Shown: piece by piece, positions 1 to 64,000 of the stretch | Numbering within the stretch: the first letter of the stretch is position 1 | Layout: each line of letters opens with the position of its first letter | Assembly: GCA_943355005.1 (NCBI GenBank) | Contig: CALRDV010000001.1 | Span: 15,410-79,409, forward strand | Source of the DNA: Patescibacteria group bacterium | GTDB lineage: Bacteria > Patescibacteriota > Microgenomatia > UBA1400 > MFAQ01 | DNA length: 64,000 nt | Direction of reading: 5' to 3' | The notes under the pieces: generated by a model | What the model was told of the DNA's origin: nothing | What the model saw: only the letters and a program-made list of their open reading frames with translations | Databases searched by the model: none | Program-made: the position numbers and the translations under genes

Positions 1-353
1 ACAAAAAGAAAAAGGAGATGGTAGATAAGAGGAATGAAGCCGACTCTTTAATCATTCAAACTCGAAAAGTTCTTAAAGATGCAGGGGATAAATTTGGAGC
101 CGATGCTGCAAAGGAAATGTCTAACTCTCTAGATGAGCTGGAAAAAGAAGTTAAAAATGAGGCAGCTACTTTGGAGTCTCTCGATGCCAAATTAAAAGTC
201 TCAACTGAATTAGTTCAGAAACACGCCGAAGCCCTTTACAAGGCTGCTGCCGAAAAAGACAAAACAACTGAAGCGAAAACCGATTCATCACAGCCAGCGG
301 ACTCGTCCGCCGAAGCCTCTGCGAAGGCGGAAGAAGGAGAGGTTGTCGAATAA
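1..353 (+). CDS. dnaK: Hsp70 chaperone DnaK, C-terminal fragment (gene begins upstream of window)
   Basis: Frame is open from nt 1 (KKKKE precedes the listed Met). ...NEADSLIIQTRKVL...ELVQKH... plus an Ala/Glu-rich acidic tail matches the DnaK lid/C-terminus. A J-domain gene follows. Confidence 0.8.
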   Translation, partial: KKKKEMVDKRNEADSLIIQTRKVLKDAGDKFGADAAKEMSNSLDELEKEVKNEAATLESLDAKLKVSTELVQKHAEALYKAAAEKDKTTEAKTDSSQPADSSAEASAKAEEGEVVE

Positions 354-364
354 TTAATTCCTTG

Positions 365-390
365 TAGGGGCATTGCGCACAATGCCCCTA
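365..390 (+). other. GC-rich hairpin (11-bp stem TAGGGGCATTG/CAATGCCCCTA) in the dnaK-dnaJ spacer, no U-tract
   Basis: Perfect inverted repeat 365-375/380-390 with a 4-nt loop, directly after the dnaK stop. Confidence 0.5.
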
Positions 391-450
391 CAATAGACAA
401 TATCCTTTGTCTCCCGCCATGGCTGGACCATCTCAATCAAAACAAACACC

Positions 451-1311
451 ATGTCCACTACAAGAGATCTCTACGATATTTTAGGATTACAGAAAACCGC
501 TAGCGCGGCGGAGATTAAATCTGCCTATCGTAAGCTGGCTCTCAAGTGGCACCCGGACAGAAATAAAGAGAAGGACGCCACCGAAAAATTTAAGGAAATC
601 AACGAAGCTTACGAGATTTTAAGTAGTCCAGAGAAGAAATCTAAATACGACCAATTTGGTCACGCCGCCTTCGGCGGCGGTACCGGCTACAATCCGAATG
701 GTGGGGCTTCCGGTAATCCTTTTTCTTCATATTATTCCACCGGTGGCAATATAAATTTTGAGGATCTCTTTGGTGGTCAAGGAGGTTTCTCCGACCCTTT
801 TGATATTTTCAGCTCTTTCTTTGGAGGAAATGCCGGCGGTGGTCGAAGGCCGGCAAAGCCTCACTACACTTTGAAGCTTGAGTTTATGGACGCAGTCAAC
901 GGTATCGAGAAAACTATAGTTCACGAAGGTAAACAATATACAGTCAAAGTCCCCGCCGGTATCGAAGAGGGGAACCGTATTCGTTATAACGAGTTCGACG
1001 TTAGTTTTCAGATTAAAACTAGCCCAATTTTCAAGAGACAGGGCTACGATGTCATAGTTAATCACGAAATACCTTTTACCTTGGCTATTTTGGGTGGAGA
1101 GATTGAGGTGCCAACATTGGAAGGAAACACCAAACTTCGCATCCGCCCCGGGACTCAGCCCGAATCAGTTCTCAGGTTGACCGGTAAAGGGATTAAACAT
1201 CTTCAGACCAATCGCCACGGCGATCTCTACATCCGATTCGTCATCAAAATCCCATCAAAAATTTCCTCTAAGCAAAAAGACCTCCTCCAAAAATTCGAAG
1301 AACTCTCCTGA
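451..1311 (+). CDS. dnaJ: DnaJ-family co-chaperone (J domain + G/F region + C-terminal domains, no CxxCxGxG zinc-finger domain; CbpA-like type II)
   Basis: N-terminal DLYDILGL...YRKLALKWHPDRN...KFKEINEAYEILS J-domain with HPD motif. Gly/Phe-rich linker. No Cys-repeat zinc finger. Confidence 0.85.
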   Translation: MSTTRDLYDILGLQKTASAAEIKSAYRKLALKWHPDRNKEKDATEKFKEINEAYEILSSPEKKSKYDQFGHAAFGGGTGYNPNGGASGNPFSSYYSTGGNINFEDLFGGQGGFSDPFDIFSSFFGGNAGGGRRPAKPHYTLKLEFMDAVNGIEKTIVHEGKQYTVKVPAGIEEGNRIRYNEFDVSFQIKTSPIFKRQGYDVIVNHEIPFTLAILGGEIEVPTLEGNTKLRIRPGTQPESVLRLTGKGIKHLQTNRHGDLYIRFVIKIPSKISSKQKDLLQKFEELS

Positions 1312-1330
1312 CAATTTATAAATTTTTTGC

Positions 1331-1362
1331 CATAAAAAATCCTCGAACAAAAGTTCGAGGAT
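1331..1362 (-). terminator. Rho-independent terminator for the minus-strand gene 1375-1800
   Basis: Hairpin ATCCTCGAAC-aaaa-GTTCGAGGAT (1339-1362) followed on the minus strand by a U-run (plus-strand AAAAA 1334-1338). Confidence 0.6.
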
Positions 1363-1374
1363 TCACTTCTCTGG

Positions 1375-1800
1375 TTATTGCTTGTCTTTGAGGGTAAAAA
1401 AGAACGGAACCAGACACATCAATTCCCACACGGTCATCTTATCTGTCCAGTCGCTCAATACAGTATCGCGCACGATTGTTGCCAGTTTCTCACCTCGTAG
1501 ACCAAGACATGCCATGCTCATGAACATTGCCATGCCAATATTCGCGGGTAGTCCTGGAGTATACATCTTTACCCATTCTCGAACTGAATCTCGAGCAAAG
1601 TTTGGACCATATCGAGTCTTCATTGCCGCGGTCATAAAAGCGACTACATTGTCATCGTTGGCTGGCAAATCTATGGTATTTTCACCTGCAGCCACAAAAT
1701 CCTCGATGCAAGCAAGCACCTTCGTGCGCGACGCGATGTCAATGTCAGGGAATTGAAGATCGAAACGTTCCATGAATTTTGAAATATGTTCTTGTGCCAT
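1375..1800 (-). CDS. hypothetical protein (141 aa)
   Basis: Clean ORF convergent with dnaJ. No recognisable motif. Confidence 0.5.
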   Translation of the reverse strand: MAQEHISKFMERFDLQFPDIDIASRTKVLACIEDFVAAGENTIDLPANDDNVVAFMTAAMKTRYGPNFARDSVREWVKMYTPGLPANIGMAMFMSMACLGLRGEKLATIVRDTVLSDWTDKMTVWELMCLVPFFFTLKDKQ

Positions 1801-1991
1801 TGTTTCCTCCGGGAAGCGTTAGATTTGATGTATATTCTACCACACCCAAGCCCAAAAGTCAAACATTATAGGGTTCAGACAGGTTCTTGGGCAAAAGCCA
1901 TAGTTTTGTACTATAATAAGCAAGAATTAGTAAAGTTATTTATGGGCGGCGTAGGTCGTCCTTTTTACTAAATACTATAATTAAAATTATT

Positions 1992-2025
1992 GTCATTCCC
2001 GACCTGATCGGGAATCTATAAAAAT
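1992..2025 (+). repeat. Hairpin repeat GTCATTCCCGACCTGATCGGGAATC + TATAAAAAT box, 13 bp upstream of nusA ATG
   Basis: 8-bp stem ATTCCCGA/TCGGGAAT, loop CCTGA. Same element recurs upstream of rnj, rpoC, rpsG, rplX, adk. Confidence 0.9.
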
Positions 2026-2037
2026 AAGTTCAACAAA

Positions 2038-3243
2038 ATGGATACACAAACCCTTACCGCCCGTACCGAATTTGCCGCTGCTATCAATCAAATCTGCTCC
2101 GAACGTGGCATTTCCCCTGAAATCGTTTTAAACGCTATTAACGGTGCCTTGGTAGCCTCATTCAAGAAGGATTACCCTGAGCAAGCTCTCAAATTTGAGG
2201 AAGAGGAGCTCATTGTCTCCGCCGATGTAGACTCAGAAAACGGTCAATTCCGCCTCTTTGTTGGCAAGGAAGACGCAAAGAAGAAAGATCTGAAGGAAAT
2301 TACCCCTCCAGGATTTGGACGAATCGCCGCCCAAGCCGCCAAGCAAGTCATCCTCCAAACCATCCGCGAAGCCGAGCGTGAGGCTGTTCTCTCTGAATAC
2401 ACCGACCACTTGGGTGAAGTTATGACCGGTATGGTCCAGCGTATGGACGGTCGCAGTGTCGTCATCGATCTTGGCCGTGGTCAAGCAGTCATGCCTCCCG
2501 AAGAGCAAGTTCGCACCGAATTCTATCGTCTTAACTCTCGTGTCAGTGTCTATCTAAAAGAAATTACCGAAACGGTCAAAGGCAAGCAGATTATCTGTTC
2601 CAGAGCCGACGACAGATTACTCGCTGGACTTTTCCAGAGAGAAGTTCCTGAAGTTAGTTCCGGCGCCGTCCTCATCAAAGCCATTGCTCGCGAGCCGGGT
2701 TCCCGCTCAAAAGTTGCCGTTGAGTCCACTCAAGCAGGTGTTGATCCTGTCGGTTCTTGTGTCGGCCAAAAAGGCGTCCGCGTCCAAGCCGTCATCAATG
2801 ATCTAAACAACGAAAAAATCGACATTATTCAATGGTCTGAAGATAAAGATAAATTTATTAAATCTGCCTTAGCTCCCGCAGAAGGACTAAGTATCTCCTT
2901 CGATCGCAGATCCGGCGAAACTACCATTACTGTTCCTGCAGATCAGCTTTCTTTAGCAATTGGCCGAGGTGGTCAAAACGTCAAGCTTGCTGCTAAGCTC
3001 ACAGGCACTAAACTTCGTATTGTTTCCGAACAAGCTTCTCCTGAGTCGGCCATCGTCGTCACAGGCACCGAAGAATACGAAATCGATCAGCTCGACTTGG
3101 AAACCAAAGCCAGAAACACTTTGGTCGAAGCCGGACTCACTCACATTGAAGATCTTACAGAAGAAAAGTTGGACTCGGTCAAAGGCATCGGCCCCAAAAC
3201 TCTTGAGAAAATCAAGATCCAGCTCGCTTCATACAAAAGCTAA
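2038..3243 (+). CDS. nusA: transcription termination/antitermination factor NusA
   Basis: 401 aa, N-terminal NusA domain, S1 and KH regions (…GQKGVRVQAV…), followed by infB. Confidence 0.9.
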   Translation: MDTQTLTARTEFAAAINQICSERGISPEIVLNAINGALVASFKKDYPEQALKFEEEELIVSADVDSENGQFRLFVGKEDAKKKDLKEITPPGFGRIAAQAAKQVILQTIREAEREAVLSEYTDHLGEVMTGMVQRMDGRSVVIDLGRGQAVMPPEEQVRTEFYRLNSRVSVYLKEITETVKGKQIICSRADDRLLAGLFQREVPEVSSGAVLIKAIAREPGSRSKVAVESTQAGVDPVGSCVGQKGVRVQAVINDLNNEKIDIIQWSEDKDKFIKSALAPAEGLSISFDRRSGETTITVPADQLSLAIGRGGQNVKLAAKLTGTKLRIVSEQASPESAIVVTGTEEYEIDQLDLETKARNTLVEAGLTHIEDLTEEKLDSVKGIGPKTLEKIKIQLASYKS

Positions 3244-3252
3244 TTAAATCCT

Positions 3253-4728
3253 ATGTCAGAAAACATTTCGGCCACAAGACCGCCTGTGGTTACTATTCTT
3301 GGGCATGTAGACCATGGCAAGACATCACTTTTGGATCGTATCCGCCACGCTCAAGTAGCCGCCGGTGAAATTGGTGGTATCACTCAAGCCATAGGTGCAT
3401 ATCAAATCGAGCATAAAGGTCAAAAAATTACATTTATTGACACTCCTGGTCATGCCGCTTTTTCTGCCATGCGACGTCGAGGTGGTCAGGCAGCTGATGT
3501 TGCCATTCTTCTTGTCGCCGCCGACGACTCGGTCATGCCCCAAACAATTGAATCCATTGAACATATAAAAGCCGCCGGTATTCCTTTTGTCGTTGCTGTT
3601 AATAAGGTTGATTTGCCTGGGGTAAATCCCGATCGAGTTAAAACGGATTTGGCCAATAATGGCGTCTATGTCGAGGGCTACGGCGGTAATATTCCTTTGA
3701 TAAACATTTCTGCGAAGTCAGGTTCTGGCGTGGATGACCTTCTTGAAATTATTTTACTTTTAGCTGAACTTGAAGAGTTAAAAGATAATTCATCTGAATC
3801 TCCATCAACCGCTCTGGTTATCGAATCTTCCTTACACCCACAAATTGGTCCTCTTGCTACTCTTTTGGTTAAGTCCGGAGTCTTCAAAAAAAACAGCAAC
3901 TTATTTTTTGGAAAAAAAAATATCGGAAAAATTCGTTCCATGATCGATTACACTGGTAAAGCTATTCCTCAAGCCGGTCCATCCACTCCATTCCAGGTGA
4001 TTGGGCTCTCCGATGTTCCTAGTGTGGGAGATATTCTTACCGACATTTCTGTCATCCCGAGCGTAGTCGAGGGATCTCACTCCACCCCGTCATTGCGAGG
4101 AGGCGAAGGCGACGTGGCAATCCAGGATAACTCGGAAGTAACTCCGGGAGTAGTGATTGAGACCAAGCCAATGTCCGAAAGACCAACCATTTTATTAAAA
4201 GCCGACGTCCAAGGTTCTTTGGAAGCTATCTTGGGAGCCATCAAAGATCAAGCCAATATTGTTTACTCTGCAGTCGGAAATATTTCCGACACAGATATTC
4301 AGACAGCTTACGCCGCAGGTGCCGAGATTCTTGGTTTTAATGTCCGCATTTCCAGCTCAGTTACCAAGCTAGCCGAAATTGAAAAGGTTAAATTCACCAA
4401 TTTCCGTATCATCTATCAGCTCTTTGATTATTTAAAGGATCTTCAGGCGAAAAAAACCATTGCCCAAGGTCCAAAAATTATAGAAACCGGTCAAGCTACA
4501 GTTCTTAAAGTATTCAATTTTGGCGGGACAATGGTTTATGGTTGTTTGGTTACTTCGGGCAAAATAAAATTTGGAGACAAAATTCAAAACTCTCGAATTT
4601 CTACCCTAAAAATAAATAAAGCCGATGTTTCCGAAGCCAAAAAGGATCAAGAGTTTGGGGCCACTTTGACACCCTCTATTGACTTTAAGCCCGGTGATAT
4701 AATGACGGCTACTACTATAGAAGCCTAA
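3253..4728 (+). CDS. infB: translation initiation factor IF-2 (short form lacking the N-terminal domains)
   Basis: [17 protein letters not shown]1 motif, DTPGH, NKVD. 491 aa, so the N-terminal region typical of bacterial IF2 is absent. Confidence 0.92.
   Translation: MSENISATRPPVVTILGHVDHGKTSLLDRIRHAQVAAGEIGGITQAIGAYQIEHKGQKITFIDTPGHAAFSAMRRRGGQAADVAILLVAADDSVMPQTIESIEHIKAAGIPFVVAVNKVDLPGVNPDRVKTDLANNGVYVEGYGGNIPLINISAKSGSGVDDLLEIILLLAELEELKDNSSESPSTALVIESSLHPQIGPLATLLVKSGVFKKNSNLFFGKKNIGKIRSMIDYTGKAIPQAGPSTPFQVIGLSDVPSVGDILTDISVIPSVVEGSHSTPSLRGGEGDVAIQDNSEVTPGVVIETKPMSERPTILLKADVQGSLEAILGAIKDQANIVYSAVGNISDTDIQTAYAAGAEILGFNVRISSSVTKLAEIEKVKFTNFRIIYQLFDYLKDLQAKKTIAQGPKIIETGQATVLKVFNFGGTMVYGCLVTSGKIKFGDKIQNSRISTLKINKADVSEAKKDQEFGATLTPSIDFKPGDIMTATTIEA
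4051..4126 (+). repeat. Two adjacent hairpin-repeat elements embedded in-frame in infB (encode SVIPSVVEGSHSTPSLRGGEGDVAIQ)
   Basis: GTCATCCCGAGCGTAGTCGAGGGATCTCACTCC + CCCCGTCATTGCGAGG...GTGGCAATCCAGG. The same modules occur intergenically elsewhere. The insertion lies in the IF2 linker preceding the conserved ILLKADVQGS. Confidence 0.8.
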
Positions 4729-4730
4729 CT

Positions 4731-5696
4731 ATGGACGATCAAAATCAATTTTCCTCATCCAAAAAACTGATCCAGTCAGCCAGCTCGTTAATTGTTGCTC
4801 TTCCGCCGGATCCTTCTTCTGATATTGTTTCTGCTGGACTAAGTCTTCATCTTTCTTTTATCGCTTCAGGTAAGAAATCTCAAATCGGCTGCGGTACTCA
4901 AGTTCATGTCGATCCTAAACTGGTCGGAGCTCAGGAGATTGCTGATAGTATCGGAGCCAAAAATCTAGTCATTTCCTTTGATTATCACGAAGATGATTTG
5001 GAAAAAGTGGACTACGATGTCCGCCCCGATGGTAAGTTCTATCTTATGATCAAGCCAAAAGCCGGTGCCCCCACCCCTGATGTCAGCAACGTCAAATATT
5101 CCTACTCCGGCGCCTCAGCAGACCTGGTCATAACTCTAGGCATTAATTCTCTTGAAGAACTCGGCAAGATTTATGCCGATGAAAAAAACTTCTTAGATGA
5201 AGCCAAAATCCTTAGTTTAAATATCACTCCTAGGCCGGTGCAATTCACCAAAAATCTCCTTCATCAGTCAGCCAATTCTTTTTCCGAGCTGGTTTCCGAA
5301 CTCGTTGAGAAAACAGAGCTGAAAATTTCCGGAGATTCAGCCAAAAATCTACTTAGCTCTATTTACGAAGAAACCAAAAGTTTGACCAGTCCAAAGATGA
5401 CCGCTAACACTTTTTCTTCCATTTCCTTCCTTATGAGGAATGGAGCCAGGCTTCCAAATCAGCAAGCCTTTGTTCCTAGATTTTCCCAACCAACTTTCTT
5501 TGAAGCCCCTCACGCCCCCTCTGTCATTCCGACCGAAGTGGAGGAATCTCAAACCACCAACATAAGTGACGACGACAACGTTCCCATGCCCCAGGAGGAG
5601 AACAAGCCCTACGTCATTCCTCCATCGAACCTGCCAAACCAGAACGTCCCAAATGACTGGACCAAGCCCAAAATCTTCCGCGCTGGCGACCTCTAA
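4731..5696 (+). CDS. hypothetical protein, possibly degenerate DHH/NrnA-like phosphoesterase (catalytic DHH motif not conserved)
   Basis: N-terminal LIVALPPDPSSDIVSAGL resembles DHH motif I (hxxPDxDxxGS). Later DLVITLG and LMIKPKAG sit where DHH would be. Pro-rich C-terminus. Occupies the rbfA/nrnA slot after infB. Confidence 0.35.
   Translation: MDDQNQFSSSKKLIQSASSLIVALPPDPSSDIVSAGLSLHLSFIASGKKSQIGCGTQVHVDPKLVGAQEIADSIGAKNLVISFDYHEDDLEKVDYDVRPDGKFYLMIKPKAGAPTPDVSNVKYSYSGASADLVITLGINSLEELGKIYADEKNFLDEAKILSLNITPRPVQFTKNLLHQSANSFSELVSELVEKTELKISGDSAKNLLSSIYEETKSLTSPKMTANTFSSISFLMRNGARLPNQQAFVPRFSQPTFFEAPHAPSVIPTEVEESQTTNISDDDNVPMPQEENKPYVIPPSNLPNQNVPNDWTKPKIFRAGDL
5523..5550 (+). repeat. Hairpin repeat (GTCATTCCGACCGAAGTGGAGGAATCTC) in-frame inside CDS 4731-5696 (encodes VIPTEVEES)
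   Basis: Same family termini GTCATTCC...GGAATC. Read in the same frame (GTC ATT CCG = VIP) as the infB copy. Confidence 0.7.
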
Positions 5697-5713
5697 GTGC
5701 TAATATGTAGTAT

Positions 5714-6703
5714 ATGCCATTTACAGAACCTGTTCCATCTACAGAAATACCAGCAGACGATTCTCTAGAAATTCTCCATGAAAGAGGTAGTCTAGATGAA
5801 CGCAAGATAGTATTCAACGGTTTTGGTTCTCTGGATGCTCCATTTCATGGACTACCTAAAACAGAAAGATTGGAAGTAACTCTTGCCGCAAATGCAATCG
5901 TAGAGCTAGCTACATTTTTTACTGAAAAATCCTTTGAGGTTACCCCTGCCATGATTATGTCCAGAAATACACTTCCTTCAGGCGAGGTGGAAAACTGGGA
6001 CAGTTTGACCAAACAACTTGAGACTATAGATCCCCAGAAACGTGTAATTCCTGAAATTGTAGCTTCGATGAAGAGCAAGATGGCACAACTGTTATCCTCC
6101 CAGCCAGCCACCAGTGGAAGTGAAATTTCTAAGCTATTGATGGATAGGGATAAGATTGTAGAGACCCAGAGGACATCTTCTGTTATTACTCCGGATATGT
6201 GTCGTTTGGTAGGTGATACTATGGCTCTAATCACCTTTGGGCGTTTACCTCAAGAAAGTCTAAGAGATATCATACAATCAGATTCTCCAAAAGATTCTGA
6301 AGAACAAATACTTGAGATTATGGACATCATTGAAAATGTCAACTTTGAGGATTCAAATGAAGTTTATTTGAAATTATTAATAAACGGTCGCTTGCCAAAA
6401 ACCTTAAAATCTATTCAAGAAAGTGCAGATTCTGTTGACTTAAACACAACGCCGGACTTTCGTGCTGCCTCCTGGTTTCTCGCCGAAGTAAGGCTAAAAT
6501 ACAAAGATAAACAGTTTACCCCGAAGCAGTGGTCGGATTATCTAGGTGAGGTAAATAAGGCCGTTATGGATGCCAGATTAGCCCGCATGAGTAAGCCATT
6601 AATTATTTGCGGTGATGTTTCACAAAAAATGAGTCTAGACGAGGGATATGCCTTCTTAATGGCCAACTATCTCTATGGCAAAGAGCAAAAACTAGTTAAT
6701 TAG
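5714..6703 (+). CDS. hypothetical protein (329 aa) occupying the truB/ribF position before rpsO
   Basis: Clean ORF. Only weak local resemblance (GFGSLDAPFHGL) to the TruB GHxGTLDPxAxG motif. Not a confident assignment. Confidence 0.5.
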   Translation: MPFTEPVPSTEIPADDSLEILHERGSLDERKIVFNGFGSLDAPFHGLPKTERLEVTLAANAIVELATFFTEKSFEVTPAMIMSRNTLPSGEVENWDSLTKQLETIDPQKRVIPEIVASMKSKMAQLLSSQPATSGSEISKLLMDRDKIVETQRTSSVITPDMCRLVGDTMALITFGRLPQESLRDIIQSDSPKDSEEQILEIMDIIENVNFEDSNEVYLKLLINGRLPKTLKSIQESADSVDLNTTPDFRAASWFLAEVRLKYKDKQFTPKQWSDYLGEVNKAVMDARLARMSKPLIICGDVSQKMSLDEGYAFLMANYLYGKEQKLVN

Positions 6704-6761
6704 CCCTTCTCAGTTATGCCTGTTGGCAAATCTGCTCCTATCTGCTACAATACCGATTGAT

Positions 6762-7049
6762 ATGGCTCTTAAATCAGACAAAAAAATCGACATCATTAAG
6801 AAATTCTCCGCCAGTCCAAAAGACACTGGTTCTCCTCGTGTGCAGGTAGCACTCCTAACTTCTCAAATCGAGGAGCTCACCGGCCACCTTAAGGTCCACA
6901 AGAAGGATCACCACTCCCGCCGAGGTCTTCTCAAGATCATCTCCAAGCGCCGACGCCTTCTCAACTACCTCAGTAAATCCAATCCTACCGACTATTTAGA
7001 CATCACCAAGTCACTTAAAATTACAAGCCAGTTGCGCTCAGCCGAATAA
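6762..7049 (+). CDS. rpsO: 30S ribosomal protein S15
   Basis: MALKSDKK...VQVALLTSQIEELTGHLKVHKKDHHSRRGLLK. ATG at 6762 is preferred over the TTG at 6723. TACAAT lies about 16 nt upstream. Confidence 0.9.
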   Translation: MALKSDKKIDIIKKFSASPKDTGSPRVQVALLTSQIEELTGHLKVHKKDHHSRRGLLKIISKRRRLLNYLSKSNPTDYLDITKSLKITSQLRSAE

Positions 7050-7179
7050 TTGTCTCTCGTATTAAGCGGGGATATATAGACATTTGAGGAGTAAATAGAG
7101 CACATCCCGAGCGTGGGGTATCTTCTCTTTTCTTCTCAAGTCACGGTGGAGCCAGCTATATTCAGAAAGGAAACCGGAT

Positions 7180-9396
7180 ATGACCTATCCATCCACCACC
7201 ATTGTTCTCAATGGTAAAACCATTATTATCGAGACCGGCCATTTTGGCGCTCAAGCTTCAGGTTCCGTCACTGTTCGTTGCGGAGACACTGTCGTTATCG
7301 CTTCCGTCGTTGCTTCCAAAAAGATCAAAGAAGGTATTGATTACTTCCCTTTATCTCTTGAATACCAGGAGAAATTTTATGCGGGTGGAGTCATCAGTTC
7401 CAGCCGCTTCATCAAACGTGAAGGTCGACCTTCCGAAAACGAAATTCTTACCGGCCGCGTCATAGACCGTTCGTTAAGACCTCTTTTTGACCAAGGCTCC
7501 AGAAATGAAGTCCAAATCATGGTTTCTCCGCTTTCCTACGATGGATCCGAAGAGCCTGAAATCTTGGCTGTCATTGCTGCTTCCGCTGCTGTTTCTGTCT
7601 CTGATTACCCATGGGCCGGTCCTGTCGGTGCTGTCCGAGTCGGAATGGACGCCAATGGTGAGTACATAGTGAACCCCACCGTTGAACAGAAAAAAGCTTC
7701 TCCTCTAGATTTGGTAATTTCCGGTCCTAAGGGTGGTATTTCCATGGTCGAGTCCGGAGCCAACGAAGTTTCCGAAGAAAAAATGATTGGTGCTTTGAGA
7801 TTTGCCGCGGAACATGTAGACACAATTGCCGATGCCATTGCTACTTTTGCCAAAGAGAATGGTAAAAAGAAACGTGAAATCGTCATTGCAGGTGTCGATG
7901 AAGCCGTCAAAAAGATTGTTGAAGAAGAATTTAAAAATGTTGAAGAAATATTAGTCAACGAAGCCAAGAAAACCGGAACTCAAGTTTCCGAAATCACCAG
8001 AGCTATTGCTACTAAATATCCCGACCTCGACCCTAATCAAATCAATGAAGTCGCCGATAGTATGCTTCGTGTCTTGGCCAGATCACAAATATTAGATAAA
8101 AATATTCGTGCCGATGGTCGCGAAGTCGAAGAAATCCGCAAGGTCAATATTGAAGTTGGTCTTCTTCCTCGTACTCACGGTTCTGCATTCTTCCAGCGAG
8201 GTCTTACCCATGTACTGTCTGTCGTCACTTTAGCTTCACCTGCCAGAGCTATGACTATCGATGGTATGAAAGGTGAAGAAATTCGCCGCTACTTCCATCA
8301 CTACAATATGCCTGGCTTCGCTTCCGGAGAAACAGGACGCCCAGGTACCGGCCGACGTGAAATTGGTCACGGCGCTTTAGCCGAAAGAGCTATCGTCCCC
8401 ATGCTTCCTGACGCTGCCACTTTCCCTTACACTATCCGTGTCGTTTCCGAAGTCATGTCCAGTAATGGTTCCACTTCTCAAGCTTCCGTCTGCGGTTCCA
8501 CTCTTTCATTGATGGACGCCGGAGTTCCTCTCAAGAAACCAGTTGCCGGAGTTGCCATGGGTCTTATTACCGAAGGTGATAAATACGTTACTCTTACTGA
8601 CATCAGTGGTTTTGAAGATCACTTTGGTGACATGGACTTCAAAGTTGCCGGCACTGTCGACGGTATTACCGCTCTTCAGATGGACTGTAAAGTCACTGGT
8701 GTTAACGCAGAAATTCTTGTCAAAGCTTTGGATCAAGCCAAACGTGGCCGTCTAAAACTTCTGGACATCATGAACGAAACACTTTCGGCACCACGTCCTA
8801 AACTTTCTCAATATGCTCCAAGAATTACTTCTACGAAGATTCCTCAGCTAAAGATTGGTGAAATAATTGGACCGGGGGGCAAGATGATCCGCCAAATTCA
8901 AGAAGATTTTGAATGTGAAATTGACATCCAAGAAGATGGCACTGTCACTGTCACCGGCAATGATCAAGCCAAAGTTGATGGAGCCATTGCTTACATCGAT
9001 TCTATGGTTGCCGAAGCTGAAGTTGGCAAGACTTACAACGGAACCGTTGTTCGTATCGAAGCCTTTGGTGCTTTTGTAAATATTATCCCCGGTAAAGATG
9101 GTCTTGTTCATGTTAGCCAAGTCCACCCTGATACTTTCCGAGCCATGAAAATGGGGGACAAAGTCAAAGTCAAATGCTACGAAATCGATTCCATGGGCAG
9201 AGTCAATCTGACGATGCTGGAAGAAGGTGAGTCCCCAATCAGAGCCGAAAGACCCGCAGGTGGTTCAGGCTTTGGTGGTGGTCAGCCTTCCGGCGGTCGA
9301 AGTTTCGGGGGTGGCGATAGAGATGGTAGAGGTGGCGACAGCCGTCCTCCTCGCGCTGGTCGTCCAACCTTCAGCAAATTCCGCGACACCCGCTAA
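7180..9396 (+). CDS. pnp: polyribonucleotide nucleotidyltransferase (PNPase) with Gly/Arg-rich C-terminal tail
   Basis: Two RNase-PH domains, KH and S1 (…GKMIRQIQEDFECEIDI…; …GTVVRIEAFGAFVNI…). Tail GGSGFGGGQPSGGRSFGGGDRDGRGGDSR. Confidence 0.95.
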   Translation: MTYPSTTIVLNGKTIIIETGHFGAQASGSVTVRCGDTVVIASVVASKKIKEGIDYFPLSLEYQEKFYAGGVISSSRFIKREGRPSENEILTGRVIDRSLRPLFDQGSRNEVQIMVSPLSYDGSEEPEILAVIAASAAVSVSDYPWAGPVGAVRVGMDANGEYIVNPTVEQKKASPLDLVISGPKGGISMVESGANEVSEEKMIGALRFAAEHVDTIADAIATFAKENGKKKREIVIAGVDEAVKKIVEEEFKNVEEILVNEAKKTGTQVSEITRAIATKYPDLDPNQINEVADSMLRVLARSQILDKNIRADGREVEEIRKVNIEVGLLPRTHGSAFFQRGLTHVLSVVTLASPARAMTIDGMKGEEIRRYFHHYNMPGFASGETGRPGTGRREIGHGALAERAIVPMLPDAATFPYTIRVVSEVMSSNGSTSQASVCGSTLSLMDAGVPLKKPVAGVAMGLITEGDKYVTLTDISGFEDHFGDMDFKVAGTVDGITALQMDCKVTGVNAEILVKALDQAKRGRLKLLDIMNETLSAPRPKLSQYAPRITSTKIPQLKIGEIIGPGGKMIRQIQEDFECEIDIQEDGTVTVTGNDQAKVDGAIAYIDSMVAEAEVGKTYNGTVVRIEAFGAFVNIIPGKDGLVHVSQVHPDTFRAMKMGDKVKVKCYEIDSMGRVNLTMLEEGESPIRAERPAGGSGFGGGQPSGGRSFGGGDRDGRGGDSRPPRAGRPTFSKFRDTR

Positions 9397-9420
9397 CCGC
9401 CGTCATTGCAAAAGCCGTAT

Positions 9421-9449
9421 AAAATCCCCATAACCGGGGATTTTTTTAT
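9421..9449 (+). terminator. Rho-independent terminator after pnp
   Basis: AATCCCC-ataacc-GGGGATT followed by TTTTTTT. Confidence 0.8.
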
Positions 9450-9451
9450 TT

Positions 9452-9766
9452 ATGTTATATTTATTTATGGCCAAAAAAACATCGATACTTAACAAGAAAG
9501 TAAACAATGGATTGTTTGTATTAATTGTTTCATTTGTTATCATTCTTGGTATACTTTTGGTCGCCATGAAAGCGTCGGCTCCGGGGTCAATCACTCCAAA
9601 TGCACCTGAAAGTCAGCCGAAGGCCTATGAGAGAAAGTCTGTAGGGAAACCAACACCACCTAAGAGCACTTACAAATGCACTCCTCAAAACTGCCCAGCA
9701 CCTCAGTTCTATTGTTACAATTCAACAAATTGTTTAAGTAGTACTCCGGTAAAAGTTCTTAAATAA
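9452..9766 (+). CDS. small membrane-anchored/secreted Cys-rich protein (start may be the ATG at 9467)
   Basis: Hydrophobic segment LFVLIVSFVIILGILLVAM, then a Pro/Thr-rich region with 5 Cys (KCTPQNCPAPQFYCYNSTNC). Own terminator downstream. Confidence 0.5.
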   Translation: MLYLFMAKKTSILNKKVNNGLFVLIVSFVIILGILLVAMKASAPGSITPNAPESQPKAYERKSVGKPTPPKSTYKCTPQNCPAPQFYCYNSTNCLSSTPVKVLK

Positions 9767-9791
9767 AATAGCCTCGCTAATTAAGTAAAAA

Positions 9792-9822
9792 ATAATCCCA
9801 CAAACTGTGGGATTATTTTTTA
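9792..9822 (+). terminator. Rho-independent terminator
   Basis: AATCCCACA-aact-GTGGGATT + TTTTTT. Confidence 0.8.
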
Positions 9823-9824
9823 TA

Positions 9825-9830
9825 TATAAT
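9825..9830 (+). promoter_or_regulatory. -10 box TATAAT 8 nt upstream of the ATG at 9839 (near-leaderless transcript)
   Basis: Terminator T-tract abuts TATATATAAT. No SD. Downstream ATCCAGA resembles the cassette-promoter consensus. Confidence 0.5.
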
Positions 9831-9838
9831 GAATCCAG

Positions 9839-10912
9839 ATGGATAACTCTGCCCCCGCCCAAACAACAAATTCTGCCGCCAAAAGCGATCTGGAAGTCCT
9901 GACAAAAAAACTTGAAGGTGTAGAGATGCCACCGGAACTGAAGGAGAAAGCTTTATCTATGATTGCTCGTTTGGAAAGAATGTTTTCTCAGGGTTTTTAT
10001 TCAGAAGAATTCGAAAAGGTTTCTCATTATATCGAGTGGATTGTAAAAGTCCCTTGGAGCAAGCGTGTAGATAAGCCAATCGATTTGGTTGCCATTAAAG
10101 ATTCCATGGATAAGAGTCACTACGGTATGGATATAGTTAAAGAAAGAATCATCGAATACATGGCCGTTCTCAAACTCCGCCAATCTCGCAATCTTGGTGT
10201 TGCTCGCGCTCCCATCATTTGTCTAGTAGGTCTTGTCGGTACCGGGAAAACCACCTTTGCTTACGCTCTCTCGGAAGCTCTAGGCCGCCCCATCGCCCGT
10301 ATTCCTTTTGGAGGTCTAGGTAGTGCTCGCGATCTTCGTGGTGAGTCCCGTCTCCACATCGAAGCTGAGCCGGGCTACATTGCTCGTGCTCTGTGCGACT
10401 CAGGTGTCAAAAATCCCATTATACTTCTGGATGAAATCGACCGTGTTACGGAAGAAGCACGCATGGATATCATGGGTGTGCTTGTCGAAGTTCTAGATCC
10501 AAGTCAAAACAATCGCTATCTGGATCACTTTATCGACTATCCCATCGATCTCTCCGAAGTCATGTTCATCGCCACGGCTAATAACACAGGCAACCTTGCA
10601 ACTGCTGTTATGGACCGTCTTGAGCCCATTCAAATGCCTTCTTACACAGATGAGGAAAAAACTCACATTGCTCAGAACTACCTACTACCCAAGGCTCTTG
10701 AGGCTGCCGGCATGGATCCTGCGACCATTTCCATCGACCCTTCTCTCTGGCCCACCCTTATCCGCCCTCTCGGTTACGATGCGGGTATTCGTACTCTAAA
10801 TCGTACGATTGAGGGAGCAGTCCGTAAGGTTGCCTCCATGATTGTTACCGGACAAGCTCAAACCGTCCACCTCACCCCGGACAACATCAAAGGCTTCCTC
10901 CCCAAGTGGTAA
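9839..10912 (+). CDS. Lon-like AAA+ ATPase module without N-terminal LON domain and without S16 protease domain
   Basis: Colinear with the Lon helical linker + AAA+ region: ...HYGMDIVKERIIEYMAV..., Walker A GLVGTGKTT, Walker B ILLDEIDR, sensor/lid ...AGIRTLNR.... Ends right after the AAA+ lid. No DGPSAG/Ser-Lys dyad region downstream. Confidence 0.75.
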   Translation: MDNSAPAQTTNSAAKSDLEVLTKKLEGVEMPPELKEKALSMIARLERMFSQGFYSEEFEKVSHYIEWIVKVPWSKRVDKPIDLVAIKDSMDKSHYGMDIVKERIIEYMAVLKLRQSRNLGVARAPIICLVGLVGTGKTTFAYALSEALGRPIARIPFGGLGSARDLRGESRLHIEAEPGYIARALCDSGVKNPIILLDEIDRVTEEARMDIMGVLVEVLDPSQNNRYLDHFIDYPIDLSEVMFIATANNTGNLATAVMDRLEPIQMPSYTDEEKTHIAQNYLLPKALEAAGMDPATISIDPSLWPTLIRPLGYDAGIRTLNRTIEGAVRKVASMIVTGQAQTVHLTPDNIKGFLPKW

Positions 10913-11062
10913 GGAGATATTTCTGGTAAATTAAAATATCCTTTCAGGAGATTTTAATTTACAATATTAAAAATATCTCCGATTGCCGAGCATGTTTCGT
11001 AACGAACCATGCACAGGCGGGACTGTGTTTGAGATAGAGAAAAAAATAAATATGCATTACCT

Positions 11063-11398
11063 ATGAACCGATTTTTCATCTATTTAGTCATTCTCGGGCT
11101 TACTCTTTTCACCTCTATTGGAGACTCCTTTCTCAAGCGGGCAGGAAGTGGAAATACTTTCATCAACTGGAGATTGTTTATATCAGGCTTTATCATCTAC
11201 ACAATTACCACTTTTGTGTGGTTCTTTATTTACAAAAACGTCAAGTTCTCTATCGCCGGCTCGGCATACGGCGTTTTTACTGCACTTGTCTTTGCTGTTA
11301 TTGGCGTTTTTTATTTTAAAGAGTCTATTACTTCTATAGAAATAGTCGGTATCTTCTTAGCCATCACTTCCATTCTCATCCTCGGACGCTTCAACTAA
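11063..11398 (+). CDS. 4-TM SMR/EamA(ArnE)-like small membrane transporter
   Basis: 111 aa, four hydrophobic helices, general SMR/EamA-like hydrophobic architecture. Confidence 0.6.
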   Translation: MNRFFIYLVILGLTLFTSIGDSFLKRAGSGNTFINWRLFISGFIIYTITTFVWFFIYKNVKFSIAGSAYGVFTALVFAVIGVFYFKESITSIEIVGIFLAITSILILGRFN

Positions 11399-11414
11399 TT
11401 TCCTAACCACGAAT

Positions 11415-11442
11415 GTCATTCCGGGCTTGACCCGGAATCCAG
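11415..11442 (+). repeat. Hairpin repeat variant GTCATTCCGGGCTTGACCCGGAATCCAG
   Basis: Stem ATTCCGGG/CCCGGAAT with compensatory changes relative to the ATTCCCGA/TCGGGAAT copies. Confidence 0.85.
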
Positions 11443-11447
11443 AGTCA

Positions 11448-12845
11448 CTAAATACTCTCCAAGAACTCCAACATTTTTCTCTCCAGAACTTCAGCTCGCT
11501 TTTTATTCTTGCCAAAAATGATGTAAGACAAATATCCATCATGGAGCAGATTGGAAGAACAAATTACCAGACCTTCTCTTGTCTTTCTCGAGAACAATAT
11601 TGGCTCCATTAGCTTATGTAGTTTTTTGAAAGTCGTATTCTTCTTATTCGGCAAGGTATGCATGTTCTCACAAAGAACATACGACTTCTTAGTAAAATCT
11701 CTTCCGGCCAGCTCAATCGCCGCGTTATACATATGCGTTCCGCCTGTTACACGGACATTGGACTCATTTACAAATATCTCTCCATTTTTTCCGGCAATGT
11801 AATCAATATCAAAATATCCCCGGTAACCATCTGCCGAATACTGTTCGCCGATTAAATACCCAATATCTGTAATTCTTGAAGCTACTCTCTTTGGTAGAGT
11901 TTCTTCTCCTATCTCTATTCCGGCAAAAACTCCCTGCCTGTCTACTCTCATTCCACAGTAATACAAGAATTTTACTTCGCCATTTTTCTTAATCATGAAC
12001 TCGGAGTTTGGAAAGCCACCTCCGATTCTTGGATTCGGCTGAACCAGTGACTCAACCACAATCGGAAATTTTTCCCAATATGCATCTCTGCGTAATATCT
12101 CAATTATTTTTTTCTCGCACTCGGCAAACTTTTTTGGCAGCTCGCCCTTTCTGAATATTAGAACTCCTGCTCCTGAATGCCCTTTGTTTGTCTTGATTAC
12201 CACTCCACCTTCCTTGATATATTTATTGGCAGCTATGCCGGCAGTATCGATAATTCCGGAACTGATGACTCCGTTTGGCATTTTCATATCAGACCTCATT
12301 GCTCCATTTATCTGAGTTAGTTGTCTGATCCCCGACTTACTCCCGTAAAAATTTACCGTCCAAGCATCGGACTCTTCCGGCGCCAAAGGTGTCCGCACCT
12401 CCACTCCCTTATCTCTAAGTGTCTTGATTAGGTACAAGAATTCCGGCGAGGTTGAATAGGAAGTAATCGAAAGTCTTTTGTATTTTTTCTTCATCCCCAC
12501 CAGTTTCGCCATAATATCCTCATCTTCCAAAATATCTTCACATAGTTTTCCGGTGTGGTTCTTGGTCACAAAGATTTCCAAGTCTCGGACTTCACAGAGC
12601 TTCTTGAAATATTCCACGAAGAGGGGATCGATGGGTTTGGGGGCAATGAAAGTAAATTCAAACTCTTCCGCCATGGAGAACAAATCTTTGTCGGTCAGAT
12701 TAGCATTCTCATCTATCTCCCATTTTTGCAGTTTCTTGTCTCCGTAAGCTTCGATAAAAGGCCACACATCCTCCGAACAGTTAAATATTCGGATTACTCT
12801 TTCTCTCTTCTTTCCTCCAGGCTTATCAGTTTTTATGTTTTTCAT
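11448..12845 (-). CDS. ATP-grasp superfamily ligase with ~190-aa N-terminal Rossmann-like pre-ATP-grasp region
   Basis: C-terminal half: GGVVIKTNKGHSGAGV (ATP-binding Lys), ...GYFDIDYI...VNESNVRVTGGTH (Mg-binding E/N). Confidence 0.6.
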   Translation of the reverse strand: MKNIKTDKPGGKKRERVIRIFNCSEDVWPFIEAYGDKKLQKWEIDENANLTDKDLFSMAEEFEFTFIAPKPIDPLFVEYFKKLCEVRDLEIFVTKNHTGKLCEDILEDEDIMAKLVGMKKKYKRLSITSYSTSPEFLYLIKTLRDKGVEVRTPLAPEESDAWTVNFYGSKSGIRQLTQINGAMRSDMKMPNGVISSGIIDTAGIAANKYIKEGGVVIKTNKGHSGAGVLIFRKGELPKKFAECEKKIIEILRRDAYWEKFPIVVESLVQPNPRIGGGFPNSEFMIKKNGEVKFLYYCGMRVDRQGVFAGIEIGEETLPKRVASRITDIGYLIGEQYSADGYRGYFDIDYIAGKNGEIFVNESNVRVTGGTHMYNAAIELAGRDFTKKSYVLCENMHTLPNKKNTTFKKLHKLMEPILFSRKTREGLVICSSNLLHDGYLSYIIFGKNKKRAEVLERKMLEFLESI

Positions 12846-12853
12846 TTTATCTT

Positions 12854-12887
12854 GTCATTCCCGACCTGATCGGGAATCTATATAAAT
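12854..12887 (+). repeat. Hairpin repeat GTCATTCCCGACCTGATCGGGAATC + TATATAAAT
   Basis: Identical core to the 1992 copy. Confidence 0.9.
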
Positions 12888-12939
12888 TATTCTAATTTCT
12901 CTATAAGTGTACTCGTCTCATCTCATTTGTAAAGTCACA

Positions 12940-12975
12940 AATTAAACCAAATAAAAACCCCGCCTTTCGGCGGGG
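12940..12975 (-). terminator. Rho-independent terminator ending the minus-strand 3-gene unit (14355 to 12985)
   Basis: CCCCGCC-tttc-GGCGGGG. On the minus strand it is followed by TTTTTATTTGGTTT. Confidence 0.75.
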
Positions 12976-12984
12976 TTTGTAAAA

Positions 12985-13239
12985 CTAAATCATAGCTATG
13001 AGATTGAGTACGACGAGGAATGCGAGGAAAAACCCCGCTCCACCTTTTGCTTCCGGATCTGCGGGAAGAAGTAGAATCACTACGGCAACGACTATCGCCG
13101 CAGTATATCCCATTCCCAGCGGAAGTAACCAGCACATGGCAATAAGTACACCGTAGACTGTTACTCCTGTTTTCCCTCCAATCGCCGCAGCCGCCCCGAA
13201 TATCACTAAAAGTAATATCACTACGATAGTCAAGTCCAT
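12985..13239 (-). CDS. small hydrophobic membrane protein (84 aa)
   Basis: Almost entirely hydrophobic, 2-3 TM. Preferred over the overlapping 12935-13261 frame. Confidence 0.5.
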   Translation of the reverse strand: MDLTIVVILLLVIFGAAAAIGGKTGVTVYGVLIAMCWLLPLGMGYTAAIVVAVVILLLPADPEAKGGAGFFLAFLVVLNLIAMI

Positions 13240-13271
13240 GTTTACCTCCTTTGTTTTTCACATAGCTATTT

Positions 13272-13904
13272 CTAACGATATGAGTATGAGTGAATGGTCG
13301 TGAACACTGGATTAGTTACCAGTTGCAGATCAGGATTGGCCAGCAAATTGGTCTCAAAGGAATAAAGTGTCAAACCATACTCAGCCGCTTTGATCTTTGC
13401 CTCTTTTGCGAACGCTTGAAAAACCTCCTCAGAAGTGAAAGTGCTCTCGCAGAAATCTTGGTCAATTGAGGCAATTCCAAGCTCGGCAAGAGAGCTACAT
13501 TTATAAGCGACCAGATCTCCTTTGACGGGAACGAGAAGAACACTTCTGTACACACCAGACACCGCAACGTTCATCCTCGCCACCGTGGTAATGGTGATAG
13601 ATACACCGTCTTCACTTCTGGATACAATCTCGCCTATACGCACAGAATACCCATCTCCATCGTAAGTTGTACCGATGCCGAAGGAGTACTTGTAGGCTTC
13701 TCCACCGACAGTGAAGATACTAATGGATTCTGTATTGTAGTAAGAACTGTCCAGAGGCCAGACAACCTCGCTCTGTACGTGCTGGAATGTTCTTGTCTGA
13801 GGAACTATATTTGCCGAAATTAGTAAATAAAGTGCAAGTATAAGTCCCAGCACAATCACTAAAAAGAATGTGCTTAGTAAAGCATTCTGTTTCTTAGTCA
13901 TCAT
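13272..13904 (-). CDS. hypothetical signal-anchored protein (210 aa)
   Basis: N-terminal TM LLSTFFLVIVLGLILALYLLI, then a soluble domain. Confidence 0.55.
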   Translation of the reverse strand: MMTKKQNALLSTFFLVIVLGLILALYLLISANIVPQTRTFQHVQSEVVWPLDSSYYNTESISIFTVGGEAYKYSFGIGTTYDGDGYSVRIGEIVSRSEDGVSITITTVARMNVAVSGVYRSVLLVPVKGDLVAYKCSSLAELGIASIDQDFCESTFTSEEVFQAFAKEAKIKAAEYGLTLYSFETNLLANPDLQLVTNPVFTTIHSYSYR

Positions 13905-13923
13905 ATCTCCACTTCTGTTGAAC

Positions 13924-14355
13924 TTATTTTGTATTTCTGATCACAATGGTGAAATCACTTTTGCTATCAACGCTAAACCACCAAGTGTTTTCACAACTGG
14001 TAGCCAATATATCTGCAGGTACCTCTTCAAGGAATTCGGCTTCAATATTGTCTCCCAAAGCAATTCCAACATAGTATTCCCCAGCAGACTGAGTTTCTTC
14101 TCTGCTGGAACGCTCAGGTATGAAGCCTGAAATAGGCGGTGTCACAGAAAAGTTATCAAGCGAGTAGTACACAAGCTTGAAATCTCCAGGATTTTGCTCC
14201 GGAAAACAAGGCAAACTATCGGACTCCGACGGCTCACTCGTTTCAGTGAGGGTGATTGACTCTCTTCTGTCTTGCCATCGCTGAAGAAACATTCCAGCAA
14301 GCATGGAAAACGTGATAACCAGCAACAAACCAAAAATACGATCAGATTTAGACAT
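13924..14355 (-). CDS. hypothetical signal-anchored protein (143 aa)
   Basis: N-terminal TM IFGLLLVITFSMLAGMFL, then an acidic domain. Confidence 0.55.
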   Translation of the reverse strand: MSKSDRIFGLLLVITFSMLAGMFLQRWQDRRESITLTETSEPSESDSLPCFPEQNPGDFKLVYYSLDNFSVTPPISGFIPERSSREETQSAGEYYVGIALGDNIEAEFLEEVPADILATSCENTWWFSVDSKSDFTIVIRNTK

Positions 14356-14430
14356 TTTATCTCCTCTTGAATTTGATGTGAACGTACTAAAAACTTAGGA
14401 GTATTATCCTATAGCTAATCAATGTTTGCT

Positions 14431-14483
14431 GGACAAATGGTGGACAGTTTTAGGACAGAACTTGGGCTCATCGACCACCATTT
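14431..14483. promoter_or_regulatory. Candidate operator: three direct repeats GGACA(A/G) at 11-bp spacing (14431, 14442, 14453) plus inverted repeat AAATGGTGG/CCACCATTT (14435-14443 / 14475-14483)
   Basis: In the divergent intergenic region between the membrane-protein unit and the wHTH-containing gene at 14516. Helical phasing is typical of OmpR/PhoB-family binding sites. Confidence 0.45.
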
Positions 14484-14515
14484 CCTCCACTCTTCGGACG
14501 TGCTAACATCCATAT

Positions 14516-15493
14516 ATGGATTTAGAACAGCACCCTCTTTATCAGGAATTTGTCTTGGCACTAGAGAATAGCTACAAGAAGAACAGCAATCTCCTAATTG
14601 TTACCGTGCCAGGAATAGGTACCTCCCACTTTATTAAAAAGTTCATTGAAGGCGATACTTCAGGAAAATTTCAGCATATCAAAGACGACTCTTCCGAACT
14701 TAAAGAATTTAACATTCTCGATCTCAATTTTGAGAAAAATCATGAAGCATTTCAGTTGGCTACCCAATATTTCAAAAAAGCAAAGCTCTCACAAAAATTT
14801 GCCTTAGTTGTAAACACCCCCTCTATTTTAAAAACCGATTCTTACCTTCAATCTAATCTGGCTAATCATATTTACAACACCTATTACTTTAAAACATTAG
14901 GTAAAAATATTATTAAAGTCATATCAAAATTGACAGGTATGAATCTAAGTTTAGACCAGGAGGCTAAAATCTACTCGTACTCAGGTGGACTAAGTCACCT
15001 TACCAAGAGTCTTATTATTAACTCCGATTTGTTGAATAAGTCGGTCGCTGAACTTATCGACGAACCTGTTATTATTAACCCTCTTCTTCCGACTATTAGG
15101 GTAATTTCTCAGTGCAACACAGAGGTCCTAAACAAACTTGAAATCACCCAAAACAGTATTTTTATAAGCGAGATTCTTAAAACATATTTTTCCCTTCACC
15201 CTATCAACTTGCCACCACAAATTGTAGTAAACAAAGATCTATCTTTTACTGAGGATGGAATTCCATCAGAACATAAGTTGATTAAAATTGAAAAACAAAT
15301 AATCGAGATGGCATCTAAAGATGATGGTGTAATTCTTAAGGAGAAAATTGCTGATCTAAAATGGGGTGATGGTAGTTATGATGATTTTTCAGATCAAGCA
15401 ATAGGTAAAACCATGCAAAGACTCGGTAGGAAACTTAAAAAGCATCAGCTAATTATCTTGCCAAAAGTTGGCTATAAGATTGTAAAAATATGA
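14516..15493 (+). CDS. HprK-like pseudo-P-loop domain protein with C-terminal OmpR/PhoB-type winged-helix DNA-binding domain
   Basis: N-terminal LLIVTVPGIGTSHFIKKFIEG aligns to the HprK Walker A (vLitGeSGvGKSEtAleLikrG) but Lys is replaced by Thr. C-terminal ...WGDGSYDDFSDQAIGKTMQRLGRKLKK..ILPKVGYKIV matches Trans_reg_C. Confidence 0.5.
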   Translation: MDLEQHPLYQEFVLALENSYKKNSNLLIVTVPGIGTSHFIKKFIEGDTSGKFQHIKDDSSELKEFNILDLNFEKNHEAFQLATQYFKKAKLSQKFALVVNTPSILKTDSYLQSNLANHIYNTYYFKTLGKNIIKVISKLTGMNLSLDQEAKIYSYSGGLSHLTKSLIINSDLLNKSVAELIDEPVIINPLLPTIRVISQCNTEVLNKLEITQNSIFISEILKTYFSLHPINLPPQIVVNKDLSFTEDGIPSEHKLIKIEKQIIEMASKDDGVILKEKIADLKWGDGSYDDFSDQAIGKTMQRLGRKLKKHQLIILPKVGYKIVKI

Positions 15494-16542
15494 GCCCCGG
15501 CGCTGAACCTCAGTTCCAATTGGTAAAGAGTGGTCTTGGTGAAGGTTTTATTCATCCGGATACAGTTCTCGGAGAAAAATCCATTCAAATGCTTGATTAT
15601 GGTGAGATAGCCAAAGGAATTAATTTTCAGTTGACACAATATCCTGACGGTGACAATCTTGTATGGATAGCCAGAATGTACGAAGGAGAGGATGAGCTAA
15701 AAAATCAGCTTGGAAAAATTGGAAGCAACATTGAAAAACAATCCCTCACTGAAATTCAAAATGAAAGATTGGTTTACTGTCTTTCCGAGCTGAACCTACC
15801 ATTATTCTTGGCAGTACATCTTGCTTTAAATCGCCCAAATATCGATGTTAGAAAATTCTCCAATCCAAACAAAACAGATTTTATTATTGTCACTGGGGAT
15901 TCGAGGTCCGGAAAATCAACTCTCGTGTCTGCTATGTCTCTCAAGTTTCCTGACAAAGTAGAGGGTTATTCCTTGGAATTTTTTACTTCAAATTCTGGAT
16001 TAACATATTCGAATTATTTCAAATCAGAAGGACTTAATGAAGATTCTGAGCCGGCCGAAATTTTATCAGCTGTAAGCCGTTTTAGGTCCATGACTAAAGA
16101 GGAAAGGAGTTCATACAACTCTCAAGACGAAGCTGTCGAAAACGCCAATCTCTCTCAAATATTAGATGGTCTACTCGAAAAATGTTTGCGAGGAGATTCA
16201 AAGTTAATTCTAATTGAAAGTCCCGGAGCCAGAGACGATACCACAGTACAAATAACTCACCTCATTAGAGAATCCCTCGAAGTCGAGCTTCGAATTTTTC
16301 AAGCGAAACCAACAGTAGATTCTTTATTATTGTCGACCCAAGGTGACACTTTTGAGATTTTGACTGACGAAAATGGTCAGGTTTCTCCTCGCCCTTGTTT
16401 GTGGTTACAAACTGAAGGACCCGGCCTGGATATATACAATTTGGATGATGTTACTAATTTGATTCATGAGTACAACGATAAGGTTCAGATCGAGGCTAAA
16501 AAGCTCAGAGAGAGTATCGTAAATAAGCTTCAAAATCCCTAG
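15490..16542 (+). CDS. P-loop NTPase/kinase, HprK-like Walker A (GDSRSGKST)
   Basis: FIIVTGDSRSGKSTLVSAM. 4-bp ATGA overlap with the upstream gene (translationally coupled pair). Confidence 0.5.
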   Translation: MSPGAEPQFQLVKSGLGEGFIHPDTVLGEKSIQMLDYGEIAKGINFQLTQYPDGDNLVWIARMYEGEDELKNQLGKIGSNIEKQSLTEIQNERLVYCLSELNLPLFLAVHLALNRPNIDVRKFSNPNKTDFIIVTGDSRSGKSTLVSAMSLKFPDKVEGYSLEFFTSNSGLTYSNYFKSEGLNEDSEPAEILSAVSRFRSMTKEERSSYNSQDEAVENANLSQILDGLLEKCLRGDSKLILIESPGARDDTTVQITHLIRESLEVELRIFQAKPTVDSLLLSTQGDTFEILTDENGQVSPRPCLWLQTEGPGLDIYNLDDVTNLIHEYNDKVQIEAKKLRESIVNKLQNP

Positions 16543-16695
16543 CATGCTATAATTACCACCAGTCCACGGAATCGTTGTCCAGTGATATGAGAGTTTATAT
16601 AGAATCAGTTAGATTTTAACCTCCAGTCAGAGAAACTTTACCCGTAAATTAGGATTTTGGCGCCTTTCCTCGCCCAAACTGAATAAGACAATCAT

Positions 16696-16729
16696 GTCAT
16701 TCCCGACCTGATCGGGAATCTATAAAAAT
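16696..16729 (+). repeat. Hairpin repeat GTCATTCCCGACCTGATCGGGAATC + TATAAAAAT, ~60 bp upstream of rnj
   Basis: Identical core. Confidence 0.9.
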
Positions 16730-16788
16730 AGTTACTGTTGATTCTCATTCAGTTACAATATTATTAGGAAAATTAATTACAAAAAATT

Positions 16789-18444
16789 ATGTCTCAACTT
16801 AAGTTGATTCCTCTCGGTGGTGTTGGTAGTGCAACTAAAAACATGTACGTTTACGAATTTGGTGATGACCAGCTGGTCATCGACTGCGGTATGGGTTTCC
16901 CTCAAAGCAGTGATCTGGGTGTGGATTCCGTCATTCCCGATATTAGTTATCTGGAAAAATCCGGTAAACATTTACTCGGTATTGTCCTTACCCATCCTCA
17001 CATGGATCATATTGGCGGTCTTCCTTACATCCTTCCTCGTCTCAAAGACGTCGAAGTTTTTGGTGGCAAGCTTGCTATCGCCATGGCCGAGCTCCGAGTT
17101 CGCGAATTTGGAATTACCAATCGTATGACCCCGGTCGAAGGCTCACTAGACCTTGGACCCTTCCATATCGAATTCATACACTCCACTCATTCGGTTCCAA
17201 ACTGTTTTCATTTAGTCATCAAGACTCCGGCCGGTACCGTTTATCATGGTGCTGACTACAAGTTCGATCTAACCCCTATCGATAATCTTCCACCCGATAT
17301 GGCCGGAATGGCCGCTGCCGGAACTGCCGGTGTCGATCTTATGTTCACCGACTGTTTGGGAATTGAGAAATCGGGCTACTGTCCATCAGAAAGAACTTTA
17401 ATGAAAGCTATAGACGATGAAATTAGAAATACTCAAGGTAAGGTTATCTTTACCGGCATGTCTTCTTCAATTTCTCGTTTCCAGATTGCCATCGAGGCTT
17501 CTATTAAGCATCACCGTCGAGTCGCCATTATTGGTCGCTCGGTAGAACAGAATATCGAAGCCGCCATTAAAACCGGTTTCTTAAAAGTTCCCGCCGGAAC
17601 TTTTATCAAGCCGCAGCAAATCGCCGGACTTCAGGCCAAAGAAGTTACGATGCTTGTTTCCGGTTCACAAGGTCAGTCTGGTTCCGCTATGCATCGCTTG
17701 GCTAACAATGAACACCGCTTGGCTCGTCTGAAGAAAGGTGACAAAGTCATCATTAGTTCGAATGCAATTCCGGGTACCGGCAACGATGCCGATATCTTTG
17801 ATCTCATGGACACTCTCTACAAAAATAGTATCGATGTTATCTACTCAGGCACTTCAGAGAACCTTCACGTTTCCGGCCACGGCTATCGAGGTGATATGGC
17901 TCTCTTGGCTCGCTTAGTTCGTCCCAAATACATTATCCCAATTGGTGGAGATCTCCGTCACATGATGCTTTACAAAAATAGTTTGGCCAAAGATCTTAAT
18001 CACAACAGAGATAACGTCTTTGTCCTCTCAGAAGGACAGTCTGTCATTCTTGAAGATCACGTCGTCAAAGAAGGTCCCAAGTTCGAGACCAAAAATATTT
18101 ATGTTGATGGTCTGGGTATTGGAGATGTCGGTACTGTCGTTCTCCGTGATCGTCAGGTTATGTCCGAAGACGGTATTCTTATCGCCATCGTTCCTGTCAA
18201 ACGGGAAAACTCTCAAGTCACCGGTGACGTCGAAGTTATTTCTCGAGGCTTTGTCTACCAGAAAGAATCTCAAGATCTTATTCGCGACGCCCGCAATCAA
18301 GTCCAGCTTTGTTTCAAAGACAACAAGGGACCTGTCACTGACTGGGGCTTCTTACGCAAGAAGATAGAAGGCCAGCTGGAGAAGTTCGCTTTCGAACACA
18401 CCCAGCGCAGGCCACTTGTTATAGCGATTTTGATCGAGGTATAA
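16789..18444 (+). CDS. rnj: ribonuclease J (metallo-beta-lactamase/beta-CASP)
   Basis: HPHMDHIGG motif. 551 aa with beta-CASP and C-terminal domain. Confidence 0.9.
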   Translation: MSQLKLIPLGGVGSATKNMYVYEFGDDQLVIDCGMGFPQSSDLGVDSVIPDISYLEKSGKHLLGIVLTHPHMDHIGGLPYILPRLKDVEVFGGKLAIAMAELRVREFGITNRMTPVEGSLDLGPFHIEFIHSTHSVPNCFHLVIKTPAGTVYHGADYKFDLTPIDNLPPDMAGMAAAGTAGVDLMFTDCLGIEKSGYCPSERTLMKAIDDEIRNTQGKVIFTGMSSSISRFQIAIEASIKHHRRVAIIGRSVEQNIEAAIKTGFLKVPAGTFIKPQQIAGLQAKEVTMLVSGSQGQSGSAMHRLANNEHRLARLKKGDKVIISSNAIPGTGNDADIFDLMDTLYKNSIDVIYSGTSENLHVSGHGYRGDMALLARLVRPKYIIPIGGDLRHMMLYKNSLAKDLNHNRDNVFVLSEGQSVILEDHVVKEGPKFETKNIYVDGLGIGDVGTVVLRDRQVMSEDGILIAIVPVKRENSQVTGDVEVISRGFVYQKESQDLIRDARNQVQLCFKDNKGPVTDWGFLRKKIEGQLEKFAFEHTQRRPLVIAILIEV

Positions 18445-18467
18445 AACAAATAAATCCCTCAAAATTT

Positions 18468-18728
18468 GTGATTAATTTTATTTTTTCATTTATTTTAGGG
18501 GTTTTATCAGCGATTGTTTACGAACTCGTTGCGAGAATAATAGGAATCTATATTTTTCGGAAGGAAGCATTGGTAATAAATGGGTACAAGCTTCACCACT
18601 CTTTGTATGGATTGCTATCGTTTGCGTTGTTGGGAATAACAAAAAAACCATTCTATTTTGGTTTTGGATTAGGAATAATATTCCAACATACAATTACTGA
18701 CGGATTTTTCTTTATTAGTAGGGTTTAA
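18468..18728 (+). CDS. small membrane protein (86 aa)
   Basis: Three hydrophobic helices. Confidence 0.45.
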   Translation: MINFIFSFILGVLSAIVYELVARIIGIYIFRKEALVINGYKLHHSLYGLLSFALLGITKKPFYFGFGLGIIFQHTITDGFFFISRV

Positions 18729-18732
18729 TGGT

Positions 18733-18760
18733 GTCATTCCGGACCTGATCCGGAATCCAG
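18733..18760 (+). repeat. Hairpin repeat variant GTCATTCCGGACCTGATCCGGAATCCAG
   Basis: Stem ATTCCGGA/TCCGGAAT (compensatory). Confidence 0.85.
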
Positions 18761-18762
18761 TA

Positions 18763-19023
18763 CTACATAAATTCAGATAAATCATCCCATTCTGGATTCA
18801 TCTTTTCAATTGCATCTAGCTTCCATTTTCTCTTCCAATTCTTCAATTGTTTTTCTCTCGCAATTGCCTCCATTGCTGATTCATACTCCTCAAAATATAC
18901 CAAGTCGTGTACAGAATATCTTTTAGTAAAACCATCAACGATATCAGACTTATGTATGGAAATTCTAGTAGCTAAGTTATATGTAACTCCCACATAAAGT
19001 GTTCCATTTCTATGATTCGTCAA
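18763..19023 (-). CDS. GIY-YIG nuclease-domain protein. The annotated start is TTG; the conserved KKYFVYILTN N-terminus lies in-frame upstream (to 19053) with no ATG/GTG
   Basis: ...NGTLYVGVTYNLATRISIHKS...REKQLKNWKRKWK. The upstream in-frame codons encode DINTKKYFVYI. Either a nonstandard start or a decaying gene. Confidence 0.6.
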   Translation of the reverse strand: MTNHRNGTLYVGVTYNLATRISIHKSDIVDGFTKRYSVHDLVYFEEYESAMEAIAREKQLKNWKRKWKLDAIEKMNPEWDDLSEFM

Positions 19024-19064
19024 TATGTATACAAAATATTTCTTCGTGTTTATATCTTATTATT

Positions 19065-19340
19065 TTTTCTGGATTCCGGGTCAAGCCCGGAATGACAATT
19101 AGAATTTGTTTGTTCAAAATATTACCCGTCATGCCGGACCTGATCCGGCATCCAGTAGTTTAAGTATTCAATACGAACTTACGTTTTCTGGATTCCGGGT
19201 CAAGCCCGGTATGACAATTAGAATTTGTTTGTTCAAAATATTACCCGTCATGCCGGACCTGATCCGGCATCCAGTAGGTTAAGTATTCAATACTAACTTA
19301 CGTTTTCTGGATTCCGGGTCAAGCCCGGAATGACAATGAG
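19065..19340. mobile_element. MITE-like composite element, 119-bp unit tandemly repeated 2.3 times
   Basis: Each unit holds CTGGATTCCGGGTCAAGCCCGGAATGAC ... GTCATGCCGGACCTGATCCGGCATCCAG, i.e. 28-bp imperfect terminal inverted repeats that are themselves members of the hairpin family. Units are ~97% identical (period 19065/19184/19303). Confidence 0.8.
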
Positions 19341-19367
19341 CACATTAGATATATAATGAATTCACAT

Positions 19368-21518
19368 ATGGCTCGTAAAAAAGGTCGCCGCTCCAAACCA
19401 TACTCAGTAAGTCTTAAGAAAGACACAATCAATTCCATTCTGGCTGTCGTCCTCATGGGCATTGGTGGGCTCATTGCTATCTCTTTTTCTCAGCAAGGCG
19501 ACATCCTTATTAAGATAAACGAAATTGGCAGTCAGCTCATGGGCTGGCCGTTACTTTTTTTACCCTTCATCTTTATCGTAGGTGGCTTGATCATTACTCA
19601 TGTCAAACTTGCCATTGCCTCCACCAATGTCTTACTTGGCAGTGTTATCACAATGATTTCTCTAGAGGGTTTATTTGGCGCCGGCTCCATAGGGGCAGGG
19701 CTGAAAGATTCCCTCGTCTCTCTCGTTTCACTTCCGGGAGCCATCCTCTTTTATTTCATCGGTGTCGTCATTGGTTTGTTTGTCCTCTTTGAAACTTCCA
19801 TTGAAGATCTGCTGGTTCTGATCCAAAATCTTTTTGGAGGAATTACCGGTACTTTGGGTAAGATAAAAGGCTTTCCTCTTAAGGGTGGCGCTCCTTCGTT
19901 TCTCAATAAATCGACTGGAGGAGTCAAGATCACCGGTGGTGATCAGCTTCTTACTCCCGCTCCCCTGGCGACAGCTATGGCTGCTCCCGTAAAAATAATC
20001 AACAAAGAATTAAATTCGAACCGCAATGCTCAAACTGCTATGGAGACGAAGAAGCTTCCGGATGGTGCCACTTCCGGTATTTGGCATTTCCCTCCCGTCA
20101 GTTTGTTATCCGACCAGAAAATCGGCAAAGCCGATCGTGGTGATATCAAAAAGAATATTGAAGTTATCCAAAACACCTTGGGTTCATTTGGTATTCAGTG
20201 TAAGGTTACCGAAGTTCATCAAGGTCCTGCCGTTACACAATACGCCTTAGCCATTACTGCCGGTACCAAGCTTTCCAAAATCAGTGCTCTTCAATCAGAC
20301 TTGGCTCTGGCTCTCGCTGCTCCTCAAGGTCAAATTCGTATCGAAGCTCCTATCCCGGGTCGTGATCTTGTCGGTGTCGAAATTCCGAACCGTTCGCTGG
20401 AATTTGTTTCTCTTCGCGACATGCTTACCGACAAAGCCATGCAAGAAAGTCGCTCAAAGACAGCCATTTCTCTTGGTCTGGACGTTTCCGGTCAGCCCGT
20501 AATTGCAGATATCAACAAAATGCCTCACTTACTCATCGCCGGTACTACCGGTTCAGGAAAATCTGTTTTGATCAATGCAATTATTTCCTCCATTCTTTTT
20601 CGCGCTTCTCCGGAAGAAGTTAAATTTATCATGGTCGATCCAAAGCGTGTCGAACTCACTCCATACAACGATATTCCTCATTTATTGACTCCCGTCATTA
20701 CTGATGTAGGTAAAGTGGTCAATGCTTTGAAATGGGCCGCCGCCGAAATGGATCGCCGATATCGATTGTTCGAAGAAATGTCCGTCAAAAATATTGCCGG
20801 TTACAACGAGCTCAGCGGATTCCAAGCTATGCCATACATCATTATCATTGTGGATGAGATGGCGGACATCATGATGTCCAAGAATGCCGGCGAAGTAGAA
20901 GAAAATATTGTCCGCTTGGCTCAGATGGCTCGAGCCGTAGGTATACATCTTGTACTGGCTACCCAGAGGCCTTCAGTAAATGTCTTGACCGGTATTATCA
21001 AAGCCAATATCCCGGCCCGTATTTCTTTCCAGGTTACTTCGATGATTGATTCTCGCGTTATTATCGATACTCCGGGTGCAGAGAAACTTCTGGGAAAGGG
21101 AGACATGCTTTACATTCCTCCAGATACCGCCAAACCTAAACGTATTCAAGGTGCTTTTGTATCAGACAAAGAAATCAAAAATCTTATCGACTACATCCGA
21201 AGTTCGGGAGTTCAACCTCAGTTGGATGAATCCATTGTCAAAGATAAAGGTGGAAAACAGACTTTAAGCTCCGGGGGTACTAACATGGGACCCGTCGATG
21301 AAAAATTTGAAGAAGCCGCACACCTTTGTATTGCTGAAGGAAAAGGATCTGCTTCCCTGCTTCAGCGCCGTTTGGAAATCGGTTATGCTCGTGCAGCTCG
21401 CATACTAGATCAGTTGGAAGAGGCCGGTGTTCTTGCTCACGCCGAAGGGAATAAGCCTCGTGAAGTCGTTGTCGGAAGTTTGAGTGAAATCTTTCCGGAC
21501 GGCGAAGAAAATTCATAA
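19368..21518 (+). CDS. ftsK: DNA translocase FtsK/SpoIIIE (probable leaderless start at 19368; alternative ATG at 19356 overlaps the -10)
   Basis: N-terminal TM helices, motor domain AGTTGSGKSV / IIIVDEMAD, C-terminal gamma winged helix. TATAAT at 19352-19357. Confidence 0.9.
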   Translation: MARKKGRRSKPYSVSLKKDTINSILAVVLMGIGGLIAISFSQQGDILIKINEIGSQLMGWPLLFLPFIFIVGGLIITHVKLAIASTNVLLGSVITMISLEGLFGAGSIGAGLKDSLVSLVSLPGAILFYFIGVVIGLFVLFETSIEDLLVLIQNLFGGITGTLGKIKGFPLKGGAPSFLNKSTGGVKITGGDQLLTPAPLATAMAAPVKIINKELNSNRNAQTAMETKKLPDGATSGIWHFPPVSLLSDQKIGKADRGDIKKNIEVIQNTLGSFGIQCKVTEVHQGPAVTQYALAITAGTKLSKISALQSDLALALAAPQGQIRIEAPIPGRDLVGVEIPNRSLEFVSLRDMLTDKAMQESRSKTAISLGLDVSGQPVIADINKMPHLLIAGTTGSGKSVLINAIISSILFRASPEEVKFIMVDPKRVELTPYNDIPHLLTPVITDVGKVVNALKWAAAEMDRRYRLFEEMSVKNIAGYNELSGFQAMPYIIIIVDEMADIMMSKNAGEVEENIVRLAQMARAVGIHLVLATQRPSVNVLTGIIKANIPARISFQVTSMIDSRVIIDTPGAEKLLGKGDMLYIPPDTAKPKRIQGAFVSDKEIKNLIDYIRSSGVQPQLDESIVKDKGGKQTLSSGGTNMGPVDEKFEEAAHLCIAEGKGSASLLQRRLEIGYARAARILDQLEEAGVLAHAEGNKPREVVVGSLSEIFPDGEENS

Positions 21519-21521
21519 GCC

Positions 21522-22139
21522 ATGAAGACCGTTGGTCAGATTATCAAAGGAGCCCGTCAAAAGAGAAGTCTTTCTGTAGACCAGCTATCATCTCTGACCA
21601 AAATTGATTCCAAATACATAGATGCTCTGGAGCTAGACCGTTACGACGATCTTCCATCGGAAACTTTTGCCAAAGGTTTTATTAGAAATCTGAGTCTTAG
21701 ACTAGACTTGAACCCAAATGAATTAATCGCCATATTCAGACGGGATTTTCGTCAGCCGGACCGAGCAGGTGTAAAAGTAATTCATCGAAAAACACTTTCC
21801 GGTATTCCTTCTCAGGTTCTTCCTTTTGTTATTGGAGGTCTGGTTTTTGTGATTTATCTAATTTTCCAATTCCGAGCCATTCTTACTCCACCAAAACTGG
21901 AAATCCTCAAACCATCAAGTGGCTCTGTCTTAGTTTCACCCATTGAGATCGAAGGAGATACCTCTATAGACGCCAATATTTTTATTGGCGAAGATACTCA
22001 AGTAAAGCCGGACACGGAAGGTCATTTCTTTGCCAGAATAAATCTGCCGGTAGGGGAGACAACTTTAGACATCAAAGCCACCAACCGTTTCTCTCGTACC
22101 ACCGAGAAAAAAATCTCCGTCACCATCATCTCTAAGTAA
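21522..22139 (+). CDS. rodZ: RodZ-like protein (N-terminal XRE-type HTH, TM, C-terminal DUF4115-like domain)
   Basis: MKTVGQIIKGARQKRSLSVDQLSSLTKI (HTH), TM VLPFVIGGLVFVIYLIF, C-terminal beta-rich domain. Confidence 0.6.
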   Translation: MKTVGQIIKGARQKRSLSVDQLSSLTKIDSKYIDALELDRYDDLPSETFAKGFIRNLSLRLDLNPNELIAIFRRDFRQPDRAGVKVIHRKTLSGIPSQVLPFVIGGLVFVIYLIFQFRAILTPPKLEILKPSSGSVLVSPIEIEGDTSIDANIFIGEDTQVKPDTEGHFFARINLPVGETTLDIKATNRFSRTTEKKISVTIISK

Positions 22140-22157
22140 ATCTGCTATATTTACTTA

Positions 22158-22460
22158 ATGACCCTTCCTCAAATTATTTCCATGATTTCTACCATTCTTC
22201 TGACCTCAGTTGCTTTCATCATTGGAATCCAGCTAATTTACATTCTTAAAGAAATAAAATACTCCCTAACTAAAGTTAACCAAACCATCGACACCGTCTC
22301 CGACACTGTCGAGAAGATTTCCCAGCCTGCCATTGGCTTCTTCGCAATCCTAGAAGGATTTAAAGAGAGTGGCAAAATTATCGACGCCATTTCTGGATTA
22401 CTAGGCAAAGACAAACCAAAACCACCGGTCGATATCGACGCATATGACAACTCCATCTGA
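22158..22460 (+). CDS. small membrane protein (TM + coiled region)
   Basis: 100 aa, N-terminal TM. Confidence 0.45.
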   Translation: MTLPQIISMISTILLTSVAFIIGIQLIYILKEIKYSLTKVNQTIDTVSDTVEKISQPAIGFFAILEGFKESGKIIDAISGLLGKDKPKPPVDIDAYDNSI

Positions 22461-22836
22461 TAAACCAAAGCAAGACGGTTCTTTTTCTTCCTTTACTGTG
22501 GGAGTAGCTCTTGGTGTCATGGGAGCCTTACTCTTTGGCACTGAGGAGGGTCGCAGCATCGTCAAAAAAGTCATCAGCGCCGTACCGGAGAAGTATAAAC
22601 GCCCCATTCCCACTTCCCTTCGCAATTTAGTCAACCCTCCCACACCGTCATTGCGAGGTACTCCGTGGCAATCTAGCTTATCAACCACCCCCGTCATCCC
22701 CACAGAAGAAACTCAGCACCACACCACTTTCGCATACAGCAGTCCCTTTGGCGAAGCAATCGCTGGCGAAGCTCCGCCTCCTCCTGCTCCCCACGTCCGG
22801 CCCACCCTCTCCGAACCCTTCCACCCGAATTCCTAA
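22444..22836 (+). CDS. YtxH/DUF948-like membrane protein with Pro-rich tail containing an in-frame hairpin repeat
   Basis: FTVGVALGVMGALLFGTEEGRSIVKK resembles the YtxH motif. The tail carries PSLRGTPWQSSL, encoded by a repeat element. Confidence 0.45.
   Translation: MTTPSDKPKQDGSFSSFTVGVALGVMGALLFGTEEGRSIVKKVISAVPEKYKRPIPTSLRNLVNPPTPSLRGTPWQSSLSTTPVIPTEETQHHTTFAYSSPFGEAIAGEAPPPPAPHVRPTLSEPFHPNS
22647..22677 (+). repeat. Hairpin repeat GTCATTGCGAGGTACTCCGTGGCAATCTAGC inside CDS 22444-22836
   Basis: Encodes PSLRG..., the same peptide as the infB-embedded copy (TPSLRGGEG). Confidence 0.75.
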
Positions 22837-22841
22837 TAATC

Positions 22842-22903
22842 GTCATTCCGACCGAACGAAGTGAGTGGAGAAATCTCCCTCCACCCGTCATTGCGGGGTT
22901 TGG
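22842..22903 (+). repeat. Two adjacent hairpin-family elements (GTCATTCCGACCGAACGAAGTGAGTGGAGAAATCTCCCTCC; CCGTCATTGCGGGG...)
   Basis: Shared modules CTCCCTCCACCC + CGTCATTGCG seen at 4078, 43815, 44706. Confidence 0.75.
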
Positions 22904-23044
22904 ATATTTTTACGTTTAACGATTCATCCCTCGAGGATTAATTGTTAAACAAAGTTATAAAAAATATCCAAACATGCCGTAGCCAATTTCGTAACGAACT
23001 TGGCTAGGCCGGGTATACATCGGCCGTGGCAATCCAGGCAATCT

Positions 23045-23072
23045 GTCATTCCGGGCTTGACCCGGAATCCAT
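23045..23072 (+). repeat. Hairpin repeat GTCATTCCGGGCTTGACCCGGAATCCAT
   Basis: Same as the 11415 copy. Preceded by CCGTGGCAATCCAGGCAATCT fragments. Confidence 0.85.
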
Positions 23073-23090
23073 CCCCGCATTCACGCCAAC

Positions 23091-23125
23091 AAAAAGTCCC
23101 GCCTCACGGCGGGACTGTTTTTTTA
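23091..23125. terminator. Bidirectional rho-independent terminator
   Basis: AAAAA-GTCCCGCC-tcac-GGCGGGAC-TGTTTTTTT, with A/T runs on both sides. Sits between a plus-strand region and the minus-strand gene ending at 23123. Confidence 0.8.
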
Positions 23126-23578
23126 TCTGACTTCCCAAATTTGACCTTCCGGCCAAACAATTTCGAAACCTTTCTTTTCTCTCACGACCCAGAAGGATCC
23201 TGCTTCCAGTTTGACGGAGATACCTTGTCCGGCACTCACTTTTCTGTTGATATTCTGATGCCGATCGTTGATTGAAAGTAATCTATCTGGGGTAATCTTA
23301 AGATCCACAATTCTGCCGTTTCTCCAGATTTCAAGCGGCATACTATCCAGATGGATCTTAATCCCTCTTGCTGGGTCATACCCGCTCCACCGTCTTCGCA
23401 GCGCCATGGAATTACTCGCGTGGACAGCAATGGCCATAGCAATAATTCCAAATAATACTACCGTTGTCCAATCCAGCCAGGCCAATGCCTTAACGGGCTG
23501 TAGCCACGCCATCAAAAAAGGAAAACCGGTTCCCAATACCAAAATCAAGGGGATCAGGATTTGTCGATATTTGCTCAT
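23123..23578 (-). CDS. membrane protein, possibly bacterial PH-domain (YdbS-like)
   Basis: Two N-terminal TM helices then a ~90-aa soluble beta-rich domain. Fold assignment is a guess. Confidence 0.4.
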   Translation of the reverse strand: MSKYRQILIPLILVLGTGFPFLMAWLQPVKALAWLDWTTVVLFGIIAMAIAVHASNSMALRRRWSGYDPARGIKIHLDSMPLEIWRNGRIVDLKITPDRLLSINDRHQNINRKVSAGQGISVKLEAGSFWVVREKKGFEIVWPEGQIWEVR

Positions 23579-23646
23579 TCTAGCCTCCAGTTCAAATTTG
23601 AATTTACCCCATAATTATATCACCCCGTGCCTGAAGGAATTTTTTT

Positions 23647-23844
23647 ATGAAACTAGTTGCTGGAACGTATGCCTTCGTCTTTATGATCGTTGTTTTGCTT
23701 GCCTTTGCTTTTGTTGTGCCATCCATAAAGGCTCAACAGATCGCAGGTTGCCAAACTTTGCAATCCGGGCTCAGCCAGTTTAACCCACAGCAAAACATGC
23801 AATATCCACCAATGACCGCACGACTCCGTATCCTTGCTATATAA
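23647..23844 (+). CDS. small secreted peptide (signal peptide + ~40-aa mature region)
   Basis: MKLVAGTYAFVFMIVVLLAFAFVVPSIKA | QQ... Confidence 0.35.
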   Translation: MKLVAGTYAFVFMIVVLLAFAFVVPSIKAQQIAGCQTLQSGLSQFNPQQNMQYPPMTARLRILAI

Positions 23845-23855
23845 TTTGACTGAAC

Positions 23856-25691
23856 ATGACCATCAACGAAATTAGACAAAAATATTTTGACTTTATGGTG
23901 GCGCGCGGCCATCAAATAATCCCCTCCAGCCCACTTGTGCCCGAAGGCGACGCCACTACTCTTTTTACTTCCGCTGGCATGCAGCCCATGATGCCGTATT
24001 TGTTGGGCCAAAAACACCCCCTAGGCACTCGTCTAGCCGATAGTCAAAAGTGTTTCCGTTCTCAAGATATAGAAGAAGTTGGGGACAACCGTCATACCAC
24101 TTTTTTTGAAATGCTGGGCAACTGGTCACTCGGTGATTATTTCAAGAAAGAACAGCTAGAATATTTCTTCCGTTTTCTGACGGACAAGAAAGACGGTCTC
24201 GGGCTCGACCCTAATCGCTTATCCGTTTCTGTTTTTGCCGGTGGCGATGGTGTAGACAAAGATGAAGAAGCTATCAGTATCTGGAAAAATCTCTTTGCTA
24301 AAACAGGCATCAATGCCAAAGAAGGTCACCAAATCTTCGCTTACCCAGCCAAGAAAAATTGGTGGTCTCGTTCCGGTACCCCGGACAAAATGCCCGTCGG
24401 TGAACCTGGTGGTCCGGACAGTGAAGTTTTTTTTGATTTTGGTGAAGACAGAAAACTACACGAAAACTCTCCTTTCAAAAATGAACCCTGCCACATCAAC
24501 TGTGACTGCGGTCGCTACCTTGAGATTGGGAACTCGGTCTTTATGCAATACGTCAAGCTAGCCGATGGAAGTCTAAAGGAATTACCCCAAAAGAATATTG
24601 ACTTCGGTGGTGGACTCGTCCGTCTCGCTGCTGCCGTAAACGACGATCCCGATATTTTTAAAACCGATATTTATTTCCCCGTCATCAACGAAATAGAAAA
24701 AATTTCCGGACACTCATATGAAATCGCCGATCACCAGCCTTCTATGCGAATCATCGCCGATCACTTAACCGCTGCTACTTTCTTGATTAAAGATAGTGTG
24801 TTCCCCAGCAACAAAGCTCAGGGCTACGTCCTCCGCCGCCTTCTTCGTCGAGCCGCCGTCAAGCTGCACTTCCTCATGGGCAGTCGCGAAGGTATTACTC
24901 AGCTGGCCGGCATCACCACTTCGATTGTCGATATTTATAAATCCATTTATTTTGCCGGTGACGACACTATCTATGTTCAAAGTGCCATTGCTCAAGAAAT
25001 TGGAAAATTTGAAAAATCTCTGGATAAAGGTATCAAAGAACTGGAAAAGAAAGCCGACGTTTCCGGTAAAGACGCTTTTGATCTTTATCAAAACCACGGT
25101 TTTCCTTTGGAAATCACTATCGAGATTTTGGCTCAGCTCGGTAAACAAGTTGATATTCAGGAGTTTCAGAAAGAATTTGAAAAACATCAGAATGTCAGTC
25201 GCACTTCATCCACCGGCATGTTCAAAGGTGGCTTAGCTGATCAATCTGTAATTGTGACGGCTTATCACACGGCCACTCATTTACTTCACGCCGCTCTTCG
25301 GCAGATTTTAGGAAATCATGTTTCTCAAAAAGGCAGCAATATCACCTCACTCCGACTTCGCTTTGATTTCTCTCATCCGGAAAAAATCTCTGACGAGAAG
25401 ATAGAGGAAATCCAAAGTTTAATCAACGAAAAAATTTCCGAAAAATTAAAAGTTACCAAAGAAGAACTACCGAAGGAAAAAGCTTTGGAGCAGGGAGCTC
25501 TCGCTTTCTTTGGTCAGAAATATCCCGATGTTGTTACGGTTTATACCGTTGGAGACCCCAAAAATTACTTTTCCAAAGAACTTTGCGGTGGTCCACATGT
25601 GGAAAGTTTGTCAGAACTTGCTAAGATAAAGATAGTCAAACAGGAAACTCTCGGCTCAGGCGTGCGCCGTCTTTATTTACAATTTGTTTGA
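23856..25691 (+). CDS. alaS: alanine--tRNA ligase lacking the C-terminal C-Ala/oligomerisation domain (611 aa)
   Basis: ...FTSAGMQP...RSQDIEEVGDNRHTTFFEMLGNWSLGDYFK. Editing-domain HTATHLLH and CGGPHV motifs present. Ends shortly after editing. Confidence 0.9.
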   Translation: MTINEIRQKYFDFMVARGHQIIPSSPLVPEGDATTLFTSAGMQPMMPYLLGQKHPLGTRLADSQKCFRSQDIEEVGDNRHTTFFEMLGNWSLGDYFKKEQLEYFFRFLTDKKDGLGLDPNRLSVSVFAGGDGVDKDEEAISIWKNLFAKTGINAKEGHQIFAYPAKKNWWSRSGTPDKMPVGEPGGPDSEVFFDFGEDRKLHENSPFKNEPCHINCDCGRYLEIGNSVFMQYVKLADGSLKELPQKNIDFGGGLVRLAAAVNDDPDIFKTDIYFPVINEIEKISGHSYEIADHQPSMRIIADHLTAATFLIKDSVFPSNKAQGYVLRRLLRRAAVKLHFLMGSREGITQLAGITTSIVDIYKSIYFAGDDTIYVQSAIAQEIGKFEKSLDKGIKELEKKADVSGKDAFDLYQNHGFPLEITIEILAQLGKQVDIQEFQKEFEKHQNVSRTSSTGMFKGGLADQSVIVTAYHTATHLLHAALRQILGNHVSQKGSNITSLRLRFDFSHPEKISDEKIEEIQSLINEKISEKLKVTKEELPKEKALEQGALAFFGQKYPDVVTVYTVGDPKNYFSKELCGGPHVESLSELAKIKIVKQETLGSGVRRLYLQFV

Positions 25692-25703
25692 CATGCTTAT
25701 CGT

Positions 25704-27875
25704 GTGAACTTAGTAAATTTATTTGGAAATAAAAACAAAACTCCTGAGCCGGAATATTTTCTGGCTCTAGAGATACATGAATCTCTGATTAAGTCCGCCT
25801 TGTGGGAAATTCTCGAAGGTCAGCCCGAGGTGGTAAATGTCGGCTCCTACGAATCGTGGACGGATGAAGAGTCTCTCATCAACGGTGTAGATTCCTCACT
25901 GGACCAAGCCATCAAAGTCATCAAGAGTCAGCCCAAGCGAATTATCTTTGGTCTTCCCGATTCGTGGATGGAGGCAGACAAAATTCATCAAACAAAAACC
26001 AAACTCATCACCCACCTCTGCAAAGAGCTTGGCTTAGATCCCATTGGCGTCGTCACTACCAATCGCGCCGTTGCTCACTATCTAAAAAAGAGAGAAGGCA
26101 TGCCTCCTACAGTTATTCTTCTTGAGGTTTATACCTCCAAGGTTGCTGTCTCTTATGTTTATCTTGGTGAAGTAAAAAATACCGAAGAAGTCGCTCGCTC
26201 GGGAGACTTGGCTCACGATGTCGAAGAAGGTCTCACTCGGATGGACTTACCCAATTATCCCGCCCGTTTTATTCTTACGAATGGCAACAGTCTGGAAGAA
26301 GAATCTCAGCAAATTACCGCTTTTCCTTGGACAGAACGTTTACCGTTTAAACACATCCCCAAAGTCGAAGTTCTTCCAATAGATTTTTCCATTAAATCCA
26401 TCGCTCTCACCGGTGGTGTTGAAGCTGTCCAATTCTTGGGTGTTCCGGTAGTAGACGATGATGTTCCTGTCGCCAGACCCCTGGCCACTGATGATTCAAA
26501 TTTAGTTGTTCCTGTCGAAGCTCCATCTACTATTGAAGAGCTTGGATTTTCTTATGAAGAGACCGACGCCCCCAGGGATATTCCTGCTGCCACACCGATA
26601 GAGGAAGTGCTGGAAGAAAGTAATTTTGAAACAGTAGATAATACCGAGCCGGAATTCGCTTTTTCTGACGATGTTGTCGAGACCGCCCCGAAACCCAAAA
26701 TTGCCATCAAGCTTCCACCTATTCCAAAATTTTCTTTTCCAAAGTTACCCAAATTTCAAGTTTCTTGGCTGGCATTACTAATCCTTCCTGTTTTGTTAGG
26801 TGCAGGATTTGCTACATATTTATTTTTTGGCCAAGCCATGGTTACTATTCATTTTCTTCCTCAGAAAATTAGTAGCCAGATTGGAATTGCCATTGCCGAG
26901 ACTCCCCAGGCCGGCATTCCTACTTTAATCGCTACCAAGAAAACTTTCTCCGGGACAGCCAATGAATCTGTTTCTACCACCGGTACCGCCACCGTAGGTG
27001 ACAAGGCTACGGGTACTATTACGATAGCCAACAAATCCATCGCCCCCATTATTCTAAAGGCGGGAGCTACGATAACCAACGATACAGGAAAATATATTTA
27101 TACCCTCATCAATCCCGTTACTGTTGCTTCAGCCAGCTCCGACCCCATCGATCCTGTCTCCGGCAAAGCCACTGGTGTGCAAGTGACGGCTGTCAAAATT
27201 GGTGCCGAATACAATCTGACAAAGAGCACAATTTTTTCTGTCGACAATTTTTCCAAATCAATCGCCGCCGCCATCGCCGAAACAGACTTTACGGGTGGCA
27301 CTTCTCGCACTGTTAACGCTGTATCCAAGTCAGACCAAGATAAAGTTCTTGGGGTGGCAACGGACAAAATCAAATCACAAGTGAAGACGGATTCTGAAGC
27401 TCAAACCCCGGGTTACATCACTCTACCGCTATCCGATATTCAGTTCACCAAAAAAACTTTCGATCACAACTTAAATGAAGAGGCCACTACTGTTGGTTTA
27501 AATCTAGAAGGCTCCCTCGATGCCTTGGTTTATTCGGAAGACAGTTTGTATACCTTGGTCGCAGAGCAAATCAAAGACCAAATTCCCACAGGCTCCTACA
27601 CTACCAAAGAATCCACTACCATTACTGTCGAGAATCCCACCAAAGCAAACGGACAATATCAGGCTAAGATTACGATTGCCGCTTCCTTATTCCCAAAGAT
27701 AGACGAGGTAAAACTAGCCGGATACATCAAAGGCAAACAAACAAGTAAAGTTAGGCACTTTTTTGAACCCATTGGTGGCTTCCAGTCAGCCGATATTAAG
27801 ATTTATCCACCCATTCCTTTGATTACACAAATTCTCCCCTTGAACAATATTAATTTCGAACTCGTCAGTAATTAA
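25704..27875 (+). CDS. membrane protein: N-terminal FtsA/PilM-like (actin-fold-like, degenerate) cytoplasmic domain, acidic linker, one TM, ~350-aa Thr/Ser-rich extracellular domain (GTG start)
   Basis: YFLALEIHESLIKSALWEI..PEVVNVGSYE and ...IALTGGVEAVQFLG resemble FtsA/PilM phosphate/adenosine motifs. TM VSWLALLILPVLLGAGFATYLFF. Confidence 0.4.
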   Translation: MNLVNLFGNKNKTPEPEYFLALEIHESLIKSALWEILEGQPEVVNVGSYESWTDEESLINGVDSSLDQAIKVIKSQPKRIIFGLPDSWMEADKIHQTKTKLITHLCKELGLDPIGVVTTNRAVAHYLKKREGMPPTVILLEVYTSKVAVSYVYLGEVKNTEEVARSGDLAHDVEEGLTRMDLPNYPARFILTNGNSLEEESQQITAFPWTERLPFKHIPKVEVLPIDFSIKSIALTGGVEAVQFLGVPVVDDDVPVARPLATDDSNLVVPVEAPSTIEELGFSYEETDAPRDIPAATPIEEVLEESNFETVDNTEPEFAFSDDVVETAPKPKIAIKLPPIPKFSFPKLPKFQVSWLALLILPVLLGAGFATYLFFGQAMVTIHFLPQKISSQIGIAIAETPQAGIPTLIATKKTFSGTANESVSTTGTATVGDKATGTITIANKSIAPIILKAGATITNDTGKYIYTLINPVTVASASSDPIDPVSGKATGVQVTAVKIGAEYNLTKSTIFSVDNFSKSIAAAIAETDFTGGTSRTVNAVSKSDQDKVLGVATDKIKSQVKTDSEAQTPGYITLPLSDIQFTKKTFDHNLNEEATTVGLNLEGSLDALVYSEDSLYTLVAEQIKDQIPTGSYTTKESTTITVENPTKANGQYQAKITIAASLFPKIDEVKLAGYIKGKQTSKVRHFFEPIGGFQSADIKIYPPIPLITQILPLNNINFELVSN

Positions 27876-28631
27876 ATGCTCTACAGTTACCGCAAAGCGA
27901 CTCCGGATAATCCACATCCCGGTAGACGCATTCCTAGATATCTAAAAACAATCCCAACTTTGGTTTCTGCGTTGGGCATGGCTATCTTGGCAGGGGTTGC
28001 TTATCCTGTCGTCAGTTATCAGTTCAAAGATTTTAAATTTTTTGATTCCATGGATTCTGGTCTTCTTTCTCCCGTTTATTATGAATCAAAAGCAAGTGAG
28101 AGCGATGGTCCCATCGTCATTAATGGATTGGATTACACCAAAGCCAGTAGCTGGTTCCCCGGTAGTGTCCAAAATGAATTATTTTCTGTACCCAAGCAAG
28201 CTGTTCCCGAAAATGCTCCCAGTCTTTACACAATTTCTATTCCTTCTTTAGGAATTTTTGACGCCGAAGTTGCTCTTAGAGACGAAGACCTTATAAAGCA
28301 TTTAGTTCAGTATCCTCAAACTGCTCTTCCTGGGCAGATTGGAGCGCCTGTCATTTTTGGCCACTCAACCCTTCCTCAGCTTTATGACTCCAAGAATTAT
28401 AAAACTATTTTTTCGACCCTTCCAAAAGTCAAAGAAGGTGCCGATATTTTGGTGAAATATGACAACGTAGAATATACCTACCGTATAAACAAAAAGTTTG
28501 AAGTCAAGCCAAACGAGCTTTGGGTGCTTCGCCAAGACTACTCCAATAAAACAATCAAAGTTATTACCTGCGTCCCACCCGGGACCACCATCCGCCGTCT
28601 CGTAGTCGAAGCCACCCTAATTAAAAATTAA
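27876..28631 (+). CDS. sortase (Cys transpeptidase)
   Basis: N-terminal TM. His in VIFGHST, Cys in KVITCVPPGT (TLxTC), Arg in TTIRRLVVEA. Confidence 0.85.
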   Translation: MLYSYRKATPDNPHPGRRIPRYLKTIPTLVSALGMAILAGVAYPVVSYQFKDFKFFDSMDSGLLSPVYYESKASESDGPIVINGLDYTKASSWFPGSVQNELFSVPKQAVPENAPSLYTISIPSLGIFDAEVALRDEDLIKHLVQYPQTALPGQIGAPVIFGHSTLPQLYDSKNYKTIFSTLPKVKEGADILVKYDNVEYTYRINKKFEVKPNELWVLRQDYSNKTIKVITCVPPGTTIRRLVVEATLIKN

Positions 28632-28636
28632 AAAAT

Positions 28637-29473
28637 ATGAAAACCAAAAAGAAGTCCACACTTTGGGTCGCCTCAGCCGTTCTAGTTATATCGCTTTTTC
28701 TGCTTATTTTTGCAAGTCAAATCCCTCCAAAAAAATCCAGTACCGGTGACGCTCTTTGTCCAGACATCGATTCGTTTGCAGAGAATATAAAAAATAGTCT
28801 AGGTGATAATTACGATATAACTATAAGTGATCCTCCGATTTACGTATCCCAAGTTTTCTTATGGCGAAGAAATAACTCGGAGCCCAAAATTGGCTATCCC
28901 GTTCAACGCTCTCGTACCGTAACTATTTTGTCTCAGAACTCAAAATTGATTTCTTCTTTGTTTGAAAAAGATACAATTAAAGATTTATCAGATTTTGGAT
29001 ATTTATTGCATAGCTTAAACTTTTCGCCTTTTTCAGAATCTGATTTTGTCTCTGGAGGATTGGGAATCTACGGCTTTACCAAAAGGGATCAATATTTTTC
29101 TGTGGAACTCTACGATCAGCCGAATGATGATCGAAGAACTGAAATCTCCGGTACTCTGGTTATCAATTGTGGTGTAGCAAACTCTGAGTACGATCTGCTG
29201 TACGACAAGATCATAAAAACCAAAAAGTACACAACAAACGACACTATCGCCATTTATGAAGTAAAAGATGGAGTTGTAATGCTTAGTGTTGGACTCGTCA
29301 ACTCTGCCGGTGGACATGCCTCCTTTTGGCTGATTACCGACACACAGACAAAACAGTTGATTAAAGGCACCCAAGAAGGACCTATTTGTAGTATTTTTGA
29401 GGATATAAAAGTTGGCAGAGGTTTAGATTGTTTCGACAATAAAACAGAAACTAGTAGGGTCGTCGACTATTAA
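28637..29473 (+). CDS. hypothetical signal-anchored/secreted protein (278 aa)
   Basis: N-terminal hydrophobic anchor. No LPxTG. Confidence 0.55.
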   Translation: MKTKKKSTLWVASAVLVISLFLLIFASQIPPKKSSTGDALCPDIDSFAENIKNSLGDNYDITISDPPIYVSQVFLWRRNNSEPKIGYPVQRSRTVTILSQNSKLISSLFEKDTIKDLSDFGYLLHSLNFSPFSESDFVSGGLGIYGFTKRDQYFSVELYDQPNDDRRTEISGTLVINCGVANSEYDLLYDKIIKTKKYTTNDTIAIYEVKDGVVMLSVGLVNSAGGHASFWLITDTQTKQLIKGTQEGPICSIFEDIKVGRGLDCFDNKTETSRVVDY

Positions 29474-30000
29474 ATTCTGGAGTAAATCCCCGTACTCTGT
29501 CTGACAAAGTTCAGAGTCACTCTTTCCACGGGCATTCCTAACTCTTTGCCATAATTTTCCAGTGAATCAAACCAGTTAATATTGGACTTTATTTCAATAG
29601 GCTCGTCTATAACACAGCAGGGGAATAGGACAAAGTTCTTCTTATATTTATTACACGAATTAATTATTTTTATATTTGACCCGTGAGTATGAAGTCCAAT
29701 TAATAAATCATAATCTTTTGTCATTTCTTCCTGAAAGGGTTCATCAATCCTCTTGACGCTATCCCTATCAGAAATCAACACTCGTTTATCCAGCGAAATA
29801 TCCTTGTATTTTGGGGGTAAAGATTGATGTACCGGATCAATCACTGTTACGTCCCACCCGGCTTGATTAAGTAAGTAGGCAAGCAATCCTTTGCCACCGC
29901 CCACATCGGCCGTTTTACACGGAGCATACGTCTCAGTTAGCCACTTGGCTATGAGCTGAAATCTAAACTGATGAGGATACCTTCGAACTTGCATGGCCAC
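29470..30000 (-). CDS. class I SAM-dependent methyltransferase
   Basis: Motif I DVGGGKGLLAYLL, motif II-like DLLIGLHTHG. Convergent with a 4-bp overlap. Confidence 0.7.
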   Translation of the reverse strand: MAMQVRRYPHQFRFQLIAKWLTETYAPCKTADVGGGKGLLAYLLNQAGWDVTVIDPVHQSLPPKYKDISLDKRVLISDRDSVKRIDEPFQEEMTKDYDLLIGLHTHGSNIKIINSCNKYKKNFVLFPCCVIDEPIEIKSNINWFDSLENYGKELGMPVERVTLNFVRQSTGIYSRI

Positions 30001-30016
30001 TATTTTATATCACTCG

Positions 30017-30116
30017 TCATTGCGAGCGGTAGCGTGGCAATCCAGGTATTGTCATTCCCGACCTGATCGGGAATCCATCCCCTCCAGTCATTCGAGCGGT
30101 AGCGTGGCAATCTACC
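30017..30116 (+). repeat. Cluster of three hairpin-family elements (GTCATTGCGAGCGGTAGCGTGGCAATCCAG / GTCATTCCCGACCTGATCGGGAATC / GTCATTCGAGCGGTAGCGTGGCAATCTACC)
   Basis: Between divergent genes. Copies a and c are ~90% identical. Confidence 0.9.
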
Positions 30117-30122
30117 TGCGAC

Positions 30123-30128
30123 TATAAT
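30123..30128 (+). promoter_or_regulatory. -10 box TATAAT 6 nt upstream of the ruvX ATG (leaderless mRNA), contributed by the repeat flank ...CAATCTACCTGCGACTATAATATCCCC
   Basis: TSS predicted at or next to the A of the ATG at 30135. No SD. Confidence 0.55.
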
Positions 30129-30134
30129 ATCCCC

Positions 30135-30527
30135 ATGCCCATCATTCTCTGTCTCGACCCCGGCACCGCTCACACCGGCATTGCTATCTCCCAAGAGGGG
30201 ATACTCGCCACACCCGTTGCCACTGTCTACGAAAAAGATGTAGACCAGCTAGTCACCAAACTCCTGCCATATTTAAATAAATATAATCCGGACAAAATTG
30301 TCATGGGAGTGCCGGAATATGGTCCCATCGTCAAATTCTCAACGGACCTGAGCGAAAAAATCTACGCGGTTTATCCAAAGGAAATAGTATTCTTCAGAGA
30401 AGACCTCAGCTCTCACACAGCTAGGAATGTGATGAAGGCTCAAGGTAAGACACTTCTGAGGCGCAAGAAAGAAGAACACCAAACCGCCGCCGCCCTCATC
30501 CTCCAAGAATACCTCGACTCTCTCTAG
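30135..30527 (+). CDS. ruvX: YqgF/RuvX-like Holliday-junction resolvase / pre-16S rRNA nuclease
   Basis: ILCLDPGTAHTGIAIS..GILATP. 130 aa. Followed by mltG (conserved yqgF-mltG pairing). Confidence 0.8.
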   Translation: MPIILCLDPGTAHTGIAISQEGILATPVATVYEKDVDQLVTKLLPYLNKYNPDKIVMGVPEYGPIVKFSTDLSEKIYAVYPKEIVFFREDLSSHTARNVMKAQGKTLLRRKKEEHQTAAALILQEYLDSL

Positions 30528-30563
30528 AAATTCCCATTCAGTATAGTTTGATACAATCTAGTT

Positions 30564-30770
30564 ATGTTCAAGAATATAATTGCACCGGTTCAAGCTTGGT
30601 TACTTTCACGAGGCATATGTGTCGGCTGCGGTACACCACTCACTGAAGGCCAAAGTAAATCTTCTCCTAAAGTAAAGGATTGTGATCAAGTCTCCTGTAA
30701 ATGTGGTCGTGTCTTTGTCCACAACCCAAAGACAAACACCTACAGAAGAGCCTTGCTCAGTGAAATATAA
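30564..30770 (+). CDS. small zinc-ribbon-like protein (68 aa)
   Basis: CVGCG ... CKCG Cys pairs. Confidence 0.4.
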   Translation: MFKNIIAPVQAWLLSRGICVGCGTPLTEGQSKSSPKVKDCDQVSCKCGRVFVHNPKTNTYRRALLSEI

Positions 30771-30787
30771 AAAAAATAATTTGAGGT

Positions 30788-31774
30788 ATGTTTAAAAGAC
30801 TATTTACCGCTCTAACCATTCTTGGCATCCTCTTTTTCGCTTGGTACTTCCAGTCTATTCAGCCAGTAACCCGCCTTGATGTGCCCGTTATGGATTTTGA
30901 GATTCAAACCGGTTCCCGTACAGATAAGATTGCCAACGACTTAAGTTCTGCTCGCTTAATCAGGTCTAGAGTCGCCTTTAAACTTACCGTCATCCGAATG
31001 GGTATCGCAAATCGAATCCAGGCCGGCTACTTCAAGTTATCGCCGAGTATGAGCACCACTGAGCTTGCCGAAACTCTCACCCATGCCTATGCCAAACAAG
31101 TCCGTGTCACCATCCCTGAGGGTCTAAGAAGTGAAGAGATAAACTCTATTTTAGAAAAATCATTTGGCCAAGTAAAAGATAATCAATATAATTCTGCCGA
31201 TTTTGCCCAGCTTACCAAGGGTCAGGATGGAAATTTATTTCCCGATACTTATGATTTTTCACCCAAGACAACAGCTAGTACAGTTATCAGTCGAATGCAG
31301 TCACGTTTTCATGACGTAATTGTCGATTTGGGCATTATGGAGGATCAGCTTTCCAAAACAATGATAATTGCTTCACTTCTCGAGAGGGAGGCTGCCAATT
31401 CATCAGAAATGCCACTGGTTGCCGGTGTTATAAAAAACCGTCTCGAAATCGGGATGGGTTTGCAAATAGACGCCACTGTTCAATATGCTTTGGGCAGTCA
31501 GCAGTGCAAAAAACTCGATTGTGAGTGGTGGAAAAAGAATTTGACCAGGGAAGATTTAAAGTTGAACTCTCCATTTAATACATATCTGCATGTAGGACTT
31601 CCCCCGGCACCCATTTCAAACCCCGGTAAGGATGCTTTATCTGCTGCCAAAAATCCGGCCAAAACCACTGCAATTTACTACTTGCACGATACCAGTGGCA
31701 AGATTCATCTAGCCGATACTCTCGAACAGCACAACCAGAACGTCTGCACCTACCTCAAAAAAGACTGCAAATAA
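30788..31774 (+). CDS. mltG: endolytic murein transglycosylase MltG (YceG family)
   Basis: N-terminal TM, ...LLEREAANSSEMPLVAGVIKNRLEIGMGLQIDATVQYAL..., FNTYLHVGLPPAPISNPG. Confidence 0.85.
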   Translation: MFKRLFTALTILGILFFAWYFQSIQPVTRLDVPVMDFEIQTGSRTDKIANDLSSARLIRSRVAFKLTVIRMGIANRIQAGYFKLSPSMSTTELAETLTHAYAKQVRVTIPEGLRSEEINSILEKSFGQVKDNQYNSADFAQLTKGQDGNLFPDTYDFSPKTTASTVISRMQSRFHDVIVDLGIMEDQLSKTMIIASLLEREAANSSEMPLVAGVIKNRLEIGMGLQIDATVQYALGSQQCKKLDCEWWKKNLTREDLKLNSPFNTYLHVGLPPAPISNPGKDALSAAKNPAKTTAIYYLHDTSGKIHLADTLEQHNQNVCTYLKKDCK

Positions 31775-31780
31775 AAAAAT

Positions 31781-31808
31781 AAGCAGCACAATGCTGCTTA
31801 TTATTTAT
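31781..31808 (+). terminator. Rho-independent terminator after mltG
   Basis: AAGCAGC-acaat-GCTGCTT + ATTATTTAT. Confidence 0.75.
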
Positions 31809-32051
31809 GACTTCTTTGAAGCTTCTCGCGTGCAAATTCCACAAAATCAGGTGTACATATTAGCAGCGTCAATACAATTAAAGCTGCTATTGGATCAATA
31901 CCCTTGGCTACAAAAAAAAGGACAACACTGGTTTGTCAAAGACAAACATCAGCACCATCCCGGTTCTAAGGATAATTGATAACCAAAAACGATGTTTTTT
32001 ACTCAAAGTAACCTCCTATGGTCCAATCGTCCGATTATACCAAACTCCGAG

Positions 32052-32080
32052 TTGACACACGCGTAATCAGCCATTATACT
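32052..32080 (+). promoter_or_regulatory. sigma70-type promoter TTGACA-N17-TATACT upstream of rpoB
   Basis: Perfect -35 (32052-32057), 17-bp spacer, -10 TATACT (32075-32080). ~95-nt leader to the rpoB ATG at 32179. Confidence 0.65.
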
Positions 32081-32178
32081 TACAGAACTGCTTGAAACTT
32101 GGCTGGGCCTTTTGCCAGTCAGGTTTTTGTATGTTGTCCATTGTTATTTACTCCTGCCTAAAAATTCAAAAAAACCGG

Positions 32179-35100
32179 ATGATTAAACAAAAAAAACGCG
32201 AAGATTGGGGTAACATTACCTCAAAGTTACCAGAATCTAACTTAGCCAAAACTCAGCTAGACTCATACAAACAATTTCTCGAAGAAGGCATCCGTGAATC
32301 ACTACTAGAACTTAACCCCATCAGAGACTTTACCGGTAAGGTTTTTGAATTCGAATTTTTAAGTAATCGTGTTGGACTTCCTAAGTTCTCCCCCAAGCTC
32401 GCCATCGAAAAAGGTGTTACTTTTGAAGCTCCTCTTTGGGCTACCGTCAAACTTACCAACCTCCACACCAAAGCCACTCAACAGCAAGAAATTTTCCTTG
32501 GGGATATTCCCATGATGACCTCCATTGGTACTTTTATCATCAATGGTGTTGAGCGCGTCGTCGTCAACCAGCTCGTCCGTTCTCCGGGAGCCTACTTTAC
32601 CCGTGAAGTCGATCCGCACTCCGGTCGAGCTCTTCACCAGGCCGAAGTTCGTCCCATGCGAGGTTCCTGGCTCGAATTTATCGTTAGTCGCAATGACTAT
32701 ATTTCCGTCCGCATCGACCGTCACCGCAAAGTTTCCGCTACCACCCTTATCCGCGCCCTCGGCTACTCGACCAACGAAGAGATTTTGGCTTTATTTGCCG
32801 ATGTTGATACCGACAAAGAACACCGATACATCGCTTCTACTTTACTAAAAGACAACAGTACTACTACCGAAGAAGCTATTCTCGATTTCTACCAGAAAGT
32901 TCGTCCGGGAGAGCCTGCTGTTTTAGATAACGCCAAAGCTCTGCTTCATCAGATGTTTTTTGATGCCCGTCGCTACAATTTAGGCTTAGTCGGTCGCTAC
33001 AAGATGAACCGCAAGCTCAGTATCTCTACTCCGATAGACAAACAGCACATCACTTTAAGTAACGATGACTTCATTGGTTCTATCAAATATTTAATTGGTT
33101 TACAAAATGGATTGGGAAAAGTCGACGATATTGATCACTTGGCCAACCGCCGTCTTCGCTGTGTTGGTGAGCTGGTAAATCAGACCTCATTCAAAGCCGG
33201 GCTTCTACGTTTAGAGCGCTCTATCAAGGAAAAAATGTCATTGGCTAAGCCGGACGAGCTTCCAACGCCCGCCGCTTTCGTAAATCCTAGACCTATTATT
33301 TCTGCCATTACTGAATTCTTCCGCCGAAATAGACTTTCTTCCATCTTGGATCAAGTCAATCCTCTCTCTGAGGTCGACAACTTAAGACGTATTTCCGTTA
33401 TGGGACCTGGTGGCATTACTCGAGAGCGCGCCAGTTTCTCCATGCGTGATATTCATTCTTCTCAATACTCCCGTATCTGTCCGGTTAGAAGTCCTGAGGG
33501 TCCAAACATTGGTTTGGTTACTTATCTGGCTCTCTATTCTCAAATTAATCCTTACGGTTTCTTGGAAGCTCCTTATCTCAGAGTCACCAAAGTCGAAAAA
33601 GGTGGCAAGACTACCTTTAAGATCGGTGATGAAGTTGTTTATCTAGCCGCTGATGATGAAGAAGATGCTTACATTACCCACGCCGGTATTGGCCGAGATG
33701 GTGATGTCATTACTCAGGCCTGGGTTCCTGTCCGCTATCGTGGTAAATTCAGTGAAGTTGATATTGATAAAGTTCAATACATCGACGTAATTCCAAGACA
33801 GGTCATTGGTACTTCTGCAGCCTTAATTCCTTTTGTTCAGCAAGACGAAGGTACTCGTGCTCTCATGGGTACCCACCATCTTACTCAAGCCCTTCCTTTG
33901 GTCAGACCTGAAGCTCCTATTGTTGGTACTGGTATGGAAGATGTCACAGCTCGAGGCATGGGTTGGGTTGTTAGTTCTGCTTTCGACGGAGAAGTTATCT
34001 CTGTAGACGGTAATCACATCAGTCTTAAGCTTTCAGCCAAAGACGCTGCTACCGCTGTTCACGAGATTTCCCCTTACGACTACGGTTTTGTCGAACTAAA
34101 CAAAGATATTGTTACTTACAATCTACGTAAATATCACAACTCTTCCCAAGATACCTGTTACAACCAGCATCCTATGGTCGACGTCGGAGATAAAATCCAC
34201 AAAGGTGATGTCATCATCAATGGACCTGCTTCCGAAAATGGCGAACTGGCACTCGGTCAAAATCTTTTAATTGCCTACGCCGCTTTTGAAGGTCTTGGTT
34301 ACGAAGATGCTATCGTCGTTTCCGATCGCTGTGTCCGCGAAGATCTTTTATCTTCTGTGCATATTCATGAACACACTTGTGATGTCATGGACACCAAACT
34401 CGGTGCCGAAGAACTTACTCGAGATATCCCGAATGTTGCTGAAGCCGATCTGAGAAATCTAGGTCAAGACGGTGTTATCGCTATTGGCTCAGTCGTAGGA
34501 CCCAATGATATTCTTATCGGTAAAATCGCTCCTAAGGGAGAGACAGAGCTCACTGCCGAAGAAAGACTCTTGAGAGCTATCTTTGGAGAGAAAGCCCGCG
34601 AAGTTCGAGATACCTCACTACGTATGCCTCATGGTGACCAAGGTGTCGTCGTTTCTGTCCGCATGCTCAGTCGAGAAGCCGGGGACGAGCTTGATGCAGG
34701 TGTCATTACCCAAATCAAGATCAAAGTCGCTCAGCTCCGCAAAATCACTGTCGGTGATAAAGTAGCCGGACGTCATGGTAACAAAGGTGTTATCTCCAAG
34801 ATCGTTTCCGATGCTGACATGCCTCACTTGGCCGATGGACGCCCAATTGACATCATCATTTCCCCACTTTCGGTTCTGGCTCGTATGAACTTAGGTCAGC
34901 TCTTGGAAGCTCAGCTGGCTTTAGCCGGTGAGAAGCTAAATCGCCGCTACTCTGTTCCTGTCTTTGAAAACGTTTCCGAAGAGCAAATTGCCGCCGAGCT
35001 TACCTCAGCCGGTCTTCCTATCACAGGCAAGGCCCAGCTCTTTGATGGACGCACAGGTGAACCTTTCGACCAAGAAACTGCCGTTGGCGTCGGTTACATC

Positions 35101-35628
35101 ATCAAGCTCAATCACATGGTTGAGGACAAGACCCATGCCCGCTCAATTGGACCTTACAGTTTAGTTACCCAGCAGCCTCTTGGAGGCAAGGCTCAAATGG
35201 GAGGTCAGCGTTTGGGAGAAATGGAAGTTTGGGCTCTCGAAGCACACAAAGCCGCCTACTCACTCCAGGAAATGCTTACGCTTAAATCAGACGACGTCGT
35301 GGGACGTTCCAAAGCTTTTGAAGCCATTGTAAAGGGTGAAACCATCCCAATGTCCTCAATTCCTGAATCTTTCAAGGTTTTGGTCAAGGAGTTAAATTCA
35401 CTTTGTCTAGCCGTCGTTCCTACCGGACAAGTCATAGCCGCTGTTGAAGAGCCGATGCCGGTCAAACCCGAAATCGCCGCTGAGATTGACGCCGCTACTT
35501 CGATGTCAGACGAACTCAAAGCTTCTACTTTTGAAGAAGAAGACGAGAATGGTGAAGAAATCGTCGAAGAGATGACTGAGGAATCAGCCGAAGCAGGAGA
35601 TTTAGCACCGGATTTAGAAAATCAGTAA
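32179..35628 (+). CDS. rpoB: DNA-directed RNA polymerase subunit beta
   Basis: MIKQKKREDWG... onward. Conserved blocks throughout. Start chosen at the internal Met of the longer ORF. Confidence 0.95.
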   Translation: MIKQKKREDWGNITSKLPESNLAKTQLDSYKQFLEEGIRESLLELNPIRDFTGKVFEFEFLSNRVGLPKFSPKLAIEKGVTFEAPLWATVKLTNLHTKATQQQEIFLGDIPMMTSIGTFIINGVERVVVNQLVRSPGAYFTREVDPHSGRALHQAEVRPMRGSWLEFIVSRNDYISVRIDRHRKVSATTLIRALGYSTNEEILALFADVDTDKEHRYIASTLLKDNSTTTEEAILDFYQKVRPGEPAVLDNAKALLHQMFFDARRYNLGLVGRYKMNRKLSISTPIDKQHITLSNDDFIGSIKYLIGLQNGLGKVDDIDHLANRRLRCVGELVNQTSFKAGLLRLERSIKEKMSLAKPDELPTPAAFVNPRPIISAITEFFRRNRLSSILDQVNPLSEVDNLRRISVMGPGGITRERASFSMRDIHSSQYSRICPVRSPEGPNIGLVTYLALYSQINPYGFLEAPYLRVTKVEKGGKTTFKIGDEVVYLAADDEEDAYITHAGIGRDGDVITQAWVPVRYRGKFSEVDIDKVQYIDVIPRQVIGTSAALIPFVQQDEGTRALMGTHHLTQALPLVRPEAPIVGTGMEDVTARGMGWVVSSAFDGEVISVDGNHISLKLSAKDAATAVHEISPYDYGFVELNKDIVTYNLRKYHNSSQDTCYNQHPMVDVGDKIHKGDVIINGPASENGELALGQNLLIAYAAFEGLGYEDAIVVSDRCVREDLLSSVHIHEHTCDVMDTKLGAEELTRDIPNVAEADLRNLGQDGVIAIGSVVGPNDILIGKIAPKGETELTAEERLLRAIFGEKAREVRDTSLRMPHGDQGVVVSVRMLSREAGDELDAGVITQIKIKVAQLRKITVGDKVAGRHGNKGVISKIVSDADMPHLADGRPIDIIISPLSVLARMNLGQLLEAQLALAGEKLNRRYSVPVFENVSEEQIAAELTSAGLPITGKAQLFDGRTGEPFDQETAVGVGYIIKLNHMVEDKTHARSIGPYSLVTQQPLGGKAQMGGQRLGEMEVWALEAHKAAYSLQEMLTLKSDDVVGRSKAFEAIVKGETIPMSSIPESFKVLVKELNSLCLAVVPTGQVIAAVEEPMPVKPEIAAEIDAATSMSDELKASTFEEEDENGEEIVEEMTEESAEAGDLAPDLENQ

Positions 35629-35642
35629 TCATATTAACCACT

Positions 35643-35667
35643 GTCATTCCCGACCTGATCGGGAACC
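35643..35667 (+). repeat. Hairpin repeat GTCATTCCCGACCTGATCGGGAACC + TATACAAAT, 28 bp upstream of rpoC
   Basis: Same family. Confidence 0.9.
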
Positions 35668-35695
35668 TATACAAATAACCTAACAACACCCAAAC

Positions 35696-38600
35696 ATGAA
35701 CAACATTGTCGATTTCTCAGGTTTGCAGATCAGACTCGCCAGTCCCGAGGATATTCGTAGCTGGTCATATGGTCTGGTAACCAAGCCGGAAACTATTAAC
35801 TACCGTACACAGAAACCTGAAAAAGATGGTTTGTTCTGCGAGCGCATTTTCGGACCTACCAAGGACTGGGAATGTTACTGCGGCAAATACAAACGAGTCC
35901 GTTTCAAAGGTATTGTTTGTGACAAGTGTGGAGTCGAAGTTACCCTTAGTCGTGTCCGCCGAGAACGCATGGGTCACATCGAACTTTCTGCTCCGGTTGC
36001 TCATGTTTGGTTCTTTAAAGGTGCTCCGAGCAAGCTTTCTCTTCTCTTGGATATTTCTCCCAAAGCTCTTACCTCAGTCATTTACTTCAGTAAATACTTA
36101 GTCATGGGTGTCAACGAAGAAGGTCGCGAAGTTGCCTTGGAAAACGTCAAGACTCAAATGGAAACCAAGATGAATGATGTTCGTACCAATTTTGACAAAC
36201 AAATTGAGGACATTAAGTCTCAAGGAGAAAAAGAAGTTGCTGACATCAAAAAGAAAGTTAAAGTCAAAGATGAGCTAGAACTAAAAACAGAAGATATTAA
36301 AGTTCAATATAAACAAAAAGTCGCTTCACTCCGTGAACAAATGGTTGTTGAGTTGGCTTTTACCGAAGAAATCTACGGCAAGCTCGGTACCTTGGTAGAA
36401 AAAATTCAAGTGAACTCTCTCGTCTCCGATTCCGAATTTGCCAAGTTGGAGGAATACAGACTTACCGATTGGATTGAAGCCGGCATGGGCTCCGAAGCTT
36501 TACTAGAGGCCCTTGGAAAAGTTAATCTCGAAGAGTTGGCAGCCAAGCTCAAAGTTGATCTTAATAGTCCCTCTGAAGCCAAGAAGCTTCGTGCTACCAA
36601 ACGACTTCAAGTCGTCCGTGGTTTAGCCGATTCCAAAATTAAACCTGAATGGATGATTGTGAAGACTCTTCCTGTAATCCCCCCAGATCTCCGTCCTATG
36701 GTTCAGCTTTCCGGTGGCCGTTTCGCCGCCTCTGACCTAAATGATCTTTATCGCCGTGTCATCAACCGCAACAATCGTCTAAAACATCTTATCGATCTTG
36801 GTGCTCCTGAGATTATTTTGAGAAATGAAAAACGCATGCTTCAAGAAGCTGTCGATTCTTTGATCGATTCTTCCCAAGCCCGTTCCACTCGCAGATCCAG
36901 AACCGGTAAAACTCTTAAATCTCTCTCGGACATGCTTCGAGGCAAACAAGGACGTTTCCGCCAAAATCTTCTTGGAAAACGCGTTGACTACTCCGGTCGT
37001 TCCGTTATCGTCGTCGGACCCGAGCTTAAACTTAATCAATGTGGTCTTCCGAAAGATATGGCTCTTGAAATGTTCAAACCATTCGTTCTTCACGAGCTTA
37101 TAAAGCAGGACATGGCTCCCAATGTTAAAGCCGCCAAAGCTTTAATTGAAAAGAGACAGCCCGAAGTTTTCGATATTCTCGAAAAAATCACCAAGAAGCA
37201 TCCTGTTCTTCTAAACCGCGCTCCGACCCTACACAAACTTTCTATTCAAGCTTTCTGGCCAGTTCTTGTCGACGGCGCTGCTATTAGATTGCATCCGGTT
37301 GTCTGTGGAGGTTTCAATGCTGACTTCGATGGAGATCAGATGGCTGTTCACGTCCCGCTTACCAAGAAAGCCATTATGGAAGCCAAGAAACACATGCTTC
37401 CTATGTACAACTTGGTCAAGCCTTCAGCCGGTAATCCTGTCTCCATTCCGGATTCCAAAGAAATGGCTATCGGTGTTTACTACTTAACTTCCATCGACAC
37501 CAAGCTATCCATGTACCCGAGTCCATTCTCTTCACCCACCGAAGCCATTACGGCTCATGGTGCCGGTCTTTTGAATGCTCGTCAGCCCATCATGGTTCGC
37601 ATGCTCCCAACCGATACCAAATTATTCGAAACGACTGTTGGTCGTATTATCTTCAATAAAATCCTTCCTAAGAAGTGGGGTTTTGTGAACCACAATCTTC
37701 CTCGTAAAGAAATCTCCGCCATGTTCCATCGCGCTATTAAAGAGCTCGATTTACGACGTGTTGTTAGATTAATCGACGCTGTCAAAGATATTGGTTTTGA
37801 TTACTCCACTACTTCCGGTCTGTCTTTCGCTATCTCCGATAACGAAATGTATTCAGGCAAAGATGCTTTCATCGAAGCAGGAAACGTCAAGGCAAAAGAA
37901 ATCGAAGAAAACTACAACTCAGGTCTAATCACCAACGAAGAAAGACGTAAGCTGACTATCCAAATGTGGATGGACACTGCCGATGAGCTCGCTGAACTAA
38001 CCTGGCAAGAATTCTCCGAAGATAATCCGGTCCGCTTGATTATCGACACAGGCATGGGACGTATTACGAAGAACACCATCAAACAGCTCTCTGCTATGAG
38101 AGGTATCGGTGTGGATCCTCTCGGTAACATGGTCGAATTACCTACCAAAGGAAACTTCCGCCAAGGACTTTCTATCTTCGAATATGTAAACTCAATTCGA
38201 GGTTCCAGAAAAGGTCTTACTGATACTGCTCTTCGTACCGCTGATGCGGGTTACCTTACTCGTCGCTTAGTCGATGTCAGTCATGATGCTATTTTGAGAG
38301 CCGAAGACTGCGGAACCGACGAATTTGTAACCATCGCTGTCGATGATAGTCGTGGCAAAATCTTCGAAAAGAGAATTAATTCTCGCTACGCCGCCAAGAA
38401 AGTCATGAATCCTGAAACTCACAAGATGATTGTCGATGCCGGTGAAGTAATTACCGAAGAAATCGCCGCCGAAATCACCAAAGTAGGTGTCAAAGAAGTC
38501 GAAGTCCGCTCACCTCTTACTTGTAAGATGAGATTTGGTCTTTGTATCAAGTGTTACGGCAACAGTATGGCCTCAAACGCTCCCGCTGTTATCGGAGACC

Positions 38601-39403
38601 CTGTTGGTGTTACCGCCGCTCAATCCATTGGAGAGCCTGGTACACAGCTAACCATGCGTACCAAACACTCTGGAGGTGTCGCCGGTGTTGACGTTACTCA
38701 AGGTCTGCCTCGTGTTACCGAACTTTTCGAAGTTCGTCAGCCGAAGCTTGTTGCTCCTATAGCCGAGATTTCAGGCAAGGTTAAAGTTGTCGAAACCGAC
38801 AATGGAAACTTAGTCACCATTACTCCTACAGGCAAGAAAGAAGATCGCAAAGAGTATCTAATTGCTCTGGCTATGCCTCTCAAGGTCGAAGATGGCGATG
38901 TTATCGCTGTTGGAACTCAATTAGCTGCCGGTGGAGTCGATATCAAGGAACTTCTCAAGATCAAAGGCTTAAGAGCTGCTCAGAACTACCTCATTGGAGA
39001 GATTCAGGCCATCTACGAGTCCCAAGGTATTGGTATTCACGACAAACACTTTGAAGTCATCGTCCGCAAGATGTGTGACTACGTCCGCATTGACTCTCTC
39101 GGAGACTCTAGTTTGGTCGCCGGTGATGTCATTAGTCGAGGCAGTTACGAAATGGCTAACGAAGGTGTTATTGCTCAAGGAGGCGAACCTGCTACCGCTA
39201 CAAACCTCATCTTGGGTACCATCCGTGCCGCTTTGCACACTGATTCGTGGCTCTCTGCTGCATCCTTCCAAGATACCACCAGTGTCCTCACCGACGCTGC
39301 TACACAAGGTAAGATCGATCACTTGGTAGGCATGAAAGAGAACGTTATTATTGGTCGCTTGGTTCCTACTAGTAAGTTGCGTGCCAGAATAGAGAATATC
39401 TGA
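35696..39403 (+). CDS. rpoC: DNA-directed RNA polymerase subunit beta'
   Basis: Zn-binding [30 protein letters not shown] catalytic motif. 1235 aa. Confidence 0.95.
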
Positions 39404-39422
39404 TAAAATACACGAGCTAACT

Positions 39423-39845
39423 ATGCCTACAACTAACCAACTAATCAAAAACGGCCGACACAACAGTGTTCGCAAAATTAAAACTACAGCTTTACGCAAA
39501 AGTTTTAACTCCGTCAAACGTCACATGGTCGCTACCATGAGTCCACAAAAAGCCGGTGTCTGTCTTCAAGTAAAGACTATGACTCCCAAGAAGCCTAACT
39601 CCGCTCTGCGTAAGATTGCCCGTGTGCGTCTTTCTAACAAGCAGGAAGTTACCGCTTACATCATGGGTGAAGGTCACAATCTTGCTGAGCACAGCATCGT
39701 CATGATTCGTGGCGGTCGTGTCCGAGATCTTCCTGGTGTTAAGTATCACATTGTTCGAGGTAAGCTCGATACCGGTGGTATCGATAAACGCCGCACTTCC
39801 AGAAGTAAATACGGTACCAAACGTCCTTCAAAAGCTAAAAAGTAA
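39423..39845 (+). CDS. rpsL: 30S ribosomal protein S12
   Basis: [12 protein letters not shown]...[10 protein letters not shown]. Confidence 0.95.
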
Positions 39846-39865
39846 AGAAAAAAACAACCTAACAT

Positions 39866-39899
39866 GTCATTCCCGACCTGATCGGGAATCCATAAAAAT
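39866..39899 (+). repeat. Hairpin repeat GTCATTCCCGACCTGATCGGGAATC + CATAAAAAT, between rpsL and rpsG
   Basis: Same family. Confidence 0.9.
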
Positions 39900-39907
39900 A
39901 AAACAAT

Positions 39908-40384
39908 ATGAGATCAAAGAAAACCCCAGCCAAAACTATTAAACTCGACGCAGTCTTCGGTGACGCTCTTGTTCACAAGATGATCACTGGTGTTATGCAA
40001 GACGGACGCAAGTCGGTCGCTGCCAAACAAGTTTACAAAGCAATTGATCTCGTTGCAGAGCAATCCAAGAAAGACGGTATTGAATTCTTAAACGAAGCTT
40101 TGAATAACATTAAGCCAACCATCGAAGTCCGTTCCCGCCGAGTCGGAGGTGCCTCTTACCAGGTTCCTACCCCTATCCGTCCGGAAAGACGTGATTCCCT
40201 CGCTATCCGTTGGCTCATCAATGCCGCCAAGGCTCGAGGCTCCAATCCTTACCGAACTTTAGCTGACAAGCTCGCTGCCGAAATCATGGAAGCTCATGAA
40301 AATGCCGGAAATGCCATCAAAAAGAAACTAGACACTCACAAAATGGCCGAAGCCAATAAAGCCTTTGCACACTTCCGCTGGTAG
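39908..40384 (+). CDS. rpsG: 30S ribosomal protein S7
   Basis: 158 aa, ...EVRSRRVGGASYQVP..., KMAEANKAFAHFRW. Confidence 0.95.
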   Translation: MRSKKTPAKTIKLDAVFGDALVHKMITGVMQDGRKSVAAKQVYKAIDLVAEQSKKDGIEFLNEALNNIKPTIEVRSRRVGGASYQVPTPIRPERRDSLAIRWLINAAKARGSNPYRTLADKLAAEIMEAHENAGNAIKKKLDTHKMAEANKAFAHFRW

Positions 40385-40391
40385 TCCCTCC

Positions 40392-40433
40392 CAGAGGAGT
40401 CTCCTTGTAGGTAATCCTGCGAGGAGACTCCTC
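40392..40433 (+). other. Long hairpin (11-bp stem GAGGAGTCTCC / GGAGACTCCTC) directly after the rpsG stop
   Basis: No U-tract. Followed 20 nt later by a canonical terminator. Confidence 0.5.
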
Positions 40434-40450
40434 ACATTGGTCCCTATCCC

Positions 40451-40480
40451 AAAAACTCCCGCTTCAGGCGGGATTTTTGG
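40451..40480 (+). terminator. Rho-independent terminator after rpsG (start of island A)
   Basis: CTCCCGC-ttca-GGCGGGA-TTTTTGG. Confidence 0.8.
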
Positions 40481-40497
40481 TATTATAAGACAATATG

Positions 40498-40506
40498 TGA
40501 TATAAT
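40498..40506 (+). promoter_or_regulatory. extended -10 TGaTATAAT + ATCTCC (cassette promoter)
   Basis: T-tract of the upstream terminator abuts the -10. Consensus with other cassettes: TATAATATCCCAGAAC. Confidence 0.5.
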
Positions 40507-40547
40507 ATCTCCAAAGCACATTATCTTAATCTCGATTGGAGGCTATT

Positions 40548-40817
40548 TTGGAAAATAAATTGATTCTTATGCTGGACGAGGGCACTATTGGTCTTATTCT
40601 GCCCGGAGATAAGTTGTTGGTAATCGAATGCAACACAGTTGCCAGCATGGGAAGAATTCCTGAAGATAAGTACTTTATTCACCCCAAAGATTTGGCAAGT
40701 CTCCCTGCGGAAGTTAAAATAGCCATCAACGCCGTATGTGTATCGCATGGCATAACTTCACCTTTTGAGAGGTTTGTCGCAGAATCTTCCGTCAGAAGTC
40801 CAGGATCCTACGATTGA
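40548..40817 (+). CDS. cassette A1: hypothetical small protein (start TTG 40548 after GGAGG; alternatives 40536/40569)
   Basis: GGAGG at 40538-40542, 5 nt before the TTG. Confidence 0.45.
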   Translation: MENKLILMLDEGTIGLILPGDKLLVIECNTVASMGRIPEDKYFIHPKDLASLPAEVKIAINAVCVSHGITSPFERFVAESSVRSPGSYD

Positions 40818-40823
40818 TAAAAT

Positions 40824-40850
40824 AGCACCCTCATCTAGAGGGTGTTTTTA
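40824..40850 (+). terminator. Rho-independent terminator
   Basis: CACCCTC-atcta-GAGGGTG-TTTTT. Immediately followed by TATAAT 40855-40860 + ATCCCAT. Confidence 0.8.
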
Positions 40851-40907
40851 TTGGTATAATATCCCATATAAGTATTGCACGTTCATTCTAAAACCAAGGA
40901 GGTTTCC

Positions 40908-41474
40908 ATGGGAATATTTCAAGGTCATCAAGTTTTGGCTCTTGTTGTTGATATTTTTTGGCCGCTCATTACGGCCATTTCAATTAGGTTTTTAACGAAA
41001 GCTCATACAAGACCAAATCGTAGATTGATGTATTGGGAGCTACCCATTATTTACATTATCATTTTGTTTCTTCCCAACTCGGTATACGCCATGTTGGAAT
41101 TGAAACATTTGTTGATGGTAGATACGGTAGCGGATATTCCAAACATCTGGTCCTTTATTGTTTTTGGCGGAATCTCTCTATTTGGATATCTGGTGACTCT
41201 TTATCAGAATATTCTAATTGCGAATTTTTTTACCAAAACTAAAACAGGCCACATGAAAGCATTTGCTCTTCTATCGATTGTCGGTGGTTTTGGTGGTGTT
41301 GCGGGTCTGTTAAATTTTAATAGTTACGAGGGAATTCTGACCCCACAGGTTTTGTATCTCATTACTAAGATGATTTTTCACCACCCGGTACTGATCGTTC
41401 TTGGAATTGGTGTTTCGGTGTTTATCTTTTTATCTACAGTTTTAGTGCGTCGCATTCAAAAGCCTTCCTCTTAA
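40908..41474 (+). CDS. cassette A2: polytopic membrane protein (188 aa, ~6 TM)
   Basis: SD AAGGAGG at 40896-40902, 5 nt before the ATG. The ORF-track N-extension is discarded. Confidence 0.6.
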   Translation: MGIFQGHQVLALVVDIFWPLITAISIRFLTKAHTRPNRRLMYWELPIIYIIILFLPNSVYAMLELKHLLMVDTVADIPNIWSFIVFGGISLFGYLVTLYQNILIANFFTKTKTGHMKAFALLSIVGGFGGVAGLLNFNSYEGILTPQVLYLITKMIFHHPVLIVLGIGVSVFIFLSTVLVRRIQKPSS

Positions 41475-41491
41475 CAGGAAGGTTTTTTTAT
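41463..41491 (+). terminator. Rho-independent terminator (stop codon in loop)
   Basis: CCTTCC-tcttaaca-GGAAGG-TTTTTTT. Confidence 0.8.
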
Positions 41492-41611
41492 TCCAAGATA
41501 TATCTATACTACAAATAAAATAGGTAGTATATTAATGTCTCTGGAGGAAAAATATAGAATCTACTTGTGTAGTTAAACTTTGTTTCCAAATGTTCTTTAA
41601 AAAGGAGATTA

Positions 41612-42184
41612 ATGAAAAAGACATTTTCTTTTGTGATGATTTCTGTATGTGCAACTCTGCTCATTTCCTGTACCGCAGTATTTTCTTCACTTGGCTACGT
41701 TCCCAGAGCAGATCTGGACGCCGCCACTAAGCAAGTTAGTGATTTAAATACCAAGCTGACTACGGCAAATACCGAGATCGAGAAGTTGAAGACCGGTAAT
41801 GCCGAGAAAGATGTAAAACTCACGGACTATCAAAGCCAAATAACCGAAGCCCAGTCCGACCTTACCAAGATTAAAAATCAGCTTTCTCAATCGGACCTCA
41901 CGCTCGAAGATTGGAAATCACTTCAGTGCGAACAAGACTGGGATATGCTTTGGTACAAAGCCATTTTCAGCTGGCCTCTCACGGATTATTCCAACCTGCC
42001 GGACTACTTTCATTACTATATTGCAGTGACTCAGTGGTCCACCGATCCAAAATGGCAATTGGACGATTCGAAGGCTTTTTCGGTTGTCCTTTTCGATCGG
42101 GATAACGATCAATCCATGGCGATTGACACGGTCAATGACTGTGTGATCTTGAATCCGGATGTGTTCGATTTTTTAGAAAAATAG
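41612..42184 (+). CDS. cassette A3: lipoprotein (lipobox LLISC) with coiled-coil region
   Basis: MKKTFSFVMISVCATLLISC. SD AAGGAG 5 nt upstream. Confidence 0.65.
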   Translation: MKKTFSFVMISVCATLLISCTAVFSSLGYVPRADLDAATKQVSDLNTKLTTANTEIEKLKTGNAEKDVKLTDYQSQITEAQSDLTKIKNQLSQSDLTLEDWKSLQCEQDWDMLWYKAIFSWPLTDYSNLPDYFHYYIAVTQWSTDPKWQLDDSKAFSVVLFDRDNDQSMAIDTVNDCVILNPDVFDFLEK

Positions 42185-42223
42185 ACACGGTGCAAGCCAA
42201 AGCTCCTTCACCCTAATCCATTA

Positions 42224-42250
42224 TCGGCCGCTCACGCGGCCGGTTTTTTA
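42224..42250 (+). terminator. Rho-independent terminator
   Basis: GGCCGC-tcac-GCGGCC-GGTTTTTT. Followed by GAGATAATCACCCCAG, a promoter-like sequence. Confidence 0.8.
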
Positions 42251-42304
42251 TATGAGATAATCACCCCAGTACTTTGACTAAATCTTTTTGTTTAAGGAGA
42301 TCTC

Positions 42305-43765
42305 ATGAAACCCAGTCTCAAATTGCTAGATCACGATCTTGTATTGCGGGTTGTTCGCGAAGCCTTTTCGTTGCTTATGAAGCCGGGAATTAAAGTTCAG
42401 AACTTGGAAGCCCGCCAATTACTTACCTCTGCCGGTGCCACAGTAAACGAAGAAACTCAGGTTGTTCAAATTCCTGAATATGTCGTTCGTCTGGCGCTGA
42501 ACTCGGTTCCTTCAGAATTTTGGCTTTATGATCTGGCCGGGAAACCTACTGTTCACTACGGTGGAGACTCAGTCCACTTTGATCCGGGTTCTTCCGGCAT
42601 CAATATTCTGGATCCGGAAACTCTTGAACATCGTGAAGCTACAACTGCTGACTTGATTCGAATTATCAAAGTCGCCGAAGGTATTCCTCAGTACGACGCC
42701 CAGTCCACTGCCGTCGTCTGTAGCGATGTCCCCCAGGAGATTCAGGATTTGTATCGACTTTATCTCGTCCTTCTTCACTCATCCAAGCCAATTGTTACCG
42801 GCGCATTTTCTAACAAGAACATCGGCAACATGATTGAGATGCTCGCTATCATGTCCGGCAGTGCCGGAAATCTTCGGCGTTATCCTCGAGCTGTCTTTGA
42901 TGTTTGTCCGTCTCCTCCTCTCATCTGGTCAAACTTTGGTGCCGGCAATCTCATGGCTCTCGCTCGAGCCGGTGTTCCGGCCGAAATGATTTCGATGCCC
43001 ATCGCCGGTGCCGCTGCTCCCGTAACCCTTATCGGTTCCGTTGTTCAGCACACGGCCGAGTCGCTCGCCGGCATCGTCATTCATCAGCTGGCCTATCCCG
43101 GTTCTCCCATTGTCTGGGGCGGAGCTCCTGCCATTATGGACATGCGCAAGGGTAGCACTCCCATGGGTGCCATCGAGACTGCCATGATCGATTGTTCATA
43201 CGCCCAGGTTGGTAAATATCTTGGTGTTCCTACCCACACTTATTTGGGAGGAAGTGACGCCAAGTCGGTCGACGCTCAAGCCGGGCTCGAAGGAGCCATG
43301 TCCATTCTCATCGGCGCCCTCAGTGGTGTCAATATGATTTCCGGCGCCGGCATGATCGACTCACTTCTTTGCATGAGTCCGGAAAAGCTGGTTATTGATG
43401 CCGAATCCATTGCTATGGCTCGTCGCATGCTAGTAGGAATGAAAACACCCACAGACACTTTGGCTACCGGATTTTACGAAGGAGTCAATTTTAAAGGCGG
43501 AGATTTCCTTAAGCAGCGCATCACCATGCAACTTTTCCAGCAGGAGCAAAATCTTCCCGGTCGCGTCATCGATCGAGGCTCCACTCGCGAATGGAAAAAT
43601 TCGGGTAAATTGGACACATTTGGCCGGGCCAAGCTCGAAGTCAAAAAGCTTGTGGCTTCGTACCAATATCCAGACCTAAATCTCGCTCGCGAAGCTGCCT
43701 TGCACCACTTTGTCCGCAATCTGGCCAAAAAAGCCGGCGTGACCAATCTCCCGACTCTCGAATAA
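42305..43765 (+). CDS. cassette A4: MttB-superfamily (trimethylamine/glycine-betaine:corrinoid) methyltransferase homolog, no in-frame amber
   Basis: 486 aa. Matches MttB-family blocks: ...HTAESLAGIVIHQLAYPGSPIVWGGAP...GSDAKSVDAQAGLEGAMS...SGAGMIDS...SPEKLVIDAE... SD AAGGAGA. Confidence 0.65.
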   Translation: MKPSLKLLDHDLVLRVVREAFSLLMKPGIKVQNLEARQLLTSAGATVNEETQVVQIPEYVVRLALNSVPSEFWLYDLAGKPTVHYGGDSVHFDPGSSGINILDPETLEHREATTADLIRIIKVAEGIPQYDAQSTAVVCSDVPQEIQDLYRLYLVLLHSSKPIVTGAFSNKNIGNMIEMLAIMSGSAGNLRRYPRAVFDVCPSPPLIWSNFGAGNLMALARAGVPAEMISMPIAGAAAPVTLIGSVVQHTAESLAGIVIHQLAYPGSPIVWGGAPAIMDMRKGSTPMGAIETAMIDCSYAQVGKYLGVPTHTYLGGSDAKSVDAQAGLEGAMSILIGALSGVNMISGAGMIDSLLCMSPEKLVIDAESIAMARRMLVGMKTPTDTLATGFYEGVNFKGGDFLKQRITMQLFQQEQNLPGRVIDRGSTREWKNSGKLDTFGRAKLEVKKLVASYQYPDLNLAREAALHHFVRNLAKKAGVTNLPTLE

Positions 43766-43771
43766 TCATCT

Positions 43772-43804
43772 GTCATTGCGAGCGCTGCGCGGCAATCTAC
43801 CTGC
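43772..43804 (+). repeat. Hairpin repeat GTCATTGCGAGCGCTGCGCGGCAATCTACCTGC
   Basis: Same GTCATTGCGAG...GGCAATCTACCTGC family as 30017/30087. Confidence 0.85.
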
Positions 43805-43821
43805 TATAAAACTTCTCCCTC

Positions 43822-43850
43822 CACCCCGTCTAAACAGCGGGGTTTTTATT
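43822..43850 (+). terminator. Rho-independent terminator
   Basis: CCCCG-tctaaacag-CGGGG-TTTTTATT. Confidence 0.75.
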
Positions 43851-43930
43851 GGCCTATAGTTGATTTACACCCCAGTTTTTGATAGAATACCCCAAAGTTT
43901 AACTCTTTAATAACTAAATGGAGGTGACCC

Positions 43931-44296
43931 GTGTGGCACTCGATTATGCGCTTTTTTAAGTCTTTCGGGAAAAAACCGGTTCAAAAAAAAGATAACGTAG
44001 TTCTTGTGAACATCGATTATCAGCCGGATTTTTTCTTCCTTCCCACTCATTTTTCCGGCAACGACCCGATCAGACAAATTTCAGAACGGGATCTGGATCT
44101 TTTGCTCAGATGGTACTCAGGTGTTCCCTCAACTCCCGATCCGATTTGGGATGCAATTATGCGAGGTGATGAGGAGCGCCCTTTACCGGCAGTTACCGAC
44201 CTGAACCAAGCTATACAAGACATGGAGACAATGTGGCTGAACAAGGGAAATCTCCCTGACGCAGAAATATTCAAAGCCTTCAAACCGGAGATCTAA
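43931..44296 (+). CDS. cassette A5: hypothetical protein (121 aa, GTG start after GGAGGTGA)
   Basis: SD GGAGGT 6 nt upstream. Confidence 0.5.
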   Translation: MWHSIMRFFKSFGKKPVQKKDNVVLVNIDYQPDFFFLPTHFSGNDPIRQISERDLDLLLRWYSGVPSTPDPIWDAIMRGDEERPLPAVTDLNQAIQDMETMWLNKGNLPDAEIFKAFKPEI

Positions 44297-44297
44297 A

Positions 44298-44648
44298 ATG
44301 GATACCGAAGATGTTCTTATACTTCTGGCATTATTATTACTGCTCGTTATCGTTTTCTTGGTAATTGGATTGGGGACCCAAAGTTCCCCCGGTGTAGAAA
44401 AGCTTCCTAATGGACAAATTTTTGTCCCTGACGGTGCAACTCTTCGAGAGTATAACTCCCTGTCAAAAATGTTTTACTCAATCACCCCTCAAGGGGACAC
44501 TGTCACTATCAATCTTATAGTTGATATGAAAGTTAAGCTCTGTGACCCCAATTGCACTAAAGAAGTTTGGACAGGCTTTATTAGTTGGACCTTCGAAAAA
44601 GTCCCGGGAGGCATAAACGTCACCCCTCCATTTGCTTCTGTTCCCTAG
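44298..44648 (+). CDS. cassette A6: signal-anchored small protein (116 aa)
   Basis: Starts 1 nt after the A5 stop. TM LILLALLLLLVIVFLVIGL. Confidence 0.5.
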   Translation: MDTEDVLILLALLLLLVIVFLVIGLGTQSSPGVEKLPNGQIFVPDGATLREYNSLSKMFYSITPQGDTVTINLIVDMKVKLCDPNCTKEVWTGFISWTFEKVPGGINVTPPFASVP

Positions 44649-44671
44649 CTTTAGCCTCGCCTTCACCATCC

Positions 44672-44713
44672 GTCATTGCGAATCTCGTACTCGAGCTGTG
44701 GCAATCTCACTCC
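44672..44713 (+). repeat. Hairpin repeat GTCATTGCGAATCTCGTACTCGAGCTGTGGCAATCTCACTCC
   Basis: Near-identical to the 62948 copy. Contains the nested palindrome CTCGtaCTCGAG. Confidence 0.85.
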
Positions 44714-44716
44714 ACC

Positions 44717-44746
44717 CACCCCGTCTAACCAACGGGGTTTTATTTT
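44717..44746 (+). terminator. Rho-independent terminator
   Basis: CCCCG-tctaaccaa-CGGGG-TTTTATTTTATT. Confidence 0.75.
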
Positions 44747-44747
44747 A

Positions 44748-45041
44748 TTAACACATATCGGCCACCATCGGCATCACCTCAATGCACGGCGTTCCCCAGC
44801 TATGATTCTTCAGAATAAATTCATGTATATCTGTCAATTTAATTTTGGTCGTCTTCAAACTAATCAAAACCACTTCTTCCCCCGAAGCCCCCTTCGGTCC
44901 CGGATACATAAGGAATGTGGGTGTAATCTTCGCCGTGCCACACAGTTCTTTATCCAGCATCTCTTTACAAAGTTTCTCTGCCTCTTTCTTGGTCGGGCAG
45001 GGGATATTGATAACCACCGGATCCATATCACTTATATTCAT
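44748..45041 (-). CDS. cutA: CutA1-like divalent-cation tolerance protein (PII-like fold)
   Basis: ...CGTAKITPTFLMYPGP..EEVVLISLKTT....HSWGTPCIEVMPM parallels the CutA pattern (C..i.p.i.siY.WkG...EeevllllKT...HpYEvPEiialpi). Confidence 0.55.
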   Translation of the reverse strand: MNISDMDPVVINIPCPTKKEAEKLCKEMLDKELCGTAKITPTFLMYPGPKGASGEEVVLISLKTTKIKLTDIHEFILKNHSWGTPCIEVMPMVADMC

Positions 45042-45193
45042 ACCTGTATTTTTTCACCAAGGTCTTTAATAAGCAATCTTTTTATACATGGCGTCATTCG
45101 AGTGATTATGGTAAAATTAGCCTCGTGAATAACTCTCCTTCAGTGGGGAGGTTTAATTCGTCAAAATAATTAATCAATAACCAATAACCAAAA

Positions 45194-47317
45194 ATGGCCG
45201 CTCCTACAGGAAAAAAAGTCCCTCTAGACCGTGTTAGAAACACCGGTATTATCGCTCATATCGACGCAGGTAAAACCACAACCACAGAACGAATTCTTTT
45301 TTACACCGGTAAGTCCTACAAAATTGGTGATATTGACGAAGGCAACACCCAGATGGACTGGATGGAGCAAGAGAAGGAACGCGGCATAACCATCGTTTCC
45401 GCTGCTACCACCGCTTTCTGGACTCCTGTACTTCCTAATGCCCGCTTCAAAGAAGAGCACCGCTTCAACATCATCGATACTCCGGGTCACGTCGACTTTA
45501 CCGCCGAAGTTGAGCGCTCTCTCCGCGTTCTAGATGGGGGAGTCATCGTCTTGGATGCCGGTTCAGGTGTTCAGTCTCAAACTGAAACTGTCTGGCGCCA
45601 AGCAGACAAGTACAAAGTTCCTCGTATTGCTTTCATCAATAAAATGGACGTTTTGGGTGCCGACTACATGGCTACCATCAATGACGTTCATGAGAAGCTA
45701 GGTGCCAAGACTGCTGTCATGGCTCTACCTCTCGGTGTCGAAAACACTTTCCGTGGCATTATTATGCTTTTGGAAAGACAGACCATCATTTGGAAAGGTG
45801 ATGAGACAGGCGCTCTCTACGAAGTTACCGAAGGCTTCCCTGAAGACATGAAAGACGAATGCGAGCTCGAGCGCGCTAAGCTCATCGAGTCCATCGTTGA
45901 ATTTGACGAAGTTCTGATGGGTGAGTACCTCGAAGGCAAAGAGCCTTCTATGGACGCTCTCAAAGCCGCTCTCCGCGTCGCTACCTGTGCCAATCAAATC
46001 GTGCCTGTCTTCCCTGGTTCCTCACTCCGCAACAAAGGTGTTCAGCCTCTTCTTGATGCTGTCGTCGACTTCCTCCCTTCACCTCTCGACAAGCCAACCA
46101 TCACCGGTACCGATCCTGAAACCAACGAAGAAGTCACCCGCAAGGCTGATCCTTCTGAGCCTTTTTCAGGCTTAGCTTTCAAAATTCAAGCCGATCCTCA
46201 TGTGGGTAAGCTCACCTACGTCCGTGTATACTCCGGCAAAATTGCTTCAGGCTCATTTGTCTACAACGCCAGTAAAGGCGAAAGAGAGCGTTTGGGACGC
46301 CTCATGCTTATGCATGCGAACACCCGAGAAGAAGTCGCCGAGGCTACCGCGGGTGAAATCGTCGGTGTCGTAGGTTTAAAAATGACCAAAACAGGTGATA
46401 CTCTCTGTGACGAAAACCATCAGCTGGTTCTCGAATCCATCAACTTCCCTGATCCTGTTATCTCTCTGGCTATCGAGCCGAAGACCAAAGCCGATCAAGA
46501 AAAGCTTGATCTCGCTCTAAGTCGTTTAGCCGAAGAAGATCCTACCTTCAGAATCAAAACCGACCACGAAACCGGTCAAACTGTCATCTCAGGCATGGGT
46601 GAGCTTCACCTTGAAATCTTGGTTGATCGTTTACGCCGTGAATTCAAAGTCGATGCTTCTACCGGTGCTCCTCAGGTCGCTTACCGTGAAACCGTTACCA
46701 AAACCGCTCAAGGCGAAGGTAAATTCATCCGTCAGTCGGGTGGACGCGGTCAATACGGTCACTGTATTCTTATTGTTACTCCCAAGTCTAGAGGCGAAGG
46801 GTTTACCTTCACCAACAAGGTCGTTGGAGGCTCTATTCCTAAAGAATTCATCGGACCTATCGAAAAAGGTGTCCGCGAAGCTTTGGACAATGGCTTAATT
46901 GCCGGTTTCCCCATGGTTGATCTCGATGTCGCTGTTATAGATGGAAGTTACCACGACGTTGACTCTTCCGAAATGTCCTTCAAGATTGCCGGTTCTATGG
47001 CTCTTCAAGACGCCGTCAAGAATGCTTCACCTGTCATCCTCGAGCCCATTATGAAGGTTGAAGTCACTACTCCTGAAGCCAACATGGGTGACATCATTGG
47101 TGATCTTTCCAGTCGCAGAGCTCAAATTGGTGGCACCGCCCAGCGTGGAAATGCCCGCGTTATAACTGCTACAGTGCCCCTTTCCGAGCTTTCCGCTTAC
47201 TCGACTGCTATCCGTTCTCTCACCGCGGGACGTGCCAACTACTATATGGAGCCTTCCCATTATCAAGACCTTCCTGCTAGCTTGGCCGCAAAGCTATTGA
47301 AATCTCCGACGAACTAG
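45194..47317 (+). CDS. fusA: elongation factor G
   Basis: [24 protein letters not shown]...[13 protein letters not shown]. Confidence 0.95.
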
Positions 47318-47384
47318 CGTAAAATCTGCTAAAATAAATAGTCCCAAAAAAGCAATTACAAAATAATTATAAAAATAAAATAAA

Positions 47385-48560
47385 ATGGCAACATTCCAAA
47401 GAACCAAGCCCCACGTTAATATTGGCACCATCGGTCACGTCGATCACGGCAAGACCACATTAACCGCCGCTATTACCACCACTTTAGCTGGACAAGGTCT
47501 AGCCGAAGCTCTTCCTTTTGATCAAATCGATAAATCTCCTGAAGAGAGAGAGCGCGGAGTTACAATTCAAATTTCCCACGTTCCTTACGAAACCAAGAAA
47601 CGTCACTACGCTCACATCGACTGTCCGGGTCACCGCGATTACATCAAGAACATGATTACTGGTGCCGCCCAGATGGATGGTGCTATTCTAGTCGTCGCCG
47701 CTACCGATGGTCCTATGCCTCAAACCAACGAGCACTTGCTCTTGGCCAAACAGGTCAACGTTCCTCGCTTAGTCGTCGCTTTAAACAAATGTGACGCTGT
47801 TTCAGATCCTGAGCTCATTGAGCTCGTCGAGATGGAAATTCGCGAGAAATTGGTTAAATACGGTTTTGAAGAGAACACTCCTATTGTCCGCGTCTCCGCT
47901 CTAAAAGCTCTCGAAGGCGACAAAGAAGCCCAAGCTCAAATCATGACTCTCATGGACACAGTTGACGAATGGATTCCAGATCCAGTTCGCGAACTCGACA
48001 AGCCTTTCCTTATGCCTGTTGAAGATGTTTTCTCAATCAAAGGTCGCGGCACTGTCGTTACCGGACGTATTGAGACCGGAGTCATCAAGGTTGGTGAAGA
48101 AATCGAAATTGTCGGTATCAAAGACACTGCTAAATCAGTTGTCACCGGAGTCGAGATGTTCCACCAGCAGCTAGAACAAGGTCAAGCAGGCGACAACGTC
48201 GGTCTACTTCTCCGCGGAATTGAAAAAGATGACGTCCAAAGAGGACAAGTCTTAGCCAAAACCGGTTCCATCAAACCTCACACCAAGTTCGAAGCCGAAG
48301 CTTATATCTTAGGCAAAGACGAAGGTGGTCGCCACACTCCTATGTTCACTGGTTACAAACCTCAGTTCTTCATCCGAACCACTGACGTTACCGGAGAAGT
48401 GAAGCTCGCCGAAGGTGTAGAGATGATCATGCCTGGTGACAACGCCAAAATGACCGTTGAACTCATTCAACCAATTGCTATGACTGAAGGCCAGAAATTC
48501 GCTATCCGCGAAGGTGGACTCACAGTTGGAGCAGGTGTTATTACCAAGATTATCGCTTAA
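47385..48560 (+). CDS. tuf: elongation factor Tu
   Basis: [20 protein letters not shown]...[26 protein letters not shown]. Confidence 0.97.
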
Positions 48561-48602
48561 AGTTTCAATAGAAATTAGCACCTTTATTCTTCTTAACAAT
48601 AT

Positions 48603-48914
48603 ATGACAGACCAACCACGCATTCGCGTCAAGCTAAAATCATTTGACCATCGTGTCATTGACGAGGCCGCCAAGAAAATTATTCAGGCCGCATTGGTCTC
48701 AGGCGCCCAGGTGGTTGGTCCTGTCCCATTGCCAACAAAGAAGAAGGTTATCATTGTGACGGCTTCGCCTCACACCGATAAAGATTCTCGTGAACAATTC
48801 GCCATTCTTACACACAAGAGGTTGATTGATATCGTTAATCCAACTAACAAAACCATTGACTCACTTCAGCATCTGGATCTTCCTGCCGGTGTCGGCATCG
48901 AGATTAAGATGTAA
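48603..48914 (+). CDS. rpsJ: 30S ribosomal protein S10
   Basis: [14 protein letters not shown]... 103 aa. Confidence 0.95.
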
Positions 48915-49092
48915 TTTATGTCGAAAACTTTAAATTATTAAAAAACTGCCCTACCGATTTTCGATAACTCGAATTTCGCAAGGCATTTTTTATAGGGATA
49001 AACCCCTTTATTAACAAGCGAAGCGAGAGAAGTGAAAAAACAAATTTTCATTTCCGAGCAAGCGAAGTAAATACAAAGTATTAAAAAACAAC

Positions 49093-49656
49093 ATGTTAAA
49101 TCAAGTATACGCAAACAAAAAGAGCATGACTCAAGCCTTCGTCCAAGGCAAGCGGATCCCCTTGACCGTCCTCACGGTTTCTCCTCACGTGGTCGTTACC
49201 AACAAAACCGTCGATAGAGATGGCTACTCCGCTGTAGTACTTTCTGTTGGCCCCAAAAAACTTCACGAGGTTCTTACCGAAGAAGTTTTAGATCCAAAAT
49301 CAGAAATAAATCTTTCCGAACTTTTGGTTCCAGGCACCATCATTGACGCCATGTCCAAATCCAAAGGTAAAGGTACGTCCGGTGTTATGAAACGCTGGGG
49401 TTTCTCAGGTGGTCCTCGTACTCATGGTCAGTCCGACAGAGGCCGTGCTCCTGGTTCCATTGGTAGAGGTACTACTCCGGGTCGTGTTCTTCCCGGTAAA
49501 CACATGGCAGGTCGCATGGGAAACGCCAACACTTACATCAAAAATCTTAAAGTTCATTCCTACGATCCAGCTACCGGCATTCTTCAAATCACCGGATGCA
49601 TCCCTGGTGGACGCAATGCTGTTACTTTGATTACCATCAGTAAGCTCAATAAATAA
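49093..49656 (+). CDS. rplC: 50S ribosomal protein L3
   Basis: Position and conserved ...GKGTSGVMKRWGFSGGPRTHGQS.... 178-bp spacer after rpsJ. Confidence 0.93.
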   Translation: MLNQVYANKKSMTQAFVQGKRIPLTVLTVSPHVVVTNKTVDRDGYSAVVLSVGPKKLHEVLTEEVLDPKSEINLSELLVPGTIIDAMSKSKGKGTSGVMKRWGFSGGPRTHGQSDRGRAPGSIGRGTTPGRVLPGKHMAGRMGNANTYIKNLKVHSYDPATGILQITGCIPGGRNAVTLITISKLNK

Positions 49657-49657
49657 T

Positions 49658-50257
49658 ATGGCTACCAAAAAAGTAACAACCACTACCACTCAGGATCTCT
49701 CCGTCTTCAATATCGAAGTCAGTCCTTCTTTAATTGCTCAAGCTATTCATGTCTATCAGGAAAACGCCCACCGTGGAGTTTCCAAAGTTAAGACTCGAGG
49801 CGAGATCAACAAGACCAAGAAAAAAGTTTACAAACAAAAAGGTACCGGTGGCGCCCGCCACGGTGCTCGCTCCGCCCCGATTTACGTTGGTGGAGGTGTT
49901 GTGTTTGGACCATCCGGTATCAAATCTGCTCCTAAATCCTTAAATCAAAAGATGAAAGTGAAAGCTTTAATCGGCACTCTTTCTCTCTATCAGAAAGAAA
50001 ATCGTTTGGCCATGGTCGACACTTCCGAGATCAAAGACATGTCCACTAAATCTGCTTTGAAAGTTCTAGGAAAAGAAAACTCCGCCTTTGTTTACTACTC
50101 CGAGTCCCCAGACTTCTTAAAAGCTATCAGCAATCTTGAAAATGTTATCTTACTTTCTGCCAGAAGACTCAATGCCTTCAGTGTAGCCAGTTCACCAAAG
50201 CTTTTCTTGACTTCATCTGCTTACGAACATTTAGTAAGTCGCCTAAAACTCAAATAA
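49658..50257 (+). CDS. rplD: 50S ribosomal protein L4
   Basis: ...KGTGGARHGARSAPIYVGGGVVFGP... Confidence 0.93.
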   Translation: MATKKVTTTTTQDLSVFNIEVSPSLIAQAIHVYQENAHRGVSKVKTRGEINKTKKKVYKQKGTGGARHGARSAPIYVGGGVVFGPSGIKSAPKSLNQKMKVKALIGTLSLYQKENRLAMVDTSEIKDMSTKSALKVLGKENSAFVYYSESPDFLKAISNLENVILLSARRLNAFSVASSPKLFLTSSAYEHLVSRLKLK

Positions 50258-50258
50258 C

Positions 50259-50567
50259 ATGTCTACACCATTAATCCACCAAAACACCATCATCAAGCCG
50301 GTCGTCACCGAAAAAAGTTATGCCTTGGCTGCTATGGATAAATATGTTTTTCAAGTTGCTCCTTCGGCCAGCAAATATCAAATCAAGAAGGCTATCCAAG
50401 ATCTTTTTAAAGTTGACGTCCTTTCTATCAACACTATCAAGCATGCCGCACGTAAGATTCGTTCGACCAAGACTGGTCGTCACATCACTTTACCTGTCAG
50501 CAAAAAAGCGATCGTTCACATCAAAAAGGGTCAAAAAATTGAAATTTTTAACGCTCTGAAAGCATAA
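50259..50567 (+). CDS. rplW: 50S ribosomal protein L23
   Basis: IIKPVVTEKSY...YVFQVAPSASKYQIKKAIQDLFKVDV. Confidence 0.93.
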   Translation: MSTPLIHQNTIIKPVVTEKSYALAAMDKYVFQVAPSASKYQIKKAIQDLFKVDVLSINTIKHAARKIRSTKTGRHITLPVSKKAIVHIKKGQKIEIFNALKA

Positions 50568-50572
50568 TCACT

Positions 50573-51328
50573 ATGAAAACTACACCTAAACGACTCTTAT
50601 CTCACAATCCAAAGTCCTCAGGACGCAACTTTTCTGGTAAAATAACGGTTCGACATCAAGGTGGCCGCGAGAAGAGATTTCTCCGTCACATCGATTGGAA
50701 ACGTAGCTCAGCTCTCACTGCCAAGGTTGACTCTATTCAGTACGATCCCAATCGTACCGCCGATATTGCCCTTTTAGTCTACGCCAATGGAGTCAAGGAT
50801 TTTATCCTCGCCCCACAAAATTTGAAAGTTGGAGATGTTATTGTTTCTTCGGAAACTGCCGAAATTAAAATCGGTAACTGTCTTCCTCTCAAAAATATTC
50901 CTATCGGCATTGAAATTCACAACTTGGAAATCACTCCCGGAAAAGGAGCTCAGATGGTTCGCAGTGCCGGCAATACCGCTACTGTCCAAAGTAAAGAAGG
51001 TAACGTTGTTATCGTCAAGCTTCCATCCGGCGAAATCCGTCAGTTCGACGGCAAATGCCGAGCCACCATTGGTGCCTTGAGTAATCCTCATCACAAAGAA
51101 GAAATTCTAGGAAAAGCAGGCCGCGCCCGTCACAAAGGTATTCGACCCACTGTTCGAGGTGTCGCTCAGGATCCACGTTCACACCCACACGGTGGTGGAG
51201 AAGGTCGTTCCGGTATTGGTATGAAATCACCGAAATCTCCTTGGGGTAAACGCACTCTCGGTAAGCGTACTCGAGATCGCAAAAAATACAGTAATAAAAC
51301 TATTATCAAACACCGTTACGCAAAATAA
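50573..51328 (+). CDS. rplB: 50S ribosomal protein L2
   Basis: ...RGVAQDPRSHPHGGGEGRSGIG... Confidence 0.95.
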   Translation: MKTTPKRLLSHNPKSSGRNFSGKITVRHQGGREKRFLRHIDWKRSSALTAKVDSIQYDPNRTADIALLVYANGVKDFILAPQNLKVGDVIVSSETAEIKIGNCLPLKNIPIGIEIHNLEITPGKGAQMVRSAGNTATVQSKEGNVVIVKLPSGEIRQFDGKCRATIGALSNPHHKEEILGKAGRARHKGIRPTVRGVAQDPRSHPHGGGEGRSGIGMKSPKSPWGKRTLGKRTRDRKKYSNKTIIKHRYAK

Positions 51329-51343
51329 TTTAATTAAATCATC

Positions 51344-51628
51344 ATGTCCAGAAGTTCAATCAAAGGACCATACGTCTACGAGAAGCTCATCGCTAAGATC
51401 GAGAAGCTCAAGGCTGCCGGTAAAAAAGAACCCATCAAAACTTGGGCTCGTAACAGTCAAATTCCCCCGGAATTTGTTGGCTACACTTTCGCTATTCACA
51501 ATGGCAAAGTCTTTAAAGAAGTTTTTATTACCGAAGACATGGTTGGTCACCGCTTGGGAGAGTTTTCCCTTACCCGCACCTTCCGTGGACATGGACGTAT
51601 CGTTAAGAGAACTCTAACCAAAACCTAA
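51344..51628 (+). CDS. rpsS: 30S ribosomal protein S19
   Basis: [11 protein letters not shown]...[33 protein letters not shown]. Confidence 0.95.
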
Positions 51629-51634
51629 AGCACT

Positions 51635-52078
51635 ATGGCCACTAAAAACACAAAACAACTCGTCATCGCCAAAGCTCAACACGTTCTTTCTTCACCGAGA
51701 AAAACGAACTTGGTTCTCAAAGCCATTGTTGGCCGTAATGCTCAATTGGCCATCAAACAGCTCACTGTTACTTCCAAAAGAGCTGCCAAGCCTATCATTC
51801 AATTGATTAAGCAAGCCATTGGTAATGCTGTTTCACAGTTCCAAGCTTCACCCGACAAACTAATTATTGATTCCGCTTTTGCTACCAAAGGTCGTGTTCT
51901 CAAACGCGCTCACATCGGAGGTCGAGGCAAAACCAAACCTTACGAAAGAACCACTTCTCATTTAACCCTCACTGTCCGCATTCCAGCTGCTAAGGTCGTC
52001 GCTCTCCCGAAACCTGCTGAGGCCAAAGTTGAAGAAGTCGCTAAAAAAGTTGTCAAAACTACCAAAAAATCTAAATAA
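51635..52078 (+). CDS. rplV: 50S ribosomal protein L22 with ~35-aa Lys/Ala-rich C-terminal extension
   Basis: ...SPRKTNLVLKAIVGRNAQLAIKQL... 147 aa vs ~110 typical. Confidence 0.9.
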   Translation: MATKNTKQLVIAKAQHVLSSPRKTNLVLKAIVGRNAQLAIKQLTVTSKRAAKPIIQLIKQAIGNAVSQFQASPDKLIIDSAFATKGRVLKRAHIGGRGKTKPYERTTSHLTLTVRIPAAKVVALPKPAEAKVEEVAKKVVKTTKKSK

Positions 52079-52080
52079 TC

Positions 52081-52734
52081 ATGGGAAAAAAAGTCAATCC
52101 AATAGCCTTCAGAACCGGTTACATCTTCCCAACCAAGTCAATCTGGTTTGCGAATTTCAGAACCTACGCTAAGTTTGTCCTCGAGGACAATACTATTCGA
52201 CGTTTCTTGGAGAACAAGCTAAAACTTGCCGGTATTACCAGTATTGAGATCAAACGCTCCATCAATTCTGTTGATATCTTTATGAACGTTTCCCGTCCCG
52301 GTGTTGTCATCGGTCGAGGTGGTTCTTCACTTGAAATACTCAAAAAAGATCTTGAAAAATTACTCAAAATTAATCCTAAGGCCAAAAACGCCGTCAAGAT
52401 TAATCTTCACCCCCTAGAAATCAAGAATCCCGAAATGAACTCCGCCATTATCGCCGATCGTCTCGCCGGTCAGCTCGAACACCGTTATCCTTTCCGCCGC
52501 GCTGCCAACCAGGCTATCGAAAAAGTCATGGCTGCCGGAGCCAAGGGTGTCAAACTCGTCTTCGCCGGTCGTATTGATGGAGCCGAAATTGCCAGAGTTG
52601 AAAAATTCAAACAAGGTCGAATCCCTACTCAAACATTACGCGCCAACATTGACTACGTCGAGAAGAGAGCTCTTACTCGCTCAGGCTATGTCGGTATTAA
52701 AGTTTGGATTTATTCAGGCGATATCATCAGTTAA
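52081..52734 (+). CDS. rpsC: 30S ribosomal protein S3
   Basis: MGKKVNPIAFR... KH domain ...VVIGRGGSSLEIL... Confidence 0.95.
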   Translation: MGKKVNPIAFRTGYIFPTKSIWFANFRTYAKFVLEDNTIRRFLENKLKLAGITSIEIKRSINSVDIFMNVSRPGVVIGRGGSSLEILKKDLEKLLKINPKAKNAVKINLHPLEIKNPEMNSAIIADRLAGQLEHRYPFRRAANQAIEKVMAAGAKGVKLVFAGRIDGAEIARVEKFKQGRIPTQTLRANIDYVEKRALTRSGYVGIKVWIYSGDIIS

Positions 52735-52755
52735 TCCAAAAAATACAAAAAGAAT

Positions 52756-53169
52756 ATGTTACAACCAGCTAGACGCAAATATAGAAAAGAATTTAGAGGT
52801 AGTATGGGTGGAGTTGCTACTCGCACCAACGAGCTTTCTTATGGAGAATTCGGCATCAAAACCCTAGAGAGTGGTTGGCTTTCCGCCAACGAAATTGAAT
52901 CCGCCCGTCGTACTATTACTCACCACACGAAACGTGTCGGAAAATTCTTCTTAAGAGTCTTCCCTCACAAGCCAATTGGTCACAAGACCCCTGGTGCTCG
53001 TATGGGTTCGGGCAAATCCGACGTCAGTGGTTACGTAGCGGTTGCCAAACCGGGTCAAATTCTCATGGAGCTCTCAGGAGTTACTAGAGAAGTCGCCATG
53101 GAAGCCATTCGTTTAGCTGGACACAAACTCTCTGTTAAAACTAAGTTTATCGAAAAAGAAAATGCCTAA
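52756..53169 (+). CDS. rplP: 50S ribosomal protein L16
   Basis: MLQPARRKYRKEFRG...FPHKPIGHKTPGARMGSGKS. Confidence 0.95.
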   Translation: MLQPARRKYRKEFRGSMGGVATRTNELSYGEFGIKTLESGWLSANEIESARRTITHHTKRVGKFFLRVFPHKPIGHKTPGARMGSGKSDVSGYVAVAKPGQILMELSGVTREVAMEAIRLAGHKLSVKTKFIEKENA

Positions 53170-53323
53170 AACAAAAACCACCGAAAACACCTTGACTCTT
53201 GATGAGTTAAAAATTAAATTGTCCAACATAAAGTTAAATATCCGTTCCGGACAAGAAAAAAATACCAACGCTCATAAGCAGACCAAAGTTCAAATTGCTC
53301 AATTGTTAAGCAAAACCAAATAA
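53162..53323 (+). CDS. rpmC: 50S ribosomal protein L29 (53 aa, below the ORF-track size cut-off)
   Basis: ATG at 53162 overlapping the rplP stop. MPKTKTTENTLTLDELKIKLSNIKLNIRSGQEKNTNAHKQTKVQIAQLLSKTK. Canonical position between L16 and S17. Confidence 0.8.
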   Translation: MPKTKTTENTLTLDELKIKLSNIKLNIRSGQEKNTNAHKQTKVQIAQLLSKTK

Positions 53324-53324
53324 T

Positions 53325-53549
53325 ATGAAACACCTACTCGGAACAGTCAAAAGTGACAAAAATCTAAAAACAGCGATCGTCGATGTCATTAGTTTTAAAG
53401 TTCACCCTAAATATCTCAAGAGAACCAAGGTCAACAAATCTTTTGCTGCTCACAACGAACTAGGTGCCAAAGTTGGTAACCGCGTCCGCATCGAAGAAAC
53501 CCGACCAATTAGCAAAACCAAACGCTGGATAATCACAAAAATAATATGA
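53325..53549 (+). CDS. rpsQ: 30S ribosomal protein S17
   Basis: [18 protein letters not shown]...[27 protein letters not shown]. Confidence 0.95.
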
Positions 53550-53920
53550 TACAACTACGATCCGTCCTAAAAGTAGCCGATAATTCCGGTGCCAAATTGA
53601 TCAAAGTCATTCTTGTTCATGGTGGTTCACGCCGCCGTTTTGGATACATCGGTGACATCGTCACTGCCGCCGTTGAAGGTTCAGATGCCAGTGGTGCTGT
53701 AAAAGACAAGCAAGTTGTCAAAGCTGTCATCGTCCGTACTCGCAAAGAAACCCGCCGCGACGATGGTACCTACGTCCGTTTCGATGACAATGCTGCCGTT
53801 ATTATTGATTCCATCGCTGGTAAGCAGCCTTTGGGTACTCGTATCTTCGGACCTGTCGCTCGTGAGGTCAAAGATGCCGGGTTTGCCAAAATCGCTTCAT
53901 TAGCACCAGAAGTGGTATAA
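53546..53920 (+). CDS. rplN: 50S ribosomal protein L14
   Basis: [17 protein letters not shown]... ATGA overlap with rpsQ. Confidence 0.95.
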
Positions 53921-53930
53921 CAACAACCTT

Positions 53931-53964
53931 GTCATTCCCGACCTGATCGGGAATCTATATAAAT
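53931..53964 (+). repeat. Hairpin repeat GTCATTCCCGACCTGATCGGGAATC + TATATAAAT inside the spc operon, 20 bp upstream of rplX
   Basis: Identical core. Confidence 0.9.
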
Positions 53965-53974
53965 AAAAAAGACC

Positions 53975-54298
53975 ATGTTTAAATTTAAAACCAACGACAC
54001 AGTTCAAATCACCGCCGGCAAAGACAAAGGTCGTACAGGTAAGGTCATCAAAGTCCTTCCAGCCGATCAAAAAGTCTTAGTCGAAGGTATTAACCTGTAC
54101 AAAAAACACATCAAGCCCAAAGGCAATGAGCCCGGCACCATTTTGACTCTCCCCAGAGCCATTTCCGTCGCCTCCATCGCTCTCGTTTGCCCCTCATGTG
54201 GCAAGCCCACCCGCGTCGGCTTTGATGCATCCCAGACCCCTAAAGTTAGAGTCTGTCACAAATGTCGCCAGATTATCAGTTCTGTATCCACAAAATGA
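53975..54298 (+). CDS. rplX: 50S ribosomal protein L24 with C-terminal 4-Cys (zinc-ribbon-like) segment
   Basis: KFKTNDTVQITAGKDKGRTGKV (KOW), then CPSCGKPTRVGFDASQTPKVRVCHKCRQ. Confidence 0.9.
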   Translation: MFKFKTNDTVQITAGKDKGRTGKVIKVLPADQKVLVEGINLYKKHIKPKGNEPGTILTLPRAISVASIALVCPSCGKPTRVGFDASQTPKVRVCHKCRQIISSVSTK

Positions 54299-54849
54299 CA
54301 CAAACTCTTAAAGAAAAATATCTAAAAGAAATTCGACCTACTCTTCAAAAAGAGTTGAAGATCGATTCTGTAATGGCCGTTCCAAAAATTGAAAAAATTA
54401 CGGTGAACACCAGTTCCCGAGATTTCAAAACCGATAAGGAACTATTAGCGAAGACTAAGGCCTGGTTAGCTACCATCACCGGTCAAGCTCCTTTAGAGAC
54501 CAAGTCTCGTTCCAGTATCGCCGCTTTTAATCTTCGAGAAGGTGAAGTTGTCGGTCTCAAAGTCACTTTGAGAGGCAATCGTATGTACGATTTTCTTCAG
54601 AAATTAACCTCTATCGTCTTACCTCGTCTTAAAGATTTTCAGGGCGTCTCCCGCACTACTTTCGATAAGAATGGTAATTACACCCTCGGTTTCCCCGAAC
54701 AAATAGTGTTTCCTGAAGTGGAATATGATAAAATCGGGAGGATTCAAGGGCTGGAGATAACTATTTCTACGAGCGCGAAGGATCCTCAAACATCGTTTAA
54801 ACTTCTCTTGGCTCTAGGCATGCCTTTTACCAAAGAAGAAACCAAGTAA
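54295..54849 (+). CDS. rplE: 50S ribosomal protein L5
   Basis: MTQTLKEKYLKEIRPTLQKEL... ATGA overlap with rplX. The upstream extension of the ORF track is discarded. Confidence 0.93.
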   Translation: MTQTLKEKYLKEIRPTLQKELKIDSVMAVPKIEKITVNTSSRDFKTDKELLAKTKAWLATITGQAPLETKSRSSIAAFNLREGEVVGLKVTLRGNRMYDFLQKLTSIVLPRLKDFQGVSRTTFDKNGNYTLGFPEQIVFPEVEYDKIGRIQGLEITISTSAKDPQTSFKLLLALGMPFTKEETK

Positions 54850-54855
54850 CAACTA

Positions 54856-55041
54856 ATGGCCAAAAAAAGCAAAATCGCTAAATCATTAAAACTCAAAGGT
54901 CACTCGACCAGAGATCATCGTCGATGCCAGTTATGTGGCCGCCCTCGTGGCGTCATCCGCATTTTTGGACTCTGTCGTCTCTGCTTCCGGGAAATGGCTC
55001 ACAGGGGAGAACTCCCAGGTGTATTTAAAATGTCAAAATAA
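54856..55041 (+). CDS. rpsN: 30S ribosomal protein S14, zinc-binding type Z (61 aa)
   Basis: [20 protein letters not shown]. Confidence 0.95.
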
Positions 55042-55042
55042 T

Positions 55043-55432
55043 ATGGATACTACAGCAGACTTTCTAACCATCATCAGAAACGGCTACATGGCCAAAAAAG
55101 ATACCGTTACCGTTGATTCTTCCAAGATGAGACTTGAATTGGTTAAGATTTTAAAATCCGAAGCCTTCATCCAAGATTACACTATCGAAGAAGCCAAGCC
55201 GGTCAACAAAATCACGATTACTCTTCGTTATTTCGAAAAAGGTCTCGCTGCTGTCACCGGCATCAAGAAAGTCAGTAAATCCAGTGTCCGCATTTATTCT
55301 GCACACAACGAAATCCCTAAGGTTCTATCCGGAGCCGGTACGACAATTATTTCTACTTCCGCTGGTCTTATGACCGGCAAAGCCGCTCGAGAGAAACATC
55401 TCGGAGGCGAAGTTATCTGCCAAATTTGGTAA
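55043..55432 (+). CDS. rpsH: 30S ribosomal protein S8
   Basis: MDTTADFLTIIRNGYMAKKDTV... Start at ATG 55043. Confidence 0.93.
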   Translation: MDTTADFLTIIRNGYMAKKDTVTVDSSKMRLELVKILKSEAFIQDYTIEEAKPVNKITITLRYFEKGLAAVTGIKKVSKSSVRIYSAHNEIPKVLSGAGTTIISTSAGLMTGKAAREKHLGGEVICQIW

Positions 55433-55439
55433 AAAACAT

Positions 55440-55988
55440 ATGAGCCGCATTGGACGCAAACCGCTACATCTACCAACTTCCGTAACTTTCGAGAAAACGG
55501 AAACCACTTTGAAGTTCACTGGACCTAAGGGTACTTTGGAATCAGTTCTTCCTAAAGGAATTGAGATTGAAGTCAAAGACAATGTCATCAGCTTTACCCG
55601 AACCAGCGACGTTCCCTCTGTTCGAGCTCTTCATGGTCTCGCTCGACGCTTGGCACAGAACGCCATTACCGGTGTCACTGAAGGCTTTACCAAAGATTTA
55701 CAGCTTGTAGGTACCGGTTATCGCGTGGCTCCACATGCCGACGGTCTTTCACTTTCGGTTGGCTATTCTCACCCCGTCATCTTCAAAAAAGTTCCCGGAG
55801 TAACCATTACCACTGAAGGTCAAGATAAAATCAAAATCACAGGTATAGACAAACAGCTCGTCGGCCAAGTTTCCGCCAACATCCGCGCCGTCAGAAAACC
55901 TGAACCTTACAAAGGCAAAGGTATCCGCTATTCAGACGAAGTCATCCTTAAGAAACAAGGTAAGACTGCTACTAAGACTGCCGCCTAA
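55440..55988 (+). CDS. rplF: 50S ribosomal protein L6
   Basis: MSRIGRKPLHLPTSVTFEK... Confidence 0.95.
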   Translation: MSRIGRKPLHLPTSVTFEKTETTLKFTGPKGTLESVLPKGIEIEVKDNVISFTRTSDVPSVRALHGLARRLAQNAITGVTEGFTKDLQLVGTGYRVAPHADGLSLSVGYSHPVIFKKVPGVTITTEGQDKIKITGIDKQLVGQVSANIRAVRKPEPYKGKGIRYSDEVILKKQGKTATKTAA

Positions 55989-55993
55989 AACAT

Positions 55994-56338
55994 ATGAACA
56001 AATTTTTAACCGCCCAACAATCCAGAGCCAATCGCATTCGTGCTAAGCTTCTTGCTACCACGACAAGACCACGCTTAACTGTCGATCGTTCCAACTCCAA
56101 CATCTTTGCTCAAATCCTTGATCAAAGTGGCAAGGTCATTGTCGCTCTTGGTTCTCAAGGGATGAAAGATTTCAAAGGCACCAAAACTGAAATGGCAAGT
56201 GTCGTTGGTAAAAAGCTTGGCGAAATGGCAAAAGATAAAAAAGTTTCCACTGTCGTTTTCGATCGTGGTTCCTACCGTTTCCATGGCCGCGTCAAAGCTT
56301 TAGCTGAAGGCGTTCGCGAATCAGGCATTAAATTCTAA
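55994..56338 (+). CDS. rplR: 50S ribosomal protein L18
   Basis: ...RPRLTVDRSNSNIFAQILD... 114 aa. Confidence 0.93.
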   Translation: MNKFLTAQQSRANRIRAKLLATTTRPRLTVDRSNSNIFAQILDQSGKVIVALGSQGMKDFKGTKTEMASVVGKKLGEMAKDKKVSTVVFDRGSYRFHGRVKALAEGVRESGIKF

Positions 56339-56361
56339 TCACTAAACAAAAAACAAAAAAC

Positions 56362-56880
56362 ATGGCATACGCAGGTAACACAAATAATTCTAATAGAGGC
56401 GGCGGTCGACCGGCTCCCGAAGGTTTCGAGCAAGTTCTCGAGATTCGACGTGTGAGTAAGAAGACCCAAGGTGGTACAAATGTGTCATTCTCGGCTCTAG
56501 TTGTTACCGGAGACAAAAAAGGTAAAGTCGGTCTTGGTTTGGCCAAAGCCCCGAACGTTGCCGATGCTATCAAAAAAGCTATCCGTCTTAGTAATCGCGA
56601 TCTGGTCCAGGTTCCTTTAGTTGACGGTACCATTCCTTACGAAACTAAATCCAAATACGGCGCTTCCAAAGTTCTTTTCCGACCCGCTCCCAAAGGCACA
56701 GGCATCATTGCCGGTTCCTCAGTCCGAGCCGTCGTCGAAGCTGCCGGAGTTACCGACATTGTTTGTAAGGTTCTAGGAACCAACAATAAGACCAGTAACG
56801 CCCGTGCTACTTTCAAAGCCCTTAAACAAATCGAAGTTCTAGCCAAGAAATATCAAATGCTTAAAGCCGCCCGCGCTTAA
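56362..56880 (+). CDS. rpsE: 30S ribosomal protein S5
   Basis: ...EIRRVSKKTQGGTNVSFSALVVTGDKKGKVGLGLAKA... Confidence 0.95.
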   Translation: MAYAGNTNNSNRGGGRPAPEGFEQVLEIRRVSKKTQGGTNVSFSALVVTGDKKGKVGLGLAKAPNVADAIKKAIRLSNRDLVQVPLVDGTIPYETKSKYGASKVLFRPAPKGTGIIAGSSVRAVVEAAGVTDIVCKVLGTNNKTSNARATFKALKQIEVLAKKYQMLKAARA

Positions 56881-56894
56881 AACCAATAAAACCT

Positions 56895-57344
56895 ATGATG
56901 TTACTTTCAAACCTCCCCAAGCTTTCCAAAACCCCCAAGAAGAGACTCGGTCGTGGCTTCGGCTCCGGCGTCGGTGGTCACACTGTCGGTCGTGGTCAAA
57001 AAGGTCAAAAGACCCGTGGCGTCATGCCTCTTTGGTTCGAAGGTGGACAGCTCCCTTTGGTTCGACGTACTCCTTTCATCAAAGGTAAACACCGCTTCCA
57101 GGTCATCAAGCTCCAGCCCATTACCGTCAACTTCGATCGTTTGGACAAGTTTGAAGCCAATTCCGTCATTGATCCTCTTTTCTTAGCTACAGCCCTCAAG
57201 GTCAGCGAGAAAGAAGCCAAACGTGGCTTCAAGATCATCGCGACAGGTAAGCTCACCAAAGCCCTTCAGGTGGCCGTTCCAGCCTCTGCAGGCGCCATCA
57301 AAGCCATAGAAGCAGCCGGCGGCAAAGTCCTCACCTCCAAGTAA
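56895..57344 (+). CDS. rplO: 50S ribosomal protein L15 (no rpmD/L30 between rpsE and rplO)
   Basis: LSKTPKKRLGRGFGSGVGGHTVGRGQKGQKTRG. Confidence 0.95.
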   Translation: MMLLSNLPKLSKTPKKRLGRGFGSGVGGHTVGRGQKGQKTRGVMPLWFEGGQLPLVRRTPFIKGKHRFQVIKLQPITVNFDRLDKFEANSVIDPLFLATALKVSEKEAKRGFKIIATGKLTKALQVAVPASAGAIKAIEAAGGKVLTSK

Positions 57345-57396
57345 TTCTAAAAGGCTAGTTGAGCCTGTTTATAGTATTGAACTATAGGAAATTTTG

Positions 57397-57405
57397 TGAT
57401 ATAAT
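57397..57405 (+). promoter_or_regulatory. extended -10 TGaTATAAT (cassette B1 promoter)
   Basis: GTGATATAATCCACG. Same word as the island A promoter at 40498. Confidence 0.5.
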
Positions 57406-57451
57406 CCACGCATCGTTTAGAACGCCCACATTCACAAAAAAGGAGGGCATC

Positions 57452-58168
57452 ATGCCCAGTTATGTCGAAAAATTTCGCTTAGACCATCTAATATCCATGC
57501 TCAGACAGGCTCGTGGAGATATTTTTGCCATCATCTCGGCAATCGCCGAGTATGAGCTTTGGCACCAGGACTACCTTGAGCGCAATGCTCAGGCCGCTTC
57601 CGTACGGAAGCAGTATCTTCAAGGTTTCGAAGAAGATATGGCTCAGTTGACCCGTGCCGACTTTCAGCACCCCACGGCGGGGACTCACGCCGTAGATGGC
57701 CAATTGGCTGTTGGTGGAGAGTCTGAACTTGATGGGTTTGATCTTCTCCAGCCAATTAAGGGTGATCGTGTTCCGAATCCAGATTACCCGGAATCCTGCA
57801 GTATTGGGTCAGATGGATGGACGGCAGCTGCGTTTTCGGGGCGGACTCCTCGTATCGTCCCATTCGATTCCGAGAACGATGATGTGTGGGAGATGGAGGA
57901 GCCAGCTGAAGATGTAGATTGGGACGAGCTTGCCTTTGTCTTTAGGCAGGTTGGTTTCGACACAAGACAGCTGTACGGCATCACCAACATCTCTGATATC
58001 CATATCGATTATCATCGGCGCGGTCTCGCTGTACTCCCAAAGGGCGCACGTCACAATTCACCTCTCGGTCGCGAAACCTGGGAAGATCGGTTTGTCGCTG
58101 AGATACGTGAAAGCGCATCGAAAAACAACTGGCACCCCTGGCTGATCGGCACCAACTTGTTCGAATGA
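57452..58168 (+). CDS. cassette B1: hypothetical acidic protein (238 aa)
   Basis: SD AAGGAGGG 57440-57447, 4 nt before the ATG. The ORF-track N-extension is discarded. Confidence 0.6.
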   Translation: MPSYVEKFRLDHLISMLRQARGDIFAIISAIAEYELWHQDYLERNAQAASVRKQYLQGFEEDMAQLTRADFQHPTAGTHAVDGQLAVGGESELDGFDLLQPIKGDRVPNPDYPESCSIGSDGWTAAAFSGRTPRIVPFDSENDDVWEMEEPAEDVDWDELAFVFRQVGFDTRQLYGITNISDIHIDYHRRGLAVLPKGARHNSPLGRETWEDRFVAEIRESASKNNWHPWLIGTNLFE

Positions 58169-58175
58169 TCCCAAA

Positions 58176-58205
58176 CCACACCCTAACCGGTGTGGTTTTT
58201 ATTTT
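58176..58205 (+). terminator. Rho-independent terminator
   Basis: CCACACC-ctaacc-GGTGTGG-TTTTTATTTT. Followed by TATAAT (58211-58216) ATCCTAGAACATT. Confidence 0.8.
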
Positions 58206-58260
58206 AGTAGTATAATATCCTAGAACATTGTAATTCTATCTATTGCTTAGGAGGCAACTT

Positions 58261-58683
58261 ATGTTTAGTTTAAGTCTGTTGGGAACGGCCACAGACAATC
58301 ATTCGGCTTACCTGGTTCGACCAGGAATGATGAACGGCGCCTTACATTTCTTTCATGAAATTAAGTGGGTCGAGTTCGAAGGGCTGAGGGTGAACGGAGA
58401 TTGGGGACAAGCCAGGTTTGTTTCTTCGAATATTGTCGGCAGTCATATCTATCAGCTGACCGAATTAACATCCGAAGATCCGGAGAAGCTCGAGATGACC
58501 GAGTTCCACATCGCCATCCACTTCTCATCCGCCACCCCCCAAGAAGCCTCTGAGGCTATATTGGACTGGGCAATTCACTCTGGCGCCAGTGAAGGCGCCA
58601 CCATTGAACCGGCCAACGCAGAAGGAACCAAATGGTTCATATGTTTACCGGCATTGTTCAAGTTCAGTCTCGAGATCGTCTAA
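58261..58683 (+). CDS. cassette B2: hypothetical protein (140 aa), possibly VOC/glyoxalase-like fold
   Basis: SD AGGAGG 58249-58254. The VOC resemblance (…GTKWFICLP..FKFSLEIV) is weak. Confidence 0.55.
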   Translation: MFSLSLLGTATDNHSAYLVRPGMMNGALHFFHEIKWVEFEGLRVNGDWGQARFVSSNIVGSHIYQLTELTSEDPEKLEMTEFHIAIHFSSATPQEASEAILDWAIHSGASEGATIEPANAEGTKWFICLPALFKFSLEIV

Positions 58684-58686
58684 TTC

Positions 58687-58718
58687 AAATCCACTCTATA
58701 TAGGGTGGATTTTTATTT
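58687..58718 (+). terminator. Rho-independent terminator
   Basis: ATCCAC-tctatatagg-GTGGAT-TTTTATTTT. Followed by TATAAT (58726-58731) ACCCCAGAACGTT. Confidence 0.8.
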
Positions 58719-58778
58719 TCTGATGTATAATACCCCAGAACGTTTCTAGAAAAACAACACTTTGAAATCGGAGGAAAT

Positions 58779-59162
58779 ATGAGCTTTACACCCCAAAATG
58801 CTTTAGGGAAAGCAAATTCTAATTTACAGGGAACCGAATTTTTTCTTGGAGCCAAAAGAGCACTCGGTGAAAAATTTACTAAAGCCGATGTCTTTATCCT
58901 CCTTATTGCACGAATTAAGGAAATTTTAAGCTTTAAGGATGGTCGGGATGAAAAATGGCTGGGCATGTTAAAAGATGCAATCAATCAAAACATGACCTCG
59001 GCGCTGAAGGAATATTTATCAAATCAGATAGAATATCTTCGAACATCCAATCCTGATTACGAAATATTGATCTTGACTCCTGCACTTGTAAGCCTTTCTT
59101 TTAGTTCAAATTTAGATCCATATCTTCTTCTCGGACTAGAAGAGTTCTACAAAACCCTCTAG
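58779..59162 (+). CDS. cassette B3: hypothetical protein (127 aa)
   Basis: SD GGAGG 6 nt upstream. Confidence 0.55.
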   Translation: MSFTPQNALGKANSNLQGTEFFLGAKRALGEKFTKADVFILLIARIKEILSFKDGRDEKWLGMLKDAINQNMTSALKEYLSNQIEYLRTSNPDYEILILTPALVSLSFSSNLDPYLLLGLEEFYKTL

Positions 59163-59167
59163 GCACT

Positions 59168-59196
59168 CGCCCACCTTCACCGGTGGGTTTTTTATT
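59168..59196 (+). terminator. Rho-independent terminator
   Basis: CCCACC-ttcacc-GGTGGG-TTTTTTATT. Followed by TATAAT (59205-59210) ATCCCAGAACATT. Confidence 0.8.
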
Positions 59197-59242
59197 ATGG
59201 GTGTTATAATATCCCAGAACATTAAATTAAGGAGGTTAGATA

Positions 59243-59611
59243 ATGGAAACCATAGAAACGATCCAATTTGTTATTGAGCTCATTGGCAGTGTATTTAAGA
59301 TTGTTCAGATGGCAATTCATCTGGTTTTTGTCGGCATCGTTACTCTATTCCGTCCCGGTTCCGATAAAGAGTGGCGCCAGGCATGGATGTGGGTTGTCTT
59401 CCCGGTATTTTTTGTGGGAGGCTTCGGCATCCTCGTCTCATGGTTAATCCACTACATATTTGCTTTGCTGGGATTTACTCTTCTGGGTTGGATTCTGATA
59501 TTGATCTGGCTATTTTACTTTTGGGTTGGTGAGCCATTTATGTATATTACCTACCCGGAGTATGAAATTAACCGCGAGGAGAAATCTCATTGGATCGACA
59601 CCGGCGAATAA
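59243..59611 (+). CDS. cassette B4: small membrane protein (122 aa, 3 TM)
   Basis: SD AAGGAGG. Co-transcribed with B5 (no terminator between them). Confidence 0.55.
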   Translation: METIETIQFVIELIGSVFKIVQMAIHLVFVGIVTLFRPGSDKEWRQAWMWVVFPVFFVGGFGILVSWLIHYIFALLGFTLLGWILILIWLFYFWVGEPFMYITYPEYEINREEKSHWIDTGE

Positions 59612-59627
59612 ATCTCTGGAGGTAAAA

Positions 59628-60074
59628 ATGTTCAAATCTCTTAGTGAACAGATCGACGATGCACTTGCAAACCTTACGATACTTGAACTTCGTATCGGTC
59701 ACGCACGTCAATCTGGGACAATGCTTACGAAAGAAAAATTGTTTGAGTACTTGATGGCCTGGGCTAATTATCGTAATTTCTTTGCTCTTTCGCATTACCG
59801 CCATGAATCAAAATGGAGTGGCATTATTCTCGATTGCCAAGCAAAGATCATGACCCAACAGTTAAAGGACTTTCTCAAAGAAATCAAAGATAATCTCGAA
59901 GCTCGCATCCCACCTACCGAAAGAATCGTTTTGGGGTACAAACCAATCGATGTTCTTCACCCTCTCCCGGCCGCCATTTCCGTTAGCAACATACTAGTTG
60001 AAAACGAAAAGCTATTTACGACTTTGCCACTCCTACTGTTGGCACTTATCGAAATATCTGACTCCAACACATAG
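59628..60074 (+). CDS. cassette B5: hypothetical protein (148 aa)
   Basis: SD GGAGGT 59618-59623. Internal start chosen from the longer ORF 59526. Confidence 0.5.
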   Translation: MFKSLSEQIDDALANLTILELRIGHARQSGTMLTKEKLFEYLMAWANYRNFFALSHYRHESKWSGIILDCQAKIMTQQLKDFLKEIKDNLEARIPPTERIVLGYKPIDVLHPLPAAISVSNILVENEKLFTTLPLLLLALIEISDSNT

Positions 60075-60100
60075 CCCACCACCCGGTGGGTTTTTTTGTT
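60073..60100 (+). terminator. Rho-independent terminator
   Basis: CCCACC-accc-GGTGGG-TTTTTTT. Followed by TACAAT (60100-60105). Confidence 0.8.
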
Positions 60101-60138
60101 ACAATTTCAGTGAACTTTCAAATTTAGATTGGAGACAC

Positions 60139-60483
60139 ATGATTACTCATGTCAAAATTAGAGCACCTTTCGACCACGTTGACGGACAGACTTTTTATGT
60201 CACACCGGAATTAAAAGAAAAAATATTTATTCTTGGTGCAACTCTCGTGCTTGATCACAACAATTTTTGTATGATTACGCCTGAGGGTGAAGTGGTAAGA
60301 ACAAAGTGGACCGTAGTCGAAGTTATTTCCGACAGACCTACCGGCTACAATGATCGCAAAATGGTTCGAGATATCGTAGGTGGCTTAATAGCTGTTAGTT
60401 CCATCGGACGAGCTTCTTGGGGACAAATATCTATAAAATTCTTTGAAGGGTTGGTTTTTTTCAACGAAGAAGAGGTTGTTTAG
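60139..60483 (+). CDS. cassette B6: hypothetical protein (114 aa)
   Basis: SD GGAGA 5 nt upstream. Internal start of ORF 59998. Confidence 0.5.
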   Translation: MITHVKIRAPFDHVDGQTFYVTPELKEKIFILGATLVLDHNNFCMITPEGEVVRTKWTVVEVISDRPTGYNDRKMVRDIVGGLIAVSSIGRASWGQISIKFFEGLVFFNEEEVV

Positions 60484-60492
60484 TGAGATTAC

Positions 60493-60521
60493 AAACCCAC
60501 AATTATCTGTGGGTTTTTTTA
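60493..60521 (+). terminator. Rho-independent terminator
   Basis: ACCCACA-attatc-TGTGGGT-TTTTTTT. Followed by TATAAT 60522-60527. Confidence 0.8.
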
Positions 60522-60535
60522 TATAATATCGCCTG

Positions 60536-60859
60536 GTGTTCAAAAACGAAACTATTTTTACCAAAGCGGTACTAACTGCCAAAAATCATATTGCCCGGTC
60601 AGAGGAGGGATTTCTTCTCTTGTCTAAAGATCGGTCATTGTCTGAAATGTCCACTCCCATCACAGGTCTTACATCTGAGGAAACCTTGGAAAGAAGAACT
60701 GACTTTTTAGAATTTATTAATCAAATGAATGAAGATGGTCTCAGAAATCATTTAGCTATGGTTGAACACCAAATAGACGTTGCCCTTAGTCGGCCAATTC
60801 AAGGAACTTCCGAACTGTATTGGCAGAGAATTGTTATACTGGATAGACTAGCCTCTTAA
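60536..60859 (+). CDS. cassette B7: hypothetical protein (107 aa; GTG start 9 nt after the -10, probably leaderless; start uncertain)
   Basis: No SD. TATAAT 60522-60527. Confidence 0.4.
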   Translation: MFKNETIFTKAVLTAKNHIARSEEGFLLLSKDRSLSEMSTPITGLTSEETLERRTDFLEFINQMNEDGLRNHLAMVEHQIDVALSRPIQGTSELYWQRIVILDRLAS

Positions 60860-60907
60860 AGGAAAACTTCTAAAGTAAGTTTGAACTGATAGAATAGTAC
60901 TCACGAT

Positions 60908-62188
60908 ATGAATAATATATTAGCTCCTCTGCGTGCCTTGTTCAAAATTAAAGACCTCCGTAACCGTATTCTTTTTACAGCCGGAGTTATTTTATTATTC
61001 CGTTTGGTCGCCCACATTCCTACACCTGGCATAAATTTAGACGCTCTCAAGAATCTTTTTAATAGTTCTGCTTTTCTTTCTCTTTTGGACGTATTCTCAG
61101 GCGGAACCTTGACGAATTTTTCCGTCATGGCTCTCGGACTGAACCCTTATATCAACGCCTCCATTATCATGCAAATGCTTGGCATGGTAGTTCCGTCTTT
61201 GGAAGCGCTCCAGAAAGAAGGGGACTATGGTCGCCAAAAAATTAATCAATACACACGTCTACTTACCATTCCCCTAAGTTTCCTTCAGGGCATCGCTCTA
61301 ATTTTTCTACTTCGCAACCAGGGGCTTACGACCACAGCAGACCCTCTTAAGCTGGCCTCAATTGTCTTCACTCTAGCCGCCGGCACCTCATTCCTCATTT
61401 GGCTTGGCGAACAGCTAAATGAATACGGTGTTGGAAATGGAATTAGTCTGATTATCTTTGTCGGTATCGTTAGTCGTCTCCCGGTCGCCGCCGCACAGAC
61501 AATTGCCACCATCGATCCTTCCAAAATATTTGTATACCTCATCTTCTTATTCTTTGCCATTGCTTCGATCTACGCTATCGTTCGCGTTGGTGAAGCTGTC
61601 CGCGAAGTTCCCATTCAGTCCGCCCGCCGTGGAGCTTCCTTTACCTCTACTGTCGGCAATCATTTGCCACTCAAGCTCAATCAAGCCGGCGTCATCCCAA
61701 TCATCTTTGCCGTTTCCTTTATGTTAATTCCAAATTTACTAGGTCGGGTCTTTGCCTCATCCACTCAACCATTTTTATCCGGTTTTTCTCACACAGTAAC
61801 TACTTATTTGGCGCCCGATACCATTCTATATAATGCCCTCTATTTTGGCCTTGTTGTTGCCTTCTGTTATTTTTATACCGCCGTTGTCTTCAATCCGGAA
61901 AAAATCGCCAAAGATCTTCGTTCTTCCGGTTCCTTTATTCCCGGAGTCCGTCCTGGTCCCAATACTGTCGACTACTTAAACTTTGTTTTAAATCGCATTA
62001 CTTTAGTCGGAGCTTCCTTCTTAGGTTTAGTCGCCATCTTCCCTTCAATCGTTTCAGGTATGACAGGGATTGCTGGACTAGCTATTGGTGGTACAGGCAT
62101 TCTCATCGTCGTCTCGGTCGTTCTGGAAATTTTGAAAACAGTGAACTCTCAGCTCTACATGTACAGTTACGACAAATTTTTAGATTAA
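60908..62188 (+). CDS. secY: preprotein translocase subunit SecY
   Basis: 10 TM. ...[14 protein letters not shown]..., 426 aa. Confidence 0.95.
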
Positions 62189-62193
62189 CTTTC

Positions 62194-62226
62194 GTCATTC
62201 CGACCGTAGTGGAGGAATCTCACTCC
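62194..62226 (+). repeat. Hairpin repeat GTCATTCCGACCGTAGTGGAGGAATCTCACTCC right after the secY stop
   Basis: Same as the 5523 and 22842 copies. Confidence 0.85.
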
Positions 62227-62249
62227 AAATATTAAAATTTTAATTAAGT

Positions 62250-62283
62250 GTCATTCCCGACCTGATCGGGAATCTATATAAAT
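62250..62283 (+). repeat. Hairpin repeat GTCATTCCCGACCTGATCGGGAATC + TATATAAAT, 10 bp upstream of adk
   Basis: Identical core. Confidence 0.9.
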
Positions 62284-62292
62284 TAATTCACT

Positions 62293-62862
62293 ATGAACAT
62301 AATCATTCTCGGACCCCAAGGGTCAGGCAAAGGCACACAGGCAAAGTTATTAGCCGAAAAATACGGCTTAACGAATATTTCTTCAGGTAAACTCCTCCGT
62401 GAATTTGCCAAAGGCGACTCTGAGAAAGCCAAGCTGATTGCCGATCTTCTCACTACCGGGGCACTTCTTCCTTTCGACACTGTCATGGAAGTCATTGAAC
62501 CCGCTATGGTTGGATCCAAATCTGGCTTTATTCTGGACGGTAGTCCAAGAGATCTTATGCAAGCCGAATATCTTGATTGGTTTTTGGGCGAGCGCCACAT
62601 TACTATTGATAAAGTCATTCATATCGATATTCCTCGTGAGGAAAGTTTAAATCGGCTGGCCAAAAGAGCCATCACTGAAAATCGTTCCGACGATACCCCG
62701 GATGCTATTCACGAAAGATTGGATATTTACGAGAAAGATACTATGCCTGTCATAGACTACTATCGCAAGCAAGGCAAAATGATCGATGTCGACGGCGTTG
62801 GTGAAGTCCCAGAGATTTTTAACGCCATCATCTCCAAGCTCGAAGTGTCATCCCGAGCGTAG
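62293..62862 (+). CDS. adk: adenylate kinase. Last five codons and stop (VSSRA*) are supplied by a hairpin repeat
   Basis: IIILGPQGSGKGTQAK P-loop. No zinc-lid Cys. Element GTCATCCCGAGCGTAG overlaps 62847-62862. Confidence 0.93.
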   Translation: MNIIILGPQGSGKGTQAKLLAEKYGLTNISSGKLLREFAKGDSEKAKLIADLLTTGALLPFDTVMEVIEPAMVGSKSGFILDGSPRDLMQAEYLDWFLGERHITIDKVIHIDIPREESLNRLAKRAITENRSDDTPDAIHERLDIYEKDTMPVIDYYRKQGKMIDVDGVGEVPEIFNAIISKLEVSSRA

Positions 62863-62980
62863 TTCCATAGATACCCCGAAGAGGGTACGAGGGATCTCAC
62901 GCTATTGTCATTCCGGGCTTGACCCGGAATCCAGTCATTAATTATCCGTCATTGCGAATGTACTCATGTGGCAATCTAGG
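62847..62980 (+). repeat. Three contiguous hairpin-family elements (62847-62902, 62907-62934, 62948-62980)
   Basis: GTCATCCCGAGCGTAG...GGGATCTCACGC; GTCATTCCGGGCTTGACCCGGAATCCAG; GTCATTGCGAATGTACTCATGTGGCAATCTAGG. Confidence 0.9.
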
Positions 62981-63004
62981 CAATTTAAGCATAAAATATC
63001 GTCA

Positions 63005-63751
63005 ATGACAAAACTTCAAGCCATGACCGAAGGCGGTGCCCGTTTGGGGTGGATCAAAGGCCAGTTGGAAAAAATGGTTCAGGCCGGAGTTACTCCCTTG
63101 GAAATTGACGCCGAATGTTTCCGATTAATTAAAGAAGGCGGAGACAAGCCTAATTTCTCTATGGAGCCGGGCTATAAACACTCGACTTGTATAAATGTAA
63201 ACGAAGGTATGGTTCACGGCATCCCGGGTAAAACCCCCTTCAAAAAAGGCGACGTCGTCAAGGTCGATCTAGGTCTCATGCACGAAGGTTTTCACTTGGA
63301 CTCTTCTATTACCGTCGCAATCCCACCCGTTAAACCTGAAGTAGCCAGATTCCTCGAAGTCAGCCAACGCTCCCTCGCCGCCGCCATTTTTATGGCGAAC
63401 CCTGGGAACACCGTCTATGACCTTGGTCTAGCTATGCAGACCGTTGTCGAAGCTGAAGGCTACAATGTGGTCCGCGATCTCACCGGCCACGGCATCGGCC
63501 GCAAGCTTCACATGGAGCCATATATTCCTTGTTTTGCGGATAAATCAAGCAAAAAGGATATCTTAGCTGTCGATCAAACCGTAGCTATCGAAGCCATGGT
63601 CTCCATGGGCGATTATCATCTAGTCGAAGACACCGATGGCTGGACGCTCTCTACCCAAGACGGTTCTATCACCGCCATGTACGAGGAAACCGTCTATATC
63701 ACCGCCCAAGGCCCCAAAATCCTCACAGCCACAAATAAAAGAAAGTTATAG
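63005..63751 (+). CDS. map: type I methionine aminopeptidase
   Basis: ...DVVKVDLG...HGIGRKLHMEP..., Asp/His/Glu metal-ligand positions present. Start at ATG 63005 (the ORF-track extension runs through a repeat element). Confidence 0.88.
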   Translation: MTKLQAMTEGGARLGWIKGQLEKMVQAGVTPLEIDAECFRLIKEGGDKPNFSMEPGYKHSTCINVNEGMVHGIPGKTPFKKGDVVKVDLGLMHEGFHLDSSITVAIPPVKPEVARFLEVSQRSLAAAIFMANPGNTVYDLGLAMQTVVEAEGYNVVRDLTGHGIGRKLHMEPYIPCFADKSSKKDILAVDQTVAIEAMVSMGDYHLVEDTDGWTLSTQDGSITAMYEETVYITAQGPKILTATNKRKL

Positions 63752-63850
63752 TACTTGCCCACCGACCACGGCATCGTCCGAAAGTGAAAAGTGCTAGAAT
63801 ATTGCGAATCATTCCTTAAAAATCCAACAATTTTCTCATTGGAGGAGAAA

Positions 63851-64000
63851 TGCTCAAAAATATTAATCTTCGACCCGGAATCTGCGGCAATTGTGGCGCC
63901 AAAACAGAAGGGAGTAATTTAGGCACCCTTTGCGGAAAATGTTCTGATTTTCATCTTTTCAGTCTGGAGAATGTTAAGCTTGTCTACAAACTCCTTCCTA
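63851..64000 (+). CDS. partial ORF (5' end only) with CxxC...CxxC zinc-ribbon motif; not IF-1-like
   Basis: GGAGGA SD then ATG. MLKNINLRPGICGNCGAKTEGSNLGTLCGKCSDF... truncated by the window end. Confidence 0.35.

Follow-up and report, generated by a model that had tools for sequence, protein, structure and literature searches.

The window, the whole 64,000-nucleotide stretch of DNA analyzed here, belongs to Candidatus Collierbacteria (Microgenomates, CPR), an uncultured lineage, as judged by the 81–90% identity of its rplB to Collierbacteria MAGs. Two islands of small gene cassettes interrupt its ribosomal-protein region; the promoters, terminators, and leaderless starts given below are predictions by consensus match. 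Island 1 (40385–45193, plus strand) lies at junction J1, between rpsG and fusA, and holds five plus-strand transcription units and a minus-strand cutA1-family gene. Six of its seven ORFs are led by a Shine-Dalgarno motif (SD). The flanking rpsL and rpsG (39423–40384, plus strand) are SD-less core genes. The first cassette (40501–40846) encodes an 89-aa orphan with a TTG start (40548–40817), preceded by a putative −10 box (TATAAT, 40501–40506) and an SD (GGAGG, 40538–40542) and closed by a terminator (40824–40846). In the second (40855–41474; −10 TATAAT(ATCCC), 40855–40860; SD AAGGAGGT, 40896–40903), the 188-aa ORF at 40908–41474 has five TM-like segments by hydropathy and a weak DUF1361 match; its homologues (32–37% identity) lie within or adjoining J1 of the related loci L003, L004, L018, and L023, with SDs that are strong in four cases and weaker (−6.5) in L003. 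A third cassette (41555–42244; −10 TAGAAT, 41555–41560; SD AAGGAG, 41602–41607; terminator 42223–42244) carries a 190-aa ORF (41612–42184) with a lipoprotein-like N-terminus and a coiled coil, of which a homologue with an SD occurs in L085. The fourth (42256–43843; −10 GATAAT, 42256–42261; SD TAAGGAG, 42293–42299; terminator 43823–43843) contains an uninterrupted mttB-family methyltransferase gene (42305–43765; Pfam MTTB, 1e-87). The last, a bicistronic unit (43883–44738; −10 TAGAAT, 43883–43888; terminator 44718–44738), pairs a GTG-started ORF (43931–44296; SD GGAGGTGA, 43920–43927) with a second (44298–44648) behind a weak SD (GGAG, 44287–44290), and is followed by the SD-less cutA1 gene (44748–45041, minus strand). 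The ORFs at 40548 (5-nt spacer) and 44298 had been missed by the first-pass annotation of this DNA.

Beyond this island run fusA, tuf, and the S10/spc ribosomal-protein genes (45194–57344, plus strand), all SD-less, with A-rich, G-depleted upstream sequence and very open start regions; the L30 gene is absent between rpsE and rplO. Island 2 (57345–60907, plus strand) occupies junction J2, between rplO and secY, with six transcription units and seven ORFs, six SD-led and one leaderless-looking, all on the plus strand. Its first cassette (57400–58198; −10 TATAAT, 57400–57405; SD AAGGAGG, 57440–57446; terminator 58173–58198) encodes a 238-aa orphan (57452–58168) whose sole homologue in 1.84 billion representative proteins, at 33% identity, also lies at J2 and also has an SD, on another Collierbacteria contig. 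The next (58211–58712; −10 TATAAT(ATCCT), 58211–58216; SD AGGAGG, 58249–58254; terminator 58687–58712) encodes a 140-aa protein (58261–58683) with homologues of 34–55% identity, all with SDs, within or adjoining J2 of L004, L008, and L088. There follow a cassette (58726–59188; −10 TATAAT(ACCCC), 58726–58731; SD GGAGG, 58770–58774; terminator 59169–59188) for a 127-aa ORF (58779–59162) and a bicistronic one (59205–60092; −10 TATAAT(ATCCCAGAACATT), 59205–59210; terminator 60073–60092), in which a 122-aa membrane protein (59243–59611; SD TAAGGAGGT, 59228–59236) precedes a 148-aa ORF (59628–60074; SD GGAGGT, 59618–59623). A further cassette (60100–60516; −10 TACAAT, 60100–60105; terminator 60493–60516) has a weak SD (GGAG, 60131–60134) before a 114-aa ORF (60139–60483). 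The final unit (60522–60859) has no SD and is probably leaderless, with TATAAT (60522–60527) and 8 nt ahead of the GTG start of a 107-aa ORF (60536–60859); its L005 orthologue (83% identity, dN/dS 0.07) has the identical layout of TATAAT, 8 nt, and ATG. The SD-less core genes secY, adk, and map (60908–63751, plus strand) flank the island.

Five SD-led minus-strand orphans that the first-pass annotation had not listed lie outside the islands. One ORF of 141 aa (1800–1375) occupies 1375–1839, with a −10 box TAGAAT (1834–1839) and an SD GGAGG (1806–1810), and another of 151 aa (23578–23123) occupies 23123–23619, with TATAAT (23614–23619) and GGAGG (23584–23588). Between them is a three-gene operon (12985–14408; −10 GATAAT, 14403–14408) whose ORFs follow AGGAG (14355–13924), a weak GGAG with a 2-nt spacer (13904–13272), and AAGGAGGT (13239–12985).

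Systematic SD scoring, proposed with the first-pass annotation, was run across the window genes as duplex energy against the canonical anti-SD ACCUCCUUA, standing in for the host's own 16S 3′ end, and found an SD 2–7 nt upstream of the start in 17 of ~82 genes. These were 12 of the 14 island ORFs vs. 5 of 68 elsewhere in the window (Fisher p = 6e-9), and 19 kb of flanking contig held three further SD-led genes. With the exception of mttB, the SD-led genes of window and flank are Pfam-less orphans, and by duplex energy no recognizable housekeeping gene in either had a functional SD. The first-pass annotation had described core genes as SD-less and ten island starts as SD-led, and both descriptions were confirmed. 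The 24 ribosomal-protein/EF genes, rpoB, rpoC, secY, adk, map, nusA, infB, and dnaJ scored from +2.2 to −3.1 and therefore have no SD. All ten starts had an SD-like motif with a spacer of 3–6 nt; duplex energies were −8.7 to −12.9 kcal/mol at nine (40908, 41612, 42305, 43931, 57452, 58261, 58779, 59243, and 59628, with the motifs given above) and −6.4 at 60139, which has GGAG alone. The initial observation is real, and wider than first noted. Because five SD-led orphans sit outside the islands, the dichotomy tracks gene class and not islands alone.

The comparison with other genomes covered ~83 kb of the Collierbacteria genome and ~20 kb per relative, all centered on the ribosomal-protein region. 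SDs on 25 orthologous core genes were found at 0–6% across 32 Collierbacteria loci, at 22–57% in most other Microgenomates/CPR loci (tuf 15/15, rpsS 14/15), and at 71–95% in Lachnospiraceae and related Clostridia. The rplO–secY gap measured 0.6–3.1 kb in Collierbacteria vs. 50–205 nt in all other lineages sampled. Where both flanks were visible, the rpsG–fusA gap was 1.2–3.6 kb, with differing cargo, in Collierbacteria and 28–136 nt in four of six more distant CPR loci. Every Collierbacteria locus showing the two junctions contained variable inserts there. Within the close clade, an SD preceded 34 of the 69 ORFs at the junctions vs. 20 of the 592 in the flanks (p = 5e-24), and the split between SD-less core and SD-led cassettes was present in each close relative examined, supporting the “distinct translational regime” that had been one of two initial readings. 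In a more distant Collierbacteria clade (rplB ~70% identical), junction ORFs were mostly SD-less too (1/19 SD-led), so SD-led cassettes do not characterize the whole candidate phylum. The CCA-adding enzyme and DEAH helicase genes lying in relatives' J1 had no SD, and downstream cistrons within cassette operons (13239, 44298, 59628) carried one; SD presence seems to be set by gene class rather than position.

The other initial reading was recent horizontal transfer, in which island genes would have come from donors that use SDs, whether phages or other phyla, with ribosome-binding sites and codon usage still unadapted. We consider this improbable as a general account. The mttB protein is 72–88% identical to Collierbacteria homologues and 69–72% identical to Anaerolineales/Chloroflexi proteins, far beyond the expectation for vertical descent, and the Anaerolineales/Chloroflexi genes have SDs themselves. 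Cargo at the junctions varies even among close relatives, and no relatives could be detected for most cassette proteins, which leaves room for an unsampled donor pool, e.g., CPR phages. However, a donor origin held up for mttB only, and not as a recent event. This gene lies behind a native-type promoter, and its SD is conserved in L006, L010, L015, L018, and L085 (dN/dS 0.07–0.14). It is the sole clearly foreign cassette gene, acquired before several Collierbacteria species diverged.

Codon usage was also ambiguous. The island genes had been said to use AGG, CGG, and GGG codons that ribosomal-protein genes avoid; relative to other core genes, CGG (~5-fold) and GGG (~2-fold) were enriched, but AGG was not (2.0 vs. 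2.5 per thousand). The general trend was toward G-ending codons, with a G3 of 0.22 in SD-led genes vs. 0.14 in other core genes (p = 5e-4) and 0.11 in ribosomal-protein genes. This shift is compatible with foreign origin and equally with weak translational selection, as it extends the gradient from ribosomal-protein genes to other core genes in the manner of weakly expressed genes. Overall GC of the SD-led genes is identical to that of core genes, which counts against recent transfer.

For the orphan cassettes, the claim of recent foreign origin was not upheld. They had no matches in phage and defense libraries, and the two orphan families searched had no homologues beyond apparent Collierbacteria contigs; the rare homologues occupied the same junction in other Collierbacteria. 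No integrase or flanking tRNA turned up, nor any att-like repeat or phage protein. Promoter and leader motifs appear native: the −10 box plus ATCCC discriminator is common to cassettes and the core gene ruvX (30135), and the leader ATCCCAGAACATT(CAAAAT) is repeated ahead of cassettes unrelated to one another, and other Collierbacteria have it too. The full leader module occurred in 7 of 120 metagenome hits, three of these at J2, and in viral contigs no more than by chance. Moreover, orthologues of four cassette families (mttB, i1a, i2a, and i2b) kept junction and SD in other Collierbacteria species at dS >1.2 and dN/dS of 0.07–0.26, which is hard to square with “recent” transfer; because the SD persisted despite saturated synonymous sites, it is likely under selection. 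Even i2a and i2b copies merely 29–34% identical, where rplO is 93% identical, had an unchanged junction. The cassette proteins thus look lineage-restricted, position-stable, and fast-evolving, and, on these sequence grounds, the genes appear native in character, with recent transfer not the main cause of the pattern.

Another reading, which we likewise regard as unlikely, is a specialized translation channel, in which the anti-SD would be switchable and the SD-led cassettes would form a regulon for one ribosome state or life-cycle stage, e.g., host attachment. The core pattern of absent SDs and upstream adenines resembles that of Bacteroidia, whose ribosomes keep the anti-SD but sequester it; in Flavobacteriia, bS21 occludes it, and bS21-free ribosomes of Bacteroidia become able to translate SD-led mRNA (PMC7797042, PMC9976891). 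Collierbacteria are reported to lack bS21 frequently (PMC9297842). The cassette proteins include several of membrane or secreted type, and the conserved leader upstream of the SD in many cassettes could be a common regulatory handle. Still, that leader may simply be sequence near the promoter that duplication or recombination of cassettes has spread, and ~20% of genes are SD-led here, far above the few seen in Bacteroidia, ~3% in B. ovatus (PMC6028130).

A purely architectural explanation would require an SD only on cistrons that recruit free 30S subunits to leadered mRNA, with core genes being leaderless or, in packed operons, translated by ribosomes that terminate a few bases before the start and then re-initiate. 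A −10 box of their own lies 32–51 nt upstream of 11 of the 17 SD-led window genes, and TATAAT occurs in 23 of 53 SD-led upstream regions vs. 6 of 576 SD-less ones. Core ribosomal-protein genes are separated by 1–25 nt, the upstream gene's TAA adding to the A-rich profile, and a −10 box stands 6–10 nt before the start of several core genes that are first in their operons (ruvX, an AAA ATPase at 9839, ftsK, alaS, and cca in L085). However, SDs also precede the downstream cassette cistrons noted above, and RNase J, fusA, tuf, rplC, and dnaK have none despite longer spacers that probably make them leadered. Nor does packing alone remove SDs, because equally packed ribosomal-protein genes of other Microgenomates carry them. 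We therefore give this explanation little credence.

We rejected an artefact of start-codon choice or chance matches, which is extremely unlikely: starts were picked by ORF logic, picking them beside an SD can inflate counts, and three calls are weak (GGAG only; 13904, 44298, 60139), but the starts were independently matched by gene calls kept with the source contig (ENA ERZ27280309:k141_147785), core starts were set by orthology without the motif, the contrast repeats in >25 independent genomes, and in an unbiased list of every window GGAGG/AGGAG (keeping plus-strand sites 3–11 nt before the start of an ORF with 120 aa or more), 9 of 14 sites were island cassette starts and the other five lay within long core ORFs.

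The DNA itself shows the split and its clade-wide recurrence, how the cassettes are laid out, that their cargo changes while the junctions stay fixed, and that orthologous cassette genes keep their SDs. With moderate confidence, we favor the stable coexistence of two initiation modes, Bacteroidia-like A-rich or leaderless starts for the core and SDs for a flexible gene pool. Conserved housekeeping genes would have lost the SD and would start after unstructured sequence rich in A and poor in G, in many cases a few bases past the preceding gene's TAA stop; some operon-first core genes stand directly behind a −10 box and are therefore probably leaderless. The flexible pool would consist of small, fast-evolving, lineage-restricted genes and one anciently imported mttB. 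Each unit appears self-contained, with a −10 promoter, a 25–45 nt AU-rich leader, a canonical SD 3–7 nt from the start, an ORF, and an intrinsic terminator, and in this resembles phage “morons.” The units occupy recurring breakpoints that separate core transcription units (rpsG|fusA, rplO|secY, map|infA, plus a few others). Homologous recombination may swap the cassettes, with the strongly conserved ribosomal-protein genes on either side as anchors. Loss of the anti-SD motif has been reported for a Parcubacteria subgroup only (PMC9297842); the ribosome here presumably retains a usable one, and the SDs would therefore work. The SD may act as a portable, context-independent ribosome-recruitment module, serving genes whose turnover or divergence is too rapid for a start region tuned to SD-free initiation to evolve.

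The rplB encoded in the window is 81-90% identical to that of ~26 MAG loci whose informative labels are Candidatus Collierbacteria, 60-64% identical to that of Gottesmanbacteria, Woesebacteria, and other Microgenomates, and ~55% identical to that of Lachnospiraceae. The gene rpsE is followed directly by rplO without an L30 gene, and a missing L30 is a CPR signature (PMC9297842). The window also encodes dnaJ, nusA, infB, rpsO, pnp, RNase J, ftsK, alaS, sortase, ruvX, yceG, rpoB, and rpoC, and after rpoC come rpsL-rpsG, fusA-tuf, the S10/spc genes, secY, adk, and map. We used starts at 62966 for map and 19356 for ftsK, which the recorded gene calls place elsewhere. The window held no tRNA and no Rfam match at the gathering threshold, and neither Rfam nor a motif search turned up an rRNA there or in roughly 1.5 Mb of loci. 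The rpsJ-rplC spacer (48915-49092) is 178 nt, unusually long within the otherwise tightly packed S10 operon, and contains no ORF and no Rfam match.

A hairpin repeat, TGTCATTCCCGAcctGATCGGGAATC, occurs on the plus strand in ~10 copies (12 matches at no more than one mismatch vs. 1.4 expected), exact at 2006, 12868, 16710, 30065, 39880, 53945, and 62264, with one mismatch at 18747, 29058, and 35657 and a variant at 62906. Apart from 29058, which lies inside an ORF, the copies are intergenic, some of them within core operons (rpoB|rpoC, rpsL|rpsG, rplN|rplX, and secY|adk), and TATA(T)AAA comes after several of them. The repeat is nearly absent from relatives, with a single copy each in three of the loci compared (L005, L025, and L034), and looks like a REP/MITE-like element that expanded recently or, alternatively, a signal for RNA processing or attenuation. 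The copy at 18747 adjoins a stand-alone ORF of 86 aa with a GIY-YIG nuclease domain (18763-19023, minus strand).

To score Shine-Dalgarno (SD) motifs, we calculated the duplex energy between the 20 nt upstream of each start and 5'-ACCUCCUUA-3', the canonical anti-SD, which is assumed for the host. The resulting distribution over window starts was bimodal. Starts of ribosomal-protein and elongation factor genes, rpoB, rpoC, secY, adk, map, nusA, infB, and dnaJ scored between +2.2 and -3.1 kcal/mol, and an SD was present on 0/24 ribosomal-protein and elongation factor genes. By contrast, the ten island starts that the first-pass annotation had listed as SD-bearing scored -6.4 to -12.9 kcal/mol with spacers of 3-6 nt. 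Two island ORFs missing from that list are also SD-led, one with a TTG start at 40548 (GGAGG, 5-nt spacer) and one at 44298 (GGAG). Within the window, SDs were found on 12 of 14 island ORFs vs. 5 of 68 other genes (p = 6e-9). A gene-call-free listing of every GGAGG or AGGAG in the window, which kept plus-strand sites 3-11 nt before the start of an ORF of at least 120 aa, gave 14 sites; nine were cassette starts of both inserts, and five lay inside long core ORFs at no called start.

The five SD-led ORFs outside the islands, all on the minus strand, are at 1800, in a three-gene unit (14355/13904/13239), and at 23578; none had an NCBIfam match, and the four searched against Pfam had no match there either. 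Three apparent near-matches on core genes were rejected as not functional-looking: pnp has only AAGGA, the motif of the ORF at 9452 overlaps a terminator, and the GAGGT of yceG abuts its ATG. In ~19 kb of flanking contig, we found three further SD-led orphans. Two of them (GGAGGagaaATG and AGGAGGcaatatTTG) form an insert between map and infA beyond the window end (L082 11460-13093), a third break in the ribosomal-protein supercluster, and one (TATAATATCCC) precedes RNase HII (L082 18850). No housekeeping gene of these flanking ~19 kb was SD-led among rpsT, murJ, lepA, hrcA, grpE, dnaK, infA, rpsM/K/D, rpoA, rplQ/M, and rpsI. Downstream of RNase HII, from L082 19929 onward, lies an ORF of 2182 aa with no Pfam match on record. 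Overall, 20 of about 105 genes in 83 kb (~20%) are SD-led, and these are accessory orphans plus mttB.

To place this split among relatives, we scored 25 core-gene starts fixed by orthology in each locus, with sampling confined to the ribosomal-protein neighbourhood. Across 32 Collierbacteria loci, 0-6% of core genes carried an SD, with a median duplex energy of about 0 kcal/mol. This compares with 22-57% (median -3 to -6 kcal/mol) in most other Microgenomates and CPR loci, where an SD was found on tuf in 15/15, rpsS in 14/15, and rpsE in 11/15, and with 71-95% (median -8 to -12 kcal/mol) in Lachnospiraceae and related Clostridia. Because sister lineages keep core-gene SDs, this distribution indicates that Collierbacteria lost theirs after the split from SD-using relatives. 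A locus whose MAG label reads "uncultured Gammaproteobacteria" (L065, rplB 59% identical) had SDs on 5% of the 25 core genes; it is probably a mislabelled CPR, and its SD loss would be either shared or independent.

Upstream of Collierbacteria core genes, A reaches 78% at -7, 70% at -6, and 66% at -3 and is also enriched at -2, while G falls to 3-7% from -9 to -1. This A-richness partly reflects the TAA stops of closely abutting upstream genes, and the enriched positions differ from those published for Bacteroidia. As a proxy for an active anti-SD, we looked at SD-like motifs within core coding sequences; AAGGA and GAGG were underrepresented (z about -3.8), although control motifs varied as much. 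Predicted start-region folding was -4.6 kcal/mol for SD-led genes, -4.1 for other core genes, and -1.4 for ribosomal-protein genes, compared with -8.4 in internal windows. The SD-led and SD-less classes are therefore not told apart by structure, and only ribosomal-protein genes stand apart.

The SD-led class recurred within the close clade (rplB identity of 81% or more), where 34/69 ORFs at the two island junctions were SD-led vs. 20/592 flanking ORFs (p = 5e-24), and several of those 20 are themselves junction genes whose flank lies off the locus. In a more distant Collierbacteria clade (L028-L032 and L034; rplB ~70%, some at ~50% GC), both junctions hold inserts and the core is SD-less, and 1/19 junction ORFs was SD-led. 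The first-pass contrast between core genes without SDs and island cassettes with them is confirmed by duplex scoring and extends from the window to its close relatives.

Each island, island 1 at the rpsG|fusA junction (40385-45193) and island 2 at rplO|secY (57345-60907), is an array of self-contained transcription units. The typical unit opens with a TAnAAT -10 box, in many cases TATAAT with ATCCC behind it. An AU-rich leader of 25-45 nt carries the SD and leads into one or two ORFs, and a GC-rich hairpin plus T-run closes the unit; promoters, terminators, and leaderless starts are all consensus-level predictions. A TAnAAT or GATAAT hexamer matched 32-51 nt upstream of 11/17 SD-led starts, the other six including downstream cistrons of cassette operons, and TATAAT was present in 23/53 SD-led upstream regions vs. 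6/576 SD-less ones. Predicted hairpin and T-run terminators stand behind most units (40824, 42223, 43823, 44718, 58173, 58687, 59169, 60073, and 60493), and a terminator scan returned 13-15 per region vs. ~6 in shuffles. Directly 3' of the rpsG stop and ahead of the first terminator of island 1, there is a near-perfect 18-nt inverted repeat (GAGGAGTCTCCTTGTAGG / CCTGCGAGGAGACTCCTC; 40394-40433), and a similar hairpin just 5' of fusA (45133-45151) is kept in L085.

Two island genes lack an SD. One is cutA1, on the minus strand inside island 1 (44748-45041). The other is the last ORF of island 2 (60536), which has a GTG start 8 nt after TATAAT and is probably leaderless, since its orthologue in L005 (83% identity) has the matching arrangement of TATAAT, 8 nt, and ATG. 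The cassette proteins are mixed, being polytopic membrane proteins, proteins with a single N-terminal hydrophobic segment or lipoprotein-like N-terminus, or soluble. Except for mttB and cutA1, none had a significant domain, phage, or defence match in Pfam, PHROGs, PADLOC, or NCBIfam, and in the same searches the 41612 protein returned coiled-coil noise only. An AlphaFold2 model of the 238-aa orphan at 57452, built from a two-sequence alignment, was unusable (pLDDT 47, pTM 0.25).

All Collierbacteria loci with both flanks visible carry inserts at rpsG|fusA (1.2-3.6 kb) and at rplO|secY (0.6-3.1 kb), whose cargo is mostly unrelated. In every non-Collierbacteria lineage compared, 50-205 nt separate rplO from secY, and the rpsG|fusA spacer is 28-136 nt in L066, L067, L077, and L081. 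Even in the closest mttB-bearing relative (MttB 88% identical), mttB is followed by a CCA-adding enzyme, two orphans, and fusA. Because inserts recur at both junctions while their cargo differs even in this relative, gene content marks them as long-lived hotspots of gene turnover and not as one-off insertions. Some cargo is housekeeping: at rpsG|fusA in L011, L012, L014, L019, L020, L023, L026, and L085 (2641-4527), we found an SD-less DEAH-box helicase (~685 aa) or CCA-adding enzyme. The cca gene at this junction has TATAAT 7 nt before its ATG and is probably leaderless.

Orphan families could be followed at these same positions. The 188-aa membrane protein at 40908 has homologues (32-37% identity) in or beside the rpsG|fusA junction of L003, L004, L018, and L023; four homologues have a strong SD, and that of L003 is weaker (-6.5). 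Among 1.84 billion representative proteins, the 238-aa orphan at 57452 has a single relative, 33% identical, which again occupies the rplO|secY junction, on a different Collierbacteria contig, and whose neighbor there is a homologue (34% identity) of the protein at 58261. Every ORF at the junction of that contig is SD-led, several with a common leader (ATCCCAGAACATTCAAAAT). When L088/L089 were compared with window positions 57452-58683, positional homologues of the island-2 proteins were 29-34% identical, and the surrounding rplO, secY, and adk were 93%, 85%, and 77% identical. Either the proteins have diverged extremely or distant alleles have replaced one another at a fixed locus, a pattern that suggests diversifying selection.

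The persistence of SDs on these orthologues and on those of mttB indicates that the motifs are under purifying selection, because unselected 5-8-nt motifs would not persist at saturated synonymous divergence. Such selection would in turn imply a usable anti-SD. Of the two explanations offered in the first-pass annotation, a distinct translational regime therefore holds, with the split recurring in close relatives and SDs kept on orthologous cassette genes.

The SD split follows gene class and not position or mRNA architecture. A division between leadered cistrons and coupled or leaderless ones does contribute, and in some first genes only 6-10 nt lie between a -10 box and the start. The -10-to-start distances in relatives are no more than suggestive of leaderless starts, since most of these loci cover the interior of operons and count the same orthologous position several times. 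Still, architecture as the sole cause is insufficient: housekeeping genes within the rpsG|fusA inserts are SD-less, downstream cistrons of cassette operons (13239 and 59628) are SD-led, no SD precedes RNase J, fusA, tuf, and dnaK, core genes whose upstream spacers are longer, and the tightly packed ribosomal-protein genes of other Microgenomates do carry SDs.

The other explanation offered, recent horizontal origin of the islands from an SD-using donor, survives only marginally. In its favor, the mttB-family protein (42305-43765, its ORF uninterrupted) shares 69-72% identity with proteins of Anaerolineales/Chloroflexi, against 72-88% between Collierbacteria homologues, and the Chloroflexi paralogues, which occur there as multi-copy clusters (L084), carry SDs. 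On protein similarity, mttB is clearly foreign, having crossed phyla into this CPR lineage. However, the transfer is old, because Collierbacteria orthologues differ by dS 1.2-2.7 (dN/dS 0.07-0.14). Each has a native-type promoter and its own version of the SD (TAAGGAG, GAGGAGG, TGGAGGT, or AAAGGAGG). No corrinoid-protein partner for mttB was seen in the island, and an identical copy of the protein is encoded on a 223-kb ENA metagenome contig (ERZ27280309:k141_147785). The transfer could be a hint that the host and Chloroflexi are physically associated.

The orphans fit a recent foreign origin less well, as their GC is core-like and their relatives sit at matching junctions. For the two orphan families searched, those of 40908 and 57452, the few relatives found were at the matching Collierbacteria junction or on short unplaced contigs. 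The island borders showed no flanking direct repeats and no mobility domains, and no tRNA was present in the window. Taken by position, the orphan cassettes look resident.

Codon usage had also been noted as different, with island genes said to favor AGG, CGG, and GGG. This was partly borne out: CGG was ~5-fold and GGG ~2-fold above other core genes, but AGG was not raised (2.0 vs. 2.5 per thousand). Median GC did not differ between SD-led and core genes (0.436 vs. 0.444, p = 1.0), and the difference was limited to third-position G, with a median of 0.22 in SD-led, 0.14 in other core, and 0.11 in ribosomal-protein genes (p ~5e-4 for each step). Because this shift prolongs the gradient from ribosomal-protein to other core genes, weak translational selection fits at least as well as foreign origin.

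Fixed junctions at which small, mostly unknown, co-oriented genes turn over between conserved flanks recall both chromosomal gene-flux hotspots and integron cassette arrays, and such flanks could anchor homologous recombination. However, integron cassettes are usually promoterless, whereas each cassette here has its own promoter, and these hotspots break the str and spc ribosomal-protein operons. We rejected an integron or mobile-element reading, finding no recombinase or intI among the island ORFs and their neighbors and no attI or attC-like repeats; the recurrent structures between cassettes are terminator hairpins followed by -10 boxes and nothing else.

The arrangement also recalls the phage "moron" (Hendrix/Juhala), a gene that comes with a promoter and terminator of its own and separates two genes that are neighbors in related genomes. 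Like morons, the cassettes have a predicted -10 box, leader, ORF, and intrinsic terminator of their own, lie between genes adjacent elsewhere, and carry variable cargo. Unlike morons, they occupy a cellular chromosome inside a ribosomal-protein superoperon, flanked by rpsG/fusA and rplO/secY, and form arrays of 5-7 units at fixed junctions clade-wide; no phage proteins are present, PHROG matches are coiled-coil noise only, and GC is not atypical. A search of metagenome contigs for the -10/leader/SD/start module gave 120 pattern matches, most of them chance, of which seven had the full layout and three of those seven were at rplO|secY. We rejected a phage origin of the module, as 15-mer matches in viral contigs were at chance level and the two contigs with 19-mer viral matches (26% and 37% GC) had no SD after the motif and no similarity to window proteins.

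The closest functional analogue to the pattern is the SD-independent initiation of Bacteroidia. There, the anti-SD is sequestered by bS21/bS18/bS6, upstream adenines take part, and an SD is kept on rpsU (PMC7797042, PMC9976891), corresponding to "group B" of GeneMarkS-2 (PMC6028130). Common to both are core genes that lack SDs throughout the lineage, all ribosomal-protein genes among them, very open ribosomal-protein start regions, strong SDs on a minority of genes, and a loss that is clade-specific, since sister lineages keep SDs. The A-rich, G-depleted upstream sequence may be a further resemblance, although the enriched positions differ and TAA stops make up part of the signal. The differences are that the phylum here is CPR/Microgenomates, that ~20% of genes are SD-led vs. 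~3% in B. ovatus (PMC6028130), and that these are accessory orphan cassettes and mttB rather than a few regulatory genes (rpsU and prfB). In addition, bS21, central in Bacteroidia, is reportedly often absent in Collierbacteria (PMC9297842), which argues against sequestration of the anti-SD in the bS21/bS18/bS6 pocket; the 83 kb covered encode none of these three proteins.

GeneMarkS-2 groups C and X combine leaderless first genes with SDs on other genes (PMC6028130). Our genome likewise has several start signals, and some of its first cistrons are apparently leaderless. However, group C places SDs on internal operon genes, whereas internal core-operon genes here are SD-less, and the split is between core and accessory genes, not first and internal ones. 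Within the CPR, loss of the anti-SD motif has been reported only in a Parcubacteria subgroup (PMC9297842), and SD-scarce lineages only among CCUCC-lacking Parcubacteria, Absconditabacteria, and Peregrinibacteria (PMC9297842, PMC10783764). In the literature searched, we found no description of SD usage in Collierbacteria.

We propose that the ribosome would retain a functional anti-SD, with core genes depending on open, A-rich starts, on ribosomes re-initiating past nearby stops, and sometimes on leaderless mRNAs. The SD and the common promoter and leader could then serve as a portable, context-independent expression module for exchanged or fast-diverging genes, which may turn over or diverge too fast to acquire tuned SD-independent starts. 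Cassettes would probably be exchanged by homologous recombination anchored in the highly conserved flanking genes.

A bolder version, which we consider unlikely, would have two initiation channels in one ribosome population, possibly separately controllable, with SD-independent initiation serving the conserved proteome and anti-SD-dependent initiation serving a hypervariable cassette proteome that is encoded within the ribosomal-protein operons and has a common promoter/leader module. A possible regulatory form, in which anti-SD access would be switchable, is attractive by analogy because the anti-SD of Flavobacteriia is gated by bS21 (PMC7797042, PMC9976891), a protein reported to be frequently absent in Collierbacteria (PMC9297842).

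These patterns bear on the standing question of why an anti-SD is kept once genes stop using SDs, which Bacteroidia answer with a handful of autoregulatory genes. The CPR lineage studied here appears to have purged SDs from every conserved gene and to keep selected, strong SDs on about one-fifth of its genes. With flexible, fast-evolving genes as the SD class, the genome offers a natural internal contrast for what an SD is good for. In annotating CPR metagenomes, a single ribosome-binding-site model mis-sets starts for one class. The conserved hotspots inside ribosomal-protein operons appear to be where this clade keeps its strain-specific genes, and if the two-channel version were true, the cell could tune that whole repertoire, perhaps including host-interaction proteins, through access to the anti-SD.

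Follow-up and report, generated by a model that had tools for sequence, protein, structure and literature searches.

Integron cassettes are typically promoterless. Among short palindromic elements, those of the REP/BIME type are extragenic, and the Rickettsia palindromic elements can sit inside coding regions. MtpB, MtcB and MtyB are members of the MttB superfamily that lack pyrrolysine. MtgB of D. hafniense (PDB 2QNE, 9YCE), for which the substrate is glycine betaine, is a further non-pyrrolysine quaternary-amine:corrinoid methyltransferase of this superfamily (PMC13080624). In a published interrupted block of translation genes, the insertions are reported to lie between operons. The window analysed here, a stretch of 64,000 nucleotides, was compared with these systems and is read, with a probability of roughly 75%, as carrying a str-operon split of ancient and lineage-specific origin, which has turned into a gene-turnover hotspot.

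Layout of the rpsG-fusA gap

The upstream rpoB-rpoC-rpsL-rpsG block closes with rpsG, whose last position is 40384; fusA, which opens the downstream fusA-tuf-rpsJ-rplC... block, starts 4,809 bp further on, at 45194. This adjacency had been described in the initial annotation as highly conserved and broken here, and the comparison bore this out: the genes are a median of 68 nt apart in the 78 reference loci that have both, only two of which exceed 400 nt, and a median of 107 nt apart in 73 metagenome loci, and S7 and EF-G were adjacent in the more distant CPR and other bacteria among the loci compared. The two flanking products share 82-93% (S7) and 91-95% (EF-G) identity with those of Collierbacteria loci. 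Seven ORFs occupy the gap, and the five self-contained plus-strand units named at the outset (a small protein, a membrane protein, a lipoprotein, an MttB-family protein and a two-gene unit) were all recovered, together with cutA on the minus strand; six of the seven genes are co-oriented with the flanking operons. The same unit architecture was observed in the L15-secY gap. Promoters and terminators are predictions from consensus matches or folding. The features are as follows.

39908-40384, plus strand: rpsG, ribosomal protein S7 (Pfam PF00177 Ribosomal_S7, E=7.8e-53)
40394-40433, plus strand: long palindromic hairpin directly 3' of rpsG, 18-bp arms and 4-nt loop (repeat search)
40457-40478, plus strand: predicted intrinsic terminator closing the rpsL-rpsG unit, 7-bp GC-rich stem (40457-40473) and TTTTT
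40477-40506, plus strand: promoter-like site of orf93, TTGGTA, 18 nt, TATAAT, with extended -10 TGATATAAT at 40498-40506
40548-40817, plus strand: orf93, small soluble protein, likely start TTG 40548 (mechanical ORF from 40536)
40824-40860, plus strand: predicted terminator after orf93 (40824-40846 plus T-tract), followed immediately by extended -10 TGGTATAAT (40852-40860)
40908-41474, plus strand: DUF1361-like integral membrane protein, 5-6 hydrophobic segments (Kyte-Doolittle), AAGGAGG Shine-Dalgarno site 5' of it
41462-41491, plus strand: predicted terminator overlapping the stop codon of the membrane-protein gene (fold -14.7 kcal/mol, z=-5.2)
41612-42184, plus strand: lipoprotein with signal peptide, lipobox L-I-S-C, coiled coil and C-terminal domain, as read from sequence
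42223-42261, plus strand: strong predicted terminator (9-bp stem, 7 GC pairs, T6), then -10-like TGAGATAAT (42253-42261)
42305-43765, plus strand: MttB-superfamily methyltransferase without pyrrolysine (PF06253, E=1.4e-87)
43767-43848, plus strand: composite module copy 1, REP-like hairpin (43775-43796) and predicted terminator ACCCCGTCTAAACAGCGGGGTTTTT (43823-43848) (repeat search, fold)
43860-43888, plus strand: promoter-like site of orf121-orf116, TTGATT, 17 nt, TAGAAT, with extended -10 TGATAGAAT
43931-44296, plus strand: orf121, orphan ORF with GTG start after GGAGGTG
44298-44648, plus strand: orf116, small membrane-anchored protein with one N-terminal transmembrane helix, and a beta-rich domain that has two conserved cysteines
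44667-44745, plus strand: composite module copy 2, REP-like hairpin (44675-44705) and predicted terminator ACCCCGTCTAACCAACGGGGTTTT (44718-44741) (repeat search, fold)
44748-45041, minus strand: cutA, CutA1 family (PF03091, E=7e-10, 39 bits against a 22.4-bit cut-off)
45109-45117, plus strand: predicted fusA promoter, extended -10 TGGTAAAAT, invariant in the clade
45118-45193, plus strand: conserved fusA 5' leader, 76 nt, with a hairpin at 45126-45160 (inner stem 45133-45150), then an A-rich stretch
45194-47317, plus strand: fusA, EF-G, with five EF-G domains (Pfam)

Predicted transcription signals and repeats

Six intrinsic terminators are predicted in the gap, that of rpsG and one after each plus-strand unit (40824, 41462, 42223, 43823 and 44718); terminator-like sites in the scan numbered 17 against 8.0 +/- 2.8 expected. 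The extended -10 motif TGnTAnAAT occurs 23 times in the window (9.9 expected), with gap sites at 40498, 40852, 43880 and 45109. The succession of rpsG, long hairpin and terminator was confirmed (hairpin and terminator folding together at -54.4 kcal/mol, z=-10). The hairpin is unique in the window, its position being taken by REP elements in loci L088 and L093; rpsG is also followed by a terminator in L086, L093 and L098, so that position is conserved and sequence is not. The terminators at 40824 and 42223 fold at -14.3 kcal/mol (z=-5.5) and -16.9 kcal/mol (z=-5.0), respectively, and the orf93 promoter-like site matches the consensus at 10 of 12 positions, with TG. The initial annotation had given every unit a promoter and a Shine-Dalgarno site, which holds for most. 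However, promoter scans detected none for the lipoprotein unit, for which some read-through or co-transcription is therefore likely, the MttB -10, read from sequence, is imperfect and short of full consensus, the Shine-Dalgarno site of cutA is weak, and the fusA leader has none.

A promoter for fusA itself had been anticipated within 45042-45193, and one is predicted there. Its extended -10 is identical in the window, L082, L086, L088, L093, L094 and L098 despite differing upstream genes, and was not present in those more distant CPR loci that were inspected. Alignments of the leader contain compensatory changes at two stem pairs, and a covariance model (R1) gave exactly one match per Collierbacteria locus and one in L098 (81-101 bits), with no further match in 0.95 Mb of related loci and none in Rfam. 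The predicted promoter and leader are invariant or covarying and restricted to the clade.

The two hairpin repeats placed beside terminators by the initial annotation were found at 43772 and 44672 (GTCATTGCGA...GGCAATC). Copy 2 of the composite module is an imperfect direct repeat of copy 1 (~80 nt; repeats D1, 32 nt at 88% identity, and D12, 15 nt at 93%), the two together bracketing orf121-orf116, and a terminator identical to that of copy 1, taken as the ancestral one, follows MttB in L082. Palindromes of this form and of the form GTCATTCCGA...GGAATC are scattered at gene 3' ends beside terminators, and as REP-like hairpins are spread over the whole window they are not specific to the gap. 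The repeat search returned no repeats flanking the gap as a whole. At least one REP-like copy lies in frame within infB.

Small units and cutA

Three starts were considered for orf93 (gene caller, ATG 40569; mechanical ORF, 40536; TTG 40548), of which TTG 40548 is likely because a homologue in L093 has the same GGAGG-to-start spacing. No match to orf93 was obtained in Pfam, NCBIfam, PHROG or PADLOC, and its AlphaFold model is unreliable (pLDDT 49); a homologue (46% identity, E=5e-15) lies directly 3' of S7 in L093 and L095. The second unit, initially annotated as having six transmembrane segments, does encode a membrane protein, with a segment count of five to six; its match to DUF1361 (PF07099) is weak (E=3e-4, 21 bits against a 25-bit cut-off), and a homologue (32% identity, E=2e-24) stands immediately upstream of MttB in L088-L091, the L091 copy carrying a recorded DUF1361 match. 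Family searches with the lipoprotein returned weak coiled-coil-type matches only; its homologue (54% identity) is immediately upstream of MttB in L082 and L083, and its dN/dS is ~0.19. A HMMER search of 1.84 billion representatives with orf121 recovered only itself and repeat-inflated weak matches, and family searches gave no match. The orf116 gene starts one base past the orf121 stop; its homologues (40-51% identity, E=5e-18) lie directly 3' of S7 in L088-L091, and its domain model is of low confidence.

The opposite-strand CutA1-like gene, as first described, was supported by its Pfam match. The gene encodes 97 residues and is convergent with orf116 and divergent from fusA. Its closest homologues among the matches listed (62-95% identity) include named Collierbacteria proteins, encoded in those genomes at unrelated loci, and cutA is accordingly taken as a native family gene that was relocated into the gap.

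The MttB-family methyltransferase

MttB matches PF06253 over its full length and lacks an in-frame UAG, the equivalent of Pyl334 being Gly316; against TIGR02369 it scores 365 bits, under the 525-bit cut-off. In L082, L086, L088-L091 and L093-L095 the rpsG-fusA gap contains a homologue of 73-88% identity. With a dN/dS of 0.06 (window against L082), MttB is under strong purifying selection. From dS values of 1.31 (MttB) and 1.44 (EF-G) between the window and L082, MttB appears to have descended vertically alongside EF-G, an argument that is only approximate because dS is near saturation. In place of the residues with which MtgB binds glycine betaine, MttB has S (for Y97), H (for R312), S (for H348) and L (for F356). 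The gap, the 64-kb window and the gaps of the relatives were found to contain neither a corrinoid protein nor an MT2 gene. Among the matches listed, the subfamily is otherwise dominated by Anaerolineales, and outside the CPR its closest relatives belong to Anaerolineales, where they form part of canonical corrinoid clusters; the closest homologue there has genes for a corrinoid protein and for a pterin-binding methyltransferase beside it. The 13 CPR-type MttB sequences were monophyletic in only 22 of 40 bootstraps of a neighbour-joining tree, with weak nesting inside Chloroflexi-type sequences. Horizontal transfer from an Anaerolineales-like donor is the most likely origin, with the direction of transfer tentative.

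It was also considered whether MttB, and perhaps the envelope proteins, might be kept in place as a functionally integrated module by coupling to translation or growth, for instance by read-through that co-regulates them with the ribosomal genes, or by methylation of some part of the translation machinery. The position and orientation of MttB are constant across lineages with saturated synonymous sites, most gap genes follow the direction of the flanking operons, and the want of a nearby cognate corrinoid protein leaves room for a non-canonical role. However, strong predicted terminators lie on both sides of MttB in every lineage, its partner genes are not conserved, and positional inertia, with selection against rearrangements beside essential operons, explains the constancy equally well. 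In addition, all 120 of the closest homologues listed, including those of canonical Anaerolineales methylotrophy clusters, share its residues at the substrate-site positions examined, which argues for the same small-molecule chemistry. Such a module is judged unlikely.

Conservation of position and turnover of content

At least five Collierbacteria lineages (EF-G 91-95%, RpoC 88-89% identity) have MttB in the rpsG-fusA gap, in loci from independent assemblies and samples (ENA, NCBI GCA_000998385.1, JGI and Logan). The relatives sampled are those among the matches listed, so that Collierbacteria without the gap could exist; relatives of MttB, CutA and EF-G include named Candidatus Collierbacteria genomes. 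Some 20 flanking genes are collinear across these loci. Inside the gap, MttB is the sole constant gene across lineages, with position and orientation kept and often immediately upstream of the fusA promoter, while the gene content around it differs in every lineage and about 13 gene families come and go; homologues of four further gap genes (orf93, orf116, DUF1361-like, lipoprotein) occur in the relatives' gap in other orders. In sister lineages (EF-G 75-83%) the same break holds other genes: an 84-aa ORF and an HrpA-like helicase between S7 and fusA in L098 (EF-G 83%), and small membrane ORFs with a gene pair in L097 (EF-G 75%), the pair being read from its translations as toxin-antitoxin-like.

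These loci also bear on the integrity of the assembly. The window is part of a 223-kb short-read MEGAHIT metagenome contig (ENA ERZ27280309 k141_147785), in which the repeated REP/terminator modules could in principle have misled the assembler, and the initial annotation had allowed for a chimeric join at 40385 and 45190. Such an artefact, which would have brought unrelated DNA into the gap, is extremely unlikely: a second contig, of 326 kb, has the same neighbours, independent assemblies from other samples repeat the orders S7 then orf93 homologue (L093, L095), lipoprotein then MttB (L082-L084) and MttB then fusA (L086, L093, L094), and the conserved promoter and leader are continuous into fusA. 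Besides this contig, a single further assembly, probably from the same population, has the cutA-fusA junction, and orf116-cutA-fusA are the only joins without independent support.

The initial annotation had implied a foreign island, that is, a recently acquired mobile element or integron-like cassette array that entered the str operon by horizontal transfer in this genome alone. The broken adjacency and the self-contained units stand, and the cassette-like layout, the orphan orf121, the differing content of close relatives, the mostly Anaerolineales affiliation of the MttB subfamily and the imperfect repeat around orf121-orf116 would all suit it. Against it, MttB and four other families occupy the same gap in relatives, so that this reading, now quite improbable, is largely refuted by synteny. 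Codon usage of the gap genes resembles that of the other non-ribosomal genes of the window (z of -0.05 for MttB, -0.6 to -1.25 for five others and -2.4 only for cutA), and no integrase, transposase, tRNA gene, phage or defence match was found in the gap by searches including PHROG and PADLOC. The units have their own promoter-like sites, unlike typical integron cassettes, and the repeats are window-wide and leave the island as a whole unflanked. The position and the MttB anchor are conserved across the lineage and codon usage is native, which goes most of the way to the refutation that the initial annotation had set out, although the exact arrangement is not conserved. An old, family-wide gap built around a conserved MttB is no recently acquired mobile island, and since its content differs in each lineage, variable hotspot is the correct term and island is not.

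Proposed history of the locus

The host, a tiny uncultured bacterium, belongs to Candidatus Collierbacteria (CPR/Patescibacteria, class Microgenomatia). Under the preferred reading of an ancient operon split, the str operon would have been split between rpsG and fusA in an ancestor of this clade. The rpsG gene would then have gained its intrinsic terminator, and fusA its extended -10 promoter and a leader without a Shine-Dalgarno site, leaving a spacer insulated from transcription on both sides that could become a long-lived hotspot of gene turnover. MttB, most likely from an Anaerolineales-like donor, a group whose members of this subfamily act within three-component corrinoid methyltransferase clusters, would have entered early in Collierbacteria and stayed under strong purifying selection. 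Around it, small units, each bringing its own promoter, Shine-Dalgarno site and terminator, would have come, gone, moved and changed order from one close relative to the next; they are mostly envelope proteins (the DUF1361-like membrane protein, the lipoprotein and membrane-anchored orf116), joined by relocated housekeeping genes (cutA in the window, a CCA-adding enzyme in one sister lineage). In the lineage of the window, the orf121-orf116 unit may have been inserted downstream of MttB with duplication of, or recombination between, the REP-hairpin-plus-terminator modules, a model drawn from one duplicated module.

Comparison with known systems

Like integron cassette arrays, the gap consists of short, same-orientation, single-gene units with recurring structured 3' elements. 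Unlike them, it has no IntI integrase, carries its own promoter-like sites and intrinsic terminators, has terminators and window-wide REP-like hairpins in place of attC as 3' elements, and its content is lineage-native. By description, the palindromes resemble REP/BIME and Rickettsia elements in being short, at gene 3' ends and, at least once, inside infB; their sequence family is different, and no gene of the RAYT/TnpA-REP type was noted in the window. MttB shares with the MtgB group full-length PF06253, an open frame free of UAG and nearest non-CPR relatives beside corrinoid genes; it departs from MtgB in all four glycine-betaine contacts, with an E-value to MtgB of only 2e-52, and from the group in that the island, the window and the relatives' gaps contain no corrinoid or MT2 gene. 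The published interrupted translation-gene block, as described, is similar in that collinear genes are broken by lineage-specific, unrelated insertions with flanking order kept. It differs in that the break here, in a CPR host, lies inside the str operon, between rpsG and fusA, and called for a new terminator as well as a promoter and leader newly acquired by fusA, and in that the gap combines one anchor gene with high turnover.

Organisation of the rpsG-fusA interval

The window lies on a metagenome contig of 223 kb (ENA ERZ27280309 k141_147785) and carries the securely identified genes rpsG at 39908-40384 and fusA at 45194-47317, and seven ORFs were counted within the 4,809 bp between them:

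40536/40548-40817, + strand: orf93, without a family match
40908-41474, + strand: membrane protein, 5-6 hydrophobic segments, weak DUF1361 match
41612-42184, + strand: predicted lipoprotein, lipobox LISC, coiled coil
42305-43765, + strand: MttB-family protein, PF06253, E=1e-87
43931-44296, + strand: orf121, without a family match
44298-44648, + strand: orf116, starting 1 base past the orf121 stop
44748-45041, - strand: cutA, CutA1, E=7e-10

Directly after rpsG come a hairpin with perfect 18-bp arms (40394-40433) and a terminator (40457-40478), which fold jointly at -54 kcal/mol (z=-10), and a predicted intrinsic terminator closes each + strand unit of the island. Putative extended -10 motifs lie upstream of most units; the window contains 23 matches to TGnTAnAAT where 9.9 were expected, and four of them fall within the island or at its edge. 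The initial annotation described this overall layout accurately, with small overstatements of its signals: promoter scans detected no promoter for the lipoprotein unit, the MttB -10 is an imperfect match, the cutA Shine-Dalgarno site is weak and fusA has none.

The membrane protein scored 21 bits against DUF1361 (PF07099; Pfam gathering cut-off 25), and its 32% identical homologue in the related locus L091 has a recorded DUF1361 match. The N-terminus MKKTFSFVMISVCATLLISC of the 41612-42184 product fits the lipobox [LVI][ASTVI][GAS]C by eye and has a hydrophobic segment at residues 3-30; by signal peptide and lipobox it is a predicted bacterial lipoprotein. CutA scored 39 bits against PF03091 (gathering score 22.4), all its scores against NCBIfam equivalogs being under the cut-offs. 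Single-sequence AlphaFold2 models reached a pLDDT of 49 for orf93 and of 68 for orf116, the latter confident in its transmembrane helix only; neither model was good enough for a fold search. An exhaustive HMMER search with orf121 returned itself as the sole true match, three weak matches (including a TPR protein and a tandem-repeat protein) being rejected as repeat-inflated; this ORF is an orphan. A word-indexed search with orf116 returned nothing beyond itself; its true homologues were recovered by tblastn within uncalled ORFs of related loci. Rfam 15 gave zero matches at the gathering threshold over the whole window, including the fusA leader and the hairpins.

Rarity of the broken junction

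Among the matches listed, the S7-EF-G gap of reference genomes has a median of 68 nt and exceeds 400 nt at 2/78 loci with both genes, and two more loci (L003 and L081, both CPR) are without S7 in the 8-10 kb upstream of EF-G; these four broken junctions are all titled Patescibacteria or another CPR group. The median is 107 nt at the 73 metagenome loci listed. The separation of rpsG and fusA is thus genuinely unusual.

Kilobase-scale insertions were also seen among the listed matches at the next junction, fusA-tuf, in L003 (12103-14499; labelled Levybacteria) and in L005 (10294-15244), L043 (2586-6180) and L068 (12040-13851), labelled Gammaproteobacteria or plain 'bacterium', and breaks of the str operon seem recurrent in the genomes sampled. 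Three binchicken MAGs, L002, L004 and L005, are labelled 'uncultured Pseudomonadales' or 'Gammaproteobacteria'; their EF-G (63-67% identical), RpoC and ribosomal proteins are the closest to the window among the matches listed, with an EF-G identity above that of every listed Patescibacteria-labelled locus but L003, and judged by these proteins their public taxonomy labels look wrong.

Conserved anchor and changing content in relatives

The closest MttB homologues are 73-88% identical and include 'MttB6' of Candidatus Collierbacteria GW2011_GWB1_44_6. Wherever context was available (L082-L084, L086-L087, L088-L091 and L093-L095, which represent different samples and come from ENA, NCBI, JGI and Logan), MttB lies between rpsG and fusA. 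These relatives share 91-95% (EF-G), 88-89% (RpoC) and 94-96% (EF-Tu) identity with the window. The synteny comparison proposed in the initial annotation returned the same gap with MttB in related Collierbacteria, between collinear flanks (rpoB-rpoC-rpsL-rpsG upstream, fusA-tuf-rpsJ-rplC... downstream); misassembly of the island, which that annotation had raised, is very unlikely.

Gene content of the rpsG-fusA gap in the window and in related Collierbacteria; (-), opposite strand
Window: orf93, DUF1361-like, lipoprotein, MttB, orf121, orf116, cutA(-)
L082 (contig begins within the gap): ..., lipoprotein, MttB, CCA-adding enzyme(-), 311 aa(-), 136 aa
L086: PLP-enzyme(-), radical SAM(-), MttB
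L093: orf93 homologue, PLP-enzyme(-), radical SAM(-), MttB
L088-L091: orf116 homologue, PLP-enzyme(-), radical SAM(-), DUF1361, MttB, 592 aa(-)

By tblastn, same-gap homologues in relatives were found for orf93 (46% identical), orf116 (40-51%), the lipoprotein (54%) and the membrane protein (32%). Every Collierbacteria locus sampled among the matches listed, a set with few close relatives and an incomplete Collierbacteria census, has the gap and MttB, and the accessory content differs from lineage to lineage; a gap carrying MttB is a lineage marker of Collierbacteria. The 56 cutA homologues found include several from named Collierbacteria, where they lie at loci unrelated to the gap, indicating that cutA was relocated into the gap in the window's lineage.

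In three other Collierbacteria lineages (L086 8086-9899; L088 8399-9274; L093 8065-9809; L094 14-1833), two divergently oriented genes, for a radical SAM protein and a class I/II PLP enzyme, were observed immediately 5' of MttB. Their NCBIfam similarity is generic (radical SAM; class I/II aminotransferase), and the CobD/HisC-like matches of the PLP enzyme are weak and far under cut-off; the pair may work together with MttB or be just one more resident of the gap. In tblastn searches, none of the radical SAM, PLP-enzyme, 592-aa, CCA-adding enzyme and helicase sequences had a match in the window.

Age of the split

Two sister lineages have the gap with other genes in it: L098 (EF-G 83%) reads S7, an 84-aa ORF, a HrpA-like DEAH helicase and then fusA, and L097 (EF-G 75%) reads S7, small membrane ORFs, a RelE/Phd-like pair (read from translations alone) and then fusA. 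S7 was not found in the 3.6 kb of upstream sequence of L099 (EF-G 72%) or within 10 kb in L100 (EF-G 67%), and none of these four loci has MttB. A normal S7-EF-G adjacency is retained in remoter CPR with EF-G identities of 67% or less (L002, L004-L006 and others). Because the sister lineages are split without MttB and remoter CPR are intact, the break is older than the acquisition of MttB, which appears to be a mark of Collierbacteria proper. A terminator lies 3' of rpsG in all split lineages.

Predicted promoter and conserved leader of fusA

The 85 nt 5' of fusA are almost invariant in the window, L082, L086, L088 and L093 and very similar in L098, while the gene upstream varies (cutA, a 136-aa ORF, MttB, a 592-aa ORF or a helicase). 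The conserved region contains an extended -10 TGGTAAAAT (45109-45117) followed by the box TAGCCTCGTGAAT, and the prediction of a fusA promoter within 45042-45193 is strongly supported by this conservation. The leader hairpin shows compensatory changes at two pairs, and an A-rich tract runs up to the fusA ATG without a Shine-Dalgarno site. The stretch 45160-45196 is conserved, A-rich and unstructured before the ATG, and the sole GGAGG-like sequence is 44 nt upstream, within the hairpin's 3' arm. Since 57-64% of EF-G synonymous sites differ between the same genomes, the leader is under selection. A covariance model of it gave one match per Collierbacteria locus and one in L098, at 81-101 bits, and nothing further in 0.95 Mb of related loci; the motif was not found in the remoter CPR loci inspected. 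The leader could be a novel cis-regulatory RNA standing in for the lost fusA-rpsG coupling, and it is a concrete, clade-restricted candidate regulatory RNA.

Native or foreign origin of the island

The initial annotation regarded the island as a cassette insertion and suggested a codon-usage comparison. In both synonymous-codon likelihood and GC3, the island genes stay within the distribution of the 61 other window genes of at least 100 aa: the likelihood z was -0.05 for MttB, -0.6 to -1.25 for five other island genes and -2.4 for the short cutA (97 aa) alone, with GC3 within +/-1.7 sd. Codon scores are lower than those of ribosomal genes, as for the other non-ribosomal genes of the window. 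The island is therefore not compositionally deviant. A recently inserted cassette island is only partly supported: content varies by lineage, but the shared gap, the shared position of MttB and the native codon usage speak against it.

Beyond this host-like codon usage, further marks of a mobile genomic island were looked for: no integrase, transposase or other mobility gene was found among the island ORFs (Pfam, NCBIfam, PHROGs), no tRNA gene in the window and no direct repeats around 40385-45193 as a whole, the internal orf121-orf116 unit alone being bracketed. An integron cassette array would share the serial arrangement of units, but no integrase was found (Pfam, PHROGs) and the units have promoter-like sites of their own. 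PADLOC and PHROGs, run on all island proteins, gave only coiled-coil noise for the lipoprotein, and a defence island or prophage was therefore rejected. The hairpin-repeat families are dispersed over the entire window (12 matches against 3.8 expected). The unit layout is the usual organisation of accessory genes in this genome, not the signature of a mobile element.

Two copies of a module of REP hairpin and terminator ACCCCGTCTAAaCAgCGGGGTTTT (43767-43848 and 44667-44745) bracket orf121-orf116, and in L082 an identical terminator lies 3' of MttB, with a convergent gene directly after it. On the simplest reading of this one case, orf121-orf116 would have entered 3' of MttB through recombination at the REP/terminator module or through its duplication.

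A second break in the ribosomal supercluster was observed at 57345-60907, between rplO (L15, 56895-57344) and secY (60908-62188). It holds about six ORFs without a Pfam match, each with a predicted intrinsic terminator after it (58173, 58687, 59169, 60073 and 60493), and extended -10 motifs at 57397, 59202, 60097 and 60887, the same architecture as that of the rpsG-fusA gap. The infB-rpsO interval (4731-6703) carries two ORFs of 321 and 329 aa without a Pfam match; rbfA and truB are the usual genes at that place.

The MttB-family enzyme

The island protein matches PF06253 with 294 bits (cut-off 25) over residues 3-472 of 486. It was rejected as trimethylamine MttB proper, as the position of Pyl334 in M. 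barkeri MttB is Gly316 in an uninterrupted ORF and the TIGR02369 score of 365 bits lies below the equivalog cut-off of 525. MtgB, whose glycine-betaine-binding residues are Y97, R312, H348 and F356 (PMC13080624), was likewise rejected: these positions are S96, H311, S346 and L354 (HMMER alignment to 9YCE), and S, H, S and L are invariant there in the 120 closest homologues. Residue 316 (43250-43252) is Gly in 13/13 CPR-type sequences and Ala, Ser, Thr or Val in all but one of 107 Chloroflexi-type sequences; the former catalytic position has thus changed in a clade-specific way.

With a dN/dS of 0.06, MttB is under strong purifying selection, and for the same genomes MttB and EF-G have similar dS values, consistent with vertical descent. 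The 491-493-aa type accounts for 107 of the 120 closest homologues (69-72% identity to the window MttB; named members Anaerolineales/Chloroflexota), and one Anaerolineales homologue belongs to a canonical cluster that also encodes a GntR regulator, a corrinoid protein, a pterin-binding methyltransferase and four MttB paralogues. In a neighbour-joining tree of these 120 sequences, with distant Anaerolineales paralogues as the outgroup, the CPR-type cluster was recovered by clustering and nested in the point estimate, with monophyly in 22/40 bootstraps; as this support is weak, the direction of transfer is one that we infer, acquisition from an Anaerolineales-like donor being the parsimonious reading.

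Neither a corrinoid protein (PF02310/PF02607) nor a methylcorrinoid:THF/CoM methyltransferase was found in the island or the relatives' gaps, nor, by tblastn, a corrinoid protein or pterin methyltransferase in the 64-kb window. The chemistry is most likely methyl transfer from a quaternary amine to a corrinoid, whose carrier would either have its gene elsewhere or be taken up from outside. The orphan MttB may have persisted from a time before the sampled Collierbacteria lineages split, with no corrinoid protein of its own, and may use free or host-derived cobalamin, with a methyl group from some quaternary amine. A strongly conserved corrinoid-type methyltransferase in a very small genome bears on what CPR take from their hosts.

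Interpretation and comparison with known systems

From these comparisons, the str operon appears to have been split long ago in a clade-specific way, compensated by a predicted terminator and a putative fusA promoter and leader, and the gap appears to be a hotspot of gene turnover anchored by the conserved orphan MttB-family methyltransferase. Even an adjacency that ranks among the most conserved in bacteria can be broken stably in CPR after a terminator has evolved together with a substitute promoter and leader, the neutralised spacer turning into a hotspot while about 20 surrounding genes stay frozen. Operon interruptions in CPR MAGs are not automatically recent horizontal transfer or misassembly.

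The rpsG/fusA and L15/secY gaps may further be recombinase-free docking sites in Collierbacteria, where self-contained units of promoter, gene and REP/terminator would be shuffled through recombination between REP/terminator modules; if true, these minimal genomes would have a cassette system of their own for envelope proteins. That docking-site gaps, a corrinoid-less orphan MttB and a cis-regulatory fusA leader all hold jointly is unlikely, at a probability of roughly 0.15.

No account of such an arrangement was found in the literature on MttB in CPR, on Collierbacteria and on rpsG/fusA insertions, and a precedent for an intra-operon break with an MttB anchor in CPR did not turn up in the literature searched. 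Comparable insertions are already known from the ribosomal supercluster, where they fall between operons (PMC6735719). The cumulative GC skew falls nearly continuously over 1-64000, with C > G on the + strand, which bears nearly all genes, in agreement with the strand asymmetry reported in Collierbacteria and relatives (PMC7143001). The infB gene (3253-4728) contains an in-frame REP-like palindrome, GTCATTGCGAGGAGGCGAAGGCGACGTGGCAATCC (4089-4122), that encodes ...SLRGGEGDVAIQ... between the Pfam EF-G_D2 (residues 186-264) and IF-2 (312-395) matches, and similar motifs occur inside ORFs at 5523 and 22647; the in-frame palindrome of infB is reminiscent of the in-frame Rickettsia palindromic elements.

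Follow-up and report, generated by a model that had tools for sequence, protein, structure and literature searches.

Between the genes of ribosomal protein S7 (rpsG, 39908-40384, plus strand) and EF-G (fusA, 45194-47317, plus strand), the 64-kb window (i.e., the whole 64,000-nucleotide stretch of DNA analysed here) carries an MttB-superfamily gene (42305-43765, plus strand). This gene probably encodes a functional non-pyrrolysine MttB enzyme that was derived once from Chloroflexota and vertically kept, with partners that are unlinked or a corrinoid that is non-cognate or scavenged. According to this explanation, the gene would have passed a single time from a Chloroflexota donor of the Anaerolineales type to the ancestor of the Collierbacteria (CPR) clade. 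It would have entered the rpsG-fusA interval as an independent unit, equipped with a ribosome-binding site of its own and with terminators on either side, and would have been vertically inherited at this site ever since. The transfer would have left the operon partners behind (the corrinoid protein, the methyl-THF:corrinoid methyltransferase and the GntR regulator), so that the CPR enzyme would now work with unlinked partners elsewhere in the genome or with a non-cognate or scavenged corrinoid. Its substrate would be that of the Chloroflexota orthologs, a methylated amine other than trimethylamine or glycine betaine.

The reading frame runs unbroken from the ATG at 42305 to the TAA stop codon at 43763-43765 and encodes 486 aa, and the four motif blocks that the original prediction had reported for a product of this length were all located in the translation (DAQAG at residues 323-327, AGIVIHQLAYPGSPIVWGG at 255-273, SGAGMIDS at 346-353 and SPEKLVIDAE at 358-367). 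The superfamily membership proposed there was confirmed by the Pfam profile search that it had suggested, since PF06253 (MTTB) matched residues 3-472 over profile positions 29-494 of 500, with an E-value of 1.4e-87 and 294 bits against a gathering cutoff of 25. In addition, an AF2 model of moderate confidence (pLDDT 71, pTM 0.79; poorly predicted active-site loops, residues 315-355 and 378-430) was matched by Foldseek to 7xcl, 9yce and 2qne with TM-scores of 0.80-0.82 and E-values of about 5e-30, the TIM-barrel fold being common to all. The product of 42305-43765 is, in family and fold, an MttB-superfamily member, and the gene is a further member of this established superfamily in an unusual genomic context. 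MttB-superfamily proteins are TIM-barrel 'MT1' proteins, which bind a methylated amine and move a single methyl group from it onto corrinoid Co(I).

Among solved structures, the best relatives by sequence are MttB of Methanosarcina barkeri (7xcl, 1e-59), followed by MtgB of Desulfitobacterium hafniense (9yce/2qne, about 1e-52), and the protein is slightly nearer to true MttB (206 bits) than to MtgB (182 bits). With the former, a pyrrolysine-containing trimethylamine:corrinoid methyltransferase (7xcl, 7xcn), it shares the superfamily, the TIM-barrel fold and a C-terminal dimerization/docking loop (TM 0.81), and with the latter the same fold (TM 0.80-0.82), a full-length alignment and the lack of pyrrolysine. 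Indeed, its reading frame holds no internal stop codon and no in-frame UAG, and Gly316 aligns with Pyl334 of M. barkeri MttB, so that the non-pyrrolysine character put forward in the original prediction stands.

Public annotations name the protein 'trimethylamine--corrinoid protein Co-methyltransferase' or 'MttB6', and these names, like the earlier label, would make it a genuine trimethylamine (MttB) or glycine-betaine (MtgB) methyltransferase, in agreement with its full-length alignment to both enzymes and its match to TIGR02369 (NCBIfam, E=4.5e-109). However, this match reaches 365 bits, far under the equivalog cutoff of 525, and the identity to each enzyme is only about 29%. The glycine-betaine-binding residues of MtgB have been experimentally defined as Y97 and F356 (cation-pi) and R312 and H348 (carboxylate) (PMC13080624), whereas all four are changed in the window protein, with Y97, R312, H348 and F356 replaced by S96, H311, S346 and L354, respectively, and glycine betaine therefore cannot be assumed as the substrate. 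In MttB, the catalytic residues Gly110 and Tyr364 activate pyrrolysine (PMC9842639); here, G110, T111, Y364 and G372 correspond to S96, S97, S346 and L354, the pyrrolysine itself to Gly316, and no MttC lies adjacent. The MtgB and MttB assignments were both rejected on these residue tests and the NCBIfam cutoff, and the 'MtgB-like' label has to be dropped, given the four replaced residues and the score nearer to MttB. It is thus very improbable that the gene encodes either enzyme, and judging from its pocket, the protein would be neither a trimethylamine nor a glycine-betaine methyltransferase.

The pocket itself is well conserved, since six of the seven mapped positions (S96, S97, H311, S346, L354 and I207) are invariant over 13 CPR and 88 Chloroflexota orthologs, and the seventh, M231, is occupied by Met or Val in either group. 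This small-residue pocket (Ser/Ser/His/Ser/Leu) may mark the Chloroflexota source subfamily as a distinct candidate substrate class. At the Pyl-equivalent position, all 13 CPR sequences have Gly and most Chloroflexota orthologs Ala, a CPR-specific change near the active site. On a broader scale, 192 of the 219 positions conserved at 95% or more in the Chloroflexota orthologs are kept in CPR. MttB has a loop that docks its corrinoid protein (PMC9842639), and the homologous region shows a conservation of 0.85 in CPR versus 0.81 in Chloroflexota, so that no relaxed constraint on this loop was found in the CPR sequences compared with the Chloroflexota orthologs. In addition, dN/dS values of the ortholog are low within both CPR (0.06-0.11) and Chloroflexota (0.06-0.09), and sequence length is also equal between the two groups. 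Altogether, pocket and docking-loop conservation and low dN/dS lend indirect support to the idea that the protein may still use a methylated amine to methylate cob(I)alamin or a corrinoid protein.

The rpsG-fusA interval (40385-45193) is a variable island in which the MttB gene is the sole constant gene across the sampled CPR lineages. Upstream of it on the plus strand lie a DUF1361-like integral membrane protein (40875-41474), whose homolog in Collierbacteria GW2011_GWB1_44_6 (31-34% identical) is also directly upstream of MttB, and a protein of 190 aa (41612-42184) that combines a coiled coil with an N-terminus resembling a signal/lipobox sequence, of which a 54% identical homolog occurs upstream of MttB in the CPR lineage of 88% MttB identity. 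A terminator-like hairpin follows (42223-42244, plus strand; 9-bp stem, 7 GC pairs and a T-run), which is a consensus pattern match only and is predicted to end the upstream gene and to isolate MttB transcriptionally. The gene was earlier credited with its own promoter and Shine-Dalgarno sequence, and only the second was recovered, as AAGGAG at 42294-42299 (plus strand), 5 nt before the ATG, while a consensus scan of the 60 nt upstream revealed no sigma-70-like promoter. Just past the MttB stop codon is a second terminator-like hairpin (43823-43843, plus strand) with a near-identical copy at 44718-44738. Two small plus-strand ORFs (121 and 116 aa, within 43931-44648) with no assigned function are flanked by an imperfect direct repeat of ~80 nt (43767-43846 and 44667-44741), and a 97-aa CutA1-family protein, present in this lineage only, is encoded on the minus strand (44748-45041). 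Note that tRNA and Rfam scans of the 64-kb window gave no matches.

The unusual site between rpsG and fusA, already pointed out in the original prediction, is not restricted to this genome. All eight sampled CPR lineages carry the MttB gene in this interval (72-88% identity) while the other interval genes vary, and in two of them, only about 150 bp separate the end of the MttB reading frame from fusA, which lies downstream on the same strand. Such an invariant location over eight lineages, together with this proximity, could mean that the protein was co-opted for ribosome- or elongation-factor-related methylation or regulation. However, the gene is bracketed here by terminator-like hairpins, three genes, including one on the opposite strand, separate it from fusA, and its pocket is the same as in the catabolic Chloroflexota orthologs. 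Moreover, the rplO/secY and map/infA intervals of this genome's ribosomal super-operon also contain unrelated insertions, and since these are tolerated, the rpsG-fusA site may simply be permissive. A role linked to translation is therefore highly unlikely.

An artefact can practically be dismissed, be it a chimera of the assembly, a Chloroflexota fragment binned wrongly or a pseudogene in decay. It could be argued from the base composition of the MttB gene (GC 0.51, GC3 0.51), slightly over that of rpoB/rpoC (GC 0.46, GC3 0.42-0.44), and from one related contig titled 'Pseudomonadales', but the neighbouring fusA has a similar GC content (0.50). In addition, the identical protein was found on a 326-kb and a 223-kb contig that had been assembled independently, and the rpsG-MttB-fusA arrangement of the eight lineages comes from separate samples assembled in ENA, NCBI, JGI and Logan, so that chimerism was rejected, as was contamination of the contig, which had been named as a possible objection to the original prediction. 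The pseudogene was rejected likewise, as the frame is intact and dN/dS remains within the range given above. MttB divergence also correlates with EF-G divergence across the CPR lineages (r=0.75). In the Collierbacteria clade, to which the host genome is related (Collierbacteria-like, CPR), the gene is thus a stable, vertically inherited feature and not a one-off insertion.

Concerning its origin, the only relatives with at least 60% identity among species-representative genomes belong to Chloroflexota/Anaerolineales and to three CPR genomes, and the next-nearest group outside of these displays 42-50% identity. The donor phylogeny suggested in the original prediction pointed to the same source: in a neighbour-joining tree with short internal branches, the 13 CPR sequences were monophyletic (bootstrap 90/100) and nested in Anaerolineales/Chloroflexota (84/100). 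The best reading of these data would be that the gene was acquired long ago from this group, once, and was then vertically inherited. In Chloroflexota/Anaerolineales, the direct orthologs (60-71% identity to the CPR gene) belong to MttB paralog clusters, as in locus L006 of the Anaerolineales MAG STL-CHL3, which combine a GntR regulator, a corrinoid protein (TIGR02370, 217 bits against a cutoff of 215), 3-4 MttB paralogs, S9 and M20 peptidases and a methyl-THF:corrinoid methyltransferase (NF005719, 286 bits against 259). In contrast, the CPR gene is single-copy, stands in the str operon and has no operon partner. Note that our literature search found nothing specific on MttB in CPR, Patescibacteria or Collierbacteria, nor on the Anaerolineae/Chloroflexota MttB subfamily.

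A corrinoid-protein gene lies beside the ortholog in 55 of the 57 Chloroflexota loci of at least 15 kb, whereas in none of the 19 CPR loci is the MT1 gene accompanied by one for a cognate corrinoid protein, which would combine B12-binding_2 and B12-binding domains. A search for genes of a corrinoid protein, a pterin methyltransferase or a RamA-type activase found none within 10 kb of MttB in any CPR lineage, nor in ~82 kb of this 326-kb contig, which comprise the 64-kb window and flanks of about 18 kb in total (about 10 kb on the upstream and 8 kb on the downstream side). Both flanks hold housekeeping genes only. No B12-binding or pterin-binding gene was detected over this range either, which extends the earlier statement that no partner is adjacent. 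Since CPR genomes are small and offer few metabolic functions, the rest of this genome need not contain a complete three-component system.

These absences raise the possibility, which we consider rather unlikely, that the protein is stand-alone or repurposed and has had no dedicated corrinoid protein since its operon partners were lost. It might then depend on cobamide that is free or scavenged, on a factor supplied by the host or on another methyl acceptor, or its main role might be to bind or process an Anaerolineales host metabolite. The lack of partner genes in all 19 CPR loci and in ~82 kb of this contig, the Gly fixed at the Pyl-equivalent position and the exclusively Chloroflexota donor lineage, which would fit a physical association, all favour this idea, as does the routine in vitro assay of MttB-family enzymes on free cob(I)alamin (PMC13080624). 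However, the remaining pocket and the docking loop are conserved as in the partner-bearing Chloroflexota orthologs, which argues against an altered mechanism. To our knowledge, all characterised MttB-family enzymes act within a multi-protein corrinoid relay, and we know of none that works without a corrinoid protein. It is doubtful that the Collierbacteria clade runs an Anaerolineales-derived MT1 enzyme without its own corrinoid protein, MT2 or activase, on scavenged cobamide or host factors. Such a stand-alone enzyme would demethylate a host-specific methylated amine and, if true, would be the first of its kind in the MttB family, its gene being a genomic marker of a Collierbacteria-Anaerolineales symbiosis.

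For the preferred explanation, i.e., a retained enzyme served by unlinked partners or by a non-cognate or scavenged corrinoid, the aerobic MttB-family system MtgB/MtgC/MtgD of Ruegeria pomeroyi, which acts on glycine betaine and has a corrinoid core in common with methionine synthesis, offers a precedent of a distal, shared corrinoid module in genome-streamlined B12 auxotrophs (PMC12478193). Unlike in this system, no MtgC- or MtgD-like gene was found in the CPR sequence examined.

Overall, a CPR clade keeps, in one of the most conserved bacterial operons, an MttB enzyme that is under strong selection and locally partnerless. As far as we know, catabolism of a methylotrophic or cobamide-dependent kind is almost lacking in CPR bacteria. 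Our results suggest either that these CPR symbionts may have an unrecognised cobamide-dependent route for C1 or nitrogen scavenging, or that an MT1 enzyme may function apart from the canonical three-component system. Since the gene traces back to Chloroflexota exclusively, this group is also suggested as a candidate lineage of hosts or partners of these uncultured Collierbacteria.

As a side observation, a radical-SAM and PLP-enzyme pair adjoins MttB in several CPR lineages and is absent from this window. Neither pyrrolysine biosynthesis for the pair nor a CobD-like cobamide role for the PLP enzyme (CobD, 39 bits against a cutoff of 290) was accepted, the profile matches being weak and non-diagnostic. 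The PLP enzyme scores 38 bits with HisC, which is also its best PDB match (E=3e-3), and the radical-SAM protein is weakly MoaA/viperin-like.

The MttB-superfamily gene (42305–43765, +) is an uninterrupted ORF (ATG to TAA, 486 aa) with a Shine-Dalgarno AAGGAG (42294–42299) 5 nt 5′ of its start codon, and the terminator-like hairpins on both sides (42223–42244 and 43823–43843) make it look like a self-contained unit. The original prediction gave it its own promoter and SD; the SD stands, but a consensus scan detected no consensus promoter upstream. Gene order (rpoB-rpoC-rpsL-rpsG, island, fusA-tuf, S10 operon) bears out its location between rpsG (39908–40384) and fusA (45194–47317), in a variable island of 4.8 kb. 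An imperfect direct repeat of ~80 nt (43767–43846 and 44667–44741), which contains a near-identical terminator hairpin (ACCCCGTCTAA[A/C]CA[G/A]CGGGGT, 0 expected by chance), brackets two small ORFs at 43931–44648, which suggests that both ORFs arrived, by insertion or duplication, when MttB was already present. The rest of the window holds informational and housekeeping genes (including dnaJ, nusA, infB, pnp, RNase J, ftsK, alaS, sortase and yceG) and many ORFs without family match, a content that fits a CPR genome; tRNA and Rfam scans of the 64 kb gave no match.

The predicted superfamily membership holds, since residues 3–472 matched the Pfam profile PF06253 (MTTB) with E=1.4e-87, and every sequence motif quoted for it was found in the product. 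The score against TIGR02369, the NCBIfam pyrrolysine-MttB equivalog, remained below the cutoff (365 bits, cutoff 525). The closest solved structure is M. barkeri MttB (7xcl, 1e-59), other close relatives being D. hafniense MtgB (9yce/2qne, about 1e-52) and the S. meliloti homolog 4yyc. An AlphaFold2 model (pLDDT 71, pTM 0.79; weak in loops 315–355 and 378–430) gave TM 0.80–0.82 against 7xcl, 9yce and 2qne, which confirms the MttB-superfamily fold for the predicted structure. Published MttB and MtgB residues were transferred through alignments to these relatives. The alignment register is sound, since one constant numbering offset accounts for the residue type at every published position. The experimentally defined MttB residues Pyl334, Gly110/Thr111, Tyr364 and Gly372 (PMC9842639) correspond to Gly316, Ser96/Ser97, Ser346 and Leu354, so that the window protein, unlike M. 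barkeri MttB, has Gly at the Pyl position. The glycine-betaine-binding residues of MtgB, Tyr97, Arg312, His348 and Phe356 (PMC13080624), are replaced by Ser96, His311, Ser346 and Leu354, and the label 'MtgB-like' has to be dropped. A TMA or glycine-betaine methyltransferase is thus unlikely, and this candidate was rejected on the pocket residues, which differ from both enzymes. The protein belongs instead to a distinct MttB subfamily, whose pocket is made of small residues.

A comparison with GTDB species representatives gave identities of 60% or more in just two groups, Chloroflexota (Anaerolineales for the most part, Villigracilis and Brevefilum among them) and CPR (three genomes); Krumholzibacteria come next at 42–50%. 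The phylogeny proposed for finding the donor lineage, a neighbour-joining tree of 190 sequences, placed the 13 CPR sequences as one clade within the Chloroflexota orthologs; in a bootstrapped subset of 63 taxa rooted on Krumholzibacteria, CPR monophyly was recovered in 90/100 replicates and nesting in Chloroflexota in 84/100. GC content is slightly higher in the MttB gene (0.51) than in fusA (0.50) and rpoC (0.46), consistent with an old, ameliorated transfer.

Genomic context was compared over eight CPR lineages with 72–88% protein identity: the window itself (also L001), L011–L013, L009/L010/L089, L002–L005/L014/L095, L007/L008, and the single loci L175, L176 and L177. All eight have MttB between rpsG and fusA, on the operon strand; it starts about 140 bp 3′ of rpsG in L176, and its stop codon is about 150 bp 5′ of fusA in L007 and L009. 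MttB is the sole constant gene of the interval, its companions varying between a DUF1361 membrane protein (2 lineages), a lipoprotein-like gene (2 lineages), a CCA-adding enzyme (1 lineage), CutA1 (window lineage only) and assorted small ORFs. Pairwise MttB and EF-G identities are correlated (r=0.75), and the two closest MttB pairs are the two closest EF-G pairs; together with the constant placement, this fits a single insertion followed by vertical inheritance. An assembly artefact is unlikely: the arrangement recurs in all eight lineages, and two contigs, one of 326 kb at NCBI and one of 223 kb at ENA, carry the identical protein. Of the named relatives, 'MttB6' of Candidatus Collierbacteria GW2011_GWB1_44_6 is the closest, at 74% identity, and the window EF-G is 90–95% identical to that of Collierbacteria loci. 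Note that L013 (CAYGCQ010000016.1), titled 'uncultured Pseudomonadales bacterium', shares the window's gene order (EF-G 95%, MttB 88% identical) and is a mislabelled or mis-binned Collierbacteria-type contig.

In Chloroflexota, the ortholog stands among partners. As an example, the cluster of the Anaerolineales MAG STL-CHL3 (L006) contains a GntR regulator, a cognate corrinoid protein (TIGR02370, 217 bits vs cutoff 215), three further MttB paralogs, S9 and M20 peptidases and a methyl-THF:corrinoid methyltransferase (NF005719, 286 vs cutoff 259). Using tblastn on 57 ortholog loci of at least 15 kb, the corrinoid-protein gene was found in 55, the GntR regulator and the M20 enzyme in 52 each and the pterin methyltransferase in 39. 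In contrast, none of these four was found in the 19 CPR loci, nor in the 64-kb window, 10 kb upstream or roughly 8 kb downstream of it. MttB is therefore, as predicted, an orphan locally, over the window and ~18 kb of flanks. The L006 cluster (5362–16956) and about 55 other Chloroflexota loci nearly always combine 2–4 MttB paralogs with an M20 amidohydrolase/carboxypeptidase, often joined by an S9 peptidase and an amino-acid permease, company that hints at N-methylated amino acids or peptide-derived compounds as substrates of the donor-type cluster.

A pseudogene is unlikely: the reading frame is intact, and dN/dS is 0.06–0.11 in CPR lineages vs 0.06–0.09 in Chloroflexota orthologs, which is indistinguishable. 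The 88 Chloroflexota orthologs share 219 positions with a conservation of 95% or more, and 192 of these are kept in 90% or more of CPR sequences. In the pocket, neither group varies at S96, S97, H311, S346, L354 or I207, and each has Met or Val at M231. Near the active site, a single position separates the clades: the Pyl-equivalent residue is Gly in CPR (13/13), the 88 orthologs having Ala (78), Ser (7), Val (2) or Gly (1). The MttB dimerization loop provides the main corrinoid-protein contacts in 7xcn (PMC9842639), and conservation of the homologous segment in CPR (0.85) does not fall below that in Chloroflexota (0.81), with a consensus agreement of 0.82. Low dN/dS, kept pocket and kept docking loop argue, at the sequence level, that the CPR enzyme still binds what its orthologs bind and that docking to a corrinoid carrier has probably been retained. 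A translation-linked role, evoked by the neighbouring genes, is unlikely beside this kept pocket.

We consider it fairly probable that the gene encodes a functional MT1-type (methylated-amine:corrinoid) methyltransferase: acquired in a single event from a donor of Anaerolineales type, then fixed at a permissive str operon site, it would act on a methylated amine, served by unlinked partners or by a corrinoid that is non-cognate or scavenged. For a corrinoid module that is shared and encoded at a distance there is a precedent in Ruegeria MtgBCD, a type of system that streamlined B12 auxotrophs also have (PMC12478193). The main rival is an enzyme that truly stands alone or has been repurposed, perhaps in connection with an Anaerolineales host; it has the locally absent partners on its side and the kept docking loop against it, and seems doubtful to us. 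The family itself was known, Collierbacteria homologs being labelled 'MttB6' since deposition, and we found no paper on MttB homologs in CPR or characterising the Chloroflexota subfamily. New are the clade-wide fixed rpsG-fusA placement, the origin from Chloroflexota, the strong purifying selection on a gene that has lost all its operon partners, and a pocket different from those of both MtgB and MttB.

Several neighbours deserve mention. A divergently transcribed radical-SAM/PLP-enzyme pair, absent from the 64-kb window, adjoins MttB in several lineages (L009 8086–9899 (−); also L002–L005, L007, L008, L014, L089, L095 and L177), encoding a 291-aa protein with weak MoaA/viperin-like matches and a 313-aa PLP fold-type-I protein with weak CobD/HisC-like matches. 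The DUF1361-family integral membrane protein directly 5′ of MttB (window 40875–41474; L005 2238–2681; 31–34% identity) could be an MttB-linked transporter or adjacent by coincidence. The small ORFs p82 (40569–40817) and p116 (44298–44648) have 40–51% identical homologs just 3′ of rpsG in other lineages (L002–L005, L007, L177), so some small island genes have long been resident in the interval. Finally, six consecutive small ORFs (114–238 aa, no Pfam match on record) lie between rplO and secY (window 57359–60483; L174 6545–9576) and two more between map and infA (L174 12943–14319), so that the ribosomal super-operon of this genome accepts insertions at several sites besides rpsG-fusA.
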